A DNA stretch of 64,000 bases from Octopus bimaculoides (taxonomy: Eukaryota), in the NCBI RefSeq assembly GCF_001194135.2, contig NC_068983.1, positions 135,480,210 through 135,544,209 on the forward strand. Reading direction: 5' to 3'. Position numbers and translations under genes: made by a program. This document shows positions 1-64,000 of this stretch, one piece after another (position 1 is the first letter of the stretch; every line of letters begins with the position of its first letter). The notes beneath the pieces were generated by a model, which did no database searches, had not been told where the DNA came from, and saw only the letters and a list, made by a program, of their open reading frames with translations.

Positions 1-200
1 TTCGTGCGGGTGACACGTAAAAGCACCCACTACACTCTCTGAGTGGTTGGCGTTAGGAAGGGCATCCAGCTGTAGAAACTCTGCTAAATCAGACTGGAGC
101 CTGGTGTTGCCATCCGGTTTCACCAGTCCTCAGTCAAATCGTCCAACCCATGCTAGCATGGAAAGCAGACGTTAAACAATGATGATGATGATGATGATGA
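1..200 (+). mobile_element. 3' end of RTE-type LINE (or SINE sharing its tail) with (GAT)n tail
   Basis: Ends in ...gttaaacaat(gat)n. Same 3' end recurs at 5595-5840, 25135, 44513, 59900-60040 and 61100-61190; copies at 25135 and 59597 are attached to RT-type coding remnants. Confidence 0.8.
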
Positions 201-744
201 TATCTGTGGAATGCTTAATGCCACTGGTACTCATTTTCAGCTAAATGAACTGAAGCAATAGGAAATGAAGTCCTTTGCCCAAGGATATAACACACCACCT
301 GAACTGATAATGAGACCCAAAACCTAAAGATGACTCCAATACCATAACCACTAGCCCACGCACCAAGTGTAATCAAGGGCCCATTGAATCAGGTTAATCT
401 GTATCACTAACTAAACTTACATATGTCTATTTGTTCATTTTACTTCCATTTTTTTCATGCTAGCATAGGTTGGATGGGTACATATTGAGAAATTGTTTTG
501 TCATCAGATGCCTTTCCTGTTGCTAACTCTAACCTGTTTTTCAAGAAAAAATGTTTTTTTTTTTTTATTCCACTCATCCTTCAAAATACAGAATGTAAAT
601 GTTCATATACATGTGTGTGTCATCATCATTTAATGTCCATTTTCTATGCTGGCATGAGTCAGACTGTTTGATAAGAACTGGCAAAGACTGCACCAAGCTC
701 CCTCTCTCTTAATATATATATATATATATATATGTATACAGTCG

Positions 745-905
745 CCATGATAGATCGCTGACCAAAACATTCAATTTTTTTTCTCCTTGTTTTCTCCGTA
801 TCCTTTCTGTTGAAGAGCGTAGCTCGAAACGTTAAAGACTTTCTCTATTCCCGAGCGTTAAACTAATACATCCTTTTGTTGTTTACACCACCTGTCCTCG
901 TCTGT
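745..905 (+). mobile_element. Penelope-like terminal-repeat remnant with minimal hammerhead-like core
   Basis: 807-830 CTGTTGAA-GAGC-GTA-GCTC-GAAAC resembles the CUGANGA/stem II/GAAA core. Element is flanked by (TA)n tracts. Confidence 0.45.
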
Positions 906-2179
906 TGTTGTTTTTTTCGTAAATTCTCCCATATATTTCTACACACATATATATATATATATACATACATCTATGTATGCATGTACACACTAAGAAGAAA
1001 TTCCTTTCTATTTTACATGCTCTCTTATGCTTGAATTCTTTTTCTTTGGTTATTATTCACAATCTTTTCACTTTTATTACATTTTCACACTAATTATTGA
1101 CTTTGTACCTTTTCCTTCTGACCTTGCACCTTTTTATATTATGTTTTTTCTCATCAACTATAATTGCTTACTTCAGTTTCTTGTACCTTCTAATTTTTTT
1201 CCCACGCCTTCCTCTCTCCTATATCACATTCTCACCCATTCACCTTTTCTCCCCAACACCTCTTATCTCACACTTGCACACCCCTAGCAACCACCCACAC
1301 AGCTCACACACCTCCTCCTATGCCCATCTCTCTACATGGATACTCTCCTATACTTGTACACAACACCCTGTCTCTCTTCTTCACTCTTTCCCATAGAACT
1401 GCATTCTCATCTGGCCCCTAGACATTTTGTTTTCTTCTTTCCACCACCTTTCCTCCTTTCTTTTCTTTTTTTACTGATGAAGGACTAGCATCCAAAACAT
1501 TAAAAACCCTTTCCTTTTCCTGGTGTCGTAGTGGGGATGAACCAACCTTGGACACAACAGAATTGATGAAGTGTAGTTCAAAGAGAGAGAGCTCCATAAG
1601 CTACATTTATAATTGTTTGACAAATCACAATTAAGAAAATATGTCAAATTGAAATATGCCCTAGAATTGATATGGTTGACTAAATTTTTGAAGACAGTGT
1701 CCAAATATGGTCATAGTCCAGTGACTGAGACCAGTAAAGAGAATAAAAGAATATGAAATGCATGATGATGGTGAGAAGAAAGCTAGTAGTTTCTCTGATG
1801 TCCTGTTAATATTACTGTAAGAGAATTATGATTATGGTTTATGTATATATGCACTAGTATCATTGATACTCAACTGTGGGTAGTCAGCCCTATTGGTTTT
1901 ATTTGGGGGAAGAAAATAGCCAGTTGTATTAACCCACTATTCAACTGGTACTTATTTTGTTGGTTAACCCCCCTCCCCTCAAAGAATAAAAGGTGAACTG
2001 TTGTCAGATGCATTAACTATTCTACCATCTCCCTGTCTTCTATGAGAGAATAATATCCACTCCACCACTTCATCTTGTTTTTCCTTTTCCTTTCTCTCCT
2101 TTCCTATTTATCTTACAAAAATGAGTTAGTCAACCAATGTCTTAACTTTTTCTGATCAAATACATCCATCTATAATTGA

Positions 2180-3000
2180 CAAACACTTTTGAGTTCAAAG
2201 TTCAGAAGAGTGTCTTTGTAGTGGTGTTGCACTCCAGTAATGCCCACTCCTATGCAGATAATGCCTTCATCCTTCTTAACTTTCCACACCCAACCTTATC
2301 TCTATGCAACGTAGTCACTTCACATCAGACTCCAGATATTGAAAACATTTTCAGAAACATTCTGCCCAAATTTCTTCAACAGCATTAAGATAAAATCATT
2401 AGACATGTTGAAAAAATGTTGTATAGCACATCTAAATATGAACAACATGCAACTATAACCATCAAGATCACTACAGATGTTGTCTTACCATCGCTGAAGA
2501 TCTTTCCTGGCATTTTCACTGTCAGCACAGCAAAACTGGCCTTTCTCTTCAGGGCTAGAAAATTTTACTGACCCAACAACTACTTATCCTTTACAAAGCT
2601 CAAGTGGGGACTCACAATAGAGCACTGCTACACATACAGACATCCAAAAAGAGGTAACCCATCTTGTTGGCATAAGTAACTAGCCAACTTATACATGCTC
2701 TCTCCTCACTCTAGTTTTTTCCAACTGCTACTATAACAGTCCTTGTTTGTCAGAGCTGCTCGGTCTTGTCTCACCTCTGCTTAGACAGTCTGGAGTCCTC
2801 TTGTCACTAATATTGCTTCCTCCACCAAACTCTATAATAACCACTTCTCCAAAACTTTGGTTCTCTGAAATTTCCCTCCCTGCACATGTTTATCCTGTAG
2901 ATGTAAATTTGAAACTATTCAAGTGGAATATTATTGTGTTAATCTTACTGGTCTTGAAAAATCTGTGACAGCCATAGACACATTCCTTCCTGCAGACCAG
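2180..3000 (+). mobile_element. Degenerate CR1/L2-like LINE reverse transcriptase remnant
   Basis: HSYADN (YADD-like) in ORF 2176-2388. Downstream remnant reads KLAFLFRARKFY*..LLILYKAQV..IEHCY, typical of the CR1/L2 RT C-terminus, with stops. Confidence 0.55.
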
Positions 3001-5594
3001 GAATAAAAACCCACTAAAACTGATTTGAAGTTGCACTTCAAGATCAGCAAAACATTTGTCAGTTATAGAATCCTTTGGAATTCTACACTTCTTCAGTCAT
3101 TTACAGATGTGCAACTGGTTCAACAAGTGTCATAGCGATGGATGTTGTAAAGTATCATTAATGTCTTATGAGGACAGTTGTTCAATTGTGACTCATCAGC
3201 ATTATTATATTCACATTTACTTATTCATGTCAGCATCTCACTCTCGTCTCAGTCCATTGTCATTTGATACACACAACAGCAGAGAAAAACCACCAATTTT
3301 GTTGATTTTATGGCTGGATGCTCTTCCTATCACTGACCATTTTATAGCATGGGCACCATCTTTTAACATCATTGATCTTAGAGATGCCTAAAGAGTACTC
3401 ATTTGCCTTCACTTAAAGTATAAAAATAGAAGCAAGAAATCTCATAAGGTTCATTGTTAAAATTTGATGCAAATGGAAAATTCTATCTCCAAAATTAGCT
3501 GTAGACAATGGTATGCCATAGAATGTGATTGACAATTATGTTATATAACTGTCATATATTTATACAACACTATACTGTTATCATTTAGATTCAGGTCAAC
3601 TCTGATCAGGCAGACCTATGTTTTAGCCATGATCATTGTGTCATTTTGTATATCAGAGACTATATAATAATCTAATGTGTTCTATTTTTAAGACAGTAGG
3701 GTACAGTTCAAGGGGGATTTAGCTGCTATTTCTTGCCAGTCAAGCTAGTCCATAGAGCCCCTTCATTTGCTCATCAGTATGCTATGCTTACAAATAATGT
3801 AGAGAATATATAATGTTAGATTTGTATTCAAATCTTTCTGCTTGATTATTCTTTTATGCATTTCAGCCCATAGGCTGTGGTCATACTGGGGCACTGCCAG
3901 TGTAAACACTTTTTCAATGGCTATTCTTATGTGATTGGCTTTTGGTGATCAAGAAAATTTTATATCATTCACTTATTGCTGTGGGTGAATAATATTATTA
4001 AGGCCAACATTTACTTTTTCACAAACAATTAGCATAATTAGACTTCTTAACCTAATGAGAGGAATCTAATACTGAAAACTCGTGTCCAAATTGGTATTGA
4101 AGAAAAAATTAATCGGGTAAAAAGTCAATTTTGAGGATGATTACTGAATAACTAAACTTAAGTTATGCTCCATCCATCTCGCTTTGGTATATATGTATAA
4201 ATAAACACATGTATACATAAAATTAACAAAAAAGATCTGAGCAAAGTGGTGATGGTCTGTAGTTGCAATTAATTAATATAAACAGTTTGAAAAGTGGAAA
4301 AAATGAGTTGTGCTGAATATTTACCCCATCACATTTAATCATTTTTTTTATTTAAAAAAAATTTCTTCAGAATCCTGCTTTCACCAGCAGAGATTACGAG
4401 TTTGTCTCCAAAACAGCTTTGCAAAATTTTAATACCCTACTCCTCCCAAATTCTTTGTTTTACTTTTTATCAAACAAATTTGGGGGAATTCTACTTGGAA
4501 AAGTACAGAGACTGATTCTGAGAAAGAAAAATTCTTTTCTTCCAAATTTCAGTTTTGTTAACATTGCCTGCTCTCCCTCTCTTGGCTTTTTGGCACACCT
4601 ACTTCACCCCAATACCAACATTCCAGATGTTTTTAAACTCAGCTACTTATTTTTGCATGCATGCATTCTTATTGAACCAGTAGATGAAATGAGGGATACC
4701 TTAGTTGTTTGACATGCTTGAAAGGACAATTAAATCTTTGAAAAATAATTTATTTTTTAAAAAAATCAACCCCACTCCCAGTTATTAGAATGATAATGTG
4801 CAATGTATATAAGTGGATGTCTGTTGGAACCAGCAGATGAAATAAGGGAGGCCTCAGTGTGGGCATTCAACATGCTAAAAAATATAAGCCAAGGCTCTGA
4901 AAAGTGATTTTTTTTTTCCAGTTTCACTTTTTTTAAAATCATCCCATTCCTTTGTTTCTGAAATAATGATACCTGCCCAACAGAGATAAGGAAATGTATT
5001 AGCAAAGCTATTCCCACTTCCTACCAACCAAACAGCACTAAAATATTAGGAAAATTTTGTGGTGTCCCCCACCCCCTCCCATTAGTGAGAAGACAAAATA
5101 GAGTTTGCGTCCTTCTAATTTATCTTACTTTGCCATAGTGTTAGACAAGATTTAAATGTTTCAAATTATCTCTAAAAAAATCAACATGAAAATGTCATTT
5201 AAACCTGACTAAAACAGTGATTTAATGTGAATTTGTAAAATTAAAGATGCATTATTTTTCTAATAGACTTGCAATAGGTTCCTGCTTCCAACTAACATTT
5301 GCTATCACTTGGGCCATATCTTAGTTTTCAGTTGTAATTCTACACACATCCAGGATACATTATGGCAGTATTTTTCAGGGGAAAACGGGGCAGACAGATT
5401 GCCTTGTTTTCAAGAAAAATTGAAATGATTTGAAACATTTAAAATTTATTTATTCAATACTCTGGGACAAATGGATTTGTAGTGTGCTTTATTTGTCAAG
5501 AATCTGAACATGATCAAACACCTTTTGCCTCATACCTGCTGTCCTGCTTTATTGGCATTCCTGTTTGTCTCAGGTTCCTTATTGCAATTTTTAT

Positions 5595-6912
5595 CATCAT
5601 CATCATCATCATCGTTTAACGTCCGCTTTCCATGCTAGCATGGGTTGGACGATTTGACTGAGGACTGGTGAAACCGGATGGCAACACCAGGCTCCAGTCT
5701 GATTTGGCAGAGTTTCTACAGCTGGATGCCCTTCCTAACGCCAACCACTCAGAGAGTGTAGTGGGTGCTTTTACGTGTCACCCGCACGAAAACGGCCACG
5801 CTCGAAATGGTGTCTTTTATGTGCCACCCGCACAAGCCAGNNNNNNNNNNNNNNNNNNNNNNNNNNNNNNNNNNNNNNNNNNNNNNNNNNNNNNNNNNNN
5901 NNNNNNNNNNNNNNNNNNNNNNNNNNNNNNNNNNNNNNNNNNNNNNNNNNNNNNNNNNNNNNNNNNNNNNNNNNNNNNNNNNNNNNNNNNNNNNNNNNNN
6001 NNNNNNNNNNNNNNNNNNNNNNNNNNNNNNNNNNNNNNNNNNNNNNNNNNNNNNNNNNNNNNNNNNNNNNNNNNNNNNNNNNNNNNNNNNNNNNNNNNNN
6101 NNNNNNNNNNNNNNNNNNNNNNNNNNNNNNNNNNNNNNNNNNNNNNNNNNNNNNNNNNNNNNNNNNNNNNNNNNNNNNNNNNNNNNNNNNNNNNNNNNNN
6201 NNNNNNNNNNNNNNNNNNNNNNNNNNNNNNNNNNNNNNNNNNNNNNNNNNNNNNNNNNNNNNNNNNNNNNNNNNNNNNNNNNNNNNNNNNNNNNNNNNNN
6301 NNNNNNNNNNNNNNNNNNNNNNNNNNNNNNNNNNNNNNNNNNNNNNNNNNNNNNNNNNNNNNNNNNNNNNNNNNNNNNNNNNNNNNNNNNNNNNNNNNNN
6401 NNNNNNNNNNNNNNNNNNNNNNNNNNNNNNNNNNNNNNNNNNNNNNNNNNNNNNNNNNNNNNNNNNNNNNNNNNNNNNNNNNNNNNNNNNNNNNNNNNNN
6501 NNNNNNNNNNNNNNNNNNNNNNNNNNNNNNNNNNNNNNNNNNNNNNNNNNNNNNNNNNNNNNNNNNNNNNNNNNNNNNNNNNNNNNNNNNNNNNNNNNNN
6601 NNNNNNNNNNNNNNNNNNNNNNNNNNNNNNTTTTTCACCCTGGAATGAGATAGAAGTTGTTTCCTGTTTGTTTGCAGTCTTTATTGCACCTGAACATCTG
6701 CCACAAACAAAAACTAACTTGCTAGTTAACCTGCCTTTGATGTTGCTGCACCTCTTATGTGTCCATAGCTTGCACCGGGTACATCTTATAGAGTTACTAC
6801 CTACTCCTTTTCTACATACTGAGCAGGGCCATCTACCTGAAGGGGTTTGTGTTTTATCTACCTTCCTACTTATTAGGATTTTGGTTTTAGCTAGGTTGAC
6901 TCTAAGGCCCTT
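5595..6912 (-). mobile_element. 5'-truncated RTE-type LINE spanning assembly gap
   Basis: (GAT)n tail at 5595-5612. 6631-6912 is the reverse complement of the family at 40440-40740 (PCSVC..CTRC..H..C..CGKC region). Confidence 0.75.
5841..6630. other. Assembly gap (N run)
   Basis: Run of N. Confidence 1.
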
Positions 6913-9044
6913 ATACTTTATTTTTACAAAATTTACTTTTAGTTTATGCTTTCTGAAAAAAATTCAATTGTTTTTACTGTTTATATCTTTCTGAGTTTTG
7001 TCTTTTTTTTTCCTATAAAAAAAAATGCCTCTAAAGAGTGAATGAGCTGAAAAAAATGCAGGTGTAAGAGTTATAATATCTATTATCAATTGAACCCGGA
7101 AAAGTATTTACACCCTAAACAAACATACTAAATTGTGTGAAACTTTCACTGTTGGTTTTATTAGTCAAGTAGAAGGGACTCTGGTCATGACTTTAGCAGG
7201 CCAAGATCTTTGTGAATAAAATGGTTGAAGCTGTTTATATATTTGGAAGTTGACATTGAGAGTGAAGAAAGATTTGGTATAGTGATTAGTGTAGAGTCTG
7301 GTTAAGGAGATAGTATGGATGATGTCATCTGTCAGGAAACGTCCAATCCCAGAGACACCTGTAAGTAGGCAGGTTAGCTATGAGATTCTCATATGAGGCA
7401 GTCAAATGCATCCCAACATTACTTTTGTTGAACTTCTCAAGAGTGAGGGATCATTGGTGACTGACAAATAAGAACAGGAGACCATACTGATGGTTAGTAA
7501 TGAGGTATATTCGGTGTTATAGACTATAGCAATGTTAGTTATAGGGCTTTCATTGGGCCAATCACTGGTTCACTACATCTCTGATAACAAGAGGTAAGGG
7601 AGCATCTGGAATTTTATGCAGAGGGCTTTTTCCCAATGTTTATATCCTTCACTGAAAAATATTAACGTATATGGACTTCTGCACAGTTTCTGTCAACATA
7701 ATTCTACTCACTAGGTTTTGATCAGCTACAATAGAAGGCACTTGCTAAACAACTGGATTTAGTACAGTAGCTCATGATTGTGAAGTGAATATTTTAACCA
7801 GGTACCTAAGTGTTGGTGACTGCTAATGACTTTCTATCACCTTTGAGATGTTGGAAGTGAAAACAATATGTCAATAGATGGCAAATTCATAGAGATTCTT
7901 GGAGATGACATACTTCGTGGTTTGATTCCACAAAGTAGGTAGAGACTCTCTTAAAGGACCAAGACTAGCTGTAATTTGAAAGTAAGAGAGTTCAGAGTTT
8001 GTGTGATGCACAAAATATCCTTTACTTTCAGCTGGCTAGTCTGGTAGGAGTTGTAGCTGTGAGTAAAATCCAGTTACTGAGTTTCTCAAGATACTATAGG
8101 CCATATTCTTCACCTGTATTACTGCATATGAACCTATATGAAAGTCTGTGTTTTAGTTGTGAGGAATATTAAGGAACACACTTAAGGGTGGGAAAGAGGA
8201 CAAGGGTAGTTTGAGTGGGTATTTGGTCAGGGATATAACTAAGTAATAATACTGTTGCAGATGCTTCAGCTTACATTACTGTAAAAGAGAAAGTCAATGC
8301 TGATACAGCAATATATTTAAGAGCACATTATCTAATGCAATAGTTCTCATAGGAGAAAGGAGATGGACAAATTGCTATGTTTAATAAAAGATGGTAGTTT
8401 AAAACTTGTCGTACATTATGGTGTAATAAAAAAAAAAATCATGGGGATTCAAACCCAATTTGCTTCTAATTCAATAGGATGGGGAGGGGGGAGGGGAAAC
8501 ATTTCCCCAAATAATTTTTTGCGCTACCTGGTATTTGTCAGTTTGAGAACCATTGATCTAAACTGTTGGTCACTTTTTTCTTTCCTTTTATAAGACTGCA
8601 GAGTGTTTTATTTGTTAGGCTGCATGATTGTATTAGAAGGTCCTCACATAGTACTTGTGATTTCTCAAGTACTGATATGTAGGACAATGAAATTAAATGT
8701 AAAGAAATAAGGAAAATAGAAACAAAATGCTTATGTTAAGTTAAAGAATAAAAGTTTCAAGAAAATGTTTTTTCACATTATTCCACTATATTTGAACAAA
8801 TAAATTACTGGGGGAAATTATTCATAAATACCATCAGCATGAAAACTAATAGTCAAGTTAGTTTAGTATATTTCTAGCAGCTTATTCATTCATTATGAGT
8901 TTTCTATGTTATAGATTAGATGAAAACATTATTGAAACACTTGTTTTACAGTTAAGGGATCTCTTAATTCACACCCATGTGAAGGCACAAGACAATAGAT
9001 AAGAATGCTTATAGCTCATGACTTTAGTACAGTGCAACTGTAAA

Positions 9045-9214
9045 CAAACATACATGCATGATGGGCTTCTTTCAGTTTCTGTCTACCAAATTCACTTACA
9101 AGGCTTTGGTCTGTCTGCAGCTAGAGTAGAAGACACCTACTTAAGGTGTTGCACAGTGGGAATGAACTTGAAAACACTTGGTCGAAAAGCAAACTTATTG
9201 ACCACACAGCCATG
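9045..9214 (-). mobile_element. Degenerate tRNA-derived SINE (5' half)
   Basis: Matches 46330-46499 (gggcttctttcagtttc...aagacac...cagtggga...accacacagcc). Confidence 0.65.
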
Positions 9215-11011
9215 ATTGTGTTGATAGGACAATCAGCTGGGTGAAAGAATTTTACTAATTTTCCTACATTTTCATTTGACAACCAAAGTTAAAATCAATG
9301 CAACAATCTATCTTAATATTTTGATAGTCATTCTCTCCACTCATTTTCTTCTTTACACTAACTTGTAAAGAGACAAAAAAAAAACCCCTATGCTATTCAA
9401 CTTCGAGAGATGGAAGAAGGGCAAGAACTGTGTAAATTCACATTGATAATTTTGCTACTTAGAATACACTATTTCTATTGACTCCTATATAAAAGTGATG
9501 CATTTATCAACTTTAGTTTTACTCAACATTTGATCACCCTGTTGCAGATAACTGGGAAAAGCATCTTGAGGTCAATCCATAAACTTAAATAAATGGATAA
9601 TCTGGCAAGTTACAAATGTAGATTTACCAACTGCTTTACATAAGGTGGTTATTACTAAAAAAGGAAAGGGAGTCAAATATTAGGGAAAGTAACTTAATGC
9701 CTTTCCATCACTTTTGAAATATAGGAAGTGAGAGCTGTCAAAGTCAGAGAAGTTGCCCTTCTTAAGAATGAGATGCACTGTACCATGCAATTCTAAAGAT
9801 CAGCTTCAATACCTGTTAAAAAAAAAGAATGAGGGACAAAGGGGATACAGTGTTTGATAATGATATAAATGTTGTTAGCACCAATTGTCTTATTGATTTA
9901 AACTGACAGATGTGTTTGCATTTGGTGTCTGAGTAGTGATCAAGCTTGTAGAGCAGAGAAGGAACAATGCTGGAGGAGTTCTGCTGAGTTTGAGAAATAT
10001 GGAGTTGGATACAAATTGGACATTTAAGTGGAAGCTTTTTCCACAAGAGCAGTGTTTGGAAAGCCATCATAGTTCAGTTGTAGCAGATTTAGGTATAGAT
10101 CTTTTGGCGAGAAACTAAAAAAACACAAGCTGTAGCACAATGTTATGTTCTGCATTTTTATAGTTGTGGTGGTAGGTGAATACATATTAGTTACTAGCTC
10201 ACTGATTGGGACTACAAAACCACTTATTAGTGCTTTGTTTTTATATTTTCACAGTACAGTAAGTCTACATGTTTCAGTTTGCTGAACTGTCAAGAATTCA
10301 TATCCAGTCTTGTGCAAATTTATCTAATTCATTTGGTGCCATGAAACCAGAACAAAGAATATGCAGCAGCTAGACATTTTCTCTCCATACAAAGAAATCC
10401 AAAACAAACACAAAAGATTATCTGAAAATGTTTTTATGCATGTATTAATGTTTGCCTTGACATACTCCTGGGATCTAATTAACAAAAAGATTTCCATCTG
10501 AAAGAAAATTGCAGTTTTTCATGTCTTATACATGATTTGTCAACTTTATAATTTAATAAATTCAATGTGAATTGCTTTTTTGCTCCCTCATTACAACACC
10601 TTCCATTCTAAAACGTTTACAATTATAAAAAAAGGCTATCTTTTCTCAAATTGAGAATCACCAGAGAAATACTTATGATTTCCTTTTGAATAGGTACAGA
10701 ATTAGACAAGAACATTATTAAAACTGTGTTACAGACATTCTGCAGCACTTACCAAATCAAAAGGAAAGACAACATTGTAAAGAAATAGCCTGCAAACTCT
10801 AATGGCAATCTAAAAAGCTACATATGTTGGATATTTTTTTACACTTAGAATAAATGAGAATAACCACCCATATGACAGACTTTTCTCTTATGCAGTAGAA
10901 TCATACCTGCGACAAAATAAATACATGATACCTAAAACAAAGAAAGAAAATGAATTGTATCTGTTTATGATGTTCTGTTGAAATGAAACACAGTATAAGT
11001 AATCCTTGGTG

Positions 11012-11989
11012 TCATCTAGCTATATGCTTCTTTTTAACATTTACTAATTGTAAGTTGGATGAAGATAATGATATTGGTTCATAATTTGCACTAAACAAAC
11101 TAACAGGATAAGGCTTAGAATTCTCAGAATTTTTCAGATGTTGGAATTTATCACAACTTACTAGTCTACGAATTGATGTAGGAGTTATGTAGCCAACTGG
11201 ATGAGATTCTGAATGAAGTGAGAAATGAGGAGAGAGGGATGAAGATGATAATAATGATTGCTCAGTTTGCTGTATATCAGAATTGTGTTCAAAGTTATCC
11301 AAAGATGTATTATGAGAAAGCAAGCTTGACTGAGTTAAATCTGCATCAGAAATGTCTGACCCTTGTTGTGTTGACAAAAAGTCCTGGTATCCATATCGAT
11401 GATCATCTGGACCAATCAGTTCTACTTTGATTTGTGGTTTGTTAAACAGGTCATCTTCATGGTTACTGTTGATATCATCTTGTTCATTACTAGTATCAGA
11501 AATTTCTTGTTTCACAACTTTTCTTTTTATCTCTGTTGGAAATTTGCTGGAAAGTACATTGGAATTTTCCTCAAGATTACGGTTGTAAAGAGTGATAGGA
11601 ATTACTTGAGAAACAGGAGTGAAATTATCTTGGCATGTAATTTGAGTGTTTGTGACGTCTGAGATAAGTCCTGATGAAGAGCAAGGTTCAGTAAGTATTG
11701 ACTCCAACATATCTGTTGGTACTGTTACTGAATTTTCTGCTATTTTTAATTGGTTGTTACAAAGCTGATCAAAACCCTGCATGTCAAGACACTGGGCAAT
11801 AATTTTCAATTGCGACAGGATGTTTTTATCTAGTTCCAGCACACCATCATACATATACTCACAGAAAGCTAATAGTGCTTCTTCACTCACAGTGGAAGGG
11901 AATGTTACAGCAGGCAAGTCAGAATGAAAAGCATTGTAAAATACAGGTAACACTTTGGGACATACAGCTCCAAAGACAATTTGATGAAC
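11012..11989 (-). CDS. BTB/POZ-domain protein, last coding exon (C-terminal half of BTB plus acidic/Ser-rich tail)
   Basis: Acceptor ttttgcag at 11990-11991, phase 0. Reads VHQIVFGAVCPKV...EALLAFCEYMYDGVLEL...LKIIAQCLDMQGFDQLC. 978 nt open to TGA at 11012-11014. Confidence 0.9.
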   Translation of the reverse strand, partial: VHQIVFGAVCPKVLPVFYNAFHSDLPAVTFPSTVSEEALLAFCEYMYDGVLELDKNILSQLKIIAQCLDMQGFDQLCNNQLKIAENSVTVPTDMLESILTEPCSSSGLISDVTNTQITCQDNFTPVSQVIPITLYNRNLEENSNVLSSKFPTEIKRKVVKQEISDTSNEQDDINSNHEDDLFNKPQIKVELIGPDDHRYGYQDFLSTQQGSDISDADLTQSSLLSHNTSLDNFEHNSDIQQTEQSLLSSSSLSPHFSLHSESHPVGYITPTSIRRLVSCDKFQHLKNSENSKPYPVSLFSANYEPISLSSSNLQLVNVKKKHIAR

Positions 11990-12428
11990 CTGCAAAAATT
12001 AATAGAATGAAAACAAAAGATTAACTTATCACCAGAGAGAACATATTCCAATCAAATCCCATTTGCCTCAACAGTTCCAAATTGTAACTTCAGTAGTCTC
12101 CACCCACCAATAAAAATACATTAAAAGAAAAGCATTCTGTGGTCATCAAAAGTGTCATTATCTTCCACCTAATAGTGGTGGTAATCAACAAAACAGTAGA
12201 AAGGCAATGGCATAATAAATGTCATTCATATTATTTGCTTATTTCCATCCACACTGTTTTCCTTTCTTAGGTCTTTTCACTTCAACACTTTGCTCAGGCA
12301 TTCATATCTGGAGTTACTTAACTGTACTTATAACTTCCAACAAAATAACGAAATAAAAATAAACACTATTTTAATTAACTCTTCTTCCAGAGAAGAATCT
12401 ACAAATATAGTCTGAAATGCAAACTTAC

Positions 12429-12759
12429 CATAACACTAACTGTACCATTGCTGATATAAGCATCACACAACCGACCAGCTTTCCATAATGATGACATGTT
12501 TGACATAACAGATGACTGATGGTTTGGAACTACAAGCATACGTTTCTCTTTTTGGTGAGATACATCTATTGTTGGACTCATTTGCAACTGTTTCTCAGAT
12601 TTAGGAGCAGTTTGTAGTTTCTGAATATTTTTTGATGAAAAACTTTGATTTTTGGAAGAGCTACTCGAGCAATCTATTGGTTGGGATCTAGTATCAGTAG
12701 TTGATGATGAAACAGCAGCTGGTTTGTCAATAACATGAGTTTGACCAGCTGAAATAAAA
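12429..12759 (-). CDS. BTB/POZ-domain protein, internal exon (start of BTB)
   Basis: Acceptor ttttttactag (phase 2), donor ATG|GTAAGT (phase 0). Encodes NHQSSVMSNMSSLWKAGRLCDAYISNGTVSVM, which joins in frame to VHQIV. Confidence 0.85.
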
Positions 12760-13819
12760 CTAGTAAAAAAAAAATATATAAATAAATAAAAGTCAAACAA
12801 TTATTGGCAGAAAAAAAATCAAACCAAATCATTTTTGATAATTTTCTACATCTACACTAAAAGTTATTTTAATAAAGAAAAGCAAATAGAATTGTATGAG
12901 AATTTTAGATAAACTTTCAAAAAGTAAAACTAATATCAAAAGATTTTATATCATGAAATAGTAAACAATCCATCACACAAAGAGAACTAGAGCTAAAGAC
13001 AGCCTTAAAATAATTTGATTTCATCAATGAAGTAAAGGCTAGTGAAGAATTATTACAGGTTTTACTGGGCAAGGTTCATAACTCACTCTACTTGGCTTAG
13101 CTGACAATAAGATCCATGTCTTCTAAATTTAAACTCCTAGGATTAAAGCAACAAGAACCACTCCAGTGTATCAAGTGATACAACATTAAACAAACTACTA
13201 CTAAAAAGGAGCAAGAAAGTGTATAACAGACAGTTTTACTGTTTACTCATTTGCTTTGTTAATCTTAGCAGTTTAGTAGTAGAGAATGTTACTGTCCACT
13301 TCAGGGTTTAATTGTAAATAAATGTGGAATATTTAATATTTTTATTTTATTTATTTACTCTTTTGGTATTTTTTTACTGAAATATTCTTCAGGTTGATTT
13401 ATTGAAGACAAACAGCTGTAATATCTTTTCTATGAACATTAGCAATGTAAGTGAATGGATCAAATTTAATTAAAATAGGACATGGCCTCAGTTCATTAAG
13501 AGTCCATATTTACAACAACTGTTAGTAGTAACTATTTAGTCTTCAGTAGCTTGTAGGAAGATTTGAGCACTGCACTGTTAAAAATTTTCAGTCTAATATT
13601 CATTGCCCTATGAATTGTCTTGTCTAGAAATCCAGCATTTTCCTTTAACAACAGAACAAGATACACATTATTACCCATTTAGCCAGGAAGAAAGCAACTT
13701 AACTTTTAGCCATCTATGATTTTTTTCCCAATAGATTAATGGCATGAATAATATGAATACATCTAAAAAAAAAAAGACAAATTTAAATCAATTAGTTATG
13801 AAACTCTGAAATCACTCAC

Positions 13820-14010
13820 GGTTTAGAGAAGTTATGTTTTTTAGGAACTTTTGCAGGTGTTGAAAATGATTGGTTTGCATCTGATAAGCTATTGATGGAT
13901 TTTGATGCTGAGGAGGAAAGATTTTTCCGCCGGTGTTCCACATCTAACTTATTTAAAGAATATGAAGGAGTAATTTGTTGATGGGCTGATTTAATCACTT
14001 GTGATTTTAC
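13820..14010 (-). CDS. Internal coding exon of BTB gene (Ser/Lys-rich linker)
   Basis: Acceptor ttccttgtag, donor CC|GTGAGT. 191 nt, phase 0 to 2, open frame VKSQVIKSAHQQ...HNFSKP, matching the next exon's phase. Confidence 0.75.
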
Positions 14011-14880
14011 CTACAAGGAATAAAAGAAGTAAATGAAAATCAAAATGGTTGGTTGTGAATATTACTTAACTTCAACATACCTTTCAATACTGAATAAAAC
14101 TACTATCAGTAATTCTTTTTTCTCACAATACCTCATGTGTTGCCAGTTTCTAATCTGATTTGGGCATGATTTTAATTCCCTGATAACAATACTGACTGAC
14201 ATGTCACTAAAGACACTGGGGAAGGCATAATTTTCAGATCCCCAATTAAAAATCTCAATTCTTTATTTATGTAAAAGATGTTATTTAAAGAATATGGAAA
14301 CATTACTTGGCATTCCAAAAAACTTAAGGTTAATATTGAAGAAAAAACAATGTTATTTTTCACAAAAATCATAAGGGAAAAAATAAAAGATATGTTAGTT
14401 TCTATTAACATCTGTCATTGCTGGGAAGCATCACAGTGTGAAACACATTATGCTTTTCCAAAGAATTGCCTACCTGAACTCAAGTCTACAAATTTTATTA
14501 ATAGTACAATTTAAGTGCATGACTCTATACCATGTATGGGCAACCTGCAACCCTCGACAAGTTTCTAGGTTACTAATTTCATACTAAGACAAATAAAATC
14601 AAGAACTGCAAAAAATTCAGTGTAAAGCAGGCAAGTAATATTTCATGCATGTGTTTTATCATGTGGACCTTTCCCACCTGGAAATGGTATGATGTGGCCC
14701 CCAGTTGAGGAAAAGTTGCCCATCCCTGTTCTATACTAATATAGAAAAAGTACATGATTCCTTCAGTGTAAATGTGGAAGGGTTCATATAGGGCAGCAGA
14801 GTGCTTATATAACTTTTCAATTGGATGAAACCCTTTTAACACAGGCAGCTGCTACTGAGAAATTTTAATATTATTTTTAC

Positions 14881-14945
14881 CGGAAGTTGATTAGATGTAT
14901 AGAGTTCTGAAGCAGTTTCAAGAATCTTGTCATACTCATTGGAAC
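14881..14945 (-). CDS. Internal coding exon of BTB gene; phase-1 entry exon
   Basis: Acceptor aaatttcag, donor CCG|GTAAAA. 65 nt, phase 1 to 0, open frame (x)SNEYDKILETASELYTSNQLP. No in-frame ATG, so an upstream phase-1 donor is needed. Confidence 0.7.
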
Positions 14946-15490
14946 CTGAAATTTAAATAAAACAGTGTCAAATACATTGATACAGTCTTCATATCATTAT
15001 TTACTGTTTACACTGATAATGAATATATTGCAAGTATTTTTTTTAATTTACAGGCATACAGATTATGGATCACTGTCCTTCAATAGTATTTAATTTAATA
15101 CCCCAATGGTTGAATAACCATATTTATTAAATATGAAATTATGTGTTGGTAAATTAACTCCATTATCATTCAGAATAATTTAGAAATGCAGTGGCTACAA
15201 AAGTTCTAAAATCAGTAAAGCTTGGTTTTAATTAACTCATAAGTCAACTTTTACTAGTGTAATTAAGGAACCAAATTAAATTGCTATCATCATTTTAAAC
15301 TCCACTTTTCAATGGTTATACGAGCCAGACAGAATCTGTCAAAGCAAATTATCTATGGCTTGATGCCTTTGTTGTCAACCAAGGTGTTATTTCCCTTTGG
15401 TCAGACATGGTTTCACAGAGGTTTAGAAACAAAGGACACCACTGGTATGGTGATGCTCATTTACAACTATCATGTGATGCAAACACACAT

Positions 15491-15640
15491 ATGATGGCCT
15501 TCTTTCGGTTTCTGTCAACCAAATCCAATCATAAAGCTTTGATCATTTCAGCACTATAGTAGAAGATATTTCTCAAGATGCCATTCAATAGGACTGGACC
15601 CCAAATCATGTCATTGGTAAGCAAACTTCTCAATCACTTA
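15491..15640 (-). mobile_element. Degenerate tRNA-derived SINE
   Basis: Diverged match to 46330-46499. Confidence 0.55.
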
Positions 15641-15944
15641 CAAAACCATTTGTAGTTTATAGGTTCAATAATTTTCATGTAATACTGCATGGAAGATTTA
15701 AAGATAACACTTCTTGAAATACTTTTTATTTTATTTTAGACGCATTTGTGATGAGAGAAAGAAAAGAGCTATTTATGAAAATTAAATGAAACAAGCAACG
15801 GGTTGGTTACAGACTGCTAACAGCTTATACCTACTTAGTCATTATGGAGTTACTTTTTGAAAATGTATGGATCATGAATATGAAATAATATCTCAATAAG
15901 CCAAAGTCGTAAGAGGCAAATTTTTACTGTTTCATCCGTCATAC

Positions 15945-16086
15945 TTTGAAGATAAAATGTACGTTTTCCTAAGTCTTTTTTCACGAGTTTTGAACGAATA
16001 TGACCATCAAAACCGTCAGAATCCACTTGTTCTCTAAGAAACCCATACATGCTGATGAGACAAGTGTAATAGTAAAAATTTACCAT
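15945..16086 (-). CDS. Possible short first coding exon of BTB gene
   Basis: ATG at 16086 (or 16050) open to candidate phase-1 donor CAAA|GTATGA at 15944. Lies in a CpG-retaining patch. No recognisable domain. Confidence 0.25.
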
Positions 16087-16528
16087 CGTTGGATCTTCAC
16101 TTTCCAAATAATTATCAGATATATTAATTATTAACGGTTTATTCCATTACAAAGAGCGACTATTATGAGTTCTCACTGATAACAATATATAATCTACATT
16201 TTAAAATTATTAGTAAGTCTTAAGTAATAATTTCAAAACTTCTATATTTGATACAAAAAAATTAAAAAAAGTAAAGTAAATGTTCATGCTTTCACGAATT
16301 GTTGAAAATTGTGAGTCCTTAACAATAGTAACTCTAGCAGCAAACGAAAAACAGATAAAGCACAAGTGTAACGTATTCTAAATCAGATATATTGTTCATA
16401 ATTCCTCGGTAAGCACAGTTAAATAACACAGTGAATGCTTGTTGTGGAATATCAATTTACACCAATGTGCTAGTTGTCTTACTTAGCCATTTTACTTAAA
16501 CCTTTGGGACAAAAAAAAAAAAAAAAAA

Positions 16529-17153
16529 NNNNNNNNNNNNNNNNNNNNNNNNNNNNNNNNNNNNNNNNNNNNNNNNNNNNNNNNNNNNNNNNNNNNNNNN
16601 NNNNNNNNNNNNNNNNNNNNNNNNNNNNNNNNNNNNNNNNNNNNNNNNNNNNNNNNNNNNNNNNNNNNNNNNNNNNNNNNNNNNNNNNNNNNNNNNNNNN
16701 NNNNNNNNNNNNNNNNNNNNNNNNNNNNNNNNNNNNNNNNNNNNNNNNNNNNNNNNNNNNNNNNNNNNNNNNNNNNNNNNNNNNNNNNNNNNNNNNNNNN
16801 NNNNNNNNNNNNNNNNNNNNNNNNNNNNNNNNNNNNNNNNNNNNNNNNNNNNNNNNNNNNNNNNNNNNNNNNNNNNNNNNNNNNNNNNNNNNNNNNNNNN
16901 NNNNNNNNNNNNNNNNNNNNNNNNNNNNNNNNNNNNNNNNNNNNNNNNNNNNNNNNNNNNNNNNNNNNNNNNNNNNNNNNNNNNNNNNNNNNNNNNNNNN
17001 NNNNNNNNNNNNNNNNNNNNNNNNNNNNNNNNNNNNNNNNNNNNNNNNNNNNNNNNNNNNNNNNNNNNNNNNNNNNNNNNNNNNNNNNNNNNNNNNNNNN
17101 NNNNNNNNNNNNNNNNNNNNNNNNNNNNNNNNNNNNNNNNNNNNNNNNNNNNN
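16529..17153. other. Assembly gap (N run)
   Basis: Run of N. Confidence 1.
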
Positions 17154-17241
17154 TAAGACGACTTCGTAAATTTCCCCTCAAAATGTTTATTTCGTCTTAT
17201 ATTTAACGTATAAGACAAAGCTTCACACGAAATATAGCATG

Positions 17242-17781
17242 TTAGAGGACAGAAATTACAAATAAAAACGACAAAGGGATATAAAGAAAGTAATTACTTT
17301 TTTTACGTTGCATTAATTTAGAACGATGGGAATAAGTTATTTCGGTGTCAAGCTCTGCAGGTAATTTCTTCGCTAATTTGGTTCTCTTTCTCAATACTAA
17401 GTTATGTCTCTCCATGAATCGACTACACCATGAAGCGGTGGCTTTGAAGTCTTTACAGTCCTCTTGATTTTCTTTTGCCCACTCGAGTGCCATATTGCGG
17501 ATTTTATTTCTTGATATACCGTATCCATTTTTTCGATATTCGCAAACTATATCTGCTAAATAATTTTCTAAATTTGGCCAATGTGCACTACCTCTTCTCA
17601 TTGCACATTTGCTCTTAGGGATTTTCTTTAATATATCTTCTTTTAATCTCCAATCTCTCACCACCTTCTCCGTTACACCATATTCTCGTGCAGCAGCGCA
17701 ATTATTGTGCTTCTTAGCATATGCTATTACGTTCAACTTAAACCCAGCTTGGTATTTCCTTCGTGTAGGTGTTTGCGCCAT
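17242..17781 (-). CDS. pogo/Tigger-type transposase N-terminus: Brinker-type HTH plus CENP-B (Tc5) HTH; DDE domain absent
   Basis: RRKYQAGFKLNVIAYAKKHNNCAAAREYGVTEKVVRDW is Brinker DBD-like; HWPNLE...ISRNKIR...FKATASWCSRFMERHNLVLRKRT is CENP-B HTH-like. Similarity stops before the expected GNxDETP motif. TAAGACG/CGTCTTATA pogo-end-like motifs at 17154-17215. Confidence 0.8.
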   Translation of the reverse strand: MAQTPTRRKYQAGFKLNVIAYAKKHNNCAAAREYGVTEKVVRDWRLKEDILKKIPKSKCAMRRGSAHWPNLENYLADIVCEYRKNGYGISRNKIRNMALEWAKENQEDCKDFKATASWCSRFMERHNLVLRKRTKLAKKLPAELDTEITYSHRSKLMQRKKSNYFLYIPLSFLFVISVL

Positions 17782-18359
17782 GACGAGCCTTTATGATATC
17801 TTGAAGTCGTAGAAACAATATTTACAACGCATGTGACACCAAGATAACAACTAACAATCTCGCGCAAGCGCTATGAGTCTGATTCACCCAACCCAATTAC
17901 TGTAGACGTTAGACCGTCATTTCTAAGCTCTTCTCGGCGTTTAAGACGACGCATCACGATATCGTTTCCCCAGTTTTAAATACAGTGGTTAGTGTGCATT
18001 TTCACCACAGAACCACATCCTTTTAATTGAAAATTAAAATAATCTCGAAATAAAATAACAATGAAATATAAAAATAATCTCTAAACAAATTATTTTTTTT
18101 TCTTTTCTAATTTAAATAGTGCTACCTACCATATTCCCGGTGCCTTTATCTAGCGAGTAATAAATTAGTTTAATTTTAACTGGCAATAATTATAGAACAA
18201 GTATCAAAATATCTTTCATGAATTTATGGGTATCACCTATTTTAGAACTGAAGTCACAAGCCCTATAAGTAGGTACACATCTCAAGTTAAAACGATTCAG
18301 TCAAATAAATAGCCATACCAACAACATTCTCACATAATGAGTTTGTAAATTTTTTTTTA

Positions 18360-19496
18360 CTAACCAATAGGCATATCTTTCATTTGGAGGGCACGTCCAA
18401 ATAACAACTGGGTGTGATTAACGAAATTCAAACACATACTAGGCGTTATGACGGTTACACTTTCGTCAATCAACCTTTCCACAAATCTAAGTTTCCGTTC
18501 AGATTTTGATAATACATTTTGTGGATCACCTGCTGTCATTTCGGAAAGCTGATTGGCTTCCTTCTGTTTGAGTTGAGTCTTAATCACACTCCAGACACTC
18601 TCAAATGGATTTAACATGGGTGAATAAGGCGCAAGACGAAGAAGTGTTGCTCCTTCGAACTCACTTAAGACGTTTTCTAAATCCGAGTGGCAAGAGGCAT
18701 TGTCAATAACCATCACAATTTGTTCACACGAAGTACCATTGCCAATAACTTTTTGCAACAGGTCTCGTACCCATACACTGCACGAGTCACTCCGGTAAGT
18801 TCCTCTTATTCTTTGGAAATCGATCAATCCAGCTTGACAAAGAGCCCCAATCATATGGATAGTCGGACCTTTGGAAGAAGGCAGATGCGCAACTGCACGT
18901 GTTCCTTTCGTTAACCCTCCTTTACTTTTTCTAAGGAAAAGGTTGACATTTGACTTGCTGATATATACAAAGAACTTTCCTTCAGCAGATGATTTCATCA
19001 CATTCTCGATATACTCCTTCCTCAAAAGCTTGTTTTTGTGATTGTTGACTGTCTCTGGGCATAAATGTACTTGCTTCAATGAAATTATTCTTCCATCTAG
19101 ATGACTGGCTATAGTTTGTTCGGACACAATCAATCCATACTTTGAAAGTAAATGTTCGCAAAGATTCTTCAATGTTAATTGTGGACAATCGTTTAACCAC
19201 TCAATAAGTGACTCGATATGTTCATGCTCTATCTTCTTCACCTTATCACGGATACCTCCACGGTGCAAATGTGATGCACGATCTCTGCGTACCCAATTAT
19301 ATGCAGTTGTCTTCTTAACGCCATGTGCTGTAGCAATAGATTTCATATCTTTTCCTCGTTCAGCTGCAGACAGTACACGCTTTCGAGTTTCGAGTGCCGA
19401 CTTCTTGTATGGTCCTCGCTTGCTTCCTCGTTTGACACCTCGTGAACTAGCAGTACTTTCGAACTGACTTTCATTATCTGTAAGCAAACGTAACAT
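18360..19496 (-). CDS. IS630/Tc1-family transposase ORF (378 aa), intact frame, first catalytic Asp lost
   Basis: HTH region, then YISKSNVNL where DE(T/S) is expected, VIDNASCH, and LAPYSPMLNPFE (D-33-E spacing by my count). Perfect 16-bp inverted repeat AAATTAAAATAATCTC at 18031-18046 and 19627-19642. In-frame phase-1 acceptor tttgcttacag at 19478-19479. Confidence 0.85.
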   Translation of the reverse strand: MLRLLTDNESQFESTASSRGVKRGSKRGPYKKSALETRKRVLSAAERGKDMKSIATAHGVKKTTAYNWVRRDRASHLHRGGIRDKVKKIEHEHIESLIEWLNDCPQLTLKNLCEHLLSKYGLIVSEQTIASHLDGRIISLKQVHLCPETVNNHKNKLLRKEYIENVMKSSAEGKFFVYISKSNVNLFLRKSKGGLTKGTRAVAHLPSSKGPTIHMIGALCQAGLIDFQRIRGTYRSDSCSVWVRDLLQKVIGNGTSCEQIVMVIDNASCHSDLENVLSEFEGATLLRLAPYSPMLNPFESVWSVIKTQLKQKEANQLSEMTAGDPQNVLSKSERKLRFVERLIDESVTVITPSMCLNFVNHTQLLFGRALQMKDMPIG

Positions 19497-20385
19497 TGTA
19501 GGAGTAAGTTAAATGATGCAATGTATTCCAATTTAAAACTACTCAACGTAAAATCAAGCAGTTCAAAACACAAACGTCCGCTATGTTTTTATAAAAAAAA
19601 ACAAAAAAAACTATTTAATTTGCTCTGAGATTATTTTAATTTGTTTTGAGGTTATTTTAATCTCGAAGCAAATTAAAATAATTTGCATTATCTCGCTTCG
19701 AGAATATTTAAAGTTGCACTTGAAAGGATTTACACTTTAACATGTCCGGCAATATAAGTGATCAAAATTCTCAAAAAGGAATCGGTTTATTAATGCAAGT
19801 AACAAAACATTATTTAAATGAAGAAGTCATAATTATACTCTATTATATATATACATATATATATTTATTTTTCACGGATGTAATATTCACCCCTCTCCAC
19901 CTAACTATGTGTATAGAGTAGATATGAGCTTTGGCTGCTATTTCTAAAAACCAAATGACTGCGTAGAGGCTCTCCTTTTCGCTCGGGTTTTCTCGTGATT
20001 CCGTTTTACTAAGTAGTAAATCATCGTTTTATGGTATCCATTTAGTTACCGATCGTCTTTGCGAAATAGAAACCAGTCACAGGACGCAAACTTCTGATCA
20101 TTTAGTCGCTATTTTAATGACTCTACTAGCTTCGCTTCCAACGAAAGTATGGAGAGGGAGAAAAGTAATTTACTTCAGAGAAAGAAACGAAGTTATTTTA
20201 CACAGTTTGAGCAGTTAATTTTCAGAAAGCAATTTTAAATAAATAACATTAATTTTGAGACATTCTGATTGAATTAGAAAGAAAGTACATTAAAACAGAT
20301 ATAAACTTATAATTTCCTCTTGTTTGGCGTCCGCGGAGGAATTCTTTTCTTTTGAATCTGTGCTACGGTCTACTTGTTTTGTTGG

Positions 20386-21164
20386 NNNNNNNNNNNNNNN
20401 NNNNNNNNNNNNNNNNNNNNNNNNNNNNNNNNNNNNNNNNNNNNNNNNNNNNNNNNNNNNNNNNNNNNNNNNNNNNNNNNNNNNNNNNNNNNNNNNNNNN
20501 NNNNNNNNNNNNNNNNNNNNNNNNNNNNNNNNNNNNNNNNNNNNNNNNNNNNNNNNNNNNNNNNNNNNNNNNNNNNNNNNNNNNNNNNNNNNNNNNNNNN
20601 NNNNNNNNNNNNNNNNNNNNNNNNNNNNNNNNNNNNNNNNNNNNNNNNNNNNNNNNNNNNNNNNNNNNNNNNNNNNNNNNNNNNNNNNNNNNNNNNNNNN
20701 NNNNNNNNNNNNNNNNNNNNNNNNNNNNNNNNNNNNNNNNNNNNNNNNNNNNNNNNNNNNNNNNNNNNNNNNNNNNNNNNNNNNNNNNNNNNNNNNNNNN
20801 NNNNNNNNNNNNNNNNNNNNNNNNNNNNNNNNNNNNNNNNNNNNNNNNNNNNNNNNNNNNNNNNNNNNNNNNNNNNNNNNNNNNNNNNNNNNNNNNNNNN
20901 NNNNNNNNNNNNNNNNNNNNNNNNNNNNNNNNNNNNNNNNNNNNNNNNNNNNNNNNNNNNNNNNNNNNNNNNNNNNNNNNNNNNNNNNNNNNNNNNNNNN
21001 NNNNNNNNNNNNNNNNNNNNNNNNNNNNNNNNNNNNNNNNNNNNNNNNNNNNNNNNNNNNNNNNNNNNNNNNNNNNNNNNNNNNNNNNNNNNNNNNNNNN
21101 NNNNNNNNNNNNNNNNNNNNNNNNNNNNNNNNNNNNNNNNNNNNNNNNNNNNNNNNNNNNNNNN
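20386..21164. other. Assembly gap (N run), possibly hiding an exon
   Basis: Run of N; see findings for flank evidence. Confidence 1.
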
Positions 21165-21540
21165 AGAAAACACAAATTTAATATAAAAACATATTTCCTG
21201 AAATTGTAAATTATTTAAAATATAAAAATATAATTTTCAACAGAGAGAATTTATCAAAATAGAAAACAAATGAAGTTTGAAGTTTAAAAATAATAGGATC
21301 GACCACTCACGACTAGCTAGCGCGGACGCGAGTACCCTTATACTCTGTGTTGTGTTTTCAAACGCATGGATATAGGTGTCAAATTTGTTCCAATAACTTT
21401 CGAGTAATAGATAGATAGATAGAGAGAGAGACAGACAGACAGACAGACATATAGCTCGCTCCGGCCAGTCATGGTATTAGCTGTCAGTAGCCAAAGAATC
21501 TGACAGCTAATAGCATGACAGTGCCAATGCACTGCTTAAG

Positions 21541-22200
21541 AATTCCCCGACAGCAATTTGCCGACCAACGGTGAGTAAATTAAGGAAATGGCAAATGTTT
21601 TGTCAACAACTAGTCAAAAAATTAACTCACAAATTTTTAATGCATCGACAATGTGGGTGTGTTCACTTTTGTGTCACCGACTGTACTCATTCGTGCATGA
21701 CATTTTTTTTTATATTTCACACATTTCCACTGTACTGTTTTTTTTTTCAGTTGTTTTTCTTTAATAAAATGACTAATAATATACATTTTGTTTTTGTATC
21801 CTCTTTGATTCGAAAAATTCAAACGCCATATTTTAAAAACATATGAACTATCATATTTTATTTATGCATTTGGTTTGCAAAATTGTTGATGTAAATTCGT
21901 GTTGAAACAAATCTTGTCTTGGGCGGTTCATTGCACCAATAATAATAGTGCGTGTGTTTATTATTACCGACGTAATGACTCTCCCCAAACCACAAGAGCG
22001 GCTATCTTTCGATTTGATGTGAAGAAACGTCAGGTAAAAGCACATGGGTTTTGTTTACATCTAATCGGCTAACCCTAACCTATCATATATGTTCGAATGA
22101 CAAGAGAATTTAAGCTTCAAAAAGGTTTTAGTGAATATAAACCGAATTGCTTAAAAGTGAATTTGCTAACAGGTAACTTGTTGGTCGGTGAATTTTCCGT
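21541..22200. repeat. MITE-like segment with short inverted repeats and CTAACC motifs
   Basis: AATTTGCCGACCAAC (21555-21569) versus the reverse complement of 22180-22194, 13/15 match. AACCCTAACC at about 22071. Confidence 0.35.
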
Positions 22201-22559
22201 ACATGAGATACACTGAAAAGTGAACAGGACAAGTTATTCCACAGACAATCATTTACATCCCAATGAGATAAAAACAATTACATTTTAAGATTAAAATCTG
22301 AATTATATTCTAGAAAAATTCCCATAAACCCTCTTGGTTTTTCTGTGATATTTATGTTAAAGCCAGTGCATCTATGCATAAAAAAAACGATTGTTTTGAT
22401 TGCTCTAATTCTTATCACCTGATAATATAATAGGCAAGACTTCCTTTTGTATCCCCAACCAATTTAGGGTTAGGGTTACGGAAAAAATGAAGAAATTGGA
22501 AGTGGGAGAGGGCACACATTTAAAAATTCCAATTTTTGGCAATTTTACGGAATCTCCGT

Positions 22560-22838
22560 ATGCGAAAATACCGAAAGCTCCACGAGGCTCCGGCAGGGGA
22601 TGGTGGCGAACCCTGCTGTACTCTTCCATCACAACTTTCTCTCACTCTTACTTCGTGTTTTTGTTGTGCCTGTAATTCAAAGGAGCCAGCCTTGTCACTG
22701 TCACGCTGAATATCGTTAAGGGTACACGTGTCTGTGGAGTGCTCAGCCACTTGCACGTTAATTTCACGAGCAGGCTGTACCGTTGATCGGATCAACTGGA
22801 ACCCTCGACGCCGTAAGCGACGGAGTGCCAACAACAAC
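22560..22838 (+). mobile_element. SINE-like repeat with (AAC)n tail
   Basis: Reverse complement matches 44685-44850. Ends in ggagtgccaacaacaac. Confidence 0.7.
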
Positions 22839-22849
22839 TGTTAAAAGCA

Positions 22850-23404
22850 GGAAAAGTTTCCGTTAATGTTGATATTATTACAAGGAACGAGATCGAAAAA
22901 AAAAATAGTGCAACGGATTTAAAAAAAAAAAGGTGTAGGAAACGAATATGAAAACAAAAATTCCAGGAAAGCAACAGGGAGAGGCCTTCGGAAAATTCAC
23001 AAGATATAATGTTTTACCTTCATAACTTTTAGGAAAATGGTTTTTTTTAAATGAAATTTTATATAAATACCTTTCAGTACGATTATAAAGAAATTTATGG
23101 GGAAAATCTTTTCTGGGGTGGTGGGGAGAGGACTTCGGAAAATGTACAAGATCCGATGTTTTTACCTCGTAACTTTCAGGAAAATGTATATCTTTCTACT
23201 TCACACCTACGTAGGAAACGAATCTGAAAACAAAAATGCGCGGAAAGCAACGGGGGTGGGAGAGGACTTTGCAAAATTCTGAGTTTTTCCCTTGTAACTT
23301 AGAGGAAAATATAATCCTTTTGAAATCACAAATTAGGCTTTTCCTCAGCAACTTAGATGCTAAACATTCCTTTGAAGGGTTTGGGTCCTTACTTCTAATA
23401 TATG

Positions 23405-23438
<34 letters not shown>

Positions 23439-23625
23439 TATATCTATCTATATAATATATAGTAGAAGGACCTGAACCTTTCAAAGGGACGTTTAGCATC
23501 TAAGTTCTTGAGGAAAACCCTTATTTGTGACTTCAAAAGGATTATATTTTCCTCAAAGTTAAGAGGGAAAAACATCGGATCTTGTGAATTTTCCAAAGGC
23601 CTCTCTCCACCCTGTTGCTTTCCCC
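22850..23625. mobile_element. Foldback/MITE family copy with internal subrepeats and an inverted arm pair around a microsatellite
   Basis: Same subrepeats as 35716-36340 (ggagaggacttcggaaaattcacaagatcc; taacttttaggaaaat). Arms 23243-23397 and 23460-23622 are inverted around a TA/CA tract. Confidence 0.7.
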
Positions 23626-24159
23626 ACCTTTTTTACACCAGTTACACTATTTTTTTAAAATCCATTTGTCAACATTAACCAAAGTTTCAAATCTTAAATT
23701 CCTGAGATACAACAATGGCTTGAACAAAGGCCAGTGGATTCTTCTGCAACATTATAATCCAAATTCGGTCTACATTGGTAACTTTCAAAACATCCCTACA
23801 TTAAAAACATCCAAAATATCCCTATATTAAAACCACAAACATATATGGCTTCAGATGTGCACCAGAATTTGATACTCTGCATTCACCTCGCACAAATAGC
23901 CCTATCTTCATGTGAGTGTTCTCATTTTGTCTTACACAAACCTACTTTTTACATTGTTTTATATAAAAGAGATTTGATATGAACGTTAGTTAGTAGTAAT
24001 AGAAACTATATATGTTAGTTGCCCCCTTCCCACATGGAAGATACTTCTACCGATAATTAGTCGTGTTGTACAAATACTTGAAATGAGAAATGGTCACATT
24101 GTAAGACCCACTTGAAGAGTGATAGAACTCTGTAAATCTCAATATAGCATTAAGTACAC

Positions 24160-24262
24160 GGGCATATGGCGTAGTGGTCAAGAGTGCGGGCTACTAACCC
24201 CAAGGTTCCGAGTTCGATTCACGGCAGCGACCTGATTAATAATAGTAATAATAATAATAATA
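24160..24262 (+). mobile_element. Short tRNA-derived SINE (Pol III A/B boxes, (AAT)n tail)
   Basis: A box TGGCGTAGTGG and B box GAGTTCGATTC; acceptor stem does not pair cleanly; AAT-repeat tail follows. Confidence 0.6.
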
Positions 24263-25134
24263 TTTTCTGTATTCCAGTTTGTGCCTATGATCCATTTAGG
24301 CATATGTTTGGTAGTATTGGACAAAACTTTTCAGCAAGGGGAACTTCCCACATGATAGTAGTAAAAAGAGATCAGCAATCATCTGTTTGGGCTTGGTATC
24401 TCTATATTCCATAGCATGCTTCTTTTTTTTCTTTTTTGCATGACTTAGCATATTGTGCATCAGTTCAGGTAACACAAGGAGTGCATTAGATAAGTTCCAT
24501 ACAAATTTGATTTGAAAGTAAATTTATGCATGTTGTTCAGCAACAATGCTTCCTTTCCTCCTGAGTCTTGTTTTGTTCTTAACAAGAGAGTCTATTATTA
24601 TATACATACATATATCATCATTTTCCATGCTAGCATGGGTAGGACAGTTTGAGAAGATTCAACTAGTTGAAGGACTATGCCTTGCTCCAATGTTTCATTT
24701 TTGGCATAGTTTCTATGGTAAGATGTCCTTCCTAAACCAACTACTTTACAGAGAGTATTGAGAGCTTTATTGTTATAGAGGTTTGTCTTGAGCAAGAAAA
24801 GGCAACGTGTTAAGTCCTACAATATCATCAATTTGAGCAGTGATAGTATATACTAAAGGTATAGAGTGGACAATAAACAGATGGATGCATGCACAAAACA
24901 ATAGGCAAGGGAGGTGTGTATGCAGAGTTTGTGCACAAAGTCAGGTCTTCTGTAGTACCATCAGTTGATATGACCTTCTGTCATCTCCTTTGTCAGGTGA
25001 AACACGTGTGTGTGTGTACAGGATGTATGTATGTATGTGTGTATATATATATATATAGATAAGTGCTGATACACGAAACTCTTGGAGTTTGAGTCACTCT
25101 GTTGCTTCTGCTAAATATTAATAAAAATATACTT

Positions 25135-26285
25135 CATCATCATCGTTTAACGTCCGTTTTCCATGCTGGCATGGGTTGGACGGTTCGACTGAGGTCTGGA
25201 GAGCTAGTGGCTGCACCAGACTCCAATCTGATCTGGCAATGTTTCTGCAGCTACATGCCCTTCCTAACGTCAACCACTCCGAGAGTGTAGTAGGTGCTTT
25301 TTACGTACCACTGGCACAGGAGCCAGCCAGGCGGGCCTGGCATCAAACACATTCGGACAGTGCTTTTTATGTGCTACTGGCATGGGAGCCAGTCATGGAG
25401 TACTGGTATCAGCCACATTTGGATGATGCTTTTTATGTGCCACTGGCACAGGAACCAGTCAGGGGCTACTGGCATTGGACACGTTCAGATGGTGCTTTTT
25501 ATGTGCCACCAGCATGGGAGACAGTCAGACAGACCTGACATTGACCACATTCGGATGGTGCTTTTTACATGCCACTGGCATTGGAGCCAGTCTGGGGGTA
25601 CTGGCATTGGCCACATTCAGTTGGTGGTTTTTATATGCCACCAGCACGGGAGCCAGTCAGGCGGATCTGGCATTGACCACGTTCGGATGATGCTTTTTAC
25701 GTGCCACTGGCACGGGAGTCAGTCAGGGGGAACTGGCCATAGCTATGATATTTGTTTTACCTGACTCAACAGGTCTTCTCAAGCAAATCATATCGCCTGA
25801 CACATTAGGGGTATTCTTAACAGGGCCAGACATGTGTGGCTGCGATCTCACTTTAGTTGTGAGGTTTTCTCAATCAGCATATCTAGAAAGGTCCAGGTCT
25901 CCTGTCATTGCCCCCACTACAGACTTTGTTACCTAGGTAGCGGAAGCTATTAACTACTTCAAGTTTCTTCTGCAGGCATGTGATGGAATCTGTTTTCTGT
26001 ACATCTTCAGTGTTTATTACCCCAGTGTATCTGCCACACACAAAAACTATTTTCCCAGTTAGCCTTCCTTTGATATTGCTGCATTTTTTATGTGTCTGTA
26101 GCTTGTACTGGGTACATCATATGGAGCTTCTACTCATGCCTTTTCTACAGATCAAGCAGGGCCATCAACCTGAAGGGGATTGTGATTTGACAGCCTTCCT
26201 ACTTATTAAGGCCTTGGTTTTTGCTAGGTTAACCCTAAGGCCCTTCAATTCTAGACCTTGATTCCACACCCTAAACTTCGTCTCC
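25135..26285 (-). mobile_element. 5'-truncated RTE-type LINE with tandem repeats in its 3' UTR
   Basis: (GAT)n tail at 25135. 25930-26285 is the reverse complement of the 40430-40770 family. Confidence 0.8.
25294..25745. repeat. 66-bp tandem repeat, about 7 diverged units
   Basis: Units start at 25294, 25360, 25426, 25492, 25558, 25624 and 25690 (exact 66-bp period). Confidence 0.9.
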
Positions 26286-28300
26286 ATTTCTGGTAGTGAC
26301 TCATCCAATAAATTTTCTTGAGTCAGAAAAAAAGCAGGCACTCAGCTATTAGATATTATAGAGGTATATTATTATTATTTATAATAGCTATGTCTGATGA
26401 TTGTTACATTTGCCTTTCCAATTTTGGCATGAAACCATTCAGTAACATTAATTGGTTGTCATGAGACAAAAATATAATGTAAAGAAGAAGAGCAGCAGTG
26501 GTGGTGGTGGCGGCGGAGCATCATAGCCATGTTTTGAGAGGAATTTAGGGTTTGAATAATTCATCTCTGGAAACATTATCTTAACCCTTATTCAGGGACC
26601 TTTTGAGTGAGATGGGCTACTTAACCTGAAGAAAATTCTAACTGGGCCCCACCTGCAAGGTCATGCACTGTTTATCTTGATATGAGATCACAATGTTGTG
26701 CACATATGGTTGTGATGCATGTGCCTGATGTACCCTTATCTGACAGGTAGTCATGATGGGTATGTTGGGCTTCATATATTTATACCCCAGTGTCAGTTTG
26801 ATGGCATGCACTGCTCTCTCACACAATAATATCTTTTATTTTCCACCAGGGTGACGGATGAAGGGGACAATATAAAGACAAAAATAAAGTGTAAAGGTTT
26901 ACATATAATGCAATGATTAAAAAAATGTATACTTGCTATACATTACAAAATGTGAGGTATACATAGTATATGACAGTAAGAGAGAAAAAAAATGGTGATA
27001 GTGATGGTGTCCATCATACAAGATTCCCCTGAATACAAAAAACAAGTGCCTTCTCGAACTCCTTTCCTCCAATTCACAGGTAGTTTTCCTGTTTGCATCA
27101 CCATATATGTATATAGGAGGTGGGAGAGATGTGCCAGGTATTTGTAAACAAACTTTAGTGGGTCACAAATGGAAGGTGACCTTACACAGTATTATGTGGC
27201 ATGTGCCAAATTTTAACTTTTTCTTTCAAACTTATCAAAATGTGTGTGCGCTTGTATGCCAGTGCTGCCTGACTGACTCCCGTGCCTTTTTTATTGGATT
27301 CCAGTTCAGACACATTCATATAATTATAGGATGAAAGAGTAGTTTCAAGTTTGAAACCTACTATATGGATGGACATTTTTCTAAATGCTGAAGTATATTT
27401 AAGCAACTATGTGCAATATGTGTGTCACTGGGAGAAAAAAAGTGTTTTATATATGTATGTATTCCTGCTTGGGAAAAAGTACAAGCTCAAAGTTCTAGGA
27501 AGAACTATCTATATTTTCTTGTTGCAATGTAAGCAGTATCAATTCATCTTGGACCACATTACTATACAAGAGTACTTTTACTGGGTGCTTGCTTCATTTA
27601 AAATCAGATCAATTGCATGATTATGCTGCACCCCACATGAAGTAATATGTTCATATTTATCATCCATTGTCAAGCCTCTCTTATATCCTATTTTTCTTTG
27701 CTGTGTATATTGCCATCTTATTTTGTCAGACCAATAACTATTTATCAAACACATAACCTTCTTGAAGTTATAGATGTTTTGATAATTTCCATGAGGAATT
27801 TCCCACTTATATAATGAAATATTGTATTTTATTCTATTATACCAAATTTATATTTATGTATACAATTGTCATCTAAGAAATTGCTTTCTGAGCAAGTCAT
27901 GTCTCTACAGTACAATATGGATCCTATCGATTTATTTCAATCTCCAATACTTTATAATTATTTAATGCTGAAATATGAAGGCAAATCTTGATTGTATACT
28001 TATTAGTAAGTTGCTATAAGTTATAACAAAAAGACATCCACATCCAGACAAAAAGGGCAATCTCTGAGTACAGTGTGCCACTTTCACGTTTGTTGATACC
28101 AGTTTGGCAACTGCAAATCTCTTCATCTGCCCTGTACAATAGCCAAATTGGCCGTCCCCGTCCTTAATTGACTACAGCAAACAAGTATATTTAATTGGTC
28201 ACCCTGTGCGATTCGCGTACCCTACGCTACATCACTATTTTGCTATTTGCAATGACATGTTTTTGTAACTACTGAAAAGTTTTCCAAATGTACTATTCAC

Positions 28301-28387
28301 CTGCTTCAATTATTTCTTGACATGAGATCATTTTTGAGTCATTATCTGGGGAACATACTTGACGGTTAGCAGGATTTACGAAAGTTC
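28301..28387 (-). CDS. Candidate symmetric (phase 1-1) linker exon following the THAP exon
   Basis: Acceptor catggtag, donor GCAG|GTGAAT. 87 nt open frame GTFVNPANRQVCSPDNDSKMISCQEIIEA. Polypyrimidine tract is weak. Confidence 0.5.
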
Positions 28388-29567
28388 CTACCATGATCAA
28401 TAATACAGTAATTAAACGCATGTCATAATAATGACATTCTATCATACGAATGCTTATGAGCAATTGTATTTCCTATAATATTGAACAGTGTTTTCTGTTC
28501 TATATAGTACTTCTAGAAAACATTTCTTCGAGACTTCAATCACGTTCTCTCAATTAGACTCTTGCAAGGTTTGTGGAAATATTTCATTTATTTTGTATAA
28601 GACGTTCGTTTAATTGAATCCACCGGTAACAGTCGGGTCCTCGGAACCCAATAGCAAATACAGAACTCGTAGAAACATACAACTCTTTAATTATTCTGGT
28701 TTTGTCTACTTTATATTATTTAATTATTTTCATTTATATCAATGCTATTTTATAGAAAAAAAGACATTTTTCTTACTGAAACAATAAACGATATCCAACT
28801 GCACGCCATCTCCGGTATATTTTGCAAATTGCAATAAGCCTTTTTCTTACAAACAACACTAAAAGGCTGCGAAATATCGAGTTTCTCTTCACAAGCCATG
28901 CAGTGAATACGTGCTTCACCCATTCAATATGCTGAACGTTGTTTACGCAGTCCGGTGCTTAGCTAGTCAAGTAATAACGAGTTTTGTGAAAGTGAAAATG
29001 GTACTTTATACTGTAACATCGCTCAAATTTATATTTCATTTTGAACAACATAAAATAAAATTTTCTGATCACCGATGAAATTACACCAAAACTTTGAAAT
29101 AAAGATTTTTTTGCAATCCACTACGAATAATTGGCAGCCGACTGCCAAAGCTGAACTTTAAAAAAATGAAATGGGTACGTTATATTCAAAGATCGCCAAT
29201 CAAAAATATTAGTTGGTGAACATTCACACAATAATTTCTATTTTACATTTCTGTTGGAATAATAAACGCCTAATTTTACCTCAATCAAAAAATTTAAAAA
29301 ATTTAATGTTGTTACAAGAGTCGAGTTACGTCCCATTATACTCAAACGACAAAACTTTAGACTCACTTCTATCGGTTACGCTCCAAAAAAATCCCCTAAG
29401 CTAAATAAGTTCGTACGGAGACGTCGACGAAAAAAATTCCTCCGCGCCCACAAAACAAGGAAAATATACAATTTAGTAATAGAAAGTTAACGAAACATAG
29501 ATATAGATTAACTCGTTTACGAGCATGAGTTTGTGTTTTAAGGAAGCTAGGGAATAAACAATCGTAC

Positions 29568-29820
29568 CTTGGATTGGAAGATTCAGAGTCGGAATGCTGC
29601 TGTGCAGTAAGCTATTCTGGTTATCAACAAAATGGAGACTACAAATGCTATGCTCCCTAGTTATGTGCTTCACGTCGTTGGCATCGAGGGGGTCGTAACC
29701 AGCCAATCTAACCCAGATTGTTCGGAGCTGTATGTTGTCCCAAGGTAGTAGAAAAAATGTTATTGACTTGTCTATGCGACTGTTCGAGTGACAGCCTTTA
29801 ACAATACAGTCGGACGGCAT
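29568..29820 (-). CDS. THAP zinc-finger domain, first coding exon
   Basis: MPSDCIVKGC...TFFLLPWD..LRTIWV...SICSLHF...LLHSSIPTLNLP fits the C2CH THAP signature with conserved P, W, F and P. Donor CAAG|GTACGA, phase 1. Confidence 0.85.
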
Positions 29821-30012
29821 AATAGAAATTCATTTAAACCCTGCCGCATTACAAAACATTATGAAAGTTGAGAAAATGTCCTAAGTTGGAGACTAGTTGT
29901 TTCCAATGAATATAAAAGTGAGATAATAACATTGTTGCCTTATAAGTATTAAATAACAGATTTTTTTTTGTATAGCGGAGCTAAGCGTAAAGTATGGAAG
30001 GCAATAAGTATA

Positions 30013-30020
30013 TCACGTGA
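30013..30020. promoter_or_regulatory. Palindromic E-box (GTCACGTGAT) about 200 bp upstream of the THAP ATG
   Basis: TCACGTGA in a CpG-retaining stretch; function is inferred only. Confidence 0.3.
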
Positions 30021-30100
30021 CTGTCGGTGAGCTAAGTTACGGAATACAAATTATAATCAAATAGGTAGCGTGTAGGTAATGCTTAGTTAGTTAAGAAAAT

Positions 30101-30848
30101 GGATCTTTTTGGTTTGACGGGCAACACTTGTTTTCTAAACGAAACACTTTCAAACTTGGGATACTGGTAGAATGTGTCATATAAAACATCTTTTTCTCTT
30201 AGCCTTCTTAACAAAAATGAGTTCTTAATAAGTTATTTCATGTTAAAGTTGTCGTATTTCTGTAATTTCAACCAATCACTGACGTCTATTCAGCTGAATA
30301 CAGTTACTTCTCTTTTTATAAACAATAATTTTTACCGGTGTCAAGACTGTTATTCCCTGTTTAATTATATCATTATTCCCTAGTCAGGGGTTAGGGTTAT
30401 GGTTATGAGTTATAGGGTTAGGGTTATGAGTGAGGTTACGGCAAAAATAATCATAACCCTAACCGTAATCCTAAAACTAACCCTAACTCTAAAACCCTAA
30501 CCCTAAAACTAAAACCAGTACAAACGCACTAACGATGTCATAAATAAGAGTAACACGGGTAGTTGTTGTTGACAAACAACGGCATTAATTTTATTCAAGG
30601 GAAAAAATCCCATGACACCGTTGTTTACATTCCACGGCAGTAATTGTTTTCACCTCAATAGACGTCAGTGATTGGTTGAAATTACCGAAATACGACAACT
30701 TTTTACACGAAATAACTTTGAATACAAAATTTTTTATCTGTTCTATAACACAAAATATACAAGTATACGAAGTTTGAAAGTGTTACGGTACCAAAAACAC
30801 TACATAAAACATAAATGAAAAATGTTGCCCGTCAAACCAAAACGATCC
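30101..30848. mobile_element. MITE with long TIRs and internal TTAGGG/CCCTAA repeats
   Basis: GGATCTTTTTGGTTTGACGGGCAACA at 30101 versus TGTTGCCCGTCAAACCAAAACGATCC ending at 30848. Inner inverted blocks 30250-30290 and 30657-30710. Telomere-like repeats at 30383-30505. Related right-end fragment at 34740-34930. Confidence 0.85.
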
Positions 30849-32111
30849 TTGAATTTTTGTATCTATTCCGATAAAAGATATTCCCTATTTCTTTCCGTAA
30901 TGTTTTTTCTTAGTGATATATACTTTATGCTAATCTGCACCAACAAAATGTTTTTATTGTTAATTTAGTAGGGCGGTGGTATAGGGCAGGTTTAGCAAAA
31001 GTTGAAACATTCTCGTAACAATTTCAAGTTTTTGCATTAAGTTTAGCCATGCTGTTTCTTATTAGTTTCATTGAAATCTAAACGTTTCATTTTACTGATC
31101 ATAATTATATATAAAGAACTAATAATAGAGCAATAAAGTTTATGAAATACTACACGTGTTCAATTTCAGCTCTTCAAGAAACTGGCCAAAACTATAACAC
31201 AGGTACTGCACATATTTTCTTTTAAATGTTTTAAAATTAATGCTGCATTTATTATTTTGAATAAAACCTAAGTTTTTGCCACCTCTTTGACGAGTATAGA
31301 TAGAATAATGCGTTTTAAAACTAAATTTATTAAATTGCAAAAAAATTTGATTTAGCAAAAAATAAATTAAGATATAAAATAGGGGAAAATGTTTCCCCTT
31401 GTCGTTAATGTTAAATTACTTGGAGCATCCCTGCGACGTAAACCGTGCGGCATTGCATCATAGACTTGAAGGTAATTTTCTCATATTGTTAATTGCAGAT
31501 GTTGATTTATCTGATTGCACGACGCGCTGCTTTATATTTTCAATTGCTTTTAAAGCACAAATACTATTCAGATCTAGTGGATAAGAATAGTTACGAGGAA
31601 GGTTTCTTCTGGATAACATCAAGACACGTCACAATTCTAGATTTTCACTCAGAATGATTCTCACATCTTCAGTAAACACGAAGTTCTCGTTTCCTGCTAA
31701 CAACACGCGAAATAAACATCGGAGATGCTTTGCCCCACGCAGAAACTACAGTAGCTACTCAGAGGTTTTGCAAACTCTGAATCCAACGTAATATTAAAAA
31801 CAATTCCGTATCGTCAGCTGGCATCTCATTGTCAAGAGCGTTTCGCTCTTTAGCCTAAAAGCTTCGTCTGAGTTGGGCAGCAGAAGGGTTCCACTTGAGG
31901 TCTCATAGCCACCTTGAGCTGGTTTCATCTACAGTGACTAACTGGCTTTCTTCAGTTGTTTGGGTTCCAGATCAATCTTCTGGAAGAAATAGTGCACTGA
32001 TATAGGGCTTTCCTATAAGTAGGTTATCTCCCTTGGCTAGGCGGCGCTCCATGTAGATAATTAAACTTCCGGAGGCTAACCCATGCCATTGTTATTGTTT
32101 TACGTCTTATC

Positions 32112-32616
32112 ATGGATATAAAGCAGCTTGATGATTCAGCTATCGAAGTACTTACTGTGCCTGAGTTAAAGAAATATTTAAGATTATATGGACAGTATGT
32201 TACTGGAAGAAAGGCGGANNNNNNNNNNNNNNNNNNNNNNNNNNNNNNNNNNNNNNNNNNNNNNNNNNNNNNNNNNNNNNNNNNNNNNNNNNNGAAGCTT
32301 ATATCTCCTTTCGGTGAAGTATTGCCTGATCTAAAGATCTTTGTAAGTTGCCGAATTTCACAGATAATGACATAATTACCTCGTGTTACGGATGAAATCA
32401 AAGCAACAGTTAAGGAGTGGCATATTTTACCACGACAGACACGTACACAGCAACGAATACCACGATGTGAGTGAAAGCTGCTCTCACTGTATTGTCCAGT
32501 GTCTGGTAATCCCTTCGATACCGACATCAAACCAAAAAAAGAATCCTGACCACAGAGTGTGGGTAATTATGTCAAATGTCACTGGCAATGTGCATTCAGC
32601 TGATTGCAACTGTTAA
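32112..32616 (+). pseudogene. SAP-domain plus SWIM-like protein fragment, frameshifted and truncated (probable DNA-transposon accessory gene, ISL2EU/Kolobok type)
   Basis: LTVPELKKYLRLYGQYVTGRKA is SAP-like. DRHVHS...CSHC...VWVIMSNVTGNVHSADCNC is the start of a SWIM CxC motif. Frame changes after the gap, and the ORF stops at the Hero LINE junction. Confidence 0.6.
32219..32293. other. Assembly gap (N run)
   Basis: Run of N. Confidence 1.
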
Positions 32617-33050
32617 AGCAAGTCACTGAGCATGCGTACATGTCATACGTACATGCCACCCATCCCTAGACAAGGTTTCGACCTGATATTCGGTTTCCTT
32701 AAGTTGGCGAGAAATATCGAGTCTGTCCTCTCAGAGTGCTGTAAGTTCGAACATGATGACTATTTTGTACTCCTGGAGAGCGAGAACATGTCTGGTCGGA
32801 GTGATGTTACCGCTAAATCCTTTGGGAAGACGAGTTTGTCCTTCAGATCCACTTGCATCTCTCAGTCTGATATTGGATGCAAAATGAAAAACGAGTGCTC
32901 TGTCATAGTTTTCGACGTAAGAGCCTTGCCATTTTCCCTCAAGAATCCAATACCCTAGAGTGGTGATATGTTGTTTGTTAAACTTAGCCTTTGTCGGTCT
33001 GTCCACTAATCCTTCAAGCAAAAGTTTCCTTCTTATTAATCACAAATTCC
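32617..33050 (-). mobile_element. Hero/R2-group LINE restriction-like endonuclease remnant
   Basis: Across frames: DLKDKLVFPKDLAVTSLRPDMF, IVIMFELTAL*EDR and KETEYQ..L..DGW, matching the RPD..ELT.PWE..K..KY..L...GW RLE motif. Confidence 0.7.
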
Positions 33051-34376
33051 ATTAAAAAACAAAAAAAACAGAATGGTTGAAAAATTTATCTCAGTCTAAG
33101 CAAACTTCGCAATTGTGAAGTAATACAACAGTGAAATACGTTTTATGTTATGAGGAAAGAAACAGATCTAAAGTTCGGACATGTGTCCTTCGGAGAGTGG
33201 GCAGGAGAAAACAGTGATCAACAATTAGTTAAAGGCAAAAAAAAAAAATGTAAAGTTGTAGTAGGATGGATATGGAGGTAGAAGGTAATTGCATTATGTT
33301 ACTGTTCAGCATTTATGATTAACAAGTTGGTATATCAATCCAGAAGATGCTTCCTCCAAGCAAGCTTAAGCATTTATACTCCAACAGGATGCGAGCAATG
33401 TATATAACGATCTTACACACACGTCTACAGGTTTTACAATCGTAGAGTTGCTAACTACAAATAAAACTGATCTTTAAAGAAACAAAAATATCTACATGTA
33501 ATCAATATGTGTTTCAAACATTATATTAAAATAACGATGTGTGTATACATTATTGTCAATGTTTATTTTATTTAACATTTTTAATGTCAGCACTTTATCC
33601 CAGTACCCTATATTTAGCACCGTCGGGGAATAAATTGCAGTCAACAATAGACATAGTTTCTACATACAATGCGAACCAGAATGTAGGTTATTATTTTTTT
33701 TATATAACATATTTGATATTTTAGTACATAATTAAATAACGATTTAAAATTTGTATATTTCCTAAAATTAGTGTTCGTAAAGTGACTTCGGCTAGAAATA
33801 AAACTTTTGCAAAGTAAGGTTTTTACATTCTAACAGCAGAGAAAGTTGTTAACTTTTAAGTTTTAAATTAACTTTTCAAAGTATTCATATTTTATTAATA
33901 ACATATTTTTAAAATTAAAACTACGGCTCTGTTCTATGTTTTTATTTAGAATTTTTCCGTATTTTCTGAATTCTTCACAGGATTGTTACATTATAGAAAG
34001 TGTTTCCCAAATTGCAATATCGCGCCAAATTGCAATATCGCCCACCTGTGTAAAAAAAAAACCCGACACAAACTCCCATAGCCCCCCCCCCCCGTATCAT
34101 TTGACACACACCATATCGTAGACTCGACTCGTTGGCCTCTTAGTGCCGTTTGTACTAAATATGCAGTTGTTTACAAATCCCTCATTGTGGGTTTAGTATT
34201 GCCATTAGTGTCAATAAAATTCTAATGTTAGCTCTATATTATGCAGACAGATTAACTTCTGGAAACTTGCGCTTTCTTTTATACCAATTTTCATTTTCCC
34301 CAAATGAACCACTAATCAGAACTACCGATGCAAAAATAATTAATGATTGTATTTTAAAGGAAAAGAATAAAACTTT

Positions 34377-34715
34377 TTAATGAGAACCATGTGACTGGTG
34401 CGATGCAGCTAGTGCAGTTACATTCGGTTTCAAACTTGTTAACTTTAGACGCAAGTCTCCTCGTTGTGTCACATCCAGTCCAATTCTTTTTTGGGAAAGT
34501 AAAGTCCCAACATGGTTAAAACCAGATTTAACCAGGTATGAGGTGGGGAAAGCAAGCAAAAGTAATTTCAGATGTTTCCACATCTTGAAATCGCTCCACC
34601 TTGTTATCGTGCAATGATTGTAAATAGTTGCGATATGCAGTTAAATCCTCATCAACCAATATATCTTTTTAATAATCAAGTTGTGGAAATTGATGGAATT
34701 GACGTTTTGAAATGT
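34377..34715 (-). mobile_element. hAT (Buster/Charlie-type) transposase C-terminal fragment, internally deleted
   Basis: LLAFPTSYLVKSGFNHV..LLSQKR..LDVTQRGDLRLKLT..HQSHGSH, with upstream RQFHQFPQL..DEDLTAYRNYLQSLHD..ERFQD. Confidence 0.75.
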
Positions 34716-35715
34716 TAGTCTTGTACAAAACCAATTATGAAATGAAAGTACTTCAGCTTACCGAATACGACAACTTTAACACGAAATAACTTTGAAAATA
34801 TAAACTTTTTTCAACATCACTAAGAGTGAAAGATGTTTTATATGACATATTCTATCAGTGTCCGAAGTTTGAAAGTGTTTAGTCACAAAAAATTAATTTC
34901 TCGATGTGCCGTTCAAAGGGAAAAGATCCAACACGTTTAAAAAAATTCTTTTTGTGCGTGACTGCACATTTTGTCAACATCCTGAAAATAGCGCTTGTGT
35001 TTTGATATGAAACCACAGAATTACGCACGACATATAACCCCTCATAACTTTTTTTATTTTTCGGAGTTTTCGGGAAATTTTTGCGAATTTGAATTCTACA
35101 CGCGGAACTTCATTTGAATTCCACACACAGGACTTCATACGATTATGCAAAAAAAAAAAAAAAAAAATGCAGTGGAGTGTGATTTAAGGTCTAGGCCTAT
35201 TTGGCTGCTATTTTTAGCACGCATGACAACCATCTCAATGACTGCGACAAAAATATTCAATCGATAAACAAGTCCGCGTTTTTAATACAAGTCCATGCAG
35301 ACTTTTAAACTATCTCCTGCGGAGTGCCAATTGGGCCTGCAGCCCAAAACTAGAGAGCTAAATAACATGACTTTAATACGTCTGTAATGACTATATATGC
35401 CCTGGTGGTATTTGATCAGAGGTTAAGGACGGATGAGAATTAATTCTGCCATGCAATCACTGTATTGTTCCAGTCCCAAGTTGAATTCCAACTGTTGGCC
35501 AATTTGTCCCAAAGTTCCTATCTTGAGAGAATGTCATTTATCTCCCCTTTGATCTCTGACGGCATCTGACAAATGCCGCCAAGATGGCGTGAATCAGCCA
35601 AGCTTCACTGCTAGAAATAGCAATCCAAAGGCTTTTAAATCAGATCCCAGTGCTGGATGTTTAAGAACCAAATGAAGGGCAACATTTCAATCCCGGGATC
35701 ATCCTGATTGCAGAA

Positions 35716-36340
35716 AGGACATTATTACCCAGAAACGAAATCGGAAAAAAAAAAAAAAATAGTGCAAGGGTGTAAAAAAAAGAGGTGTAGGAAATGAATA
35801 TGAAAACTAAAAATGCACGGAAAACAATGGGAGTGGGTAGGGAGAGGCCTTCATAAAACTCACAAGATCCGAGTTTTTCCCTCATAACTTTTAGGAAAAT
35901 GGGTTTTTTTTTAATGAAGGGGTTTGCAGTACATTAGGCATCCATAATGCATGCCGTTTGAAAGGTATATATATACAATTTCATTAAAAGATATCCATTT
36001 TCCTTAGTTACGAGGAAAAAAATTGGATCTTGGGAATTTTCTGAAGTCCTCTCCCTACCTCTTCAGAAAAGATTTTACCCATAAATTTCATTATAATCGT
36101 AATGTATGTCGTTTGGAAGGTATTTATATAAAATTTCATTAAAAAAAAACCCCATTTTCCTAAAAGTTATGAGGGAAAAACTCGGATCTTGTGAATTTTC
36201 CGAAGTCCTCTCCCCACCCCCTTGTTGCTTTCTGCACATTTTTGTTTTCATATTTGTCTTTTACATCTTTTTTTTTACACCCATTGCACTATTTTGTTTT
36301 TTCAATTTCGTTTCCGAGTAATAATGTCAACATTAACCCC
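35716..36340. mobile_element. Foldback-type element with about 200-bp imperfect terminal inverted repeats
   Basis: 35716-35918 pairs with 36136-36330 (shared block cacaagatccgagtttttccctcataacttttaggaaaatggg). Same family as 22850-23625. Confidence 0.85.
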
Positions 36341-37783
36341 AAAAAGGTATAATATGTCTATGTGCAGCAAATGTAGGCTGAGATACAGGGGTCGCAGATG
36401 GACAGACAGGATTTTGCTTTTATTATCATAGATGATAAGATGCAATTTGAGGGAGATGTGACAACTATTTCTAGCAGGATGAGTGACTGGATAGTGGTTC
36501 TCTTAATCAGGGGTAATATGAATGATAGTAGGGTGGTGGTGGTGGCAGTAATGATACAAGTGTTATTGGAGGTGACAATGGTCGTAAATAGTCCCTTGGC
36601 CAAAGTCCAGGTTGACTTATGATCTGAACAATGCAGTTTATATGAAGTGTCATGTGTTGATGGTAGAAGGTATCCACGATAAATATTGACTCAAGAAAAA
36701 TCTAAGCTAGAACTTGAAATAGTTAAACCTCATGGAGATGACATAAAAAATATGTTAAATAGAAACTAAAATGATGATTAATGCTTCAGATATCAAATCT
36801 GTTGTTTTTTTTCTCATATATATTTTCAGCTCATCTATAACCAAGCTATCTTTTGGATTTTTCTTACACACCCAACAGAAAATTAATCAAATCCTCTCAA
36901 AGTGATATTTGCGTCATTGCTAACTTCATGCATTATACTTTGTGACTTAAGACTGGAAACCTATTACAATCTAAATATTCCCCCAAATTTTTTCTACACT
37001 TACGGATTTTGGCCACTATAATTTACTTATGCAGTCATGAAAATATCTTGTAGCCATAGTCTGTGAAGTTCTTTGTGTTACCCAATTTTAAAAGATCATA
37101 GAAAATAGAAGATAAATAAGTTTTTCTTTCACTTTCTATTTAATGACTGGAAGAATCTAGTATATAAGTTATAGCTCTTTAGAATAGGATTTTACTGCAT
37201 TAATTAGATATTAGACAACTTAATACCAATATCAGTGTTTCTGTGTCCTTTTCATTTGATATTTTTTCACAGCAAAGTGAAAAAAAATCCTACTCTCAAT
37301 GAGAATATGAAAGTGTAATAGGTATGGATGAGAAGAATGAAACTTGCTTACCCCTCCATTCTGTAACTGGAAGAAATATCTGACTCAATATTACCAAAAT
37401 TTGAATCCCACAGTTTCATTACTTTTGCATACACTGAAGTGGATATTTAAAACTATGAAACCATGTAAACATATGTGACAAAAAGTAAATCCTTTGGTGG
37501 GTTGGTTGGATGGATATAATGGGTCTGACAAACAGAGGTAGCAAAACACAATTATTGTAAAAACCTATTTTACAGGCCTTTACACTGCTAGCTTGTTATA
37601 AAATGTATGTATTAGAAACAAAAAAATATTGAATAATACTTATGCCACTATTTCAATGGCTTTCCAACCATTGACCATACAACTATACCATTTAGTTTTC
37701 AGCTCAGTAAAGTCTTCTAGTGATATAACTAATCCTGGGACATAATACAATGGATATATAATATTTTAAGCTCATGAATTTGT

Positions 37784-38131
37784 TACTCTTTTACTTGTTT
37801 CAGTCTTTTGACTGTGGCCATGCTGGAGCACCGCCTTTTAGTCGAGCAAATCGACCCCAGGACTTATTCTTTAGAAGCTTAGTACTTATTCTATCAATCT
37901 CTTTTGCCGAACCGCTATGTTACGGGGACATAAACACACCAGCATCGGTTGTCAAGCGATGTTGGGGGGACAAACACACACATACAAACATACACACACA
38001 CATACATATATATATATATACATATATACGACGGGCTTCTTTCAGTTTCCGTCTACGAAATCCACTCACAAGGCTTTGGTTGGCCCGAGGCTATAGTAGA
38101 AGACACTTGCCCAAGATGCCGCGCAGTGGGA
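37784..38131 (-). mobile_element. tRNA-derived SINE, head cut by gap
   Basis: Close match to 46044-46499, including the internal CA/TA microsatellite. Confidence 0.85.
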
Positions 38132-38215
38132 NNNNNNNNNNNNNNNNNNNNNNNNNNNNNNNNNNNNNNNNNNNNNNNNNNNNNNNNNNNNNNNNNNNNN
38201 NNNNNNNNNNNNNNN
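38132..38215. other. Assembly gap (N run)
   Basis: Run of N. Confidence 1.
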
Positions 38216-38307
38216 ATTACTTTGAATAAAGTGACAAAGATTCACAAACTATAAAAATGAACACATGTAACATATATAGAATGAAATAAGTATTTTATAA
38301 TACTTAC

Positions 38308-38377
38308 GGTGACTATCCAGAAGGTAGTTGCTGTATATATTTTGGGATGGGACCACTTTTTCCCAGACTTTTTTTAT
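38308..38377 (-). CDS. Candidate phase 0-to-1 adaptor exon linking the CG-1-like exon to the BTB exons
   Basis: Acceptor tatatattttag, donor ACC|GTAAGT. 70 nt open frame IKKVWEKVVPSQNIYSNYLLDSH. Caveat: may sit in repeat-derived sequence. Confidence 0.4.
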
Positions 38378-38966
38378 CTAAAATATATAACAATGATGAA
38401 TTAGTAGTTATTTGTTAATTCTGTTGTGTCTGGGAAGAGTCATTCTCTTTTAATGCTTTATAATTTAACACACTCACCAGTAAAATTTCCATTCATTTAC
38501 TTATTTATTTTTCTAAAACTTTTCATTGCATCTTGCAACCTTCTCTCTCCAGACACAAGAGAATATGCTTTAACACATGAACTCACATAAAGAATCTTGC
38601 AAACCAAATCCCAAAACGAAATATGAACATTATTTAGCAGTTATCCACGAACTGGATGCAAATATTTAACAATTTAAAAAAGGCCTTCACTATTTCTATC
38701 AAGTGATAGGAATTTTGACAACTCTTTGGTTTTCAAAACCAGTAAGAAGGCAAAGATTAAAGAAATACCATAACTCAAAATATCTTTGTAGGCATGAAAG
38801 TGATGAGTGTTTTAATGAGTTCTAGCATCTCTAAAGTAATTTATAATGATTTATTAGCACCAGTTGGAAGACTTCAAGAGAACCCCAATGCCTGACAAAA
38901 GACTAAAATAACCGGAAATCTTTTTCATTATGATATTCTACTGGCTTCAACTTCATTTTAACATAT

Positions 38967-39408
38967 CTTTTACTTGTTTAAGGCATTAGACTGTGGCCAT
39001 ACTGGAGCACAACCTTGAAGAACTTTTAGTCGAATGAATCGAGCCCCCAGCATTTTTTTTTTTAAGACTGGTACTTATTGTATTGGTCTCTTTTGTTGAA
39101 CTGCAAACACACCAACACTGCTTGTCAAGTAGTGGTGGGGGACAAACAGACACCACACACACACATATATATATATATATGTATGTATATATATTATATA
39201 TATATATATATATGTATATATATTATATATATATATATACACACAAGAAAGCCTTCTTATAGTTCTCGTCTACCAAATCCACTGACAAGGGTTTGGTCAG
39301 CCTAAGGCTATAGTACAAAAAACACTTGCCCAAGGTGCCACACAGTGGAACTGAACCTGGGAACGTGGTTGAGAAGCAAGCTCCTTACCAAATAGTCACG
39401 TCTGCACT
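38967..39408 (-). mobile_element. tRNA-derived SINE, diverged copy
   Basis: Same family as 46044-46499, with a (TA)n core. Confidence 0.8.
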
Positions 39409-39559
39409 TACATTTTTAAAAAGTTTGTAAATAAATTTTAGATAATACTTGAAAAACATATATGTAAAACCTATCAAAGGGATAAGTTCTACAGATCAGG
39501 GATTTTATAGGAGTACCAGGCCTTTCTACTACTTAAATCTGTAGATTGGTCTTATCTAA

Positions 39560-40105
39560 TGTTTTTCTAAATAGGTATGCTAGTTCACTGCCAAGACATG
39601 ACACTCTGGTATTATTTGTTGTCATACCATGAGTTGACCGTATCTATCTTTTTCCTAGTCTTTTCTGTGTTGTTCCAGGATTTACTCCTGTATAGCGGGC
39701 AGATCCCCTTTGCATCACTCTCTATGATGGCTTTGTACTTAGCCGTGGCTCCTTTTTACACTCTAATCCTGTCCCTTTGGTTATAGCCAGAGAACTGCAT
39801 GTGGTGGATGAAGTGTTGTATGTGTCTTTCCAATTCCATAGGGTCGCACATGCAAGACACATTCCTCATCACTCTCACCAAGTCTGCTATAAGAATATTG
39901 AACTTGGAATTGTCCACAATAGCTGTGTTCTGGTGGACAAGGTATTTAGAGGCCATCAGTTTGACATAACGAGAGTAAAGGGTCTGGACCTTATTGTTCT
40001 TGGGTTCTAACCAGAGTTCTGTGTCTAAAACTGGTAGCCTATAGTTGGGGTGCTTGTTTGAGTAGTCTATCTTGACTTTGATGGATGAAGTTAGCTATTT
40101 GCTAG
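39560..40105 (-). mobile_element. Penelope-like element RT thumb/linker remnant
   Basis: IDYSNKHPNYRLPVLDTELW...YVKLMASKYLVHQNTA...LVRVMRN...HHMQFSGYNQRDRIRVY...GICPLYRSKSW resembles the region after the RT in Penelope-like elements. Confidence 0.65.
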
Positions 40106-40129
40106 ATGCTTTCCATAGTGTTAGCTTCT

Positions 40130-41180
40130 AGATCATCAACATTGTCTTGTAAAGAGAGTCTGCTGAATGTCAACCCAACAGAAGGACCAGCTATCCAAAT
40201 TGACAGTACCTTGGTAGATAAAGCAATTAAGGGTATGAAGACAGGGATCACCACAGAGATGCTTAAAATATCTGGCGGTGTCAGCTATAGTCTAGTCACC
40301 CATATGGTCAATCAGGTGATACATGAAGGAGTCATACCCATTGACAGCACCATAGTCAACCGAGAGCTTCTCTATGCTGATAACTTTGCTCTAATAGCTG
40401 AATTACTATCAGAACTAAGGAGAAGTTTCAGATGTGGAAGCAAGGTCTAGAATTAAAGGGCCTTAGAGTCAATCTAGTAAAAACCAAAGTCTTAATAAGT
40501 AGGAAGGCAGACAAACCACAAATCCCTTCAGGTAGATGGCCCTGCTCAGTCTGTAGAAAAGGTGTAGATAGAAACTCCATAAGATGTACCCGGTGTAAGC
40601 TATGGACACATAAGAGATGCAGCAATATCAAAGGAAGGCTAACTGGGAAGATAGTTTTTGTGTGTGGCAAATGTTCAGGAGCAGTAAACACTGAAAATGT
40701 GCAGACAACAGCTTCCGTCACATCCCAGGAGGAAAAAAACTATAAGTAGTTGATAGCTTTTGTTAATAATGTAGTAACGCCTGCGCATGCGTAGAATTAA
40801 ACAAGCAAGCGTTTCCCGCTCAATTCATTCTCTTTTACGCTGGCCAGCGATTGAGCATGGACGTGTGTTTAATAGCTGTCCCTACATCTTTCGGTCTTAT
40901 ACTCGACAGCTCGTTATTCTCACCTCTAAAGATGTATAACTAAAGATATGTATGTTTTACCAAGTAAATAAATGTTGTTTAAGTTGTTTAGTCTGGAGTT
41001 CAGCGTTCCGTCTATTTCTTTAATTTTATAGTAGAAAGTCAGGTATACAATCTAAAGATGTATAACCCACTTTCTACTAAAATACAAATAATAAATGTTA
41101 CCTAGGTAACCAAGTCAGTAGCAGGGGGTGGTTGCTCTGAGAGTGTAGCTGCTAGAATAAGAATAGCCTGGGCAAAGTTC
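40130..41180 (+). mobile_element. RTE-type LINE fragment (RT, PHD-like Cys/His finger), interrupted by a 330-bp insertion
   Basis: LLYADNFAL..WKQGLELKGLRVNLVKTK, then CSVC..CTRC....H..C..CGKC. Resumes at 41096 with YLGNQVSS.GGCSESVAARIRIAWAKF. Confidence 0.8.
40766..41095. mobile_element. Unclassified insertion flanked by 5-bp duplication TGTTA
   Basis: TGTTA at 40761-40765 and 41096-41100. Removing one copy restores the LINE sequence seen at 25930-25960. Confidence 0.7.
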
Positions 41181-41300
41181 GACTTTGCCTTTCATCCTTT
41201 CGAGGTCGATAAATTAAGTACCAGTTGTGTGCAGAGGTCGATCTGATCGACTGGCTCCTCGAAAATTTCGAGCCTTGTACCTAGAGTAGAAAAGAATATT
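41178..41300 (+). mobile_element. SINE 3' part (gcctttcatcctttcgaggtcgataaattaagtaccag box)
   Basis: Inverted copy of the same family at 42970-43130. Confidence 0.7.
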
Positions 41301-42969
41301 TTACGTGAGTTATTCCCCCTTAAACCACGGGGTTAAGTTGGTAAAATCTAGCTGTTTTCTTTTCCTTGGGGGGGGGGGGGGTCGGATTTTAGTGTTTATT
41401 TTTAAATAGATGAGGGTCAAACCAACAGGTTTCGTCATTATATAACAAGTAATCAATATCCACCCACCTCTCTCATCCAAGATGTTGAGATAAGGTAGTG
41501 GACGGCATGAGAATAAGGGCAAGAAAGGTGGGTGGGGCGTTCGAAAGAAAGAGGAACATCGGTTATTTTAAGGCGGGTGGAATTATTTATTTGACCAGAC
41601 GAGCAACCAGGATAAGAAACTTGTCAACAGCATAATTATTACATACACACCTGTCCGCACATTACACGCTGTCGGTTGGGATCAGTACAAAATATAGACA
41701 AACACATATACGTGAGTCACAGATGGGTAATGGAAGCTGTCTTAACAATTTACATAAGCTTCCACTTGCGAGCGGGAAAGAATGCATAGTATTGCAGTGA
41801 ATAATAATAATAATAGGTTTATGCATGACACCTGTATGCATGCTTGCTACATGTGAATGTATACGTAATTAGAGAGGGTGTATTATTTTATTACATCCGT
41901 CTCACAAGTTTGTCGGGAAAGGGCACAGAAATAAAAATGTGAAAAAAAAAAAAGGATTTTTTTTGGACGACAAATTCTTTCACAAAAGAAAACAACCCCC
42001 TCCCACTTCCTTGCCTTTTCCCTTTTCCATGAGGGAGTGATAGTTATTACGAAAGTCCATAGATCAAAGTTTATATTCGTCCCACGAGACGAGTGTAATA
42101 GTAAGAATTCACCGCAAAAATTTACCTTGCCTATTATAATGGGTAAGTATTCTTATCCCCACCCCTGACAAATACCTATTCTATGCACTCATCTCACCAT
42201 CATCTCTTCTACCCATCATACCAGCCTTCCTCTCATTGAAGGAAAACACTCGATTTGTGCATATTGAATATATCTATCTCCTTCGCCAGACACCTATATC
42301 CTGCAACCTCACTTTCGTATGTCTTCCCAAATCATGATGCTTGAGTCAGATAGGAGAGCATGCGGGGAGGAGGGGTAATCTCCCCCGGACATGTTCTCTT
42401 GAGGATATACTCTGACTTTTCATCATATCTCATCTACACACCACCCACCTACATATAATGTGGGGTAGCACTGCATCACCTCACACTCAACCCACCCAAT
42501 CACACTTATCACTCTCTCATTAATACCTTGGAACTGCTTTTCCCTCTCTTTTATAACCTCCTTCCATCTTATCTTTCTTTTACACTCCACTTTATTCACT
42601 TGAGTATAAGCCGGGGGGGGGGGGTAGCATTGCATTTTCTCCTATTCAACCCTCCCCATCATCCTATCACTATAAATGTCATTCACTGTTCCCCTTGACA
42701 CTACTTTTTCCCTTTCCTTCCTTTTATACCTTTCCATAACACTTTCCCGTACAACCCTCTCTCAACAATAAGCAAAATTTATTCTGTAATATCTTCCTAT
42801 GCACACTCCATATAAATATACACAGGTCAACCAATCAGCACAAACCATTGCTCAGCTCTGTTTAGACAGGATTTCGTCCAGCAAACCTCTTGAGTGCTAT
42901 GCAAGATCATGAGTGGTGTGATTGGGTCAGGCAAATCCAAGCAAGCTCAAACAGATGATGACAGCATTA

Positions 42970-43130
42970 AATATTCTTTTCTACTCTAGGCACAAGGCCT
43001 GAAATTCTGGGAGAAGGGGCCAGTTGATTAGATTGACCCCAGTAAGCAACTGGTACTTAATTCATCAACCCTGAAAGGATGAAAGGCAAAGTCGACCTTG
43101 GTGGAATTTGAACTCAGAATATAAAGACAG
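42970..43130 (-). mobile_element. SINE, same family as 41178-41300
   Basis: Reverse complement matches 41178-41300. Confidence 0.7.
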
Positions 43131-44512
43131 ACAAAATACTGCTAAGACAGCATTAAATATTATAACACTAATTTAACTAAGTCTGAAAAGTTCTGTGTTA
43201 AAAATATTGTGAGAAGTGGAGAATCTAATATTTCTGGTTCTTGCACTTGCCCTTCATCTGAAAATGAGGAAGTGAGATAAAATGGTGTTGCTACAATGTT
43301 TACTTACCACAACCAAAAAGACAAGACTAATTCTTCTATTTCTCAATCTCAGGTAGAGGGCAATGGACATAAATTTTAAATTCTTCACTCCTCACAACAA
43401 TTGAACTTATCAAACTTTTCCATCAGTTTCCATGGAATCCAGATTTTAACTTCTTATAGAAAAAATGGGATTCTCACAGCTAGGATACTTTTGATCATAA
43501 ACCTGCTTAATTAAGGCTGATTGAAAACTAAACAGCAGCTGAATTAGTAAAAAGTGGCATCCATTAACTCTTCTCATTTCCTCTCATTGCCTGTTTGTTT
43601 CCCCATTTCTATGCTTCAATCCTATTTTATAGCCATTTAATTTTCATAATCCCTTCACAGATGAAGGAGCCTAGTCCATATAGTTATAATTCATTTCTGC
43701 TACACCGACTTATTCTAATTCATAAACTCTATTGAACAAGATCTTACCAATACAGACTGGTTCATGTATAACAGATAATTGGAGTGAGTTTAGTGGCATG
43801 AAATGTTCGGTTTGTAACAAAGTTTCAAACCATGACTTTTGGACAAATAATCTCAAACCTTGATCATTAACCCTGTATAAACTCAATAATAATAAAACAA
43901 TTATTTTATGGCAATTACTAATTTCACGCCTCCACTGTAGTTTTACAGCTTAACAAATATGAATTATTTTCTGTTTCTGCATTGTTGCAAGGAAAATAAA
44001 TTTATAAATAGATTCCATTGCATAAGTCAAATAATAAATGCTTTTCTTAAGCTGAAAACTGTCAGTTAACTACAAAACAATCTGCAAGTTGACATATCAG
44101 AAATTTCAACCGAGACCCAATAACCTAAGTAATGAATAAATCTCACTACTACATTTTTTTTTTTTTCAGATTGCATCAATTCCATTTTATTTATCAATAA
44201 TCATTTTATAAGACTTGAAGAGATGGATAACAAAGTTACTTCAAGCAAGATCTAAACTCTGAAATAAGGATATGAGCTAAATGTAATAAATAGCAATATA
44301 CTGTTGTCTGAAACAAACGTCACTGGTGATTTCATCAGTTCTTTAATCCAATGATTTCTGAATGACATACATAGCTTAGGTTAATATATAATAGTATTAA
44401 AATATTCTACAAGTGAAAACACCCTAACAGAAGTGACTAATCAGGTCTGGAAATTGTTGATTAAAATTATCTTTCTGCAAAAGACTGTCATCTTTCCAAA
44501 ATCAATAAAACA

Positions 44513-44655
44513 TTATCATCATCGTTTAACGTCCATTTTCCATGCTGGCATGGTTTGGACGGTTTGACTGAGGACTGGCAAGCCAGAAGGCTGCACCAGG
44601 CTCCAATCTGATCTGGCAAAGTTTCTACAGCTGGATGCCCTTCCCAACGCCATGT
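44513..44655 (-). mobile_element. RTE-type LINE 3' end
   Basis: catcatcgtttaacgtcc...gctggatgcccttccc as at 5600-5740. Confidence 0.75.
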
Positions 44656-44684
44656 ACTAATTAAATACTAACTGGTATTCTGTT

Positions 44685-44930
44685 AGTTACAATGATGAGG
44701 GTTCCAGTTGGTCTGATCAACAGAACAGCCTTGTCATGAAATTAATGTGCAAGTGGCTGAGCAATCCACAGGCACATGTATCCTTAACATAGTTTTCAGT
44801 GAGATTCAGCATGATACAGAATGTAAGGCTGGCCTTTTCAAATATAAGAACTATTCATTTTTGCCAGCTGAGTGGACTGGAACAATGTGAAATAAAGTGT
44901 TTTGCTCAAGGACACAACACACCGCCAAGA
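44685..44930 (-). mobile_element. SINE-like repeat, family of 22560-22838
   Basis: Reverse complement match to 22670-22810; gtgtccttgagcaa box at about 44905-44920 on the minus strand. Confidence 0.65.
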
Positions 44931-46043
44931 AATACAATTACAACCTTACAATACCCTCAACCACTATCAAGGATGAGATCTTACAAGAGCTGACAGTATT
45001 TTAGTAAGTGAATACACAATTACTACAGATTGAGTCAACAATATGATGCCTGAGTAAGAAGGAGAATGGTAAAGGTGTTACTGAATGGTCTTAAATCAAT
45101 AATAACTATGATTATATCAACTATTCCACAGTACTGCTTTAAGTCCCTTGCTATTCTTGCTATATATAAATGATATCTTCATTAATCCCATCCTCTTCAT
45201 TAAAATGGCTTGCAGATGATGTCTTGATGTGCAAACCTAAAATACTAACACTGATTATCATTCTTTTTAACAAAGTCTCGTCTATCATCATTAGAAGCAT
45301 AGGTCAATACATGGCAAATAAAATCCAGTACCTCCAGAGATGAAGTAGCAATTAGCCTCTTGGAATATTGGAATATGCCCTACTCATACTAGCTTGATGA
45401 TATACACCTAGATAGAATTAGCTAATTGAAGATAGCTCAGTGTCATCATCACTCAAAAACTGATTTTGGACTAAAGTTTACCTCAATAATAAAAGAATGT
45501 AATAAAAGTTTACACATATTTACGAGGTCTCTTTCTTATAAAACACAACTAAGATCTTTAGTGATAGAAAGGAGACTGAAAGGTTCATGTGCACAAAATC
45601 TTGCAAGACCCACTGACAGTAGATCATGAAAAGATATTGAAAACAAACATGGCATATACAATTTTTTGTCTCTTTTTTTCAGGAACAGCTTTATGTATTG
45701 ATTAACAATCAACAGCATTGGAAAGCATAAAGATTAAAGTTGTAGTTGAGAAAAAGTTGGCTGACACAAAGGACTGGAAGCAATCTGAATATTGGAAAAG
45801 AGTTACCAGTATCATGACGCTTTGCACTGAGTATCAAAATGCTAACATTATGACTGCTGCTCAATGCCTGTTGAAAACTGTAAGGGCTGTAAGACGTGAC
45901 ATGGACAGCTGCAACAGAGACTATGGAGTCATGGCTAGCAGATCTTCAGGCTCAATTCAGACTGCTATATGAAGCTGCTGAAGACTGTGGTCAATCCCTG
46001 GATGGAGAGGGTTGCTGCTGGAAGGAGAATATGGCTCTTTGCC

Positions 46044-46499
46044 ATACTCTCTTTACTCTCTTTTACTCTTTTACTTGTTTCAGTCATTTCACTTCGGCCA
46101 TGCTGGAGCACCGCCTTTAGTCGAGCAAATCGACCCCAGGACTTATTCTTTGTAAGCCTAGTACTTATTCTATCGGTCTCTTTTGCNNNNNNNNNNGACT
46201 TATTCTTTGTAAGCCTAGTACTTATTCTATCGGTCTCTTTTGCCGAACCGCTAATTGACGGGGACATAAGCACACCAGCATCGGTTGTCAAGCAATGCTA
46301 GGGGGGACAAACACACAAATATATATACATATATATGACGGGTTTCTTTCAGTTTCCATCTACCAAATCCACTCACAAGGCTTTGGTCGGCCCGAGGTTA
46401 TAGTAGAAGATACTTGCCCAAGATGCCACGCAGTGGGACTGAACCCGGAACCATGTGGTTGGTAAGCAAGCTACTTACCACACAGCCACTCCAGCGCCT
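46044..46499 (-). mobile_element. Full-length tRNA-derived SINE
   Basis: Minus-strand head AGGCGCTGGAGTGGCTGTGTGGT (A box) and GGTTCAGTCCC (B box), a CTTGGGCAAG central box, and an (AGAGTAAA)-type tail. Interrupted by the 10-N gap at 46187-46196. Confidence 0.85.
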
Positions 46500-46502
46500 C
46501 CA

Positions 46503-46835
46503 GAAATATTAAAAAAGTAGTTATTGGAGAATTTCTACAACTTCGCCATCCCCAATTTCTGATCTGCTAATTACTCCAATTGTAATCCTGCAGATTACTA
46601 TGTGTGGGGCACCATTGAGACAGACAGACACCAACTGCTCTGCCTGCAACATGAGGCCAAGCTGGTGGCCAAGATTAAGGAGATGTTTGAAGATCTTCAC
46701 AGGGACACTGAAGAATGCACAAGTCAGGTTCTGGAGCCTTTTTTTTGAGGTCGTGGTGAAACCTGAGAGCAGCTACTTTAAGTAAACTGTTATCTCCCAG
46801 GCATAATCTAGTTGATATGTTTTCTTTTCCTTTTA
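46503..46835 (+). mobile_element. Tc1/mariner (maT/DD37D-like) transposase C-terminal remnant
   Basis: YSNCNPADYYVWGTIE..TNCSAC...LVAKIKEMFEDL...RFWS.FEVVVKPESSYFK* matches the SPDxNPxDYxxW...RxEAVIxAxGxYFE end motif. Confidence 0.65.
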
Positions 46836-48402
46836 TGCAAACTATCAAATTTAGAAAGAACATCTTGCAGTATCAGTACTGGTATTTTAATTCGCAGAGA
46901 AAAATCTGATTATAAAAACAAGCATTCATTCTTAAATCGCATGTTTAACAGTGTACTTAAAAGGAATATACAATTTCCACAACCAATCACTAATGGCAGA
47001 ATATAACTAAAACATCGCTCTTTCCATCGCTAGACTGAGAACACTTGTTCTACGATTAAGTATGACTTCTGATACAGACCTAGTAACTTACGAGTTAAAA
47101 CTGAGTAGAGAACAGAAGTGTAGAATAAAGCATCATAAATGTTAATGGTATTATAATTTACGATGCCCATATCGTGAAATGATTTTTTAAATGCATCGTG
47201 GACAAATTGACACCACTTCAGTTAGGGAACTAAATAACTGACAATTGTTTTGGTAAGTAAAGCATTGAGCCAGATGCCTTACCATTTGGGCCAACTTAAT
47301 TCATAAATAAACTTCTGTTTTACAAGCGTACAGTTTACAAAGGGTGGAGATGGATCTGTTGGAAACAACCTAAAGAGGTCCAGTCAAGCATACATTTATT
47401 TTTTAGCTTACAATTTTTTTTTATTTCTCGTGCGATTTCATATAAATTAAAATTAAATACAGCCAGTTTTAAAATTTGAAAAATAAAATTAAACTATCTA
47501 AAGTTCTAATTGCTTGGTAAGCATTAAAAACCAAGTTGTAATAGTAGGCGTGTCAAGTTTGCTAAGAGTTCACTTCCTGTTTCGGAGGGAGGGAACCGGC
47601 GAAAAACTGTACAATTCAGAACCATGAGTTATTAAACACGGAGCATTTATTCTCCCTCTCCCTCAACATGAACTCACCTCACATAGTGATAAAAATGGAA
47701 TAAAAATATAGGAAGTCGTGGCATTGATACATTTCCAAAGAGCATTAACGCTCTCAGTAAAAAAAAAAAAGTCATACCAATTAGGAATATAGGCCAGACA
47801 CAACATTAGCAGAAAACAGCTCTGCGATGTTTATAATAGTACTTTATATATATCTCTCTATGAGCCTGCTTACAATATATAACTGCATTCCTGACTATAA
47901 TGTATTTCTATCTGTACTTAAGTAAATTTTAATTATATTGTGCTCGAGCACATATTTACATTTAAAAACAATTGAGTCAAGATCGATGATCAGTTGTTTC
48001 TCTCTTTATTACAAATACACTTGTTTTCAATGCCGAGAACCAGTTAGGAGGAACTAAACCTAACTCCATATATTACATGGTCCTTCGTTTGAAAGATCTT
48101 TAAAAGATTTGGAACTGTTACAGAACTATCATATTCCTCTCCCCAATACTCCCGAGAAAAAAAAACATGAACATAAAACACGATTTCTGAAATATATCTG
48201 CAATATATTGCACTCGAATAGAAAATCAAATTAACTTATGATCTTTTTATTACACTCTATACACTGAATAATGTAAGTTTTTGTTGCCCATCAATAATAA
48301 AGATATACGGGTTGCTTCTCCATTCCGTTGTGTATATTCTTTCAAAATAAGTTTTCAATTCTTACAATTCAAACAAGTAACCCAAATTTAAGTTAAACTT
48401 AC

Positions 48403-48915
48403 CTCATATATATCTGCTTTCTTCATAACGTGTCCATTATTCCTTTCAAATAAATCTTTCTTTCTAATAAGTTGTTCAGGCAAAGGTACGATAGATCGAA
48501 CTGAATGCGAAGAATGTCGGCTTTTTTTTCTGCTGGGAGCAACCGATGTATCCGTACACAGTTTTTCATCACCGATATAATGAATAACAACTTTCTGATC
48601 ACTGTCCAGTAATCTGTAGACATGCTTTTGAAAATTGTTTTTTTGTCCTTCTTTGGTCATTAAATAGAAGAAACTTTTCCGTAAAGCTGGGCGTCTGTTG
48701 AGGGACATAGTCGATGTACCTCTGTTCGACCAACGATAGCCATCTGTTCGCCAATTATCCAAATACATACGAAGTCTAGGTTGGAATAAATAGATTTCTC
48801 CCCCGGCAGGACGATTTGGAATTTTTGATACAAAGTTCGAACTTGGAAGACATAAAAGCTTCATAGCTTCTATTGTCTCAAGTCTTGTATATCTTCTTCT
48901 TGTATAAGGCTCCAT
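48403..48915 (-). CDS. CG-1 (CAMTA-type)-like DNA-binding domain exon, probably MULE-transposon derived
   Basis: MEPYTRRRY...PNRPAGGEIYLF...DNWRTDGYRWSNRG...LRKSFFYL...FQKHVYRL...VVIHYIGDE. 513 nt open from the ATG to perfect donor GAG|GTAAGT (phase 0). Possible non-coding upstream exon ends at CAGG|GTAAAT near 49454. Confidence 0.75.
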
Positions 48916-50620
48916 TATTATGATCCTGTTTCCTTCGTTAAGTTCGGGTATCAAAACTCCAATACAGTAATTTATATGAAAGTTATATGTGAACAAATAA
49001 ATCTCACGATAAAAATTTTAAAACCCTATAAATTTCAATATTCAAAAATATAAATTCACAATATCAAATTCTACACTATCGCACTATTTATTGAGAAAAA
49101 TAAATTACTTTCTATTTGTAGTATGTTAACATAATCACGAAATTGTTGCTGAGTTTATGTAAGATACTGTCGAGATTTAATATCTAATATTACTAACTTG
49201 AAATTCTGTGGCGTGATTTTTAGTGGAATTATACAAATTAAGAATAATAAAATATAAACAAAAGCAATCAAAGCTGACCTCAGAGAGAGAAAAAGAGGAA
49301 GAGAGAGAAAGAGTAATTTCATCTGTGACGGTTCAACTCAGTTGAGGTCCGGATGGTTGGTTGTTGAATAGAAGAAAGATCAGAGTTGGGTCGAATAGTT
49401 GCATGACATTTAGTTGGATCTAGATCTACAGACGAAAAAAATCTGTCGATTTACCCTGAAAAATAACTTTCTCATAGTATTATTGTCCTGCAAAGTCATT
49501 TTCACGCCACTCAGCAACGACTAAGAGCCGCTAATGTGGTCATTCAACCTACTAGAAATAGCAGTCGAATCTTTCAAATGACACCCTCAAAGGTTGTTTA
49601 ATGTTTCCTGCATGCGGGAATGCGTTTAATCATAGGCCTATTCGATCAGAGTTGATTTAGGGCTAAAAAAACAACAACTCCTGAGTCTATATATCTATGC
49701 TTGGAAACAATGGTGGGAAGAATGTTACAACTGAAATCCAATATACAGTATCAAAAAATATACTTATCTGCACAAATAATTATATAAATAGGAATGTGGA
49801 TAAATATACACATGAATAATATTTCGCTTTTCTCTTAGTTATATAAAATATATAATCCAAATTATTCCATGAATGTAATTTCAGCAATATAATTTATGAT
49901 TTTTCTTAAGCATCTCACGTAAGTTTTAACAAGTTAACAATTCAGATTTTGTTCTATTTTGTATATCTTTTTCTCCTTTTGTTTCTTAGATATCTAAACG
50001 TACAATAAAGCCAATTTAGGACGTGATTTTCTAAGAAAATTATGTACTGGAGTCAAACAATGAAGCAGCTTGCGAAGAATTTTGTCTCACGATCACGGCA
50101 GAACGTGTCACGACTTCACGAGATAAAGATAGCAATAATGGCGAATGGAATAACAGAATACACTAAATAAGGGAATGAACGAATATAAGAATGAAGGAAT
50201 AGCTTCACTCACTTCTTTCGTCTAGACGCAAGATTAATCGATTGAGTCAGTTAAATTAATCCAATATATAATACTGGTACCTGTTTTATTGACACCGGAT
50301 AAGTGAACGGGAAAATCGACAGAGATGGAATTCGAACTCACAACGTAGAATAAATGTAAAAAATAATTTTGTTTGGCTCACAACGTTATTGTCTGGGATT
50401 TTTTATAAATTTCTTTACATTATTTACTTATTCAACGTTTTAAAAAGTGAGGAAATGAGATTGCAGGAATGATATATAGACTACAATCGGGAATCGGAAC
50501 TAGGTCACATATTCAGCTAACTGGTAGATTAATTCAATAACAATGATAATGTCGGGGGATTGTACTTATTTATCGTAAAAGGTGAACAAAAGCGTCGTTG
50601 GTTGGTTACAGGTTTTCAAC

Positions 50621-50630
50621 GGGCCAATCA
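50621..50630 (+). promoter_or_regulatory. CCAAT box (GGGCCAATCA) upstream of candidate plus-strand gene
   Basis: Matches the NF-Y RRCCAATCA consensus, 67 bp before AAATATGG in a CpG-retaining region. Confidence 0.35.
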
Positions 50631-50696
50631 CCGGTTTATCTCATTTCTGATAGTGAGAACGACCAAGAAGTGTCTGTAACTCGGTGCAGAACAAAT

Positions 50697-53600
50697 ATGG
50701 CAAGGGACTTTCGTAGGGTAGCGTTTTGTTTTTTGGTTTTCTCACATTTATATCCTTCATCGATTTATAACAAATCACATACACCCAGACATATGCATGT
50801 GTCTGGTATATGTATGTATATTATGTATTAGGTCGTCAAGTATGAAATTTGTAGTAAGATATATAGTAAACTTTGTCAGCTGCTCATTTTGCGCCATTAT
50901 TATATCTTGACAATCTTTATTTTTTTGTTAGAAAGCTGACACATTTATTTCTTTATTCTAACTCATTTTGTGCTTTATAAAGTATTTATAAATCGTTTTT
51001 TACTGTTTTTGTTTAGAGATGGATAAGTCAGAAATTCGTACAGTTATGAAATATGAGTTCTTTCTTTGAAATGCAGCATCACAGACAGCTTGGAATATTA
51101 ATGGAGCATTTCATTCTAATTTCATATTAATGGAGTATTTCATGCTAATGTTATTACACAGCAGACATTTTACGATAAATAAGTACAATCCCCCGACATT
51201 ATCATTGTTATTGAGTTAATTGGTTTGCAAAATTTCATTCCGGTAACTGACCTCACAAATGAGCAATGCTGTCGTCCAGAAACAAAGGTGGATAATGATG
51301 AACTGAAAGCCACTGTCGAGTCAGATCCATCTCAAAGTGCCTGTGAATTATTGTTGTTTGGTGTTAGCAAGCAAACAATATTGACTCACCTAGTTCAAAT
51401 CGGTAAAGTGAAAAAGTTGGATAAGTGGGTTCCACATGACCTCAATGAAAATCAGAAACAGCAACGTTTGGAAGCCTGCATTATGCTACTTTCTTGTCAC
51501 AAAAATGAATCATCTTTGAATTGAACTGTAACATGTGATGAGAAATGGATCCAATACAACAACCATAAACGTTCAGCACAATGATTAGACAAAGATGAGC
51601 CACCAAAACACAGTCCATAAAGCAAAATTCATCAAAAGAAGCTGATGGTGTGTGTATGGTGGTCTGGTGCAGGTGTGATCCATTATGATTTCATTAAACC
51701 TGGCTCATCAATCACGGCCAAAGTATACTGCAGCAAACTGGACCAAATGATGCAGAAACTTACAAAAAAACCCAGCCTAGATTAGTCAAGAGATCCACTC
51801 CTATTTTATTGCAAGACAATGCCAGACCACACATTGCAAAAATGACATTGGCGAAACTACACAGGTTGGAGCTGGGAGTTCTCCATCATCTACCATACTC
51901 ACCTGATCTCGTCCCCACTGACTACTACTTCTTCCAGAATTTGGATAACTTTTTGATAAAAAAAATTTTTAATTCCGACGATGCTGTAAAACAGGCCTTC
52001 CAAAATTTTATTGACTCTAGATTGCTAGGCTTTTACAGTTCCGGGCTAGACAAGCTACTGCTGAAATGGCAAAAGTGTATTGACAATATGGAGGCATACT
52101 TTGATGAATAAAATTATTCCTTGTATTTATAAAACATTAGCAAACTTTTTTTTTCTTTTCTATAAATGTCATACTTGACGACCTAATATATATGTGTTTA
52201 ATTTCTATCTTTCAAATACTTCTCGTAAAGCATTGATCAACTGAAGTTGTGGAAGAAGATATTGTTCAAAGTTTTGAGCAGCAGGATCGAACTTGAAACC
52301 ACATGGGTATAGAATGAATTTCCGAACCACACAGACTTTCTGTGTTCATTCTTGCTTTGTAAGAGATTTAATCTAAGACTTGAGTTGAAACTGAAAAGCT
52401 GACTCATTTAACCATTTAAAATACACACACACACACACACATATATATATCATTACAATAATGAAGTGTCAACAAGTTTTGATGCTCATCTGCAACCTTA
52501 TCATAGCGTGATCTTATGTTTCAGATGTATACCAAAACTTTTTGATACTTTATAGTATACAGTATAATTAAGAAATAAAACAAAAATGAATGTAATGGTA
52601 TATATGTATGTGTTTAAATGAGTGATATGACTATTCTACTTGAGAATAAATGCATCATCATGTATTCTGGGAGGAAAAACCCAGCTTTTACATACACCCT
52701 CAATAACACCAATCTTAAGAAGTCTGTTAGTGAATGTGACCTGGGTATTATTGGTCAAGAAGGCCAAGGATGTCTTAACATCACTAGTAAGACCTTTGTC
52801 GGGTGCTCTCCAGCTATCTATTTAAATTGCATATGACTATGGTATGTCCACATCTAGAGTTTGCATCACCCCTCTGGAACTCCTATAAGCATATCATTCT
52901 CGTGGAAACTGTTCAGAAACATCCAACCAGACGAATACCTGCCATCAGGCACCATATTCTGAACATCTTACTTCTCTGGGCATGGACACATTAAAGCTCT
53001 GACATTTGGCAGCTGACTTGGTAGACACCCACAAGATTACCCACCATCTTTCCAACAACAACCTTGGGCACTTTTTTGAATTCCATACATCTAACACTCA
53101 TCAAAAAACAACATGGCACCCATGACTTTCAGAAACATTTTTTCATGGTGAGAATTGCTGAAGCATGAAGTAAACTACTTGCATCAGTTATTAACTGTCA
53201 AGACACTATATCCTTCAAAACTTTCATGCTTCCTGAAATTCATCAATAGTGTACATGATGTCCCCCCACCCCATTTCTTCTTGCTTTTTTCTCTTTTTTA
53301 AGACTTATTCACGGTTCACTTCCTGTGCATATTCTATGTACTGTTCATGCAGTTTTGGTTACTTTTTGTGATGCACCTAAGCACTGTATACATTAAGTTC
53401 ATTATATATATATATATATATATATATGATTTCTAACATAGGCACAAAGTTATACAAATATATATTAGTGACAGAGGCAGCATTAATACCAAGAGGTAAT
53501 ATTTATCTTCACTTAAATGTGGATGTTCTGTTTGAACAAACTATACTGCAGTAGATACCATGAGAGAAACTGTCATATTGGCTTTTGGTGCAAAATACAA

Positions 53601-56600
53601 GCTTGTTTATATCTCCACCACCTCCAGTGCTGAGACCACTAGATCATGTGTTTTTGACCTTCCTTAGTCTTGTCAATGATGGACGTTTGACCACTAGAGA
53701 CAGCAGTAACTCATTTCCCTGCCAGCAATATATAGAAAAACAGTGCCAGAACTAGTGCTGGTGTCATGATTAGCCAGTGGTGGATTGTCTAGTTGATTAT
53801 ATCAACTCAAATATGTGCCTGATACTATTTTATTGACACTGGAAGGATGAAAGTTAAAGTGGGCCTTGATAGGATATATCAGAACATGACTCAAAACTGC
53901 AAAATATTTCGTCTGAAATTCCACCAATTTTACTATCCACTACCCTAACAATGGTGATAATAATTGTTCTGTGTTATTGTCAACAAGGGGGACATGACGA
54001 GAGAACAGGACAGGGACAAATCATAAATATGGTGGAGATTTTACAGAATCAAGCATGAAAAACAGCATAAATACAAAAGAAGAACTGGAAAAAAGGCCCA
54101 CTTGAGTTGGGGAGACAATCCGTTTGAGTCACTTGAGAAATTCCACTGATACCCTCTCTGATAGGGGTAAATATCATTACCCAGTGGCACTTTTTGGCCT
54201 ACAGGCACATCTTGAGAACAGATTCATACTTGGCACTCTCACTCACTTTTCAACAAAATTGGAGGGCAGCACTTCTCTTAACCCTTACCTTCCTTACCAT
54301 AGAGTAATTGAAGAAATTGAAAAGGAAAGAGATTGTCATTAGTCCTTTCAATCCCAGCCCCTTCATTGCCTCTGTTACCATAGCTACCAGATAGAGGGAG
54401 ACTGTATACCTTCTCAGTCCAAAGAAAGGCAGCAGAGCAATATTTAAATGGACCTAACCTCAATGAAATCTGGTGGAGTAGCACTGCCAAACCAGGAATT
54501 TCTGGAAGTTGACAATGCTAAAAGGTTAATGCTCAGCTAGCTGCATTGCCAAACTGGTAGAGGATTGTAGAGCCTGACGACATTCCAGATGGTTGGTGCC
54601 CAATCTCTGTCATTGCTTTGCAAGCTCTAGTAAAGAGACAAGCAGTGAAAAAACATGCCTGAAAAATAGTAGTTACACCAGCTTCCTATAGAGGAAAATC
54701 TGTGGGTACTTGGCCATATCCGACCAAAATATTCTACTTGCTTTATCTTCTAACTGGTCAGATCTGGCCTTTTACACCAACCCTCTAGTGTTACTTTAGA
54801 AATAAACATTCATATCATCAAAATCTCAAAGCTATGAAATAATGCATGATGAATTCAAAATAATGTGAATGCATGAGCATTACATTTGACAGAGTAATCT
54901 GAATGCTAATAGGTTAAATCAACACCAGTATATGGCTGGTACTTATTTTATTGACCTCAAATTGATGAAAAGTATGGGATTTGGAATCATTACCTTCCTA
55001 AACATCAGAGTATAAAGTCAATCCACAATTATTTTACTAACAACAATAATAATATGAATCAACTCTCATGGATTGTGAGCAAATGAGGTTTATTTTCCAA
55101 CATAGTCCCCCTGTTGGTCCACACACTTCTTCCATCAGTGTTACATTGGTGAAGAAGCTTTCATTCTGTTGGTCAAAAAAGTCAACAGCAGATATGATGT
55201 CGTTATCACTGCGATACTGGTTCCCAACCAAATGTCTTTCCATGCTGAGGAACGGGTGATGGATGGAGTCAAATCAGGAGAATGATCAACTAGTTCAAAG
55301 CCACAGATATGCACAGTAGCAATTGAAAGTGAGGACTTGTGTGCTGGAGCATTGTCCTGATGAAACAAGACCCCTTTCATCAGCTTTCCTGGGCTTATGA
55401 TCTTGATAACCTTCCGTAACTGCCTCAGCAAGTGACATAGTACTCTCCATTGATGGTGTGGCCCTTTTGAGGATAGTCAATAAACACAATGCCATTTGAT
55501 CCCCAAAAAACTGAGGCCATCATCTTCCCTGCAGAAATGACCTTGGCCTTCTTTGGAGGAGGTGAGGAAGTGTTTCCACTGTATAGATTGTCTGTTTGTC
55601 TCAGACTCAATGTGATGAAGCCAACACTCATCCTGGATTAGGAAACATTATTCAAGGAAACTAGCTGGATCTGCCTTAAACAATGCCAGATTTTCCTGTG
55701 ATGTGATTAGCCTGGTGCACTTTTGATCAGGTGTCAGAAGATGTGGTACCCACTGAACAGAAACCTTCATCATGCCAAATTCATTGTACAGAATATTCTC
55801 AACTCTCTCAAGGGATATACTAATAGCATTGTCTGTTTGATCCATACTCAATTGCATGTCATCCATCACCTTGTGGTAAATATGATCAATGTTTTCTTCG
55901 GTAGTGGCAGTTGCAGGTTGACCTTGGGTTGTCTTCAAGATTCTCTCTTCACCTCTTAAATTCAGCCGTCCACTTTTGCACTATTAATAAATCTGAAACG
56001 CTATCCCCTAATGTAGCAACCATGTCAGTATGAATGTCCTTGGGAGTTAAACGGTTTTTTTTTCAGGTACTTGGTAACATCACAATAACAAATTTTGTCA
56101 ATTTCAAGAGAAGTCACTACTACTTAGATTTGAAATCTTCTTTGAAGTAAGATGTCAGTTTATAAGAAAAGAAACAGTGCAGTTAATAAGAAATTGAAAT
56201 TAATGCCTGCAAGTTTTCACAGAACTTTTTTCATGAACTTTTCAGCTCACTTTTGTATTAGTGCAGCATAAAACAAAGCAAATACGCTTCTATTAGCAAC
56301 AAATTTTTGCAACATCTATTTTTGTTTTTCTTAGAAAGAATATTTATAGGCAAGATTATCTGCTTTGCTTAAAATTCTCGCTTTCATGGAGATATATTCT
56401 GAAGGAATCTCCCATCCATCCAAGAAAATTCAGATTGAGACGGGTTTGCATTTAGTAGTTAATGTTCTAGATAATTTTCACTCACTCAGTATAGTATCTA
56501 TTTCCAGTTTGGCATGCACCACTCAGTGCTTGAAACAGTATTTAAGAAGTAAAGTAAGTTTAAATTAGATAAAATACAGTTAGTAACTATTGAATGTAGT

Positions 56601-59600
56601 TGTTAACATAATGTATAACAAAATTTGCTTCATATAAATTCAAAGATATGTGCAATACAAATATTTATTATTATCTTGAAAGGTAAACAAGTTTGCTTTT
56701 TTGAATATGCTGTTTATGTAGGAATTACAGAACTTATTGAATAAGAAATGAATTATAACATTTTAATTAAGAATGAATAGGAGATGTGATCACATCTTCA
56801 CTTCTGAAATCTTTCCCAACAATTGTGACACCTCTAGTAGTAGTCCTGATATGACTAAGTAGTACTTGTGTCCTTTCTTTAGGGTGTTTAATCTTGTTTC
56901 AATCCTGGAAATATAAATTATTTAACTGCTGTTACATTTCTAACTTAAGTAATGTCTACAAATTAAGTTGCTTATTTTTCTTTTTTAAAAAACACAAAAA
57001 ATATGAGATAATAGACAACAACAAAGACTGCTAACTGTATCAAACAGGGCTAGCATAAAAAATTAAACTGAGCCTGTGTAGGAGAAATACTGAAGTAATG
57101 TTGCAAAGTATGACTTTGAGTTAGGAATGATGAAGGATTGCAGTAAATGAAGAGACATTGTGTCAAAGCAGACTTGTCCACCATGGAAAACAATGAAAAT
57201 CAAATAATGATAATGATGTTAAATCATTCATATCAGGCAGACTAGGATCAGAAAGAGTACCTGCCTTTAATGTTAAATATAACTGGTTTGTTAGGGTTGT
57301 CTAAATTTTAGGTGCTGGCCAACCTACTGAAGGAATTGGTGACAGTTTGAATGTTATCACTGATGTTGAAGCTGTCCTTCATAAAGCCATTTAAATCTCA
57401 ACAGTCCAGTTCTCATTGCTATAAAAACATGCCATAGAAAAGCTAATCACTCTATGTAGTAAAAAAACATTGTGTTCCACTGGGGAGAAAAGAATAATCA
57501 TTAACATGTTTTGTTCAAGATATGGTAAAAATGGCCGTTGACGATTATTCTCAGAAATTTTAATCAGTTAATGTAACTACTAATGGCTTTTTCTCAGAAA
57601 ACAGAAAATATAATGATTAAATAGTTTTAAGGACTATTTTGAAGAACTCTCCAAAGAATAAATTTTCCTGATACTTTCAGTGAGCATATTGCTTATTGAG
57701 GTTAATATTTAATATCTCACAGGTAAACCAATTTAAATCTCAGACTCTTTGGGAGCAATAAGATAAGTTGTAATGAAAAATTCTTGTACCTACTGACAAA
57801 GGTTTCATCTTCATGAAGAATGTCAGGAACGAATAACTAAAGCACATCCATCCACATGGTGTTAACAATAGCTGGAAATTATATGTGCATGGAATAAATG
57901 AAATGAAAATGCTGAGCTAGGAATTGAACTTGCATTGCAAATTCAGTTATCTAAGAGATTCTCACCATTGTATGCATTTTGCACATGAGTTATCAACTGG
58001 AACAACAGTTATTGATTATTTCACTTTTCTTTTTCCTCTTAAATAAAAAACTCTTGTGTTTAATCCAAATCAATTATTATACTATTAACTGTTATTTGTA
58101 TTTAGTTGGAGGATCTACATCATTTGCAGTCTCAAATTAGTGCTTATAATGCCCAGTATTACATAATCATGATATATTATGAGAAACTTTTGACTGGATA
58201 ACATTTTGCCAGTAAACTGAGTATACGTACCTACAAAATTGTTAATTCTATATAAAAGTATGTATATTTAGCCTCGATCGAAAATAAATTTTAGAGTTTA
58301 ATTTCATACTCTGTGCACTGCTCTATAATTTTCTACAGCAAAGTTGTATCTGTGTTTCTTTGGTCACTCTCATTTATTAGTGTTTTATTTATTTTCTTTC
58401 ACTCTATCTACCATTTACTCTCAGTGGTGAACTGTTGGTGCTGAAACAATGTGGTATGAATGGCTAACATTATAATGAGGCAAATTTAAATGTGGTTTTC
58501 TCAAATAAATGTCAATACTGTAGTGACTCTTGAAGAAGCTGTAATAAAATAGACAATTATATTCTCATGTGAAAGAATTCAATCTTTGTACTGCAAACCA
58601 CTTAACAATTTCCTAGTTAATTTGGCACTGAACCACAGTCATTTTCTTTCTTTAGTTGAATTGTGGTAGTAGTAGTAGTAGTCTAGTGCATAGATTTTTT
58701 TATGGCTTAGTCAGGAAAATGGGTTGTGACCGAAACCTTGGTAGGAGAGAGATGGACTTACATGGAGAGAGTTTCAGAGGCCATTGTATTAACAATACAA
58801 CAGGTAGACCAGAGACAGAATATCTGAGGGTAAAAAGTTGTAGTGTGTTGCCCAATCAGTTAGATAACCTTTGTGTTATATTTTGAGCTTTTGTATGTGT
58901 AATAGCAACATTGTTCCAGGTGTACATGTTGTAATCTATTGTAGGTTTTGTTTGAGCTTTGTAAAGAGTCAGCAATTGATCAATGCTGAAGAGAAAGACT
59001 AAGCATTCAGAGCAGGTTTATTTATGTTACAAGGTCACTAAGAAGAGACTGAATAAGAAGTTTAATTAAGATGTAATTCTTTTGCTTGAGCTATACTTCA
59101 TCTAGGTATTCCTTGTGTTATCAGAGATTTGTTTATCTTGCAAAGAACTATCAATTTCATTTCACTCTAGGAAAGACTGGCTTCTCCTGACAGGATATTG
59201 ATTCTTCTTCACAAGACATGAGTTAGTTCTTCCTCAGTGGAAAATGTCTCCTCTTCACAGCTGTATTCCTACCTCATACTTTTTTTTATAGCCTCTTAAT
59301 TTAAAAAACTTTTTTGAAGAATTTTGCTTATCCCCACAAGTAGATAGAGTGATACTGTTGAAATAGTAATCTCTGGTCATTTAGTTTAGTTATGGCTGAC
59401 ATCCTAGTCTTTACTGGTTGTAACTGAGGAAGGTGGTTCTTGTGTCTCATGGTTTGCTCTTGACAATGAGGATGAGGCAATTTTATTTGTCAGTTCACAA
59501 GTGGTACCTGGTGTCACTTTAAAACCAGCAACTTCTATGATCTATTTTTGTTACTTTTGTTGTTTCAGGTTTTCTATGCAGATTTTGCTTGGTGACCACA

Positions 59601-62600
59601 CTGGTATGGTCATGTGATGCATATGGACAAGGACAGCTGCATAAAGAAGTGCTGATCTCTAACTGTGGAAGAGGTAGACCCAGGAAGACATGGGACAAGG
59701 TGGAACACCATCTTCAAATGTTGGGTCTCATGGAGACAATGACAAGTGACCAAGACCTTTGGTGATTTGCTGTGCCTGAGAAGACTTGTCAAGTGAACTT
59801 GTAGCTGTGGCCAGTGTCAGTGATGTGCAAAAGCACCCATTGGCGACACATAAAAGCACCTGTGCCAGTCACATGTTAAAGGCACCCACTACCCTCTTGG
59901 AGTCATTGGCATTAGGAAGGGCATCCAGCTGTAGAAACCTAGCCAAAAATCAAACTAGCACCAGATACAGCTCTTCGGCTTACCAGTTCCAGTCAAACCA
60001 TCTAACCCATGGAAAGTGGACACTAAATGATGATGATGATCAGAAGCAGCTGTGTTGTCTAACTTGGATGTTGAATTTTAAGGTCTTCCTTTCAGCACCT
60101 TCTACAGGATCTAGTTCTGGTAGTTTTGCTCAGTCATGTCTATGATGATTCCACCCAAACACATGTAAGTTGCACCTGCACCTCCCTGTACTGTGGCAAG
60201 AAAGTCACTACAAGCTGGGTAACAAGAGCTGGTCAACATTGTCACCTGATGGTAACCCTGCTGTTCTTTCTTTTCAATTAATGTCAGAACCAGCTTATGC
60301 ACAGATGTATCATATAGTTTAGGCTTGTACTTTAGCTCCAACTTCTGTTTTAAAGATGATACATAAACTGTCATATGCTCTCCTCTCAGTGAAGATTTCA
60401 CTTAAAATATCCACCAGAGATTAGATGGCATAAGGAAAGCCTCCATGGCTCCTCTCATGCTTCAGTGATAGATTGTGCTAGACTTGTATACAAAATGCTG
60501 TCAAACTTCCATTCTCTTAGTAAAGTGTTCCTTGTCAATTTTTTTTTTCTTGTTTGAAAGAAGATTGCAAAGGACAGTGTTCCATTCTTCGTATTTATAT
60601 TTGTTATGATGTTTGCATATATTGTTATACATGTATATATTATACACATAAATTGTTCTCTAGCTTTGTACCTTCAAAGGTAAGTAGAGCAAATTTATGC
60701 CTTACTTGGAGGAAAAAAGGTGAGGTTAGTTAGAGGAAGAGCATCTGGCTGTAAAACACCTCAGTAGTATGTAGTTGTTCAACACATGCTAGCATGGACA
60801 TAAAATGAACTAACAAATGAATTCTAAATCCTTGTGAAAATAATGGCCACCTTTCCTAATAGTGTCAAATCATTACTTAAATTATATTACAAATAACAAA
60901 AGAAAAATTCTAAAATTTTGGTGTAACTTATGTCTAATTCTGGTCCAGCAACAACCTATTCCTTTTTTGGGTTTAATCCAAGGAAATGGGATTTATTTTG
61001 TGAACCTTATCATTAGTGTTGGCACTGGTACCACATAAAAAGCACCCTATAAAGTGGTTGGCATTAGTAAGGATATCTGTCTGTAGAACAGACTATGGAA
61101 CGTAGTGTGGCCCCTGATCTTGCCACCTCATCCAGCTGTCCAACCCATACCAACATGGAAAATGGACATTGATGATGATGATGATGATGAGTTAAACTTA
61201 ACCAACGAAGTGTCCAACCAAACACTATAAAGCCTCATTCATCTCTGCTTTCCTATGTTTAAGCCATCTCTTATCCTTATTGGTCTTAACATTTATAAAA
61301 CAACTGAGCTAATATATCAGCCTGTTTTTTGTGTGAAAAGGAAGGGACAATCTCTTAAGGGAGATACTTTATAATATCTGTAGAGTTAAAATTCTGAAAA
61401 TAAAGAAAAAATATAATTTTCCAACACGAGACAATGTTTTCATTCTTATCTTTGTTGGGGTAGGGGTGGCCGATTTAAATCAACACCAATACTGAAATTG
61501 TAATTAAACTGCAGACAGATGACTGGCAAAGTTGACACTTGACAAGAATTGAGTTCAGAATTTGACGGGACTAAACATGCCAGGCATTATGTAAAATGTT
61601 TTTTAATGTGCTACCTGCCATCATTTCAGAATATTAAGTAACCTATTCTTTTTGTATCTTACAAAATTGGTTCCAAATTCTTCAGGGCAGAATCATTGGT
61701 AGGCTTTGCTTCTAAAGTGTTAAACCCACTATTTTACCATTCCATAACAATTTTTTTTCTTTTAATGAGCTGAAATATGTTCCATAAGAATGTTTTACAT
61801 TAATGCTGTCACAAACTTTTCAGAGAACTCATCTTTTAAAAGGCTCAAAGCAACACACTAGAGTACTGTTAAAAAATCTGATGTAAGGATGCTGCAATAC
61901 ACACGTACACAAATACCCAAGATCATATTGAAAAAACCAATTTGGCTGATTAACAAAAACCCATTAAAAAATGCTGTTTTGTTTCACTGTCCATTTTGTT
62001 TTTACTACACTGGACCATTTCTCAGAACTAGCAATCTGTATACCATCTCAACTCAGGGCCACCATCTTTAGCACTTTTCATTCTTACTATACTACGACAC
62101 TTAATCCCCTACTCAGATTTTTTCTTTTTATAAAATTCTGAGCAGCAACTGCATTTTTTTTTATTAGTCTGGGAGGACTTACAAAAAAAATCATTGCAAC
62201 TACTTTTCTTTAGACTATCTTGCAAAAGTTAGTGATATTGTTTTACTCAGGGAAAGATTGGAAACTTCACACTTTGTGAACTCAACTTAATCATACAGTG
62301 GTTGTGCTTCTTATGGCAGTACATAATCTGTGTGGTGACTGATTAAATTAAATAGCATAGGGATTGTTGAGCAGCTTTGAGATGCAGTGCAGAACTAGTG
62401 TTTTTTGATATGGACCATCAACTGGATCAGAGACTAATTTTCAGACATCCTATCGTAAATCTTCAAAAATGTCTTTCTTTTTAGTGATTATTGTTTTCAA
62501 AAGAGGTTCTAATGCAGACCCAGTGCTCAGGAAATCTTGGCAATCTAAATCTTACAGTAATTTTATCAATAAAATTATTCTATGAAAATAAATCTCATGT

Positions 62601-63408
62601 TAGCATTAAATATTTTGAAAATGGAAAATATAACAAGTGACAAAAATTTTTGTTTCTTTTTTTTCAAGATACTTTATTACAGTTTATGGGACGTACATTA
62701 GAGGGGGGGTTATTTTAGAAATTGCCACAGATCAGCAACAACTTTCTTCATTCTTCTGTCAGCAGCAAAATTTGGGAAGCAAGCAGTAGCAGCAGAAACT
62801 GAAGGAAGTAGGCTAAGACAAAGTTTACAGGACATTGTGTTCAAATACAAATGAAAGTGTATATAGGCGTACACTAAAACACCCTCACACATTAATATAA
62901 AACACGATCTAAAAATAAAGTATTGGTTAAAAATAAACTCCAAACATAAAAAGGGCTCTGGTAAAGGTGGGAATTTTTGACCAAAAGAAACTGGAAAGAG
63001 CCAAAAAAACAAAATAAAAGAGAAAAAGAAAAAATAAAGAGAGTGGCAGGTGAGAGGGATTAGAATTTATAGAATTTACGAAAAGGAAGAAAGCATAACA
63101 ATATAATATTTAGTTAAAAAGGAATAAAAGATATCTAAATTTATCATAAAATTAAAAAAATTTTTCAAGCCATTAAATATAATTTTGTTAGTTTCAAAAG
63201 TTTCCTAATTGTCCTGCTTTCCATTTGTTTAACCGTGATTTGCAGATCTCCACTCTCTAAGCAGCAAACATTTCAACCACCCACTTCAGCTTTGACTACA
63301 ATTCTACAGACAAAGATTGAAATAAAAGAAACATTCATCTCAGAGCCCTCTAAAGCTGTCTGGAGTACACGGCCTTCAGAAATTGTTAAGTTTTTGCATA
63401 CCACCTGA
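50697..63408 (+). CDS. Candidate multi-exon plus-strand gene, about 160 aa, unknown product
   Basis: Phase-compatible chain 50697-50717, 56350-56553 (ends AAA|GTAAGT), 58106-58155, 58425-58453, 60664-60679 (ends AAG|GTAAGT) and 63246-63408 (TGA); total 483 nt. No recognisable domain, and the exon set was chosen by eye. Confidence 0.3.
50828..52186 (+). mobile_element. Full-length but disrupted mariner (DD34D) element
   Basis: TIRs TTAGGTCGTCAAGTATGA at both ends with TA duplications (50826-27, 52187-88). ATG at 51019 (MDKSEIR); motifs WVPHDL, TCDEKW, LQDNARPH and YSPDLVPTD; stops and frameshifts present. Confidence 0.92.
52620..53260 (+). mobile_element. CR1-like LINE 3' remnant
   Basis: CPHLEFASPLWNSY...ETVQKHPTRRIP matches the CR1 RPxLEYxxxxW..LExVQRRATR motif. 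Confidence 0.65.
55050..56257 (-). mobile_element. Degenerate mariner element
   Basis: KVSVQWVPHLLTPDQK, SAGKMMASVFWG..GIVFIDY..KGHTINGEYY, LFHQDNAPAHKS and HSPDLTPS across frames. 5' end TACAAAAGTGAGCTGAAAAGTTC near 56257. Confidence 0.85.
58700..59560 (-). mobile_element. Highly decayed CR1/L2-like LINE remnant
   Basis: LFSIDQLLTLYKAQTKPTIDYNMYTW at about 58900-59000, the same motif family as 2560-2640. Confidence 0.45.
59597..60040 (+). mobile_element. RTE-type LINE 3' end with (GAT)n tail
   Basis: HWYGHVMHM...GRGRPRKTWD (RTE C-terminal WxGH..RGRP motif), followed by the shared 3' UTR and gat repeats. Confidence 0.8.
61015..61190 (+). mobile_element. Diverged LINE 3' end with (GAT)n tail
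   Basis: ggcactggtaccacataaaaagcacc...ccaacccatacc..atggaaaatggac..(gat)n. Confidence 0.65.
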
Positions 63409-64000
63409 GTATCAATTATATGTGCGTGTATTCATGTGGCACGGCTGCTACAATAGTTTCACAATTACCTAATGACTTTTTATTTTTTTGAAGTATATTT
63501 TATATTTCAATTTGAAATTCCATTCATCAAATGAGGACAGTCCTATTTCTTCCTAGGAAGTCTCATGGTAGGTTTGTGCCAGCCTTAGTTTGAGGTATCT
63601 AAAGCTCAAGTCATTCACTCAAATGAGCGAGTTTTATGGCATCAATATAGTTGTACAACTCCAACAATTTGGGGATGTGGAATGGGGAGGCCAGTGACAA
63701 ATGATGCTGCCTGTGGATCAAACCACAGCTGTTTAGCTGCCTAATAACACCCTAAAAAACATTAAAAGGTACAGTAGATAGTGATAGAGAGAACAGAAAT
63801 TCTTCACATAAAATAATTTGTTCAAGTTGAACAAATGCAGCAGAAAATATCAAAGAGAAAAATGTCTCCTCTTTAAAGTAGGTTATTTAAGAGGTTTATA
63901 AATCCTTCTTTTCAAATATTTTTTTTTTATTTATTCAGAATTTTTTTATAGCAAAGATGAAAAAAGGGGAAGGGGTTGCTTAGGAAAATAATTTATTAAA

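Follow-up and report, generated by a model that had tools for sequence, protein, structure and literature searches.

A putative octopus gene joining alternative CG-1-like and THAP first coding exons to one BTB body, with an inverted lola-like layout

The window analyzed here is a 64,000-nucleotide stretch of the Octopus bimaculoides genome (GCF_001194135.2 NC_068983.1:135480210-135544209), and all features described below lie on its minus strand. At its low-coordinate end we observe a BTB body of four exons (14945-11012; 1,565 nt in sum) that is entered in phase 1 and has no start codon. Exon A (14881-14945, 65 nt, phase 1 entry) is the common acceptor for the CG-1 and THAP heads; its acceptor, tttcag/GTTCCAATGAG, is kept in Argonauta, and it encodes SNEYDKILE, the first residues common to isoforms X1 (P0001) and X2 (P0002) of the O. 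sinensis gene LOC115209547. Exon B (13820-14010, 191 nt) encodes a linker, exon C (12429-12759, 331 nt) further linker and then the opening portion of the BTB domain, and exon D (11012-11989) the remaining BTB, followed by a low-complexity tail, in which the motifs IKVE..GPDD and KPYPVSLF are conserved, and by the stop codon. The acceptor of exon C is the upstream tactag at 12759 and not the tttcag at 12748, with the frame being kept only from 12759, and this start is supported by FSKPFISAGQTH in O. sinensis X1 (P0001) and FPKQFTSLGQIH in Argonauta (P0003). The B-to-C junction requires the weaker of two acceptors.

When the two parts of the BTB domain in exons C and D are joined, they match the Pfam profile at 26.6 to 28.9 bits (curated cut-off, 20.5 bits) over positions 3 to 107 of 110. 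BTB is the sole match in the body in the Pfam scan, with no zinc fingers found there; the exon reconstruction and the Pfam scan therefore reproduce what the first-pass annotation had described, namely, a start-less BTB chain from 14945 in phase 1 without C-terminal zinc fingers. The closest solved BTB sequences are those of ZBTB17, ZBTB9, ZBTB18, PLZF, and KLHL (E values of 1e-5 to 4e-3), and dimerization or oligomerization may be predicted from the likeness to dimeric ZBTB-type BTBs.

Far upstream, the first coding exon of the long isoform (48403-48915, 513 nt, ATG at 48915, GTAAGT donor after 48403) lies within an intact open reading frame (ORF; 48388-48996) on the same strand as the body. 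It matches Pfam CG-1 (PF03859) at 33.7 to 36.9 bits, above the curated cut-off of 23.5 bits and over profile positions 21 to 114 of 116, and is 98% identical to residues 1 to 172 of LOC115209547 X2 (P0002). In a structure model, the CG-1-like domain resembles a WRKY/NAC-like fold. A 70-nt adaptor exon (38308-38377; ttttag acceptor, GTAAGT donor) encodes IKKVWEKVVPSQNIYSNYLLDSH-R, leads from phase 0 to phase 1, and has a translation equal to IKKVWEKVVPSQSIYSNYLLDSHR in X2 (P0002). Two conserved noncoding blocks (49697-49789 and 50075-50201, together spanning 49697-50201), 0.8 to 1.3 kb upstream of the CG-1 ATG, match positions 9546-9638 and 8933-9211 of the Argonauta hians locus (L001) by blastn and alignment and are a candidate promoter or 5' untranslated region (UTR) of the long isoform.

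The alternative first coding exon (29568-29820, 253 nt, ATG at 29820, donor CAAG/GTACGA) encodes a THAP domain within an intact same-strand ORF (29473-29820) and corresponds to residues 1 to 85 of LOC115209547 X1 (P0001). Its Pfam THAP match reaches 35.6 to 38.5 bits (cut-off, 23.9 bits). By the criterion of C2CH ligands spaced C-x2-4-C-x35-50-C-x2-H, with conserved P and F and a C-terminal PT[IL] motif, residues C5, C10, C60, H63, F22, P26, and P77-T78-L79 show no variation among the window, Argonauta, O. sinensis, and two paralogues. Upstream of the THAP ATG, an in-frame TGA is found at a distance of 12 nt with no AG in between, and because this stop precedes the ATG without an intervening acceptor, both heads cannot occur in one protein. 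A noncoding block 165 to 230 nt upstream of this ATG (29983-30050, containing TCACGTGA) is 78% identical to Argonauta L001 15577-15643 within otherwise unalignable sequence and is a candidate promoter or 5' UTR element of the THAP isoform.

Both reading frames are open through to the stop at 11012. The long form (CG-1, 513 nt; adaptor, 70 nt; body, 1,565 nt) sums to 2,148 nt and 715 amino acids (aa), and the THAP form (253 nt plus 1,565 nt) to 1,818 nt and 605 aa; about 520 to 524 C-terminal residues are common to both, with unique heads of 195 (CG-1) and 85 (THAP) residues. The 715-aa protein is 98.2% identical to isoform X2 (P0002) and the 605-aa protein 97.7% identical to isoform X1 (P0001) of O. 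sinensis/'vulgaris' LOC115209547, with identical junctions in each case, these isoforms being automatic NCBI RefSeq (Gnomon) models from a sister species. Pfam assigns CG-1 plus BTB to one form and THAP plus BTB to the other, each above curated cut-offs. Five assembly gaps fall in the range, all intronic (16529-17153, 20386-21164, 32219-32293, 38132-38215, and 46187-46196), the fourth being 92 nt downstream of the adaptor exon; exon order and orientation across them agree with the O. sinensis proteins and with the gap-free Argonauta locus. We consider it likely that the locus is a single minus-strand gene, the orthologue of LOC115209547, in which two alternative first coding exons lead into one BTB body, the isoform evidence being the sister-species Gnomon models together with conservation.

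The Argonauta locus contains CG-1, adaptor (about 13191-13271), THAP, and exons A to D in the same order. The THAP exon there (L001 15775-16027) is also 253 nt long, with an identical donor. The Argonauta annotation gives the CG-1 form only, leaving the THAP exon unannotated. With respect to selection, Nei-Gojobori omega values between the two species are 0.10 for CG-1, 0.09 for THAP, and 0.10 for BTB (dS, 0.8 to 1.2), and 0.29 for exon C and 0.24 for the tail (range for linker plus tail, 0.24 to 0.29). The orthologous conservation proposed as a check in the first-pass annotation is thus found for both heads, which are syntenic with an omega of about 0.1. Both are under purifying selection, constrained like the BTB domain, and both date back at least to the common ancestor of Octopus and Argonauta. 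No transposon remnants flank either head. An optional 87-nt exon, which had been proposed to bring the THAP form to 1,905 nt, was not borne out: it is unconserved in Argonauta and missing from the O. sinensis THAP isoform, and 14 open 87-nt AG...GT segments occur by chance in the THAP-to-body intron, with none conserved in Argonauta.

The gene is a member of an octopod tandem family with THAP, CG-1-like, pogo-HTH, and STPR heads. Paralogues in the octopus tandem cluster show the same layout with pogo-HTH and STPR first exons, each head having its ATG in a separate first coding exon. O. bimaculoides LOC106872008 has three such exons (L002 10001, 18148, and 19141), all leading into common exons from 20957 onward, and O. 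sinensis LOC115209617 is annotated with the same three isoforms. Two paralogous loci likewise carry mutually exclusive heads on a common BTB, and the shared bodies span 471 to 524 residues across the genes. Intronless Logan contigs encode THAP plus CG-1 plus BTB and STPR plus BTB from paralogues; therefore, such fusions exist as mRNA. The pogo-derived first exons of the paralogues end soon after the second HTH, and one such head (P0008) retains the beginning of pogo's DDE region (FNVDETDLLWKRRPTR).

Two further ORFs occupy the THAP-to-body intron. A pogo-type repeat unit (17154-18169), ending in the gap at 17153, holds an intact ORF for DNA-binding domains only (17781-17242; BrkDBD and HTH_Tnp_Tc5 in Pfam), which is the sole ORF touched by gaps, its downstream part being truncated; no DDE_1 remnant is found within the whole window. 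The unit is collinear at 85% with Logan contigs L004 to L006, flanks included, and the relatives of its ORF, pogo elements from lobster, turtle, and whipworm, all lack a BTB. The second ORF (18360-19496) is an intact 378-aa Tc1/IS630-like transposase (DDE_3 in Pfam) in which the first catalytic Asp is replaced by Ser (ISKS versus VDES in aligned homologues); its best relative is 57% identical and has no BTB link. The first-pass annotation had correctly noted this altered catalytic site and, upstream of the body on the same strand, intact ORFs for CG-1-like, THAP, and Brinker plus CENP-B domains; with the Tc1-like ORF, we recover four intact ORFs. Neither intronic ORF is present at the Argonauta locus or in any BTB protein or model found, and the proposed conservation thus fails for these two. 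The Tc1-like ORF was rejected as a module of the gene, being missing in Argonauta and in no BTB model; likewise, the pogo ORF is not supported as an exon, being missing at the Argonauta locus, with no BrkDBD plus BTB protein in two database searches. Both look like lineage-specific transposon insertions into the intron and not like modules of the gene.

It is nonetheless conceivable, if unlikely, that the pogo ORF is a third, recently captured head, spliced from a donor at 17307 or 17298 to the acceptor at 14945. The ORF is intact across both HTH domains, has the same orientation as the gene, sits in the intron directly before the shared acceptor, and offers two GT donors in the right phase; the sums given in the first-pass annotation (475 or 484 nt plus the body, 2,040 or 2,049 nt) are correct and open to the stop at 11012, as is its 2,148 nt for CG-1. 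This arithmetic alone means little, because an in-frame donor has a 1-in-3 chance, and the downstream part of the ORF falls in an assembly gap. Paralogues do use pogo-derived first exons, but their domesticated heads are only about 21% identical to this ORF, and O. sinensis has no such isoform of this gene, though each of its paralogues in that species has three. The sole close relative (L004) keeps both GT sites and gives an omega of 0.23, a value unexpected for a dead intronic transposon. However, that relative stays collinear beyond the two donor sites and over 390 nt of noncoding sequence upstream and is therefore a repeat unit or an unspliced copy, and homology to full pogo transposases extends beyond both donors. 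Dispersed near-identical copies had been named as a counterindication: the repeat unit is indeed seen elsewhere, yet a single close relative in 5.8 billion clusters does not suggest a high-copy family. Neither search found a BrkDBD plus BTB protein, and the Argonauta locus is without the ORF. The idea of several swappable heads therefore holds for CG-1 and THAP, with exact X2 and X1 junctions, but not for pogo or Tc1, absent from Argonauta and from BTB models.

How the two remaining heads are selected may be read in more than one way. A single upstream promoter with a noncoding 5' exon could serve both heads through alternative splicing, in place of two promoters, which we regard as improbable, though less so than a pogo head. 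In Argonauta the CG-1 exon is internal, with an acceptor before it, and an upstream exon therefore exists; both species also have AG dinucleotides 24 to 31 nt before the THAP ATG, but these have poor polypyrimidine tracts. The 68-nt conserved block, which precedes the THAP ATG by about 200 nt and has a CACGTG core, is instead proximal-promoter-like, and the heads of the paralogues, too, are first coding exons that carry an ATG of their own. That only the CG-1 form is real, with the THAP exon a separate small gene or relic and X1 an annotation artifact, is very unlikely. The CG-1 form alone is given in the Argonauta annotation, but the THAP exon is constrained like the BTB (omega of 0.09 over a dS of 1.18), it keeps its length and donor although the frame past the donor is not conserved (an indel and differing stops), and a paralogue's THAP plus BTB is present in intronless transcript contigs.

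Under the favored reading of two alternative first coding exons, the exon used would decide which DNA-binding head a nuclear BTB protein carries. A start at the CG-1-like exon (48.9 kb) would proceed through the 70-nt adaptor to the phase-1 acceptor at 14945 and yield the 715-aa form, and a start at the THAP exon (29.8 kb), most likely from its own promoter, would proceed to the same acceptor and yield the 605-aa form. Judging from the domain families, the head most likely binds DNA and the BTB pairs or recruits partners, and one locus might provide two target specificities with a common effector part.

In the lola and mod(mdg4) genes of Drosophila, common BTB exons are likewise shared by isoforms that differ only in a DNA-binding exon, and the shared BTB could let isoforms pair; the octopus isoforms could pair in the same way, and the combinatorial heterodimers suggested in the first-pass annotation would be plausible. 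There, however, the variable exons are 3' of the BTB and partly joined by trans-splicing, whereas in the octopus gene the variable part comes first, as 5' coding exons that each start with an ATG, and is followed by a central BTB. Each octopus gene has two or three heads from unrelated superfamilies, in contrast to dozens of zinc-finger or FLYWCH variants, and head diversity, unlike in lola and mod(mdg4), is also spread across tandem paralogues. Similar to host-transposase fusions, a transposase-type DNA-binding domain under purifying selection would be spliced to a host effector or interaction domain, the octopus junctions being predicted from Gnomon models. In KRABINER, SETMAR, and CSB-PGBD3 the transposase was captured downstream of host exons, whereas in the octopus gene the transposon-type domain occupies the first coding exon, ahead of the host part, and, unlike in those fusions, several unrelated heads share one body.

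Cosby et al. (bioRxiv 10.1101/2020.05.07.082677) described transposase capture as a source of host-transposase fusion genes, with neither BTB nor "alternative first exon" or "alternative promoter" mentioned in the text. Mukherjee and Moroz (2023; PMC10027918) reported Octopus THAP and CENPB proteins that carry BTB/POZ, probably the same O. bimaculoides gene family, and regard BTB as a transposon component; isoforms, alternative first exons, and CG-1 or STPR heads go unmentioned there. The first-pass claim that no example had been described therefore needs qualifying, the isoforms being automatic RefSeq models already and the THAP/CENPB plus BTB proteins published, with their isoforms unanalyzed. 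We only tentatively entertain the wider reading in which the tandem family is specific to cephalopods and acts as an inverted lola/mod(mdg4), with at least four unrelated, mostly transposon-type head families, separate promoters, BTB pairing for combinatorial DNA recognition, and the intronic pogo ORF as a capture in progress. Overall, the first-pass interpretation is partly supported, and the gene would be a novel form of transposase-domain capture with an inverted lola-like layout.

As for the origin of the heads, the first-pass label "transposon-derived" is defensible for the CG-1-like domain, which is found in animal MULE transposases: 9 of 39 longer CG-1-like relatives contain a MULE transposase core, with the CG-1-like domain at the N terminus and then MULE and SWIM. 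For THAP, the label is carried by its link to the P element, the basis for calling this domain transposon-type. For both exons the likeness is to domain types carried by transposases, and descent from one particular transposon would go beyond it. CAMTA proteins are the founders of the CG-1 domain, and the octopus head matches Pfam CG-1 above the cut-off; however, the 715-aa protein is without TIG/IPT, ankyrin, and IQ, with Pfam giving CG-1 plus BTB only. None of about 59 scanned CG-1-like relatives has the CAMTA architecture, and the nearest pair the domain with MULE transposase cores, SWIM, FLYWCH, C2H2, or BTB. In the plant transcription factors FHY3/FAR1, derived from MULE transposases, a WRKY-type domain is kept together with the transposase core and SWIM; a WRKY/NAC-fold domain of the MULE-transposase kind (the octopus fold coming from a model) would similarly be reused in a host regulator here, but the octopus gene keeps the DNA-binding domain only, fused to BTB.

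One gene on the minus strand of the window can encode two open isoforms, in which mutually exclusive THAP or CG-1-like heads are joined to an identical BTB body, and both heads have been conserved at least since the common ancestor of Octopus and Argonauta. The body consists of four shared exons (14945-14881, 14010-13820, 12759-12429 and 11989-11012; 1565 nt) that form an open chain entered in phase 1, without a start codon and with a TGA stop at 11012. BTB is the sole Pfam domain in the joined body, where it is split over the last intron and scores 26.6 to 28.9 bits (Pfam cut-off, 20.5 bits); zinc fingers were not found by Pfam. At the junction of body exons 2 and 3, the frame is kept solely by the upstream acceptor (tactag/ at 12759), and the stronger-looking acceptor tttcag/ at 12748 was ruled out, since it breaks the frame.

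Both heads are intact open reading frames on the same strand. The CG-1-like exon (ATG at 48915, 513 nt, donor GAG/GTAAGT) is followed by a 70-nt adaptor exon that changes the phase (38377-38308, ttttag/.../GTAAGT), while the THAP exon (ATG at 29820, 253 nt, donor CAAG/GTACGA) provides the other head. The assembled reading frames, 2148 nt for the CG-1 form and 1818 nt for the THAP form, are open through to the stop. Five assembly gaps fall within this range, all of them intronic, and the exons flanking them have the same order and strand as in the proteins of Octopus sinensis and at the Argonauta hians locus, which has no gaps, so that the gene structure is unaffected by the gaps, the intronic pogo ORF excepted. 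The splice-frame check and Pfam thus bear out the phase-1 BTB chain of the first-pass annotation, with neither start nor zinc fingers, and its splice arithmetic for the 513 + 70-nt and 253-nt heads is correct; its four intact upstream ORFs were reproduced from the ORF list and Pfam. The optional 87-nt exon it had proposed did not hold up, with 14 chance candidates and none conserved. Its description of neighboring transposons as riddled with stops is based on a reading of the ORF list; Pfam gave nothing at E <= 0.01 for the fragments that resemble mariner elements (51-52 kb, 55-56 kb), and Rfam gave no match across the whole window.

When the body was searched against 5.8 billion protein clusters, the top matches were NCBI models of LOC115209547 from O. 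sinensis (labelled O. vulgaris), where the THAP+BTB form is isoform X1 (609 aa) and the CG-1+BTB form isoform X2 (719 aa). Their junctions, '...LNLPIQ/GSNEYDK...' and '...ADIFE/IKKVWEKVVPSQSIYSNYLLDSHR/SNEYDK...', are exactly the output of the splice sites in the window, and the window-derived THAP and CG-1 forms are 97.7% and 98.2% identical to X1 and X2, respectively; the paralogues of O. bimaculoides and O. sinensis, in contrast, differ by 8 to 10%, which places the window in a very close relative of O. sinensis. X1 and X2 are automatic Gnomon/RefSeq models, and since the isoforms already exist in this form, the gene as such had been recorded before.

The Argonauta hians orthologue (locus L001) is annotated as CG-1+BTB only (722 aa), and the locus holds the CG-1 exon, the adaptor, an unannotated THAP exon and the four body exons in the same order as the window. 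The Argonauta THAP exon is also 253 nt long and ends in CAAG/GTACGAT, while the frame past its donor is not conserved between the two. Nei-Gojobori estimates for the window versus Argonauta are low for the CG-1 exon (omega = 0.10, dS = 0.82), the THAP exon (omega = 0.09, dS = 1.18) and the BTB part of the last exon (omega = 0.10, dS = 1.02), and higher for the linker and tail (omega = 0.24 to 0.29, dS = 0.7 to 0.8). The THAP metal ligands C5, C10, C60 and H63 are invariant, as are F22, P26 and the PTL motif. The conserved order, length and donor, the low omega and the invariant ligands together indicate that both heads are coding exons of this gene that are old and under constraint.

In decapodiforms, the CG-1 exon of cuttlefish-type Logan and NCBI sequences (P0018, P0071) appears to run on into 'MVSGARKKPGTSEV', and in an Acanthosepion model this segment is followed by a THAP-like C-terminal half (CSNHF...PTLNI) and then BTB; another decapodiform transcript (P0004) is 5'-truncated and covers the region downstream of the head. 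The P0018 and P0071 sequences hint that these relatives may carry CG-1 and a THAP remnant in one transcript. The C-terminal tail of the body (11012-11450) contains two short candidate interaction motifs that recur in paralogue tails of otherwise different sequence: [IL]K[VI]E..GPD(D/E), similar to a SUMO-site consensus, and KPYP[VI]SLF close to the C terminus.

The body search also retrieved octopus paralogues with the same build. O. bimaculoides LOC106872008 has three isoforms, two with different pogo-type CENP-B_N+HTH_Tc5 heads and one with an STPR head, and the same three isoforms are annotated independently in O. sinensis LOC115209617. In a further O. sinensis gene, LOC115209549, the head is either THAP+CG-1-like or pogo HTH. 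The isoforms of each gene have 471 to 524 identical C-terminal residues in common. At the LOC106872008 locus (L002), the three first exons lie at 10001, 18148 and 19141, with the shared exons downstream from 20957, and two more STPR+BTB genes on its flanks make this a tandem cluster. One of the paralogue pogo heads still has, at its end, the first part of the catalytic region of the transposase ('FNVDETDLLWKRRPTR'). Logan contigs without introns encode THAP+CG-1-like+BTB (901 aa) and STPR+BTB (507 aa), and fusions of this type therefore exist as spliced RNA.

The first-pass annotation had proposed an inverted-design locus with several swappable modules upstream of one BTB body. Gene models, synteny, omega values and paralogues support this for the CG-1-like and THAP heads, but not for the pogo and Tc1-like ORFs in the intron between the THAP exon and the body. 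The pogo ORF (17781-17242, minus strand, intact), which encodes a Brinker + CENP-B/Tc5 HTH pair, has no counterpart in the Argonauta L001 locus. It is related, at 64 to 67% identity, to pogo elements from lobster, turtle and whipworm, none of which carries BTB, and its identity to the pogo heads domesticated in the paralogues reaches only about 21%. A single close relative, P0019 (89% identical), was found in identical Logan contigs from several runs; these match window 18169-17154 collinearly, with 390 nt of non-coding sequence upstream of the ORF included, and continue uninterrupted across both proposed donors, as a repeat unit or unspliced copy would. The head and tail of one such contig, L004, have no other match in the window. 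Over the first 474 nt, the pogo ORF and P0019, which may be an orthologue or a paralogous copy, differ with omega = 0.23 and dS = 0.22, and the flanks are 13 to 20% diverged from the contigs (L004 to L006). As judged from these comparisons, the pattern points to possible selection on a truncated transposase ORF, in a host or an element role. Outside the gap, the window contains no DDE_1-like sequence; the ORF ends 89 nt short of the gap at 17153, and its apparent 'DNA-binding part only' state may simply reflect sequence missing in the gap (16529-17153).

The DDE_3 Tc1/IS630-like transposase ORF (19496-18360, minus strand, intact, 378 aa) likewise has no counterpart in the Argonauta L001 locus and no BTB link, and among the 5.8 billion clusters no relative exceeds 57% identity. 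It is indeed catalytically altered, with Ser replacing the first catalytic Asp (ISKS versus VDES/VDKS in seven homologues), and no exact match of the protein is on record elsewhere. Being intact, altered in this way and so distant from its relatives, the ORF is unusual for a copy that is simply decaying. The flanking inverted repeats (18022-18118, 19590-19685) were rejected as Tc1 ends, since their motif (tttcgagattat) is also found in L004 and is part of the unit that carries the pogo ORF.

An in-frame TGA lies 12 nt upstream of the THAP ATG with no AG in between, which restricts the THAP exon to the position of first coding exon. A 68-nt non-coding block (29983-30050, containing TCACGTGA) about 165 to 230 nt upstream of the THAP ATG is kept in Argonauta within otherwise unalignable sequence, and other conserved blocks lie 0.8 to 1.3 kb upstream of the CG-1 ATG. 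These blocks would fit two promoters, being compatible with them rather than proof of them; it is also possible that the heads instead share one non-coding 5' exon.

Exhaustive searching of 1.84 billion representatives with HMMER returned 339 relatives of the CG-1-like head, and none of the approximately 59 scanned with Pfam has CAMTA architecture. A MULE transposase core is present in 9 of the 39 longer relatives, in the order CG-1-like, MULE, SWIM; others, from annelids, bivalves, fishes and a hydrozoan, have the domain joined with FLYWCH, C2H2 or a BTB at the N terminus. The CG-1-like domain is thus found as the N-terminal part of MULE-type transposases in various animals, and P0107, P0108, P0116, P0123 and P0164 are relatives of the window exon (48403-48915). 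In an AlphaFold model of the head (core pLDDT >90), the best PDB matches are NAC and WRKY DNA-binding domains, which the predicted fold resembles; this fold class is that used by MULE transposases. We found no paper linking the CG-1 domain to MULE transposases in a literature search, and the link, together with the WRKY/NAC-like fold, bears on the source of the CAMTA CG-1 domain.

Judging by domain families, each head would bind its own DNA motif, while the ZBTB-like BTB would dimerize and recruit partners; isoforms, and perhaps paralogues, could pair. The design is the mirror image of lola and mod(mdg4), with reversed polarity. Transposase capture is documented mainly in vertebrates, and expansions of regulatory gene families are a known feature of cephalopods. 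The design agrees with transposase capture as a route to new transcription factors (Cosby et al., 10.1101/2020.05.07.082677), but here each body takes several unrelated heads, and takes them at its 5' end; it extends capture to cephalopods and to gene 5' ends. A regulator can in this way gain DNA targets through added first exons with ready-made DNA-binding domains while one dimerization/effector body is kept. Since the arrangement is old (Octopus and Argonauta) and recurs across a tandem family, it is a strategy that has been maintained, not an accident, and BTB proteins with interchangeable heads are a concrete, testable source of lineage-specific regulatory wiring. Mukherjee and Moroz 2023 (PMC10027918) noted BTB in THAP and CENPB proteins of Octopus, with no mention of isoforms, CG-1 or STPR, and a literature search for THAP, BTB and cephalopods returned no other paper; the architecture as a system appears to be undescribed.

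Several repeats were observed in the window. A 66-nt tandem repeat (25293-25737, 6.7 copies) has a unit belonging to a SINE-like repeat that is also found at 37-200, 5588-5754 and 44504-44652 and many times in the Argonauta locus. Intronic non-LTR retrotransposon ORF fragments with a PHD-like finger lie at 40106-40749, and a related intronic stretch at 26170-26289 has 'GLELKGLRVNL' in common with them.

Window 62659-64000, which continues past the window end, is 81.6% identical to Argonauta L001 379-1710 over a 1.37-kb stretch; it has no ORF >100 aa, and octopus-Argonauta synonymous sites are near saturation. This is a strongly conserved, syntenic non-coding region upstream of the BTB gene, perhaps a UTR of a neighboring gene. 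In the intron between CG-1 and the adaptor, an 85-nt block (47491-47575; Argonauta L001 11892-11978), without splice sites or an ORF, is conserved around the core AAGTGAACTC...TGACACGCC.ACTATT and may be a regulatory element.

What the first reader, a model, noticed from the sequence alone, without database searches (positions are those of the whole stretch)
11012..29820. In-frame THAP-BTB fusion protein (predicted 634 aa)
Exons 29820-29568, 28387-28301, 14945-14881, 14010-13820, 12759-12429 and 11989-11012 have canonical GT-AG ends and compatible phases (1,1,0,2,0), summing to 1905 nt from ATG to TGA. THAP is a C2CH DNA-binding domain shared with P-element-type transposases, and the THAP exon otherwise has no stop-containing partner except the Tc1 exon. 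THAP N-terminal to BTB is not an architecture I recognise. A single phase match has roughly a 1-in-3 chance probability, so this is only moderate evidence.
Basis: partly seen in the sequence, partly recalled or inferred. Interest (0 to 1): 0.75.

Follow-up and report, generated by a model that had tools for sequence, protein, structure and literature searches.

The report
Octopus BTB gene with swappable DNA-binding exons
The THAP and BTB exons do belong to one annotated octopus gene, but the 634-aa model contains an unsupported exon, and THAP is only one of several alternative DNA-binding first exons, some captured from transposons, that join the same BTB-encoding exons.

Summary
The window is Octopus bimaculoides gene LOC106872006, on the minus strand. 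Five of the six exons coincide exactly with RefSeq exons. Exon 2 (28387-28301) is in no annotated model, is one of 595 equally compatible open AG..GT cassettes in that intron, evolves near-neutrally and is absent from Argonauta. Both assembly gaps are intronic, and their flanks are collinear with a gapless O. sinensis locus.

THAP and BTB are linked. RefSeq isoform X2 is THAP + Tc1 exon + BTB exons (976 aa). An O. vulgaris isoform joins THAP directly to the BTB exons (609 aa; 605 aa here). In Argonauta the THAP exon, its donor and its phase are conserved and give a 600-aa open frame.

The architecture is not new. THAP-BTB recurs in cephalopod paralogues and in abalone, and was noted for octopus in 2023. 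The more interesting point is that four 5' modules (CG-1, THAP, a catalytically dead solitary Tc1 transposase, and a pogo-type HTH) all end in phase 1 and join the same BTB exons. This resembles Drosophila lola or mod(mdg4) turned around. Junction-level RNA evidence for O. bimaculoides could not be obtained here.

The parts
48403..48915 (-). Alternative first coding exon with its own ATG, encoding a CG-1-like DNA-binding domain (171 aa, phase 0 at its end). It is the first coding exon of RefSeq isoform X1.
   Evidence: The exact rebuild of XP_014774296.1 (P0026) uses it. Pfam CG-1 E=2.1e-9, 37.6 bits against a 23.5 cut-off. It is 98.8% aa identical in O. sinensis and 85.5% in Argonauta. dN/dS 0.09.
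38308..38377 (-). 70-nt mini exon that follows the CG-1 exon and brings that branch to phase 1.
   Evidence: Needed for the exact rebuild of P0026. Conserved in O. sinensis at 22/23 aa, not detectable in Argonauta.
29568..29820 (-). Alternative first coding exon with its own ATG, encoding the THAP C2CH zinc finger (253 nt, ends in phase 1).
   Evidence: The exact rebuild of RefSeq X2 uses it. Pfam THAP 35.5 bits. The signature C5-X4-C10-X49-C60-X2-H63 plus P26, W36, F64 and P77 can be read directly from the translation. It is 97.6% aa identical in O. sinensis and 81% in Argonauta, with the identical donor CAAG|GTACGAT. dN/dS 0.13. The nucleotide conservation island with Argonauta is 29828-29552.
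28301..28387 (-). Not supported as an exon.
   Evidence: Absent from all annotated isoforms. One of 595 equivalent cassettes in the intron. dN/dS 0.78, and no better conserved than its flanks. No match in Argonauta.
18365..19496 (-). Solitary Tc1/IS630-like transposase ORF (HTH + DDE_3). RefSeq uses it as an internal exon, 19477-18365 (1113 nt, phase-neutral). O. vulgaris CAI9720208.1 uses it as a first coding exon from its own ATG at 19496 (1132 nt, ends in phase 1). The donor lies inside the last Gly codon, just before the transposase stop codon.
   Evidence: Exact rebuilds of P0001 and P0026. Pfam DDE_3 E=1e-17. Present at the orthologous site in O. sinensis (87.6% aa), absent in Argonauta. 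The first catalytic Asp is lost: consensus VDESN reads ISKSN here and IGKSN in O. sinensis. dN/dS is 0.76 overall (not different from 1, p=0.28), 0.54 for the HTH part and 1.08 for the catalytic part. The nearest relative outside this locus is 57% identical.
18022..18118 (.). Degenerate terminal-inverted-repeat remnant on the low-coordinate side of the Tc1 ORF. Its partner is at 19590-19685.
   Evidence: Inverted pairs I1, I2, I5 and I7, 25-51 nt long, 71-88% complementary.
19590..19685 (.). Partner inverted-repeat remnant on the high-coordinate side of the Tc1 ORF.
17298..17781 (-). Alternative first coding exon with its own ATG, encoding a pogo/Tigger-type DNA-binding region only (BrkDBD/psq-like HTH + HTH_Tnp_Tc5), with no DDE domain. 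484 nt, ends in phase 1. Not in the O. bimaculoides RefSeq models, but used by O. vulgaris CAI9720209.1.
   Evidence: P0030 maps to 17781-17293 at 98% identity and then to the common exons. Joined to the common exons it gives an open 682-aa frame, 670 identical columns against P0030. Pfam BrkDBD E=2.4e-14, HTH_Tnp_Tc5 E=9.6e-12. dN/dS 0.24. Absent in Argonauta.
14881..14945 (-). Common exon c1 (65 nt). Its acceptor takes every phase-1 upstream module.
   Evidence: Shared by all isoforms. Conserved in O. sinensis and Argonauta.
13820..14010 (-). Common exon c2 (191 nt), a Ser-rich linker.
   Evidence: dN/dS 0.19.
12429..12759 (-). Common exon c3 (331 nt): linker plus the first third of the BTB domain.
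   Evidence: dN/dS 0.11.
11012..11989 (-). Common last coding exon c4 (978 nt including TGA): the rest of the BTB domain plus a roughly 240-aa Ser/acidic tail.
   Evidence: dN/dS 0.09. The BTB region matches solved ZBTB17/BCL6, ZBTB9, ZBTB18, ZBTB7A and PLZF BTB domains, E from 9e-6 to 4e-3.
16529..17153 (.). Assembly gap A, in the intron between the pogo-HTH exon and c1.
   Evidence: Flanks are collinear with O. sinensis L002 36208-37349 and 37932-39156. The missing piece is 582 nt there and holds no domain.
20386..21164 (.). Assembly gap B, in the intron between the THAP exon and the Tc1 ORF.
   Evidence: Flanks are collinear with L002, ending at 33598 on one side and starting at 34191 on the other.

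Best explanation
The region is Octopus bimaculoides gene LOC106872006, minus strand, roughly 48.9 kb to 11.0 kb. It belongs to a mollusc family, expanded in cephalopods, of transcription-factor-like proteins.

Four constant 3' exons (14945-11012) encode a linker, a ZBTB-like BTB/POZ domain and a Ser/acidic tail. Upstream lie alternative 5' coding exons. Each has its own ATG, each ends in phase 1, and each encodes a different DNA-binding module:
- a CG-1-like domain (48.9 kb, plus a mini exon at 38.3 kb)
- THAP (29.8 kb)
- in the genus Octopus only, a pogo-type HTH (17.8 kb)
- in the genus Octopus only, a solitary, catalytically dead Tc1 transposase (19.5 kb), which models also use as a phase-neutral internal exon

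THAP-BTB is therefore a genuine product of the locus: about 605 aa when spliced directly, 976 aa if the Tc1 exon is included.

Inferred mechanism, not shown here: alternative promoters choose the DNA-binding module, which sets target specificity. The shared BTB lets isoforms and paralogues homo- and heterodimerise and recruit co-regulators.

Shown: exon structure, frames, domains, conservation, selection and family distribution.
Inferred: promoter use, splicing ratios, DNA binding and dimerisation.
For: - Exact rebuilds of both RefSeq isoforms from window exons.
- Four O. vulgaris isoforms share an identical C-terminus of 524-525 aa, with unique N-terminal modules of 84-386 aa that map to the four window modules. 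That annotation added alternative forms with PASA from Iso-Seq and RNA-seq data (PMC10700109).
- Each module joined to the common exons gives an open frame in the window.
- Pfam assigns a DNA-binding domain to every module.
- Selection: dN/dS is 0.09 for CG-1, 0.13 for THAP, 0.24 for the pogo HTH and 0.09-0.19 for the common exons (pooled test against neutrality p about 1.5e-12). Tc1 is at 0.76, not significant.
- Between O. bimaculoides and Argonauta, only the CG-1 exon, the THAP exon and c1-c4 survive as collinear conserved islands.
- The Argonauta THAP exon has the same length, donor and phase, and gives a 600-aa open frame with the BTB exons.
- Paralogues show the same isoform logic. LOC106872008 and LOC115209617 have CENP-B_N/Tc5 or STPR N-termini on an identical 471-474 aa C-terminus.
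- Two mRNA-like contigs from a cuttlefish relative share 2951 nt of 3' sequence at 97.6% identity but have unrelated 5' ends, one encoding THAP and the other a FAR1/ZSWIM3_N domain.
- An exhaustive search places THAP, FLYWCH, CENP-B_N/Tc5, FAR1 or DUF3504 in front of an internal BTB in family members from Octopus, Argonauta, cuttlefish and Haliotis.
- The BTB is closest to ZBTB transcription-factor BTB domains.
Against: - No junction-spanning RNA reads from O. bimaculoides could be examined.
- The O. bimaculoides RefSeq models contain the Tc1 exon in both isoforms, and neither joins THAP directly to c1.
- Transcript support for the O. vulgaris isoforms is inferred from the published annotation method, not seen directly.
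- The two cuttlefish-type contigs come from different sequencing runs and are 97.6%, not 100%, identical, so they may be different individuals or species.
- The AlphaFold model of the BTB region was of low confidence (pLDDT 49), so there is no structural confirmation beyond sequence matches.
- DNA binding and dimerisation are untested.
Confidence: 0.8

Rival explanations
1. In O. bimaculoides the THAP exon splices only to the Tc1 exon at 19477. The only THAP product is then the 976-aa THAP-Tc1-BTB protein of RefSeq X2, and the Tc1 part is a domesticated, obligatory exon.
For: Both O. bimaculoides RefSeq isoforms contain 19477-18365. The acceptor TTACAG|AT and the donor G|GT are conserved in O. 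sinensis. The ORF is intact in three Octopus species, and I estimate the chance of that under neutrality at about 0.06. No close paralogous copy exists; the best outside hit is 57% identical. The HTH part has dN/dS 0.54 against 1.08 for the catalytic part.
Against: O. vulgaris has isoforms that skip Tc1: the 609-aa THAP-BTB form and the 719-aa CG-1-BTB form. Argonauta conserves the THAP exon, its donor and its phase, yet has no Tc1. Overall Tc1 dN/dS of 0.76 is not different from 1 (p=0.28). The first catalytic Asp is replaced by different residues in the two species. TIR remnants are still present, which fits an old intronic insertion that is optionally exonised or was chained in by the gene predictor.
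Confidence: 0.2
2. The THAP exon is not part of the BTB gene. It would be a separate nested THAP-only gene or a relic of a P-element-like transposon in the intron, and the in-frame join would be a coincidence propagated by gene predictors.
For: A phase match alone has a 1-in-3 chance. Read-through past the donor gives a 115-aa ORF, 29820-29473. THAP domains are common in transposons.
Against: Exon-limited conservation ends about 16 nt past the donor. Donor and phase are identical in Argonauta. dN/dS is 0.13. An uninterrupted mRNA-like contig encodes THAP + CG-1 + BTB in one 901-aa ORF in a decapodiform relative. THAP-BTB proteins are annotated independently in Argonauta, cuttlefish and Haliotis. 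No transposase partner lies next to the THAP exon.
Confidence: 0.05
3. The reader's 634-aa model is a real, perhaps minor, isoform that includes the 87-nt cassette 28387-28301.
For: The cassette is open, phase-neutral and has AG/GT ends that are conserved in O. sinensis, where it also stays open.
Against: It is in no annotated isoform of four species. There are 595 equivalent cassettes in the same intron, and it fails a modest splice-site filter. Three of its four substitutions are non-synonymous, and its conservation equals that of the flanks. It is absent in Argonauta.
Confidence: 0.05

Closest known systems
RefSeq LOC106872006 (O. bimaculoides XP_014774296.1 and XP_014774298.1) and its orthologues: O. 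sinensis LOC115209547, O. vulgaris CAI9720207-209 and an Argonauta hians model
   Same: It is this gene. The O. vulgaris 609-aa isoform is the direct THAP-BTB product, with 591 identical columns out of 609 against the window-derived 605-aa protein.
   Different: No annotated model contains exon 28387-28301. The O. bimaculoides models insert the Tc1 exon. The O. bimaculoides annotation lacks the direct THAP-BTB form, the form starting at the Tc1 ATG and the pogo-HTH form that are annotated in O. vulgaris.
Octopus THAP and CENPB transcription factors carrying BTB/POZ, reported by Mukherjee & Moroz 2023 (PMC10027918)
   Same: That paper states that most Octopus THAP and CENPB proteins are associated with a BTB/POZ domain and that Aplysia CENPB proteins are not. 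The THAP+BTB architecture in octopus is therefore already in print.
   Different: The paper treats BTB as a transposon-derived component. It does not mention isoforms, alternative first exons or shared BTB exons.
Drosophila lola and mod(mdg4): multi-isoform BTB transcription-factor genes (established knowledge; a Dorn & Krauss 2003 reference appears)
   Same: One gene, constant BTB exons, and many alternative exons that each supply a different DNA-binding module (zinc fingers or FLYWCH). The shared BTB allows isoforms to pair in combinations.
   Different: The orientation is reversed. Here the variable DNA-binding modules are 5' first exons, which implies alternative promoters, and the BTB sits in the constant C-terminal half. 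The BTB matches ZBTB-type domains in PDB; whether it is the insect TTK type was not tested. No trans-splicing is needed because all modules are on the same strand and upstream. Only 3-4 modules are present, against 20-30 in Drosophila.
Host-transposase fusion genes formed by transposase capture through alternative splicing (Cosby et al. 2021, Science; from my own knowledge, not read here)
   Same: A DNA transposon inserted in an intron donates its DNA-binding domain, or its whole ORF, through a splice donor to downstream host exons. The pogo-HTH exon (HTH only, dN/dS 0.24) and the Tc1 ORF (donor just before its stop codon) fit this route, and both are younger than the split between Octopus and Argonauta.
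   Different: That work covered tetrapods and mostly KRAB or SCAN host domains. Here the host is a mollusc BTB gene, and several captures sit side by side at one locus. For Tc1, purifying selection is not demonstrated.
Vertebrate ZBTB (BTB-zinc finger) transcription factors such as ZBTB17/Miz-1, BCL6 and PLZF
   Same: The nearest solved BTB sequences, and the same general design of a DNA-binding domain plus a BTB dimerisation domain.
   Different: In ZBTB proteins the BTB is N-terminal and the DNA-binding part is a C-terminal C2H2 array. Here the BTB is internal or C-terminal and the DNA-binding part is an N-terminal THAP, CG-1 or HTH domain. In the exhaustive search the internal-BTB family separates cleanly from the N-terminal-BTB hits.

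Membership tests
THAP domain (PF05485) | C2CH zinc signature C-X2-4-C-X35-53-C-X2-H | tested here: met
   C5-X4-C10-X49-C60-X2-H63, read from the exon 1 translation.
THAP domain (PF05485) | Profile score above the curated cut-off, plus the conserved Pro, Trp and Phe residues and the C-terminal AVPTIF-like box | tested here: met
   35.5 bits against 23.9, covering profile positions 1-87. P26, W36, F64 and the 'SIPTLN' box are present and conserved in Argonauta.
THAP domain (PF05485) | Sequence-specific DNA binding | not testable with these tools
   Needs EMSA, DAP-seq or ChIP.
BTB/POZ domain (PF00651) | Profile score above the curated cut-off over nearly the full domain | tested here: met
   26.4 bits against 20.5, profile positions 3-107 of 110. 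Family members score up to 72 bits. PDB sequence matches to ZBTB17/BCL6, ZBTB9, ZBTB18, ZBTB7A, PLZF and KLHL3.
BTB/POZ domain (PF00651) | BTB fold and dimer interface | tested here: inconclusive
   The AlphaFold2 model built on a 10-sequence alignment had mean pLDDT 49.2. The order of helices and strands is BTB-like, but the model is too weak for a fold search.
lola / mod(mdg4)-type multi-isoform BTB genes | Constant BTB-encoding exons shared by all isoforms | tested here: met
   Identical C-termini of 524-525 aa in four O. vulgaris isoforms and 891 aa in the two O. bimaculoides isoforms. All map to window exons 14945-11012.
lola / mod(mdg4)-type multi-isoform BTB genes | Each variable exon encodes a distinct DNA-binding module | tested here: met
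   CG-1, THAP, HTH+DDE_3, and BrkDBD+HTH_Tnp_Tc5.
lola / mod(mdg4)-type multi-isoform BTB genes | BTB at the N-terminus with variable 3' exons | tested here: not met
   The variable modules are 5' exons with their own ATG codons, and the BTB lies in the constant 3' half. The locus works like these genes but is not a member of that family.
Host-transposase fusion (transposase capture) | A transposase-derived domain joined in frame to host exons by splicing, at an orthologous site in several species | tested here: met
   The Tc1 and pogo-HTH modules are in frame with c1. Both are present at the same position in O. sinensis and are used in O. vulgaris proteins, and both are absent in Argonauta.
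Host-transposase fusion (transposase capture) | Purifying selection on the captured domain | tested here: inconclusive
   Pogo HTH dN/dS is 0.24, based on only 8 substitutions. Tc1 is 0.76 overall (p=0.28), 0.54 for its HTH part (p=0.08) and 1.08 for its catalytic part. The divergence, dS about 0.06, is too low for a firm test.
Host-transposase fusion (transposase capture) | Fusion transcripts actually expressed | not testable with these tools
   Supported only indirectly, by RefSeq models and by the PASA/Iso-Seq-based O. vulgaris annotation.
Active Tc1/mariner transposon | Intact DDE/D catalytic triad and matching terminal inverted repeats | tested here: not met
   The first catalytic Asp is replaced by Ser here and by Gly in O. 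sinensis. The inverted-repeat arms are only 71-88% complementary.

The most novel reading that the evidence does not exclude
LOC106872006 and its tandem paralogues are reversed lola-type genes. In this reading, one constant BTB half is served by a row of alternative promoter-plus-first-exon units. Each unit encodes a different DNA-binding domain, mostly derived from transposons: THAP, CG-1-like, pogo HTH, a Tc1 transposase, and elsewhere in the family CENP-B_N, STPR, FLYWCH, FAR1 and DUF3504. New units were added stepwise by intronic transposon insertions. The pogo HTH and Tc1 units arrived after the split between Octopus and Argonauta. This would give cephalopods a set of BTB transcription factors that can pair in combinations. 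It would also catch transposase capture at several stages within a single locus: constrained (pogo HTH), ambiguous (Tc1), and ancient (THAP).
Probability: 0.6. Interest if true: 0.55.

Novelty: already known. Interest (0 to 1): 0.3.

Why it matters
As submitted, the finding (a THAP-BTB protein) is an already annotated gene with an architecture already noted for octopus, so it mainly serves as a correction of a gene model. The locus has wider value as a compact example of how new transcription factors can arise. One BTB half is combined, through alternative first exons, with several unrelated DNA-binding domains, two of them apparently captured from DNA transposons within the genus Octopus. If RNA data confirm this, it would extend transposase capture by splicing from vertebrates to molluscs. 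It would also provide a reversed counterpart to the Drosophila lola and mod(mdg4) design. Finally, it shows that counts of THAP, CENPB and psq transcription factors in cephalopods may count isoforms of the same genes more than once.

Tried and rejected
1. A profile search with a 10-sequence alignment of the BTB region in the word-indexed protein collection returned only ten short exon fragments and added nothing on family breadth. The exhaustive representative search replaced it.
2. AlphaFold2 on the BTB region gave mean pLDDT 49. I judged it too weak and ran no fold search.
I did not try any other route.
4. An exact look-up of the 719-aa isoform P0004 found nothing, because only the longest product per gene is on record.
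5. I considered that assembly gap A might hide a further coding module, because the O. sinensis equivalent has a 104-codon open stretch. It has no ATG-initiated ORF of that size and no Pfam match, so I rejected the idea.
6. I searched the window with all 229 collected family proteins for further unannotated DNA-binding modules. Only the known modules were hit.
7. I considered Tc1 as a recent multicopy element. The nearest relative outside the locus is 57% identical, so I rejected this.
8. I considered Tc1 as clearly domesticated. This is not supported: dN/dS is not different from 1, and the catalytic Asp is lost to different residues in two species.

Full report
**1. Checking the observation**

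They start with ATG, end with TGA, have no internal stop, and have AG/GT at every junction. Pfam finds a THAP domain at residues 5-80 (35.5 bits, cut-off 23.9) and a BTB/POZ domain at residues 289-391 (26.4 bits, cut-off 20.5). THAP lies entirely in exon 1. The BTB spans the last two exons.

**2. Identity of the locus**

A homology search with the joined protein shows that the window is Octopus bimaculoides gene LOC106872006. Mapping annotated proteins back to the window and rebuilding the coding sequences exactly gives the two RefSeq isoforms:
- X2 (XP_014774298.1, 976 aa): 29820-29568 + 19477-18365 + 14945-14881 + 14010-13820 + 12759-12429 + 11989-11012.
- X1 (XP_014774296.1, 1086 aa): 48915-48403 + 38377-38308 + the same Tc1 exon + the same four 3' exons.

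The exception is exon 2 (28387-28301), which is in no model from any species.

**3. The assembly gaps**

This was the point I was asked to test first. Both gaps (16529-17153 and 20386-21164) fall in introns. The gapless O. sinensis orthologous locus (L002) is collinear with the window along the whole gene. About 24 kb aligns in long blocks at a mean identity of 91.4%.

The flanks of gap A map to L002 36208-37349 and 37932-39156. The missing piece is thus 582 nt there, against an estimated 625 N. The flanks of gap B map to positions ending at 33598 and starting at 34191. Orientation is the same on both sides of both gaps. The O. sinensis sequence equivalent to gap A has a 104-codon open stretch but no domain. 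Neither exon order nor reading frame depends on the gaps.

**4. Exon 2 is not supported**

- The intron from the THAP donor to the acceptor at 14945 contains 595 open AG..GT cassettes of 45-300 nt that would keep phase 1.
- In O. sinensis its AG and GT are conserved and it stays open. However, it is 83/87 nt identical against 74/80 for its flanks, and three of its four differences are non-synonymous, giving dN/dS about 0.78.
- It has no counterpart in Argonauta.

By orthology with O. vulgaris CAI9720207.1 (609 aa), the direct THAP-BTB product in this window is 605 aa, with 591 identical columns out of 609.

**5. THAP and BTB belong to one gene**

Besides RefSeq X2 and the O. vulgaris 609-aa isoform, the strongest evidence is comparative.
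- Between O. bimaculoides and Argonauta hians (L003), the only collinear conserved islands across the gene are the CG-1 exon, the THAP exon (29828-29552, within 8-16 nt of its boundaries) and the four common exons.
- The Argonauta THAP exon is also 253 nt, starts with ATG, and ends with the same donor, CAAG|GTACGAT. Joined to the Argonauta common exons it gives a 600-aa open frame whose last 515 residues equal the annotated Argonauta protein.
- Between O. bimaculoides and O. sinensis, the THAP exon has dN/dS 0.13, similar to the CG-1 exon (0.09) and the common exons (0.09-0.19). The pooled test against neutrality gives p about 1.5e-12.
- An uninterrupted 901-aa ORF carrying THAP, CG-1 and BTB sits on a 3486-nt contig from a sequencing run of a cuttlefish relative. 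It is 92% identical to an Acanthosepion pharaonis model. Its size and its lack of introns indicate an mRNA.

**6. What the locus really is**

The O. vulgaris annotation carries four isoforms with an identical C-terminus of 524-525 aa and unique N-termini. These N-termini map to four different places in the window:
- CG-1-like domain, 48915-48403, plus a mini exon
- THAP, 29820-29568
- a Tc1-like transposase read from its own ATG, 19496-18365
- a pogo-type HTH (BrkDBD + HTH_Tnp_Tc5), 17781-17298

The domain assignments come from Pfam. In the window each module ends in phase 1 and gives an open frame when joined to exon 14945. As an internal exon, the Tc1 segment (19477-18365, 1113 nt) is phase-neutral.

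The O. vulgaris annotation added alternative forms with PASA from Iso-Seq and RNA-seq data (PMC10700109). These isoforms are therefore probably transcript-based, but I could not inspect the reads.

Paralogues behave the same way. LOC106872008 (O. bimaculoides) and LOC115209617 (O. sinensis) have CENP-B_N/Tc5 or STPR N-termini on an identical 471-474 aa C-terminus. Two mRNA-like contigs of the cuttlefish type share 2951 nt of 3' sequence at 97.6% identity but have unrelated 5' ends, encoding THAP or a FAR1/ZSWIM3_N domain.

**7. The transposon-derived modules**

The pogo-HTH and Tc1 modules are present at the same positions in O. sinensis and absent in Argonauta. They were therefore gained in the Octopus lineage or lost in Argonauta.

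The pogo module contains only the DNA-binding part of a pogo transposase. It is 97.5% identical between the two Octopus species, with dN/dS 0.24.

The Tc1 ORF:
- It still has degenerate inverted-repeat arms at about 18022-18118 and 19590-19685.
- It has lost its first catalytic Asp. The consensus VDESN reads ISKSN here and IGKSN in O. sinensis.
- It has no relative closer than 57% identity outside this locus.
- Its dN/dS is 0.76, not different from 1 (p=0.28). The HTH part is at 0.54 (p=0.08) and the catalytic part at 1.08.
- The chance that the ORF stayed open in both lineages under neutrality is about 0.06 by simulation.
- Its splice donor lies inside the last Gly codon, just before the transposase stop. 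Both this donor and the acceptor at 19477 are conserved in O. sinensis.

I read Tc1 as an old, dead, solitary insertion that is optionally exonised. Whether it is functionally domesticated remains open.

**8. The family and how new this is**

An exhaustive HMMER search with the constant part against 1.84 billion representative proteins gave only 141 hits. The best 45 or so have an internal or C-terminal BTB. The remainder are ordinary proteins with an N-terminal BTB, of the ZBTB/KLHL type.

Pfam scans of 20 family representatives, with organisms, found these domains in front of the BTB:
- THAP in P0055 and P0064 (Argonauta), P0066 (cuttlefish) and P0076 (Haliotis rufescens LOC124116851, which has at least 14 isoforms)
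- FLYWCH
- CENP-B_N/Tc5
- FAR1/ZSWIM3_N
- DUF3504

Mukherjee & Moroz 2023 (PMC10027918) already state that most Octopus THAP and CENPB proteins carry a BTB/POZ domain. They do not mention isoforms or shared exons. The THAP-BTB architecture is therefore already annotated and published. The organisation into alternative first exons appears not to have been described in the literature I could search.

**9. Likely mechanism**

Shown:
- The gene structure, frames, domains and selection pattern.
- The THAP module has an intact C2CH signature: C5-X4-C10-X49-C60-X2-H63, with P26, W36, F64 and P77.
- The BTB is closest in sequence to solved ZBTB transcription-factor BTB domains: ZBTB17/BCL6, ZBTB9, ZBTB18, ZBTB7A and PLZF.

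Inferred:
- Alternative promoters select the DNA-binding module, and with it the target sites.
- The shared BTB mediates homo- and heterodimerisation among isoforms and paralogues and recruits co-regulators, as in ZBTB, lola and mod(mdg4) proteins.

An AlphaFold model of the BTB region had low confidence (pLDDT 49) and I did not use it.

**10. Verdict**

The arithmetic, the domains and five exons are right. Exon 2 is not supported.
The link between THAP and BTB is real, but the 634-aa product is not the supported one. The architecture is already known. The locus is a gene with several alternative first exons, not a single fusion.
- Interest as submitted is low to moderate.
- The most novel reading still open is a reversed lola-type gene that gains DNA-binding modules by transposase capture. 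It is plausible, and junction-level RNA data would test it.

Noticed in passing
window 18365-19496 (-), with inverted-repeat remnants at 18022-18118 and 19590-19685: A solitary Tc1/IS630-like transposase ORF is intact in three Octopus species at the same intronic site. It has lost its first catalytic Asp, to different residues in two species. Its splice donor sits just before its stop codon. The nearest relative outside the locus is only 57% identical.
   Followed up: yes
window 17298-17781 (-); the ORF runs on to 17242: A pogo-type HTH-only exon (BrkDBD + HTH_Tnp_Tc5) is not in the O. bimaculoides RefSeq models. O. vulgaris CAI9720209.1 uses it as a first coding exon. It joins the BTB exons in frame and appears to be under purifying selection (dN/dS 0.24).
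   Followed up: yes
L002 (O. sinensis) 24665-24916 and 25796-26047: The THAP exon is present twice in O. sinensis, in a tandem duplication of about 1.1 kb. Copy A is 97.6% aa identical to the window (dN/dS 0.13) and copy B 95.2% (dN/dS 0.44). The window has a single copy. This could be a real duplication or an assembly artefact.
   Followed up: partly
window 25293-25737: A tandem array with a 66-nt unit (6.7 copies, 76-81% matches) lies in a relatively GC-rich stretch of the THAP-to-Tc1 intron. Translated, it gives the repetitive pseudo-ORFs at 25176-25764. Related peptide motifs ('AFYVPPA..') appear near 5.7 kb in the window and at L002 39547-39816. Nearby intron sequence (25283-25133) matches several places in the Argonauta locus, so this region may carry a dispersed repeat family.
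   Followed up: no
L001 (SRR8281692 contig, 3486 nt) and L004 (SRR30931884 contig, 4155 nt): Two mRNA-like contigs from a cuttlefish relative are 97.6% identical over 2951 nt of 3' sequence, which encodes CG-1-like and BTB domains. Their 5' ends are unrelated and encode THAP or a FAR1/ZSWIM3_N domain. The switch occurs at '...G|KPSTLYETSSPDW', inside the end of the THAP domain.
   Followed up: partly
P0076 and cluster members (Haliotis rufescens LOC124116851, H. cracherodii): Abalone has a THAP-BTB gene of the same family with at least 14 annotated isoforms. The architecture therefore predates cephalopods within molluscs.
   Followed up: partly
window 38308-38377 (-): The 70-nt mini exon that brings the CG-1 branch to phase 1 is conserved in O. 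sinensis but not detectable in Argonauta. The annotated Argonauta protein has other sequence at that position.
   Followed up: no
O. vulgaris protein names (CAI9720208.1 'E3 ubiquitin-ligase ZNRF4', CAI9720209.1 'Pogo transposable element-like 6'): Isoforms of one gene carry unrelated automatic names in the O. vulgaris annotation. In surveys that count by domain, the same locus could be counted as a THAP, a CENPB/psq and a transposase gene.
   Followed up: no

Follow-up and report, generated by a model that had tools for sequence, protein, structure and literature searches.

The gene in the 64-kb window, i.e. the whole stretch of DNA analysed here, is LOC106872006 of Octopus bimaculoides. This BTB gene has several alternative 5' exons, each of which encodes a DNA-binding module: CG-1, THAP or a pogo-derived HTH. 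All exons described below lie on the minus strand. The CG-1-domain exon is located at 48400..48915 (3' boundary approximate) and has a dN/dS of 0.09 versus O. vulgaris. The THAP exon, which ends in a phase-1 donor, spans 29568..29820 (Pfam THAP 2e-09; 81% amino acid identity in Argonauta hians). The pogo-derived exon (BrkDBD + Tc5 HTH, 17298..17781) has the phase-1 donor A/GTAATT (slashes mark splice junctions), a dN/dS of 0.12 and the O. vulgaris counterpart CAI9720209.1. We considered whether this pogo-like ORF, with 20% identity to the pogo-type exons of paralogs, could be a transposon fragment, and rejected this on the basis of CAI9720209.1 and the dN/dS of 0.12; the sequence comparison indicates a real alternative first exon. 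All alternative 5' exons are joined to a first common exon with a phase-1 acceptor (14881..14945). The exon chain of XP_014774298.1 continues with common exons at 13820..14010 and 12429..12759, the latter containing the start of the BTB domain, and the last exon (11012..11989, dN/dS 0.09) encodes the rest of the BTB domain, the C-terminal region and the stop. Direct splicing of THAP to 12748 was also considered and rejected, as exons 14945-14881 and 14010-13820 intervene and the exon start is 12759.

An IS630/Tc1-type transposase ORF (18360..19496, minus strand) is located between the THAP and pogo exons, 579 bp upstream of the latter. It consists of 378 codons followed by TAG, without stop or frameshift, as stated in the original prediction of an uninterrupted 1137-bp frame. 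The ORF matches the Pfam DDE_3 profile (1e-17, 64.8 bits; cutoff 28.6) and the NCBIfam IS630 profile (7e-28, 97.9 bits, slightly under the equivalog cutoff of 100), with weak matches to HTH_32 and HTH_Tnp_IS630. The profile matches place it in the IS630/Tc1/mariner (ITm) superfamily. An exhaustive search of representative proteins yielded 99 homologs at E<=1e-30, and the protein fragment P0071 is 76% identical to the ORF protein. Exact-sequence look-up of the bare ORF, the Hydra homolog, P0024 and P0025 returned no match.

Alignment with 20 homologs reveals that the family motif (V/I/M)-D-E-(S/T)-N-x-N reads I-S180-K181-S-N-V-N in the ORF. The first catalytic Asp is present in every one of the aligned homologs, and is replaced by S180 in O. 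bimaculoides (codon AGC, 18957..18959, minus strand) and by Gly (GGC) in O. vulgaris. The second catalytic Asp (D265, GAC, 18702..18704, minus strand) and the catalytic Glu (E299, GAG, 18600..18602, minus strand), located 34 residues past D265, are both retained in the alignment. The ORF therefore lacks a complete DD(34)E triad, with S180 in place of the first Asp and D265 and E299 kept. The original prediction had read SKS for the expected DE(T/S), with AGC at 18957-18959 and the second D and the E retained. This reading is confirmed in full, with the family alignment placing S180 at the Asp position.

An AF2 model of the transposase (mean pLDDT 76) displays an RNase H-like catalytic fold with a bipartite HTH DNA-binding region before it. 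S180 lies within strand 175-185, D265 comes after strand 260-264, and E299 is at the start of helix 297-315. The best PDB matches to the model are Mos1, the Sleeping Beauty catalytic domain and the SETMAR transposase domain. Profile matches, alignment and model together delimit an HTH DNA-binding region at ~aa 27-140 and a DDE_3 core at aa 177-318. The sequence and its predicted structure indicate an intact IS630/Tc1-type transposase that is predicted to be catalytically dead.

The ORF is flanked by terminal inverted repeats (TIRs) with imperfect arms. A 19-nt motif, TAATCTCGAARCAAATTAA, occurs five times in the window, with all copies flanking the ORF (0.16 expected by chance). The 3'-side arm (18017..18116) contains two copies, at 18040-18058 and 18075-18093. 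The 5'-side arm (19588..19729) contains two inverted copies, at 19615-19633 and 19636-19654, as well as an extra one in the opposite orientation at 19658-19676. The arms extend over ~90-140 bp and align at ~68-76% identity (z ~6 versus shuffles), and hence more survives than the single 16-bp inverted motif that was first thought to have escaped erosion. The same architecture is seen in active-looking relatives (L005, L009 and L011), which have near-perfect 113-200-bp TIRs made of tandem short motifs. TA dinucleotides are found at 18024-25 and 19689-90 in one arm register, but not when the arms are aligned in the longer one; the region is AT-rich, and the termini of the element can be placed only approximately. 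As a candidate for the true terminus of the element, CAGTGGTTAGTG... at 17983-18016 was rejected, since the opposite end contains no counterpart. An arm identity of ~70-75% would imply great age. TIR decay was not relied on as a clock for selection on the ORF, given that the relatives L001 and L006 also have poor TIRs despite intact ORFs. The element as a whole is an immobile copy of an IS630/Tc1-type DNA transposon of about 1.7 kb, at ~18017-19729.

In RefSeq XP_014774298.1 and XP_014774296.1 the transposase is present as a 1113-nt phase-1/phase-1 exon (18365..19477, minus strand). The acceptor AG at 19478..19479 (minus strand; tttgcttacag/AT, exon start 19477, phase 1) is conserved in O. vulgaris. 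It is an ordinary site, one of 55 AGs, out of 745 in this intron, that satisfy a simple pyrimidine/YAG criterion. Joining the THAP exon 29820-29568, with its phase-1 donor, to 19477 is in frame, and this exact junction is used by XP_014774298.1, which bears out the predicted phase-1 acceptor at 19478 and its compatibility with the THAP exons. When read to the stop, THAP plus transposase amounts to 456 aa, not the 485 aa originally calculated, and the 'possible donor at 20307' is found in no gene model and has no match in any ortholog protein. The original prediction did not include the donor G/GT at 18365/18364-18363, which splits the last codon and splices out the stop. This donor GT (18363..18364, minus strand; ATTG/GTTAGT) lies within GGT, the codon of G378, and links the transposase exon to the first common exon (start 14945). 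At the donor, the sequence of both O. vulgaris and a third octopod is G/GTCAGTAA, which equals GGT CAG TAA, the ancestral Gly-Gln-stop C-terminus. The O. bimaculoides TAG is a derived stop, one codon early relative to both. By this comparison, the donor arose by chance from the Gly-Gln-stop codons of the ancestor.

The exon chain 29820-29568, 19477-18365, 14945-14881, 14010-13820, 12759-12429, 11989-11012 translates exactly to XP_014774298.1 (P0046). Isoform X1 (P0195) contains the same transposase exon placed after the CG-1 exons; the boundaries of its CG-1 head exons were not reproduced in the range searched, near an N gap at 38132-38215. In O. vulgaris, CAI9720206-209 are four consecutive isoforms corresponding to CG-1-, THAP-, transposase- and pogo-HTH-BTB. 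The transposase-BTB form, CAI9720208.1, begins at the transposase's own ATG, without THAP. The transposase is thus a cassette exon in O. bimaculoides RefSeq (THAP-transposase-BTB and CG-1-transposase-BTB) and an alternative first exon in the O. vulgaris annotation. Every public model that contains the ORF splices its last codon to the downstream BTB exons (18365 to 14945). Two pipelines, independent of each other, chose the same donor at 18365. Isoforms without transposase are annotated in O. sinensis, O. vulgaris and the original O. bimaculoides annotation. A long ORF that is in frame is easily taken up by gene predictors. In the O. vulgaris annotation, PASA supplied the alternative forms on the basis of transcript assemblies, and the protein evidence consisted of UniProt proteomes (PMC10700109). 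The O. bimaculoides UniProt proteome entry for LOC106872006 is without transposase. The use of PASA transcript assemblies, together with this transposase-less entry, means that the O. vulgaris transposase-BTB model is independent of RefSeq.

The orthologous locus was identified in O. vulgaris, where a 3.2-kb contig is collinear with O. bimaculoides at 93% identity and has the same neighbours, i.e. the THAP exon upstream and the pogo exon 577-579 bp downstream. The O. vulgaris ORF is intact, with GGC (Gly) at codon 180 versus AGC in O. bimaculoides. The copy is thus fixed at the orthologous locus in both species, which excludes the product of a recent burst, an outcome that would have told against the original prediction. 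The transposase is absent from the orthologous intron of Argonauta hians. The presence of the element in both Octopus species and its absence from Argonauta show that it inserted in the Octopus lineage, at least ~34 My ago. The Asp was lost before the ~34-My O. bimaculoides/O. vulgaris split, since Ser is found in one species and Gly in the other.

A probable ortholog in a third octopod contains 6 in-frame stops and 5 frameshifting indels; orthology of this short contig rests on equal divergence only. The O. bimaculoides ORF differs from this copy by 13.3%, compared to a noncoding divergence at the host locus of 12.3%. No match proving orthology was found in the flanks of the third-octopod contig. 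ORF decay in sister species, which had likewise been foreseen as counting against an exon-trap, is hence probably seen in the third octopod; the O. vulgaris ORF is intact.

To judge from the O. bimaculoides/O. vulgaris comparison, the dN/dS of the transposase ORF is 0.72 (bootstrap 0.39-1.42), while the neighbouring exons (CG-1, pogo-HTH and last) yield 0.09-0.12 at the same dS. The signature usual for domestication is missing, as the interval spans 1, and a dN/dS clearly below 1, as expected for purifying selection on the transposase protein, was not found. Mismatches in the ORF are distributed 19/15/18 over codon positions 1/2/3. For the DNA-binding part alone dN/dS is 0.64 (0.23-2.5), which is not below the rest of the ORF, and the difference in divergence between the DNA-binding region and the catalytic domain is a trend only, not significant. 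Protein differences between the two species affect 6 of 63 family-near-invariant positions versus 31 of 315 others (odds ratio 0.96), with H270 and P268 each lost in one species.

A single indel, a 27-nt in-frame deletion, is found in the 1134-bp ORF, compared to 9 events in 1447 bp of noncoding flank. The flanking 5' region and 3' TIR show 12% divergence and so are not conserved. The probability of encountering no stop given 26 substitutions is 0.30. Under the local neutral lesion rate, considering the O. vulgaris branch alone and taking account of indels, stops and the 11 third-octopod lesions, the intact O. vulgaris ORF has p ~0.02-0.03. An intact O. vulgaris ORF is no more than mildly improbable under neutrality. 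The transposase protein sequence evolves almost neutrally, with the frame open in two lineages.

The reading we favour, with moderate confidence, is that the locus contains one fixed, immobile, dead IS630/Tc1-type copy that represents a young, weakly constrained or neutral exonisation, and hence an early host-transposase fusion as opposed to an established domesticated gene or a terminal exon. The element inserted in the Octopus lineage, into the LOC106872006 intron in which the alternative 5' exons lie. Its sense-oriented ORF lies between the phase-1 acceptor at 19477 and a phase-1 donor provided by its own last codons (GGT followed by CAG or TAG, exon end 18365). The ORF can therefore be read in frame into the BTB exons, and it is used in this manner in the gene models, next to the first exons that encode CG-1, THAP and the pogo HTH. 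With Ser or Gly in place of the first catalytic Asp, transposition by the product would be impossible. Any product would presumably act, if at all, through an HTH DNA-binding module joined to the BTB domain.

It is possible, albeit rather doubtful, that the copy is instead an unused relic, i.e. an old and dead transposon within a large intron, one that happens to have escaped stops and frameshifts so far and is under no selection, with the models being prediction artefacts or rare splicing noise. Such a relic would account for the near-neutral substitution pattern, the 12% divergence of the flanking 5' region and 3' TIR, and the decay of the probable third-octopod ortholog at a neutral divergence rate. 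The transposase-less isoforms of three annotations, the ordinary acceptor and the accidental origin of the donor from ancestral C-terminal codons also fit, and the intact O. bimaculoides ORF is mostly unsurprising, since the ORF was chosen by a scan favouring intact ORFs. The intact O. vulgaris ORF is harder to reconcile with a relic, as the p of ~0.02-0.03 already allows for ascertainment, as is the fact that the sole indel in 1134 bp is in frame. Furthermore, the choice of the same donor by two independent pipelines, the derivation of the extra O. vulgaris isoforms from transcript assemblies, and the sense orientation of the element inside an exon array with the same phase-1 junction all argue against a relic. 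At the other extreme, an established and functionally important transcription-factor isoform, in which the transposase HTH would direct BTB to TIR-like sites and constraint mixed with positive selection would explain the high dN/dS, appears improbable. The frame has stayed open for ~34 My in two lineages, the ORF was kept after the catalytic Asp was lost pre-split, and THAP and pogo-derived modules are used likewise by LOC106872006 and its paralogs (PMC10027918). However, the DNA-binding part has a dN/dS no lower than the rest (0.64, 0.23-2.5), family-invariant residues have not been spared and the third-octopod copy has decayed.

The original prediction envisaged an alternative terminal exon as in CSB-PGBD3, with a THAP-transposase transcript ending after the transposase stop. 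We now regard this as very improbable: all models splice from 18365 to 14945 and none ends at the transposase stop. The in-frame THAP to 19477 junction (456 aa) in XP_014774298.1 and the AT-rich sequence with ATTAAA-type hexamers after the stop are as expected for such an exon. However, the O. bimaculoides TAG is derived and O. vulgaris has a different stop, the O. vulgaris model lacks THAP and begins at the transposase ATG, there is no support for the proposed extra exon with its end at 20307, and no purifying selection is seen. A bolder version of the fusion scenario, which we consider unlikely, is transposase capture in progress. The dead full-length IS630/Tc1 transposase would be the newest of four alternative 5' exons (next to CG-1, THAP and pogo HTH) and give rise to a real, translated transposase-BTB isoform, with the frame under selection and a fast-evolving DNA-binding surface, perhaps aimed at relics of its own TIR motif genome-wide. 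If so, the locus would represent the earliest stage in the birth of a host-transposase fusion, because the TIRs, the complete ORF and a core that looks neutral can all still be recognised.

The young exonisation that we favour can be compared to several known systems. SETMAR, which joins SET exons to the Hsmar1 mariner transposase in anthropoid primates, likewise involves a Tc1/mariner-superfamily copy fixed by host exons, in frame and with an altered triad. The SETMAR transposase is a 3'-terminal exon, whereas the octopus transposase is located upstream of the BTB exons, has its stop spliced out and shows a dN/dS of 0.72. The SETMAR transposase is under purifying selection, chiefly in the DNA-binding domain. 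In CSB-PGBD3, a piggyBac transposase in an ERCC6 intron, the insertion is likewise intronic and in sense, with an acceptor just upstream of the ORF and a phase that fits the upstream host exons. PGBD3 belongs to a different superfamily and ends the transcript, while the octopus models continue into downstream host exons; PGBD3 is also conserved under purifying selection, in contrast to the octopus ORF. Drosophila lola, mod(mdg4) and pipsqueak-type BTB-HTH genes combine one BTB scaffold with many alternative DNA-binding modules, some of them transposase-derived. In these fly genes the BTB domain comes first, at the N-terminus, and the variable exons follow on the 3' side, whereas the variable modules of the octopus gene are alternative 5' exons with the BTB downstream.

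Cosby et al. 2021 reportedly described 'transposase capture' as a source of host-transposase fusion genes. A Tc1/mariner HTH has been captured by F-box genes (PMC12062965). The mechanism in the fusions of Cosby et al. and the F-box genes is the same as proposed here, with alternative splicing fusing the DNA-binding domain of a transposase with an effector domain of the host, and catalytic residues are often lost. Such fusions usually retain the DNA-binding part only and are under constraint, whereas the octopus locus has a full-length ORF, recognisable TIRs and undetectable constraint; it would stand for an earlier stage or else for a neutral event. The THAP-BTB and CENPB/pogo-BTB proteins of octopus (PMC10027918) belong to the same gene family, with the paralogs LOC106872008, LOC115209549 and LOC115209617 pairing BTB with THAP, CG-1 or pogo-type HTH. 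That study reported domain co-occurrence, and neither the joining of a DDE_3/IS630-type transposase to BTB nor an alternative 5' exon array (PMC10027918). Our literature search found no report of a transposase-BTB fusion.

New transcription factors are known to arise through host-transposase fusion. To our knowledge, the described fusions are nearly all old, and have already been reduced to a constrained DNA-binding domain. The locus may show the preceding step: a whole transposon with recognisable ends and an active site dead for at least ~34 My, joined to a BTB effector via splice sites that its own codons provided by accident. The host gene has recruited two other transposase-derived modules likewise, THAP and the pogo HTH, both with dN/dS ~0.1. 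If the fusion transcript is real, the locus would provide a natural test of whether captures start as neutral exonisations; if the models are artefacts, it would be a clean case of intact intronic TE ORFs inflating predicted proteins. The public labels of these proteins, 'uncharacterized' and 'E3 ubiquitin-ligase ZNRF4', are corrected by the present finding.

The open reading frame at 18360-19496 (-) runs without interruption for 378 codons to a TAG, in agreement with the original prediction. Pfam DDE_3 is hit at 1e-17, weak HTH matches lie at the N-terminus, and the score against the NCBIfam IS630 transposase model is 97.9 bits, slightly under the equivalog cutoff of 100. An AlphaFold model of the protein (input 21 sequences, mean pLDDT 76) has the Mos1 mariner transposase, the Sleeping Beauty catalytic domain and the SETMAR transposase domain as its top PDB matches. 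Alignment of the window protein with 20 homologs confirmed that serine has replaced the first catalytic aspartate: the family motif (V/I/M)-D-E-(S/T)-N-x-N reads I-S-K-S-N-V-N, with S180 encoded by AGC at exactly the predicted position, 18959-18957 (-). The second aspartate (D265, 18704-18702) and the glutamate (E299, 18602-18600) are kept, 34 residues apart. Codon 180 of O. vulgaris is GGC (Gly), one step from AGC and one step from GAC, and hence the aspartate was lost before the O. bimaculoides/O. vulgaris split, dated to about 34 My (PMC10700109). As this residue is absent in both Octopus species and the position of the element is orthologous, a still active element is excluded on sequence grounds.

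The terminal repeats had been thought eroded except for 16 bp, which proved incorrect. The entire 64-kb window has five copies of a 19-nt motif, TAATCTCGAARCAAATTAA (<=3 mismatches), and every one of them flanks the ORF (chance expectation 0.16): 18040 and 18075 (+), 19615 and 19636 (-), and an extra copy of opposite orientation at 19658-19676 (+) in the 5' terminal inverted repeat (TIR) arm. This third copy in the 5' arm forms a 25-nt palindrome with its neighbour (88%; 19630-19654/19658-19682), and the 5' arm is ~36 nt longer than the other; internal duplication or inversion may be the source. The arms (~18017-18116 and ~19588-19729) can be aligned at ~68-76% identity with several indels (z ~6 versus shuffles). 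Their design is that of young-looking metagenomic relatives (contigs L005, L009 and L011), with TIRs of 113-200 bp, tandem short motifs and arms 90-100% identical. The motif copies, the aligned arms and the TIR design of the relatives thus establish that the window carries a complete though worn element of ~1.7 kb; a search for further copies of the transposon within the window found none. The sequence CAGTGGTTAGTGTGCATTTTCACCACAGAACCAC at 17983-18016 (+), for which no partner was found in the window, adjoins the 3' TIR and resembles either the A-box-like head of a tRNA-derived SINE or a solo terminus of Tc1/pogo type.

The ORF lies in an intron of the BTB gene LOC106872006 (11012-48915, -), in which alternative 5' exons supply CG-1, THAP, IS630-type transposase and pogo HTH modules, all received by a single phase-1 acceptor at 14945. 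Models containing the transposase were recovered by an exhaustive representative protein search and named by cluster look-up; public labels are 'uncharacterized' or 'ZNRF4'. RefSeq isoform X2 (XP_014774298.1, P0046; 976 aa, transposase at residues 85-456) is the exact translation of 29820-29568 (THAP), 19477-18365 (transposase), 14945-14881, 14010-13820, 12759-12429 and 11989-11012; isoform X1 is XP_014774296.1 (P0195). The predicted acceptor, with the exon starting at 19477, is therefore used in this model. The model also uses a donor absent from the original prediction, ATTG/GTTAGT, which cuts the last codon (G378) after one base and removes the stop, making the ORF a 1113-nt phase-1/phase-1 cassette exon joined to the BTB exons as DMPIG/SNEYDK. 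An exon with a donor at 20307 is unsupported, as is a 485-aa THAP-transposase (THAP plus transposase to the stop gives 456 aa). Isoforms lacking the transposase are annotated in O. sinensis RefSeq, O. vulgaris and the original O. bimaculoides annotation, so that inclusion is at most alternative.

A query with the THAP and BTB ORFs led to the octopus gene annotated LOC115209547 and to paralogs pairing BTB with THAP, CG-1 or pogo/CENP-B-type HTH domains; the association of octopus BTB with THAP/CENPB-type domains has been noted before (PMC10027918). Paralogs LOC106872008, LOC115209549 and LOC115209617 show the same pattern of alternative DNA-binding modules. Upstream of the THAP exon, two overlapping ORFs (40106-40749, +) lie in the large intron; the second encodes a PHD finger (2.3e-06), and the pair may belong to a retroelement or be a further captured domain. 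An ORF fragment at 51809-52111 (+) carries C-terminal mariner-type transposase motifs (DNARPH, LPYSPDL.P.DY) and belongs to an unrelated Tc1/mariner family, with no Pfam match found at E<=0.01.

The O. vulgaris locus (L025, no Ns) has the same order of elements: CG-1 exon, duplicated THAP exon, a single unbroken 387-codon transposase ORF, a pogo-type HTH ORF 577 bp farther on, and the common BTB exons. In the window, the 3.2-kb contig with the transposase and pogo-type ORFs is bounded by N gaps (16529-17153 and 20386-21164) and had been placed by scaffolding only; its collinearity with the gap-free O. vulgaris sequence (93% identity) validates its scaffold order and orientation. The O. vulgaris tandem THAP exons (L025 24684-24950 and 25814-26080) match the annotated protein at 93-97% identity, with the upstream copy nearer the single O. 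bimaculoides exon (dN/dS 0.13 vs 0.44). The corresponding locus of Argonauta hians, an ortholog, retains the CG-1, THAP and common exons, and both the transposase and the pogo ORF are absent from the 5.5-kb orthologous intron. The transposase C-terminus in O. vulgaris and a third octopod reads GGT CAG TAA, the ancestral Gly-Gln-stop of the family; the O. bimaculoides TAG is, by this comparison, derived. Because the ancestral codons themselves form the donor, G/GTCAGTAA is an accident of the last codons of the transposase.

The pogo-type ORF (17298-17781, -; 161 codons, BrkDBD and HTH_Tnp_Tc5) encodes the DNA-binding part alone of a pogo/Tigger-type transposase and has an ATG of its own as well as a phase-1 donor (A/GTAATT). 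It shares 98% protein identity with O. vulgaris, where it is annotated as pogo-HTH-BTB isoform CAI9720209.1, and is clearly a constrained, Octopus-lineage, transposase-derived alternative first exon adjoining the transposase exon.

Between O. bimaculoides and O. vulgaris, noncoding flanks differ at 88/1447 sites (6.1%) with 9 indel events, and the transposase ORF at 52/1134 sites (4.6%), its single indel being a 27-nt in-frame deletion in O. bimaculoides. Mismatches at codon positions 1/2/3 number 19/15/18. The Nei-Gojobori dN/dS is 0.72 (dN 0.044, dS 0.060), with a bootstrap interval of 0.39-1.42 that rests on only 52 substitutions; at similar dS, values are 0.12 for the pogo exon, 0.09 for both the CG-1 and last exons, and 0.13-0.44 for the THAP exon. 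Of 63 near-invariant family columns, 9 deviate from consensus in the window protein, more than in any other of the 21 sequences, and most of these deviations predate the split since they are shared with O. vulgaris. Near-invariant columns change between the two species like the rest (6/63 vs 31/315; odds ratio 0.96), which indicates that the ancestral transposase constraints are gone.

In the third octopod (Logan contigs, SRR11869384 and SRR11869391), the copy is 13.3% diverged from the O. bimaculoides ORF and carries 6 in-frame stops and 5 frameshifting indels; the host last exon is intact at 4.2% divergence. As the copy's divergence equals that of adjacent noncoding DNA (12.3%), this match, on a short contig, argues for an ortholog in neutral decay. 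At the contig terminus (L026 ~1215-1250) lies a different tRNA-like, B-box-like sequence, GGGGATTCGATCCCAGAAC. Neutral retention of the frame was modelled from two inputs: local indels, counted with low-complexity sequence set aside (7 in 1447 bp, 6/7 frame-breaking), and stops, simulated to give P(no stop) = 0.30 at 26 substitutions and 0.096 at 52. Under neutrality, a frame would survive unbroken in both lineages after the split with a probability of about 1e-3. If only the O. vulgaris branch is counted, to correct for the scan having picked an open O. bimaculoides frame, the figure is ~0.03; at the third-octopod lesion rate it is about 0.02. The open frame stands against pure neutrality, and the evidence points two ways: the frame is kept slightly better than chance, the amino-acid sequence is almost free.

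On balance we favour a fixed, dead transposon that the BTB gene has exonised; with protein constraint weak or absent, this would be a host-transposase fusion that is early or neutral. The exon would serve as a cassette or add a fourth alternative first exon to the gene, the same phase-1 junction having let the gene recruit other transposase-derived DNA-binding modules. The feature would then work like SETMAR, CSB-PGBD3 and later-surveyed host-transposase fusions. The gene resembles Drosophila BTB genes with alternative DNA-binding exons, its module arrangement mirroring lola and mod(mdg4), and belongs to the octopus THAP/CENPB-BTB group (PMC10027918); a literature search for a transposase-BTB fusion found no description.

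That the ORF is instead an unused relic and its gene models artefacts, as its drift would allow, is possible but less likely. In the O. vulgaris annotation, CAI9720208.1 (P0194, 911 aa, mislabelled ZNRF4), in the same cluster as XP_014774298.1, starts at the transposase's own ATG and runs through an intact transposase into the BTB exons (DMPVG/SNEYDK). Consecutive entries CAI9720206 to CAI9720209 are CG-1-BTB, THAP-BTB, transposase-BTB and pogo-HTH-BTB with a shared common exon. EVM consensus gave one model per locus, alternatives coming by PASA from RNA-seq and Iso-Seq assemblies, with UniProt proteomes as protein evidence (PMC10700109). Because the transposase is missing from the O. bimaculoides protein that UniProt lists for this gene (A0A0L8H9F2, P0203), the O. 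vulgaris model is independent of RefSeq, and from the stated method a transcript probably lies behind it. A fully functional new transcription-factor isoform is unlikely. Of the features expected of a domesticated transposase, the locus shows fixation, lost catalysis and in-frame splice compatibility, but its protein does not show clear purifying selection. The originally predicted CSB-PGBD3-like terminal exon is very improbable, every model that contains the ORF continuing into the BTB exons.

Among relatives, the closest non-octopus homolog (P0001, 57%) lies on metagenomic contig L002, which starts with a 148-nt inverted duplication (97%; 1-148/330-477) overlapping the gene start, most likely an assembly fold-back rather than a TIR. 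A Logan protein of the same family (P0013, 404 aa) combines an N-terminal RING-type zinc finger (PF14634/PF13639) with a full transposase, deviates at 7 family-invariant columns, and may be another host-transposase fusion.

Follow-up and report, generated by a model that had tools for sequence, protein, structure and literature searches.

A CG-1-like exon as a probable alternative first coding exon of a BTB gene in Octopus bimaculoides

The CG-1 domain has so far been known as a hallmark of CAMTA factors, and the DNA-binding domains (DBDs) of MULE, FAR1 and FLYWCH proteins belong to the WRKY-GCM1 fold class. In Drosophila, lola and mod(mdg4) join a common BTB part to many alternative exons for DNA-binding modules (C2H2 or FLYWCH), which yields a set of regulators with a common dimerisation domain; in these fly genes the BTB domain is N-terminal, the variable exons lie 3' and trans-splicing is involved. 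Host-transposase fusion genes formed through alternative splicing have reportedly been described in vertebrates (tetrapods) by Cosby et al. in Science in 2021. In octopus, most THAP and CENPB proteins have a BTB/POZ domain as well, as reported by Mukherjee and Moroz (2023; PMC10027918), and the lineage has already been noted for expansions of transposon-derived transcription factors.

The window analyzed here is a stretch of 64,000 nucleotides of the O. bimaculoides genome (contig NC_068983.1), in which a minus-strand BTB/POZ gene was found to be the orthologue of cephalopod LOC115209547. The exons of the proposed gene model and the neighboring features are the following (splice boundaries are marked by a slash):

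48403..48915, minus strand: exon A, candidate first coding exon of 171 codons, starts with ATG and ends with GAG in phase 0
48397..48402, minus strand: consensus GTAAGT donor directly after the GAG of exon A, in the window sequence
46187-46196, no strand: assembly gap of 10 N, intronic (exon A to exon B) and within a SINE copy that spans about 45980-46500
38308..38377, minus strand: exon B, 70 nt, ttttag/ATAAAA...GTCACC/gtaagt, phase 0 to 1
29568..29820, minus strand: THAP alternative first coding exon, 253 nt, ATG to CAA G/GTACGA, phase 1
17298..17781, minus strand: pogo/CENP-B-type HTH alternative first coding exon, 484 nt, ATG to AAA A/GTAATT, phase 1
14881..14945, minus strand: exon C, 65 nt, common acceptor exon, tttcag/GT TCC AAT GAG...
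13820..14010, minus strand: exon D, 191 nt, linker
12429..12759, minus strand: exon E, 331 nt, linker and N-terminal portion of the BTB domain
11012..11989, minus strand: exon F, remaining BTB domain and long low-complexity C-terminal region, TGA stop at 11014-11012

Joined in order, exons A and B and the four shared exons C to F form an open frame of 715 codons with canonical junctions and matching phases. The only Pfam matches in the product are CG-1 (33.7 bits) and BTB (PF00651; 28.9 bits against a cut-off of 20.5, residues 370-472), and a conserved motif, SKPYPVSLF, lies within the low-complexity C-terminal region of exon F. The translation is residue-for-residue identical to UniProt A0A0L8H9F2 of the same species; public databases already contain the gene model, as an automated and uncharacterised entry, and nothing is added here at that level. 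The collinear CG-1 and BTB architecture is also annotated in O. sinensis (XP_036357330.1, isoform X2), O. vulgaris (CAI9720206.1) and Argonauta hians (GAB1599697.1), and A0A0L8H9F2, XP_036357330.1 and CAI9720206.1 fall into one 90 % cluster. We consider, with a probability of roughly 0.88, that exon A serves as the first coding exon in an octopus BTB gene whose alternative first exons encode transposase-type DBDs. This reading draws directly on reading frames, splice signals and phases, on domain matches, and on conservation and identity to annotated proteins; it predicts that the A-B-C junctions are used in vivo.

Translation of 48915-48403 gave the expected 171-codon exon ending at GAG/GTAAGT, and the three motifs singled out by the first-pass annotation (WRxDGYxW, FQKHxY and VIHYIGDE) are all present, as W55-R-T-D-G-Y-R-W62, F95-Q-K-H-V-Y100 and V110-I-H-Y-I-G-D-E117. 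The CG-1-like domain covers about residues 10-118 of the exon, which also encodes a basic tail (PSRKKSRH...). The profile check proposed for this domain came out positive: exon A alone scored 37.6 bits against Pfam CG-1 (PF03859), above the curated gathering threshold of 23.5 bits (E = 2.1e-9, profile positions 21-114 of 116). When a profile of 40 octopus/MULE-type domains was compared with 18 plant CAMTA CG-1 sequences using hhalign, the probability was 98.7 % (E = 3.1e-16, 109 aligned columns); identity between exon A and CAMTA CG-1 was only about 21 % in this alignment. For the AlphaFold2 model of the domain (pLDDT 92.6, pTM 0.84), the six best Foldseek matches in the PDB were NAC and WRKY DNA-binding domains (probability 0.75-0.99), with weak E-values of 0.02-0.07; TM values of the PDB matches were 0.28-0.58 (0.31-0.58 when normalised to the target), and none reached E = 0.001. 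A sequence search with exon A returned a weak NAC match (E = 0.009), and no zinc-type conserved cysteine set was apparent among the nearly invariant columns of the domain alignment.

In CAMTA3, positions W26, W75, H88, Y102/Y103 and Y132 are essential for DNA binding, while W118 is dispensable (PMC10417383). The profile alignment places W75, Y102/Y103 and Y132 at W62, F83/Y84 and Y113 of exon A, all of which are kept, whereas two of the five essential positions are not kept, W26 corresponding to R11 and H88 to R75 (the alignment is gapped around H88); the dispensable W118 aligns to R101. Because W26 and H88 are not kept, the DNA binding and specificity of the exon A domain are uncertain, and binding to the CGCG box should not be assumed.

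Exon B encodes the peptide IKKVWEKVVPSQNIYSNYLLDSH and ends with the first nucleotide of an Arg codon. Scored against the middle peptide of the Argonauta protein, it came top of 8,580 open 23-codon windows in the 33.5-kb interval (score 31, next best window 17), and it was the sole AG..GT-bounded window with a positive score. Its counterpart in Argonauta has the same length of 70 nt, the annotated proteins of O. bimaculoides, O. sinensis and O. vulgaris contain its peptide, and no second copy covering it was detected within the window. The proposal that 38377-38308 is a phase-0-to-1 exon with a GTAAGT donor thus agrees with its bounds, with the Argonauta score and with the annotated octopus proteins. 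The exon had also been suggested to feed acceptors at 28387, 19477 and 14945 and so a BTB product of 715 or 744 aa; acceptor 14945 and the 715-aa product are retained, while the other two acceptors and the 744-aa form are not supported. The orthologues lack any insertion at this junction, and acceptor 19477 falls within the reading frame of a Tc1/mariner-like insertion.

The assembly gap between exons A and B is intronic and touches no coding sequence, and the frame is therefore not at issue there. Positions 46140-46186 and 46197-46243, which lie directly on either side of the gap, have the same 47-bp sequence, an exact duplication, and the flanks align to overlapping parts of a second SINE copy at 37783-38131. 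The real sequence at this point would appear to be continuous, with one copy of the 47-mer.

The alternative that survives best, although improbable, is that the CG-1-BTB protein is an annotation artefact: exon A would be a small gene in its own right, or a MULE relic in decay, which gene predictors have linked to the BTB exons and which is never spliced to them. All four public CG-1-BTB proteins are automated gene models, that is, computational predictions, and the BTB gene lies 34 kb downstream of exon A, beyond introns of 10 kb and 23 kb that are filled with SINEs and contain a Tc1-like element and five assembly gaps. Reading on past the exon A donor gives 4 codons before a stop, so exon A might formally yield a short product of its own. 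Against this, the different annotations agree on their models across the four species, and Octopus and Argonauta share the length, position and bounds of exon B, which stands out so clearly among the scored windows. The 715-aa protein and GAB1599697.1 form a single end-to-end alignment of 71 % identity that spans both junctions. In a contig apparently of another cephalopod, a homologous CG-1 exon keeps its frame, has the donor GAG/GTGAGT at the aligned position and lies about 29 kb upstream of a BTB terminal exon on the same strand; order and strand are preserved, and the alignment with the window locus is confined to the CG-1 exon. The dN/dS between two homologous copies of the CG-1 exon (L001 and L002) is 0.07. 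Moreover, assembled contigs of 3.5-4.2 kb from relatives, which are probably transcripts, carry CG-1 and BTB in a single uninterrupted frame, one type encoding THAP, CG-1 and BTB (901 aa) and another a FAR1/ZSWIM3_N-type domain, CG-1 and BTB (1,047 aa).

Analysis of 48 long relatives of the exon A domain revealed a MULE transposase domain in 11, Transposase_mut in 3 and SWIM in 2, and TIG, ankyrin or IQ in none (0/48). In their architectures, such as CG-1+MULE+PHD and CG-1+MULE, the domain is N-terminal to the MULE catalytic domain and the SWIM finger. These counts support, at the family level, the earlier designation of the domain as a MULE-type DBD. In the 715-aa product, the domain search found neither TIG, ankyrin, IQ or calmodulin-binding parts nor a MULE/Mutator DDE catalytic domain; the first-pass annotation had seen no such CAMTA or MULE exons, and the full protein does match CG-1 and BTB alone. 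The probable source of the CG-1-like exon is therefore the N-terminal DBD of a MULE-type transposase and not a CAMTA gene, although the direction, from transposase to host, is tentative. As expected from a host-transposase fusion, relatives linked to transposases were found together with a canonical, predicted splice chain to BTB exons that reproduces annotated proteins.

The position of these relatives at the N-terminus of MULE transposases, and surroundings rich in transposon remains, could also suit a still-mobile or recently dead MULE-type transposon, of which exon A would be a part with its frame open because the insertion is young. This is very unlikely, as the catalytic domain is missing from the spliced product and no second copy of the exon A region was found in the window, while exon A is orthologous and nearly unchanged in four annotated species (a stretch of 71 residues is identical in the Argonauta protein) and purifying selection acts on it in relatives that are more distant. 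That exon A is the DBD exon of a true CAMTA gene, with its other exons outside the window or missed, is hardly credible: the matching Pfam family is defined on CAMTAs and the homology seen by hhalign is real, but TIG, ankyrin and IQ matches are absent from the spliced product, the long relatives point to MULE, the identity is low and the orthologous proteins end in BTB.

The first-coding-exon reading is in line with two further first exons of the same gene. The THAP exon (THAP, 38.4 bits), spliced to 14945, gives a 605-aa THAP-BTB isoform, for which the orthologous annotated isoform is XP_036357329.1 / CAI9720207.1. The pogo-type exon encodes a Brinker DBD and HTH_Tnp_Tc5, and its 682-aa isoform shares 670 identical residues with CAI9720209.1 of O. 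vulgaris, a 686-aa protein annotated as 'Pogo transposable element-like 6' in which the junction is ...QRKKS/SNEYDK. Beyond the donor, the frame of the pogo exon (...RKKSNYFLYIP) resembles, by eye, a continuing pogo transposase, as would presumably be expected of an exonised insertion. The exon C acceptor takes the phase-1 donors of all three routes (C+GT = Arg, G+GT = Gly, A+GT = Ser), and each route to 14945, from the CG-1, THAP or pogo HTH first exon, is matched by an annotated protein. As the THAP and pogo first exons join acceptor 14945 in phase 1, one BTB gene would swap transposase-derived DBDs. In a paralogue, LOC106872008, isoforms combine a single BTB body with an N-terminus of STPR or CENP-B/HTH type.

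In the mechanism that we propose, each alternative first coding exon would have its own promoter. The CG-1-like domain, modelled as an antiparallel beta-sheet that may resemble WRKY and NAC, would choose the DNA targets, and the role of the BTB domain would be dimerisation or partner recruitment, so that one gene would combine a common effector part with interchangeable target specificity. At least six kinds of DBD occur in the cephalopod BTB family (CG-1/MULE-type, THAP, pogo/CENP-B HTH, FLYWCH-like by eye, FAR1/ZSWIM3_N-type and STPR), three of them at this locus, each in an alternative first exon that leads to the same acceptor. Tentatively, and at slightly less than even odds, BTB genes may be docking sites for captured transposase DBDs, a mirror image of lola and mod(mdg4), with CG-1 widespread in animal MULEs; the octopus arrangement would then be an independently evolved counterpart of the fly genes. 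Neither a BTB docking-site family nor CG-1 as an animal MULE DBD was found in the literature searched. If true, the presence of CG-1 in animal MULE transposases bears on the source of the CAMTA DNA-binding domain, which, if this is confirmed more widely, would join WRKY, FAR1 and FLYWCH among the transposase-related beta-sheet domains. The locus would be a compact natural example of new transcription factors built from transposons, with three unrelated DBDs joined to one BTB body in the same phase.

Compared with CAMTA factors, exon A encodes a domain homologous to their CG-1 DBD in a protein that has none of their TIG, ankyrin, IQ or calmodulin-binding parts and does not keep the equivalents of CAMTA3 W26 and H88. 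As in MULE transposases and their domesticated relatives FHY3/FAR1, the exon A relatives precede a MULE catalytic domain and SWIM, and the modelled fold may be WRKY/NAC-like; however, FHY3/FAR1 keep the whole transposase-derived body, whereas the octopus gene keeps the DBD only. The octopus THAP-BTB and CENPB-BTB factors (PMC10027918) represent the same gene family, which the THAP and pogo/CENP-B-type isoforms of this locus fit; the available text of that paper does not mention CG-1 (0 occurrences) or describe a single BTB gene whose alternative first exons encode different DBDs, and the literature searched contained no octopus DBD-BTB fusion of the CG-1/MULE type. Like lola and mod(mdg4), the locus has one BTB part and alternative DBD exons, a likeness of working between loci that are not homologous; in the octopus gene, the variable exons are 5' first exons and BTB is downstream. 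Finally, as in the host-transposase fusions of vertebrates, a transposase DBD appears to be spliced to a host effector domain, but here the gene is that of a mollusc and several unrelated transposase-type domains enter one acceptor.

The CG-1-like first coding exon (exon A, 48915-48403, minus strand) is open over 171 codons, begins in a good ATG context (ATAATAATGG) and ends at GAG|GTAAGT; on translation, all of the motifs listed in the first-pass annotation fell within this frame. It matches the Pfam CG-1 family (E = 2.1e-9, 37.6 bits; curated cut-off 23.5), and a profile of 40 exon-A-type domains compared with 18 plant CAMTA CG-1 domains gave a probability of 98.7% and E = 3e-16. Given this Pfam score and the profile-profile comparison, the observation is real and far beyond chance, and the assignment of the domain to CG-1 is firm. 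A word-indexed protein search with exon A returned two distant homologs only; it missed A0A0L8H9F2, XP_036357330.1 and GAB1599697.1 (83-100% identical), which were recovered by an exhaustive search and an exact look-up. Because near-identical proteins had been missed, absences in the word-indexed search were treated as weak and were not counted as evidence.

Using the BTB exons (12759-12429 and 11989-11012) as a query led to a 609-aa THAP+BTB protein with 97% identity (XP_036357329.1, LOC115209547 isoform X1; O. vulgaris accession CAI9720207.1), and mapping it onto the window gave the positions of the shared exons and of the THAP first exon. Exhaustive profile searching, with exon A as the query, detected GAB1599697.1 of Argonauta hians, a 722-aa protein with an N-terminal CG-1 domain and the same BTB body. 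The resulting predicted splice chain is as follows.

Exons of the CG-1 + BTB gene model
48915-48403, minus strand: exon A, CG-1-like first coding exon, 513 nt
38377-38308, minus strand: exon B, 70 nt
14945-14881, minus strand: exon C, shared acceptor exon, 65 nt
14010-13820, minus strand: exon D, linker, 191 nt
12759-12429, minus strand: exon E, linker and N-terminal part of the BTB domain, 331 nt
11989-11012, minus strand: exon F, remainder of the BTB domain and C-terminal region, 978 nt including the stop

Every intron of this chain begins with GT and ends with AG, the phases are compatible and 715 codons are open. An exact-sequence look-up identified the 715-aa product as UniProt A0A0L8H9F2, a "BTB domain-containing protein" of Octopus bimaculoides, a match that also gives the source species of the window. 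Its cluster includes XP_036357330.1 of O. sinensis (isoform X2, 719 aa) and CAI9720206.1 of O. vulgaris. Its alignment to the Argonauta protein is a single piece, at 71% identity, crossing both junctions unbroken. The proposed route from exon A through exon B to 14945 and the BTB exons thus agrees with the public proteins, down to the length of 715 residues; since the gene model was already public, it does not in itself count as a discovery.

Exon B was tested separately, as it was the weakest link of the proposed model. The 23-residue Argonauta peptide that separates the CG-1 exon from the shared exon was scored against all open 23-codon windows on the minus strand from 48402 to 14946. Exon B ranked first among the 8,580 windows (score of 31 vs 17 for the runner-up) and was the only one bounded by AG and GT to score above zero. 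Its length is that inferred for the Argonauta segment, and its peptide, IKKVWEKVVPSQxIYSNYLLDSH, occurs in the proteins of all three Octopus species (O. bimaculoides, O. sinensis and O. vulgaris). The segment is unrepeated within the window; it is flanked by two SINE copies and belongs to neither. Copies of this SINE-like repeat were seen at 37783-38131, 38966-39399, 45980-46500, 9048-9212 and 15483-15630, the two that bracket exon B excluding it.

Other exits from exon A fared less well. A 744-aa variant and the acceptors 19477 and 28387 had also been suggested, but in no ortholog are the peptides of exons B and C separated by additional residues, and 19477 lies inside a Tc1/mariner-like reading frame. 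Splicing of the 48403 donor to a nearby terminal exon, which the first-pass annotation had named as its own refutation, seems unlikely: nothing conserved was detected 3' of the homologous exon in the 10-kb flank of L001 (the homologous CG-1 locus on contig ctg117233l), and all orthologous models take the distant exon. As judged against the public proteins, the finding appears correct in observation and interpretation, except for the 744-aa variant and the two acceptors. We also considered exon A as an internal exon, with an acceptor just 5' of the ATG, as in THAP+CG-1+BTB transcripts elsewhere; by eye, the sole AG there has no pyrimidine tract. In the public entries, the ATG at 48915 is the protein start for O. 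bimaculoides, O. sinensis and O. vulgaris alike.

Two assembly gaps were considered. The gap at 46187-46196 (10 N), within a SINE in the exon A/B intron, is crossed by no reading frame and has an exact 47-bp duplication on both sides (46140-46186 = 46197-46243). When aligned to the SINE copy at 37783-38131, which is of the same repeat, its flanks cover stretches that overlap by exactly those 47 bases. Such a pattern is the mark of overlapping contigs joined with a spacer, and we infer that the true sequence is continuous, with a single copy of the 47-mer. The second gap (38132-38215) starts 92 nt downstream of the exon B donor and touches no exon.

A CG-1 exon homolog, 61% identical, is found on contig ctg117233l (ENA ERZ21867824, 172 kb, filed under metagenome assembly; L001, L003-L005), which appears to be nuclear DNA of another cephalopod. 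The frame is kept in L001, and the donor there, GAG|GTGAGT, falls at the corresponding position of the alignment. On the same strand as the CG-1 exon, BTB terminal exons lie ~30 kb upstream of it and, on the other side, ~29 and ~77 kb downstream; in all, the contig holds on a single strand three tandemly arrayed BTB genes of the same family plus one CG-1 exon. Whether compared as DNA or in translation, the window and the L001 locus align at the CG-1 exon only, and the comparison therefore yielded no further exons. Between the domains of L001 and L002, a second homologous copy, dN was 0.043 and dS 0.60 (dN/dS of 0.07), a ratio usable for this pair only, because synonymous sites are saturated between the window and either locus.

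The 715-aa product, whose domain matches are CG-1 and BTB only, is not a CAMTA. The earlier label of MULE-type DNA-binding domain is supported at the family level: when 48 relatives of exon A, each of 300-1,600 residues, were counted for Pfam families, CG-1 was present in 38/48, the MULE transposase domain in 11, BTB in 5, Transposase_mut in 3 and SWIM in 2, while TIG, ankyrin or IQ domains were found in 0/48. A search of the PDB by sequence with exon A gave a borderline NAC match as its sole result (E = 0.009). The AlphaFold2 model of residues 1-134, a confident one (pLDDT 92.6, pTM 0.84), opens with a short helix and continues as an antiparallel sheet. The six PDB entries that it matches best are DNA-binding domains of the NAC and WRKY types, with probabilities of 0.75-0.99 but E-values of 0.02-0.19. 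DNA binding by CAMTA3 requires W26, W75, H88, Y102/Y103 and Y132, W118 being dispensable (PMC10417383). Placed on the exon A domain by profile alignment, W75 (W62), Y102/Y103 (F83/Y84, aromatic) and Y132 (Y113) are kept; W26 (R11), H88 (R75) and the dispensable W118 (R101) are not. DNA binding by the exon A domain is plausible, and CGCG-box specificity should not be assumed. CG-1-like domains were also seen in varied settings in other animal proteins (P0059 of Owenia fusiformis, P0020 of Capitella teleta, P0034 of a fish, and P0041), including an annelid protein with BTB, C2H2 and two CG-1 domains, a Capitella protein with six CG-1 domains in tandem, and combinations of CG-1 with arrays of C2H2 fingers; this spread suggests that the domain was captured repeatedly.

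Two further first coding exons belong to the same BTB gene. The THAP exon (29820-29568, minus strand) ends in CAA G|GT and makes Gly with exon C, matching the annotated THAP isoform. The pogo/CENP-B-type HTH exon (17781-17298, minus strand; Brinker DBD and HTH_Tnp_Tc5) ends in AAA A|GT and makes Ser, while exon B ends in ...CAC C|GT and makes Arg. By these junction codons, each of the three routes reaches the 14945 acceptor in phase 1. Of the 682 residues of the pogo-HTH product, 670 are identical in CAI9720209.1 of O. vulgaris (686 aa, "Pogo transposable element-like 6"), where the junction is QRKKS|SNEYDK. By eye, the pogo-HTH frame beyond the donor, to 17245 (...RKKSNYFLYIP), resembles ongoing pogo transposase before a stop, the pattern that an exonised transposon should leave. 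The assembly gap at 16529-17153 begins 145 nt past this donor. The same pattern of exchanged N-termini recurs in the family: isoforms of the paralog LOC106872008 carry either STPR or CENP-B/HTH N-termini on a single BTB body. Contigs from other cephalopods, probably transcripts, carry single frames of THAP+CG-1+BTB, a FAR1/ZSWIM3_N-type domain+CG-1+BTB, and, as judged by eye, FLYWCH-like+BTB. Near the C-terminus (~11085-11115, minus strand), SKPYP[VI]SLF is kept in every cephalopod BTB family member seen, in poorly conserved surroundings, and may serve in docking.

Other elements were observed in the window. The intronic Tc1/mariner-like element (18022-19685, minus strand) holds an unbroken 382-codon frame (19508-18363, HTH and DDE_3) and imperfect terminal inverted repeats (18022-118 and 19590-685) with repeated AATAATCTC motifs. 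Two similar PHD-finger-containing frames on opposite strands, 40402-40746 (plus; ...WTHKRCSNIKGRLTGKIVFVCGKC...) and 25886-26116 (minus; ...HKKCSNIKGRLTGKIVFVCGRY...), are probably copies of one repeat family. Upstream of the gene, broken frames at 51183-52108 (plus) and 55040-55980 (minus) look, by eye, like mariner-type transposase.

Each first exon would have a separate promoter, the DNA-binding domain would select targets, and the BTB part would dimerise or recruit partners, such that the regulators made by the gene would share one effector while their specificity is interchangeable. BTB-bearing THAP and CENPB proteins of octopus have been reported in a paper in which CG-1 is absent and whose passages covered here do not describe the alternative-first-exon arrangement (PMC10027918). 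Literature searches pairing CG-1 with MULE, transposase or Mutator-like gave no relevant result. The CG-1/MULE-type member among the cephalopod fusions of DNA-binding domains to BTB, and the three-way first-exon arrangement, may each be new, if modestly so. The mechanism fits host-transposase fusion by splicing, and the gene would operate as Drosophila lola and mod(mdg4) do, except that its variable part lies at the opposite end.
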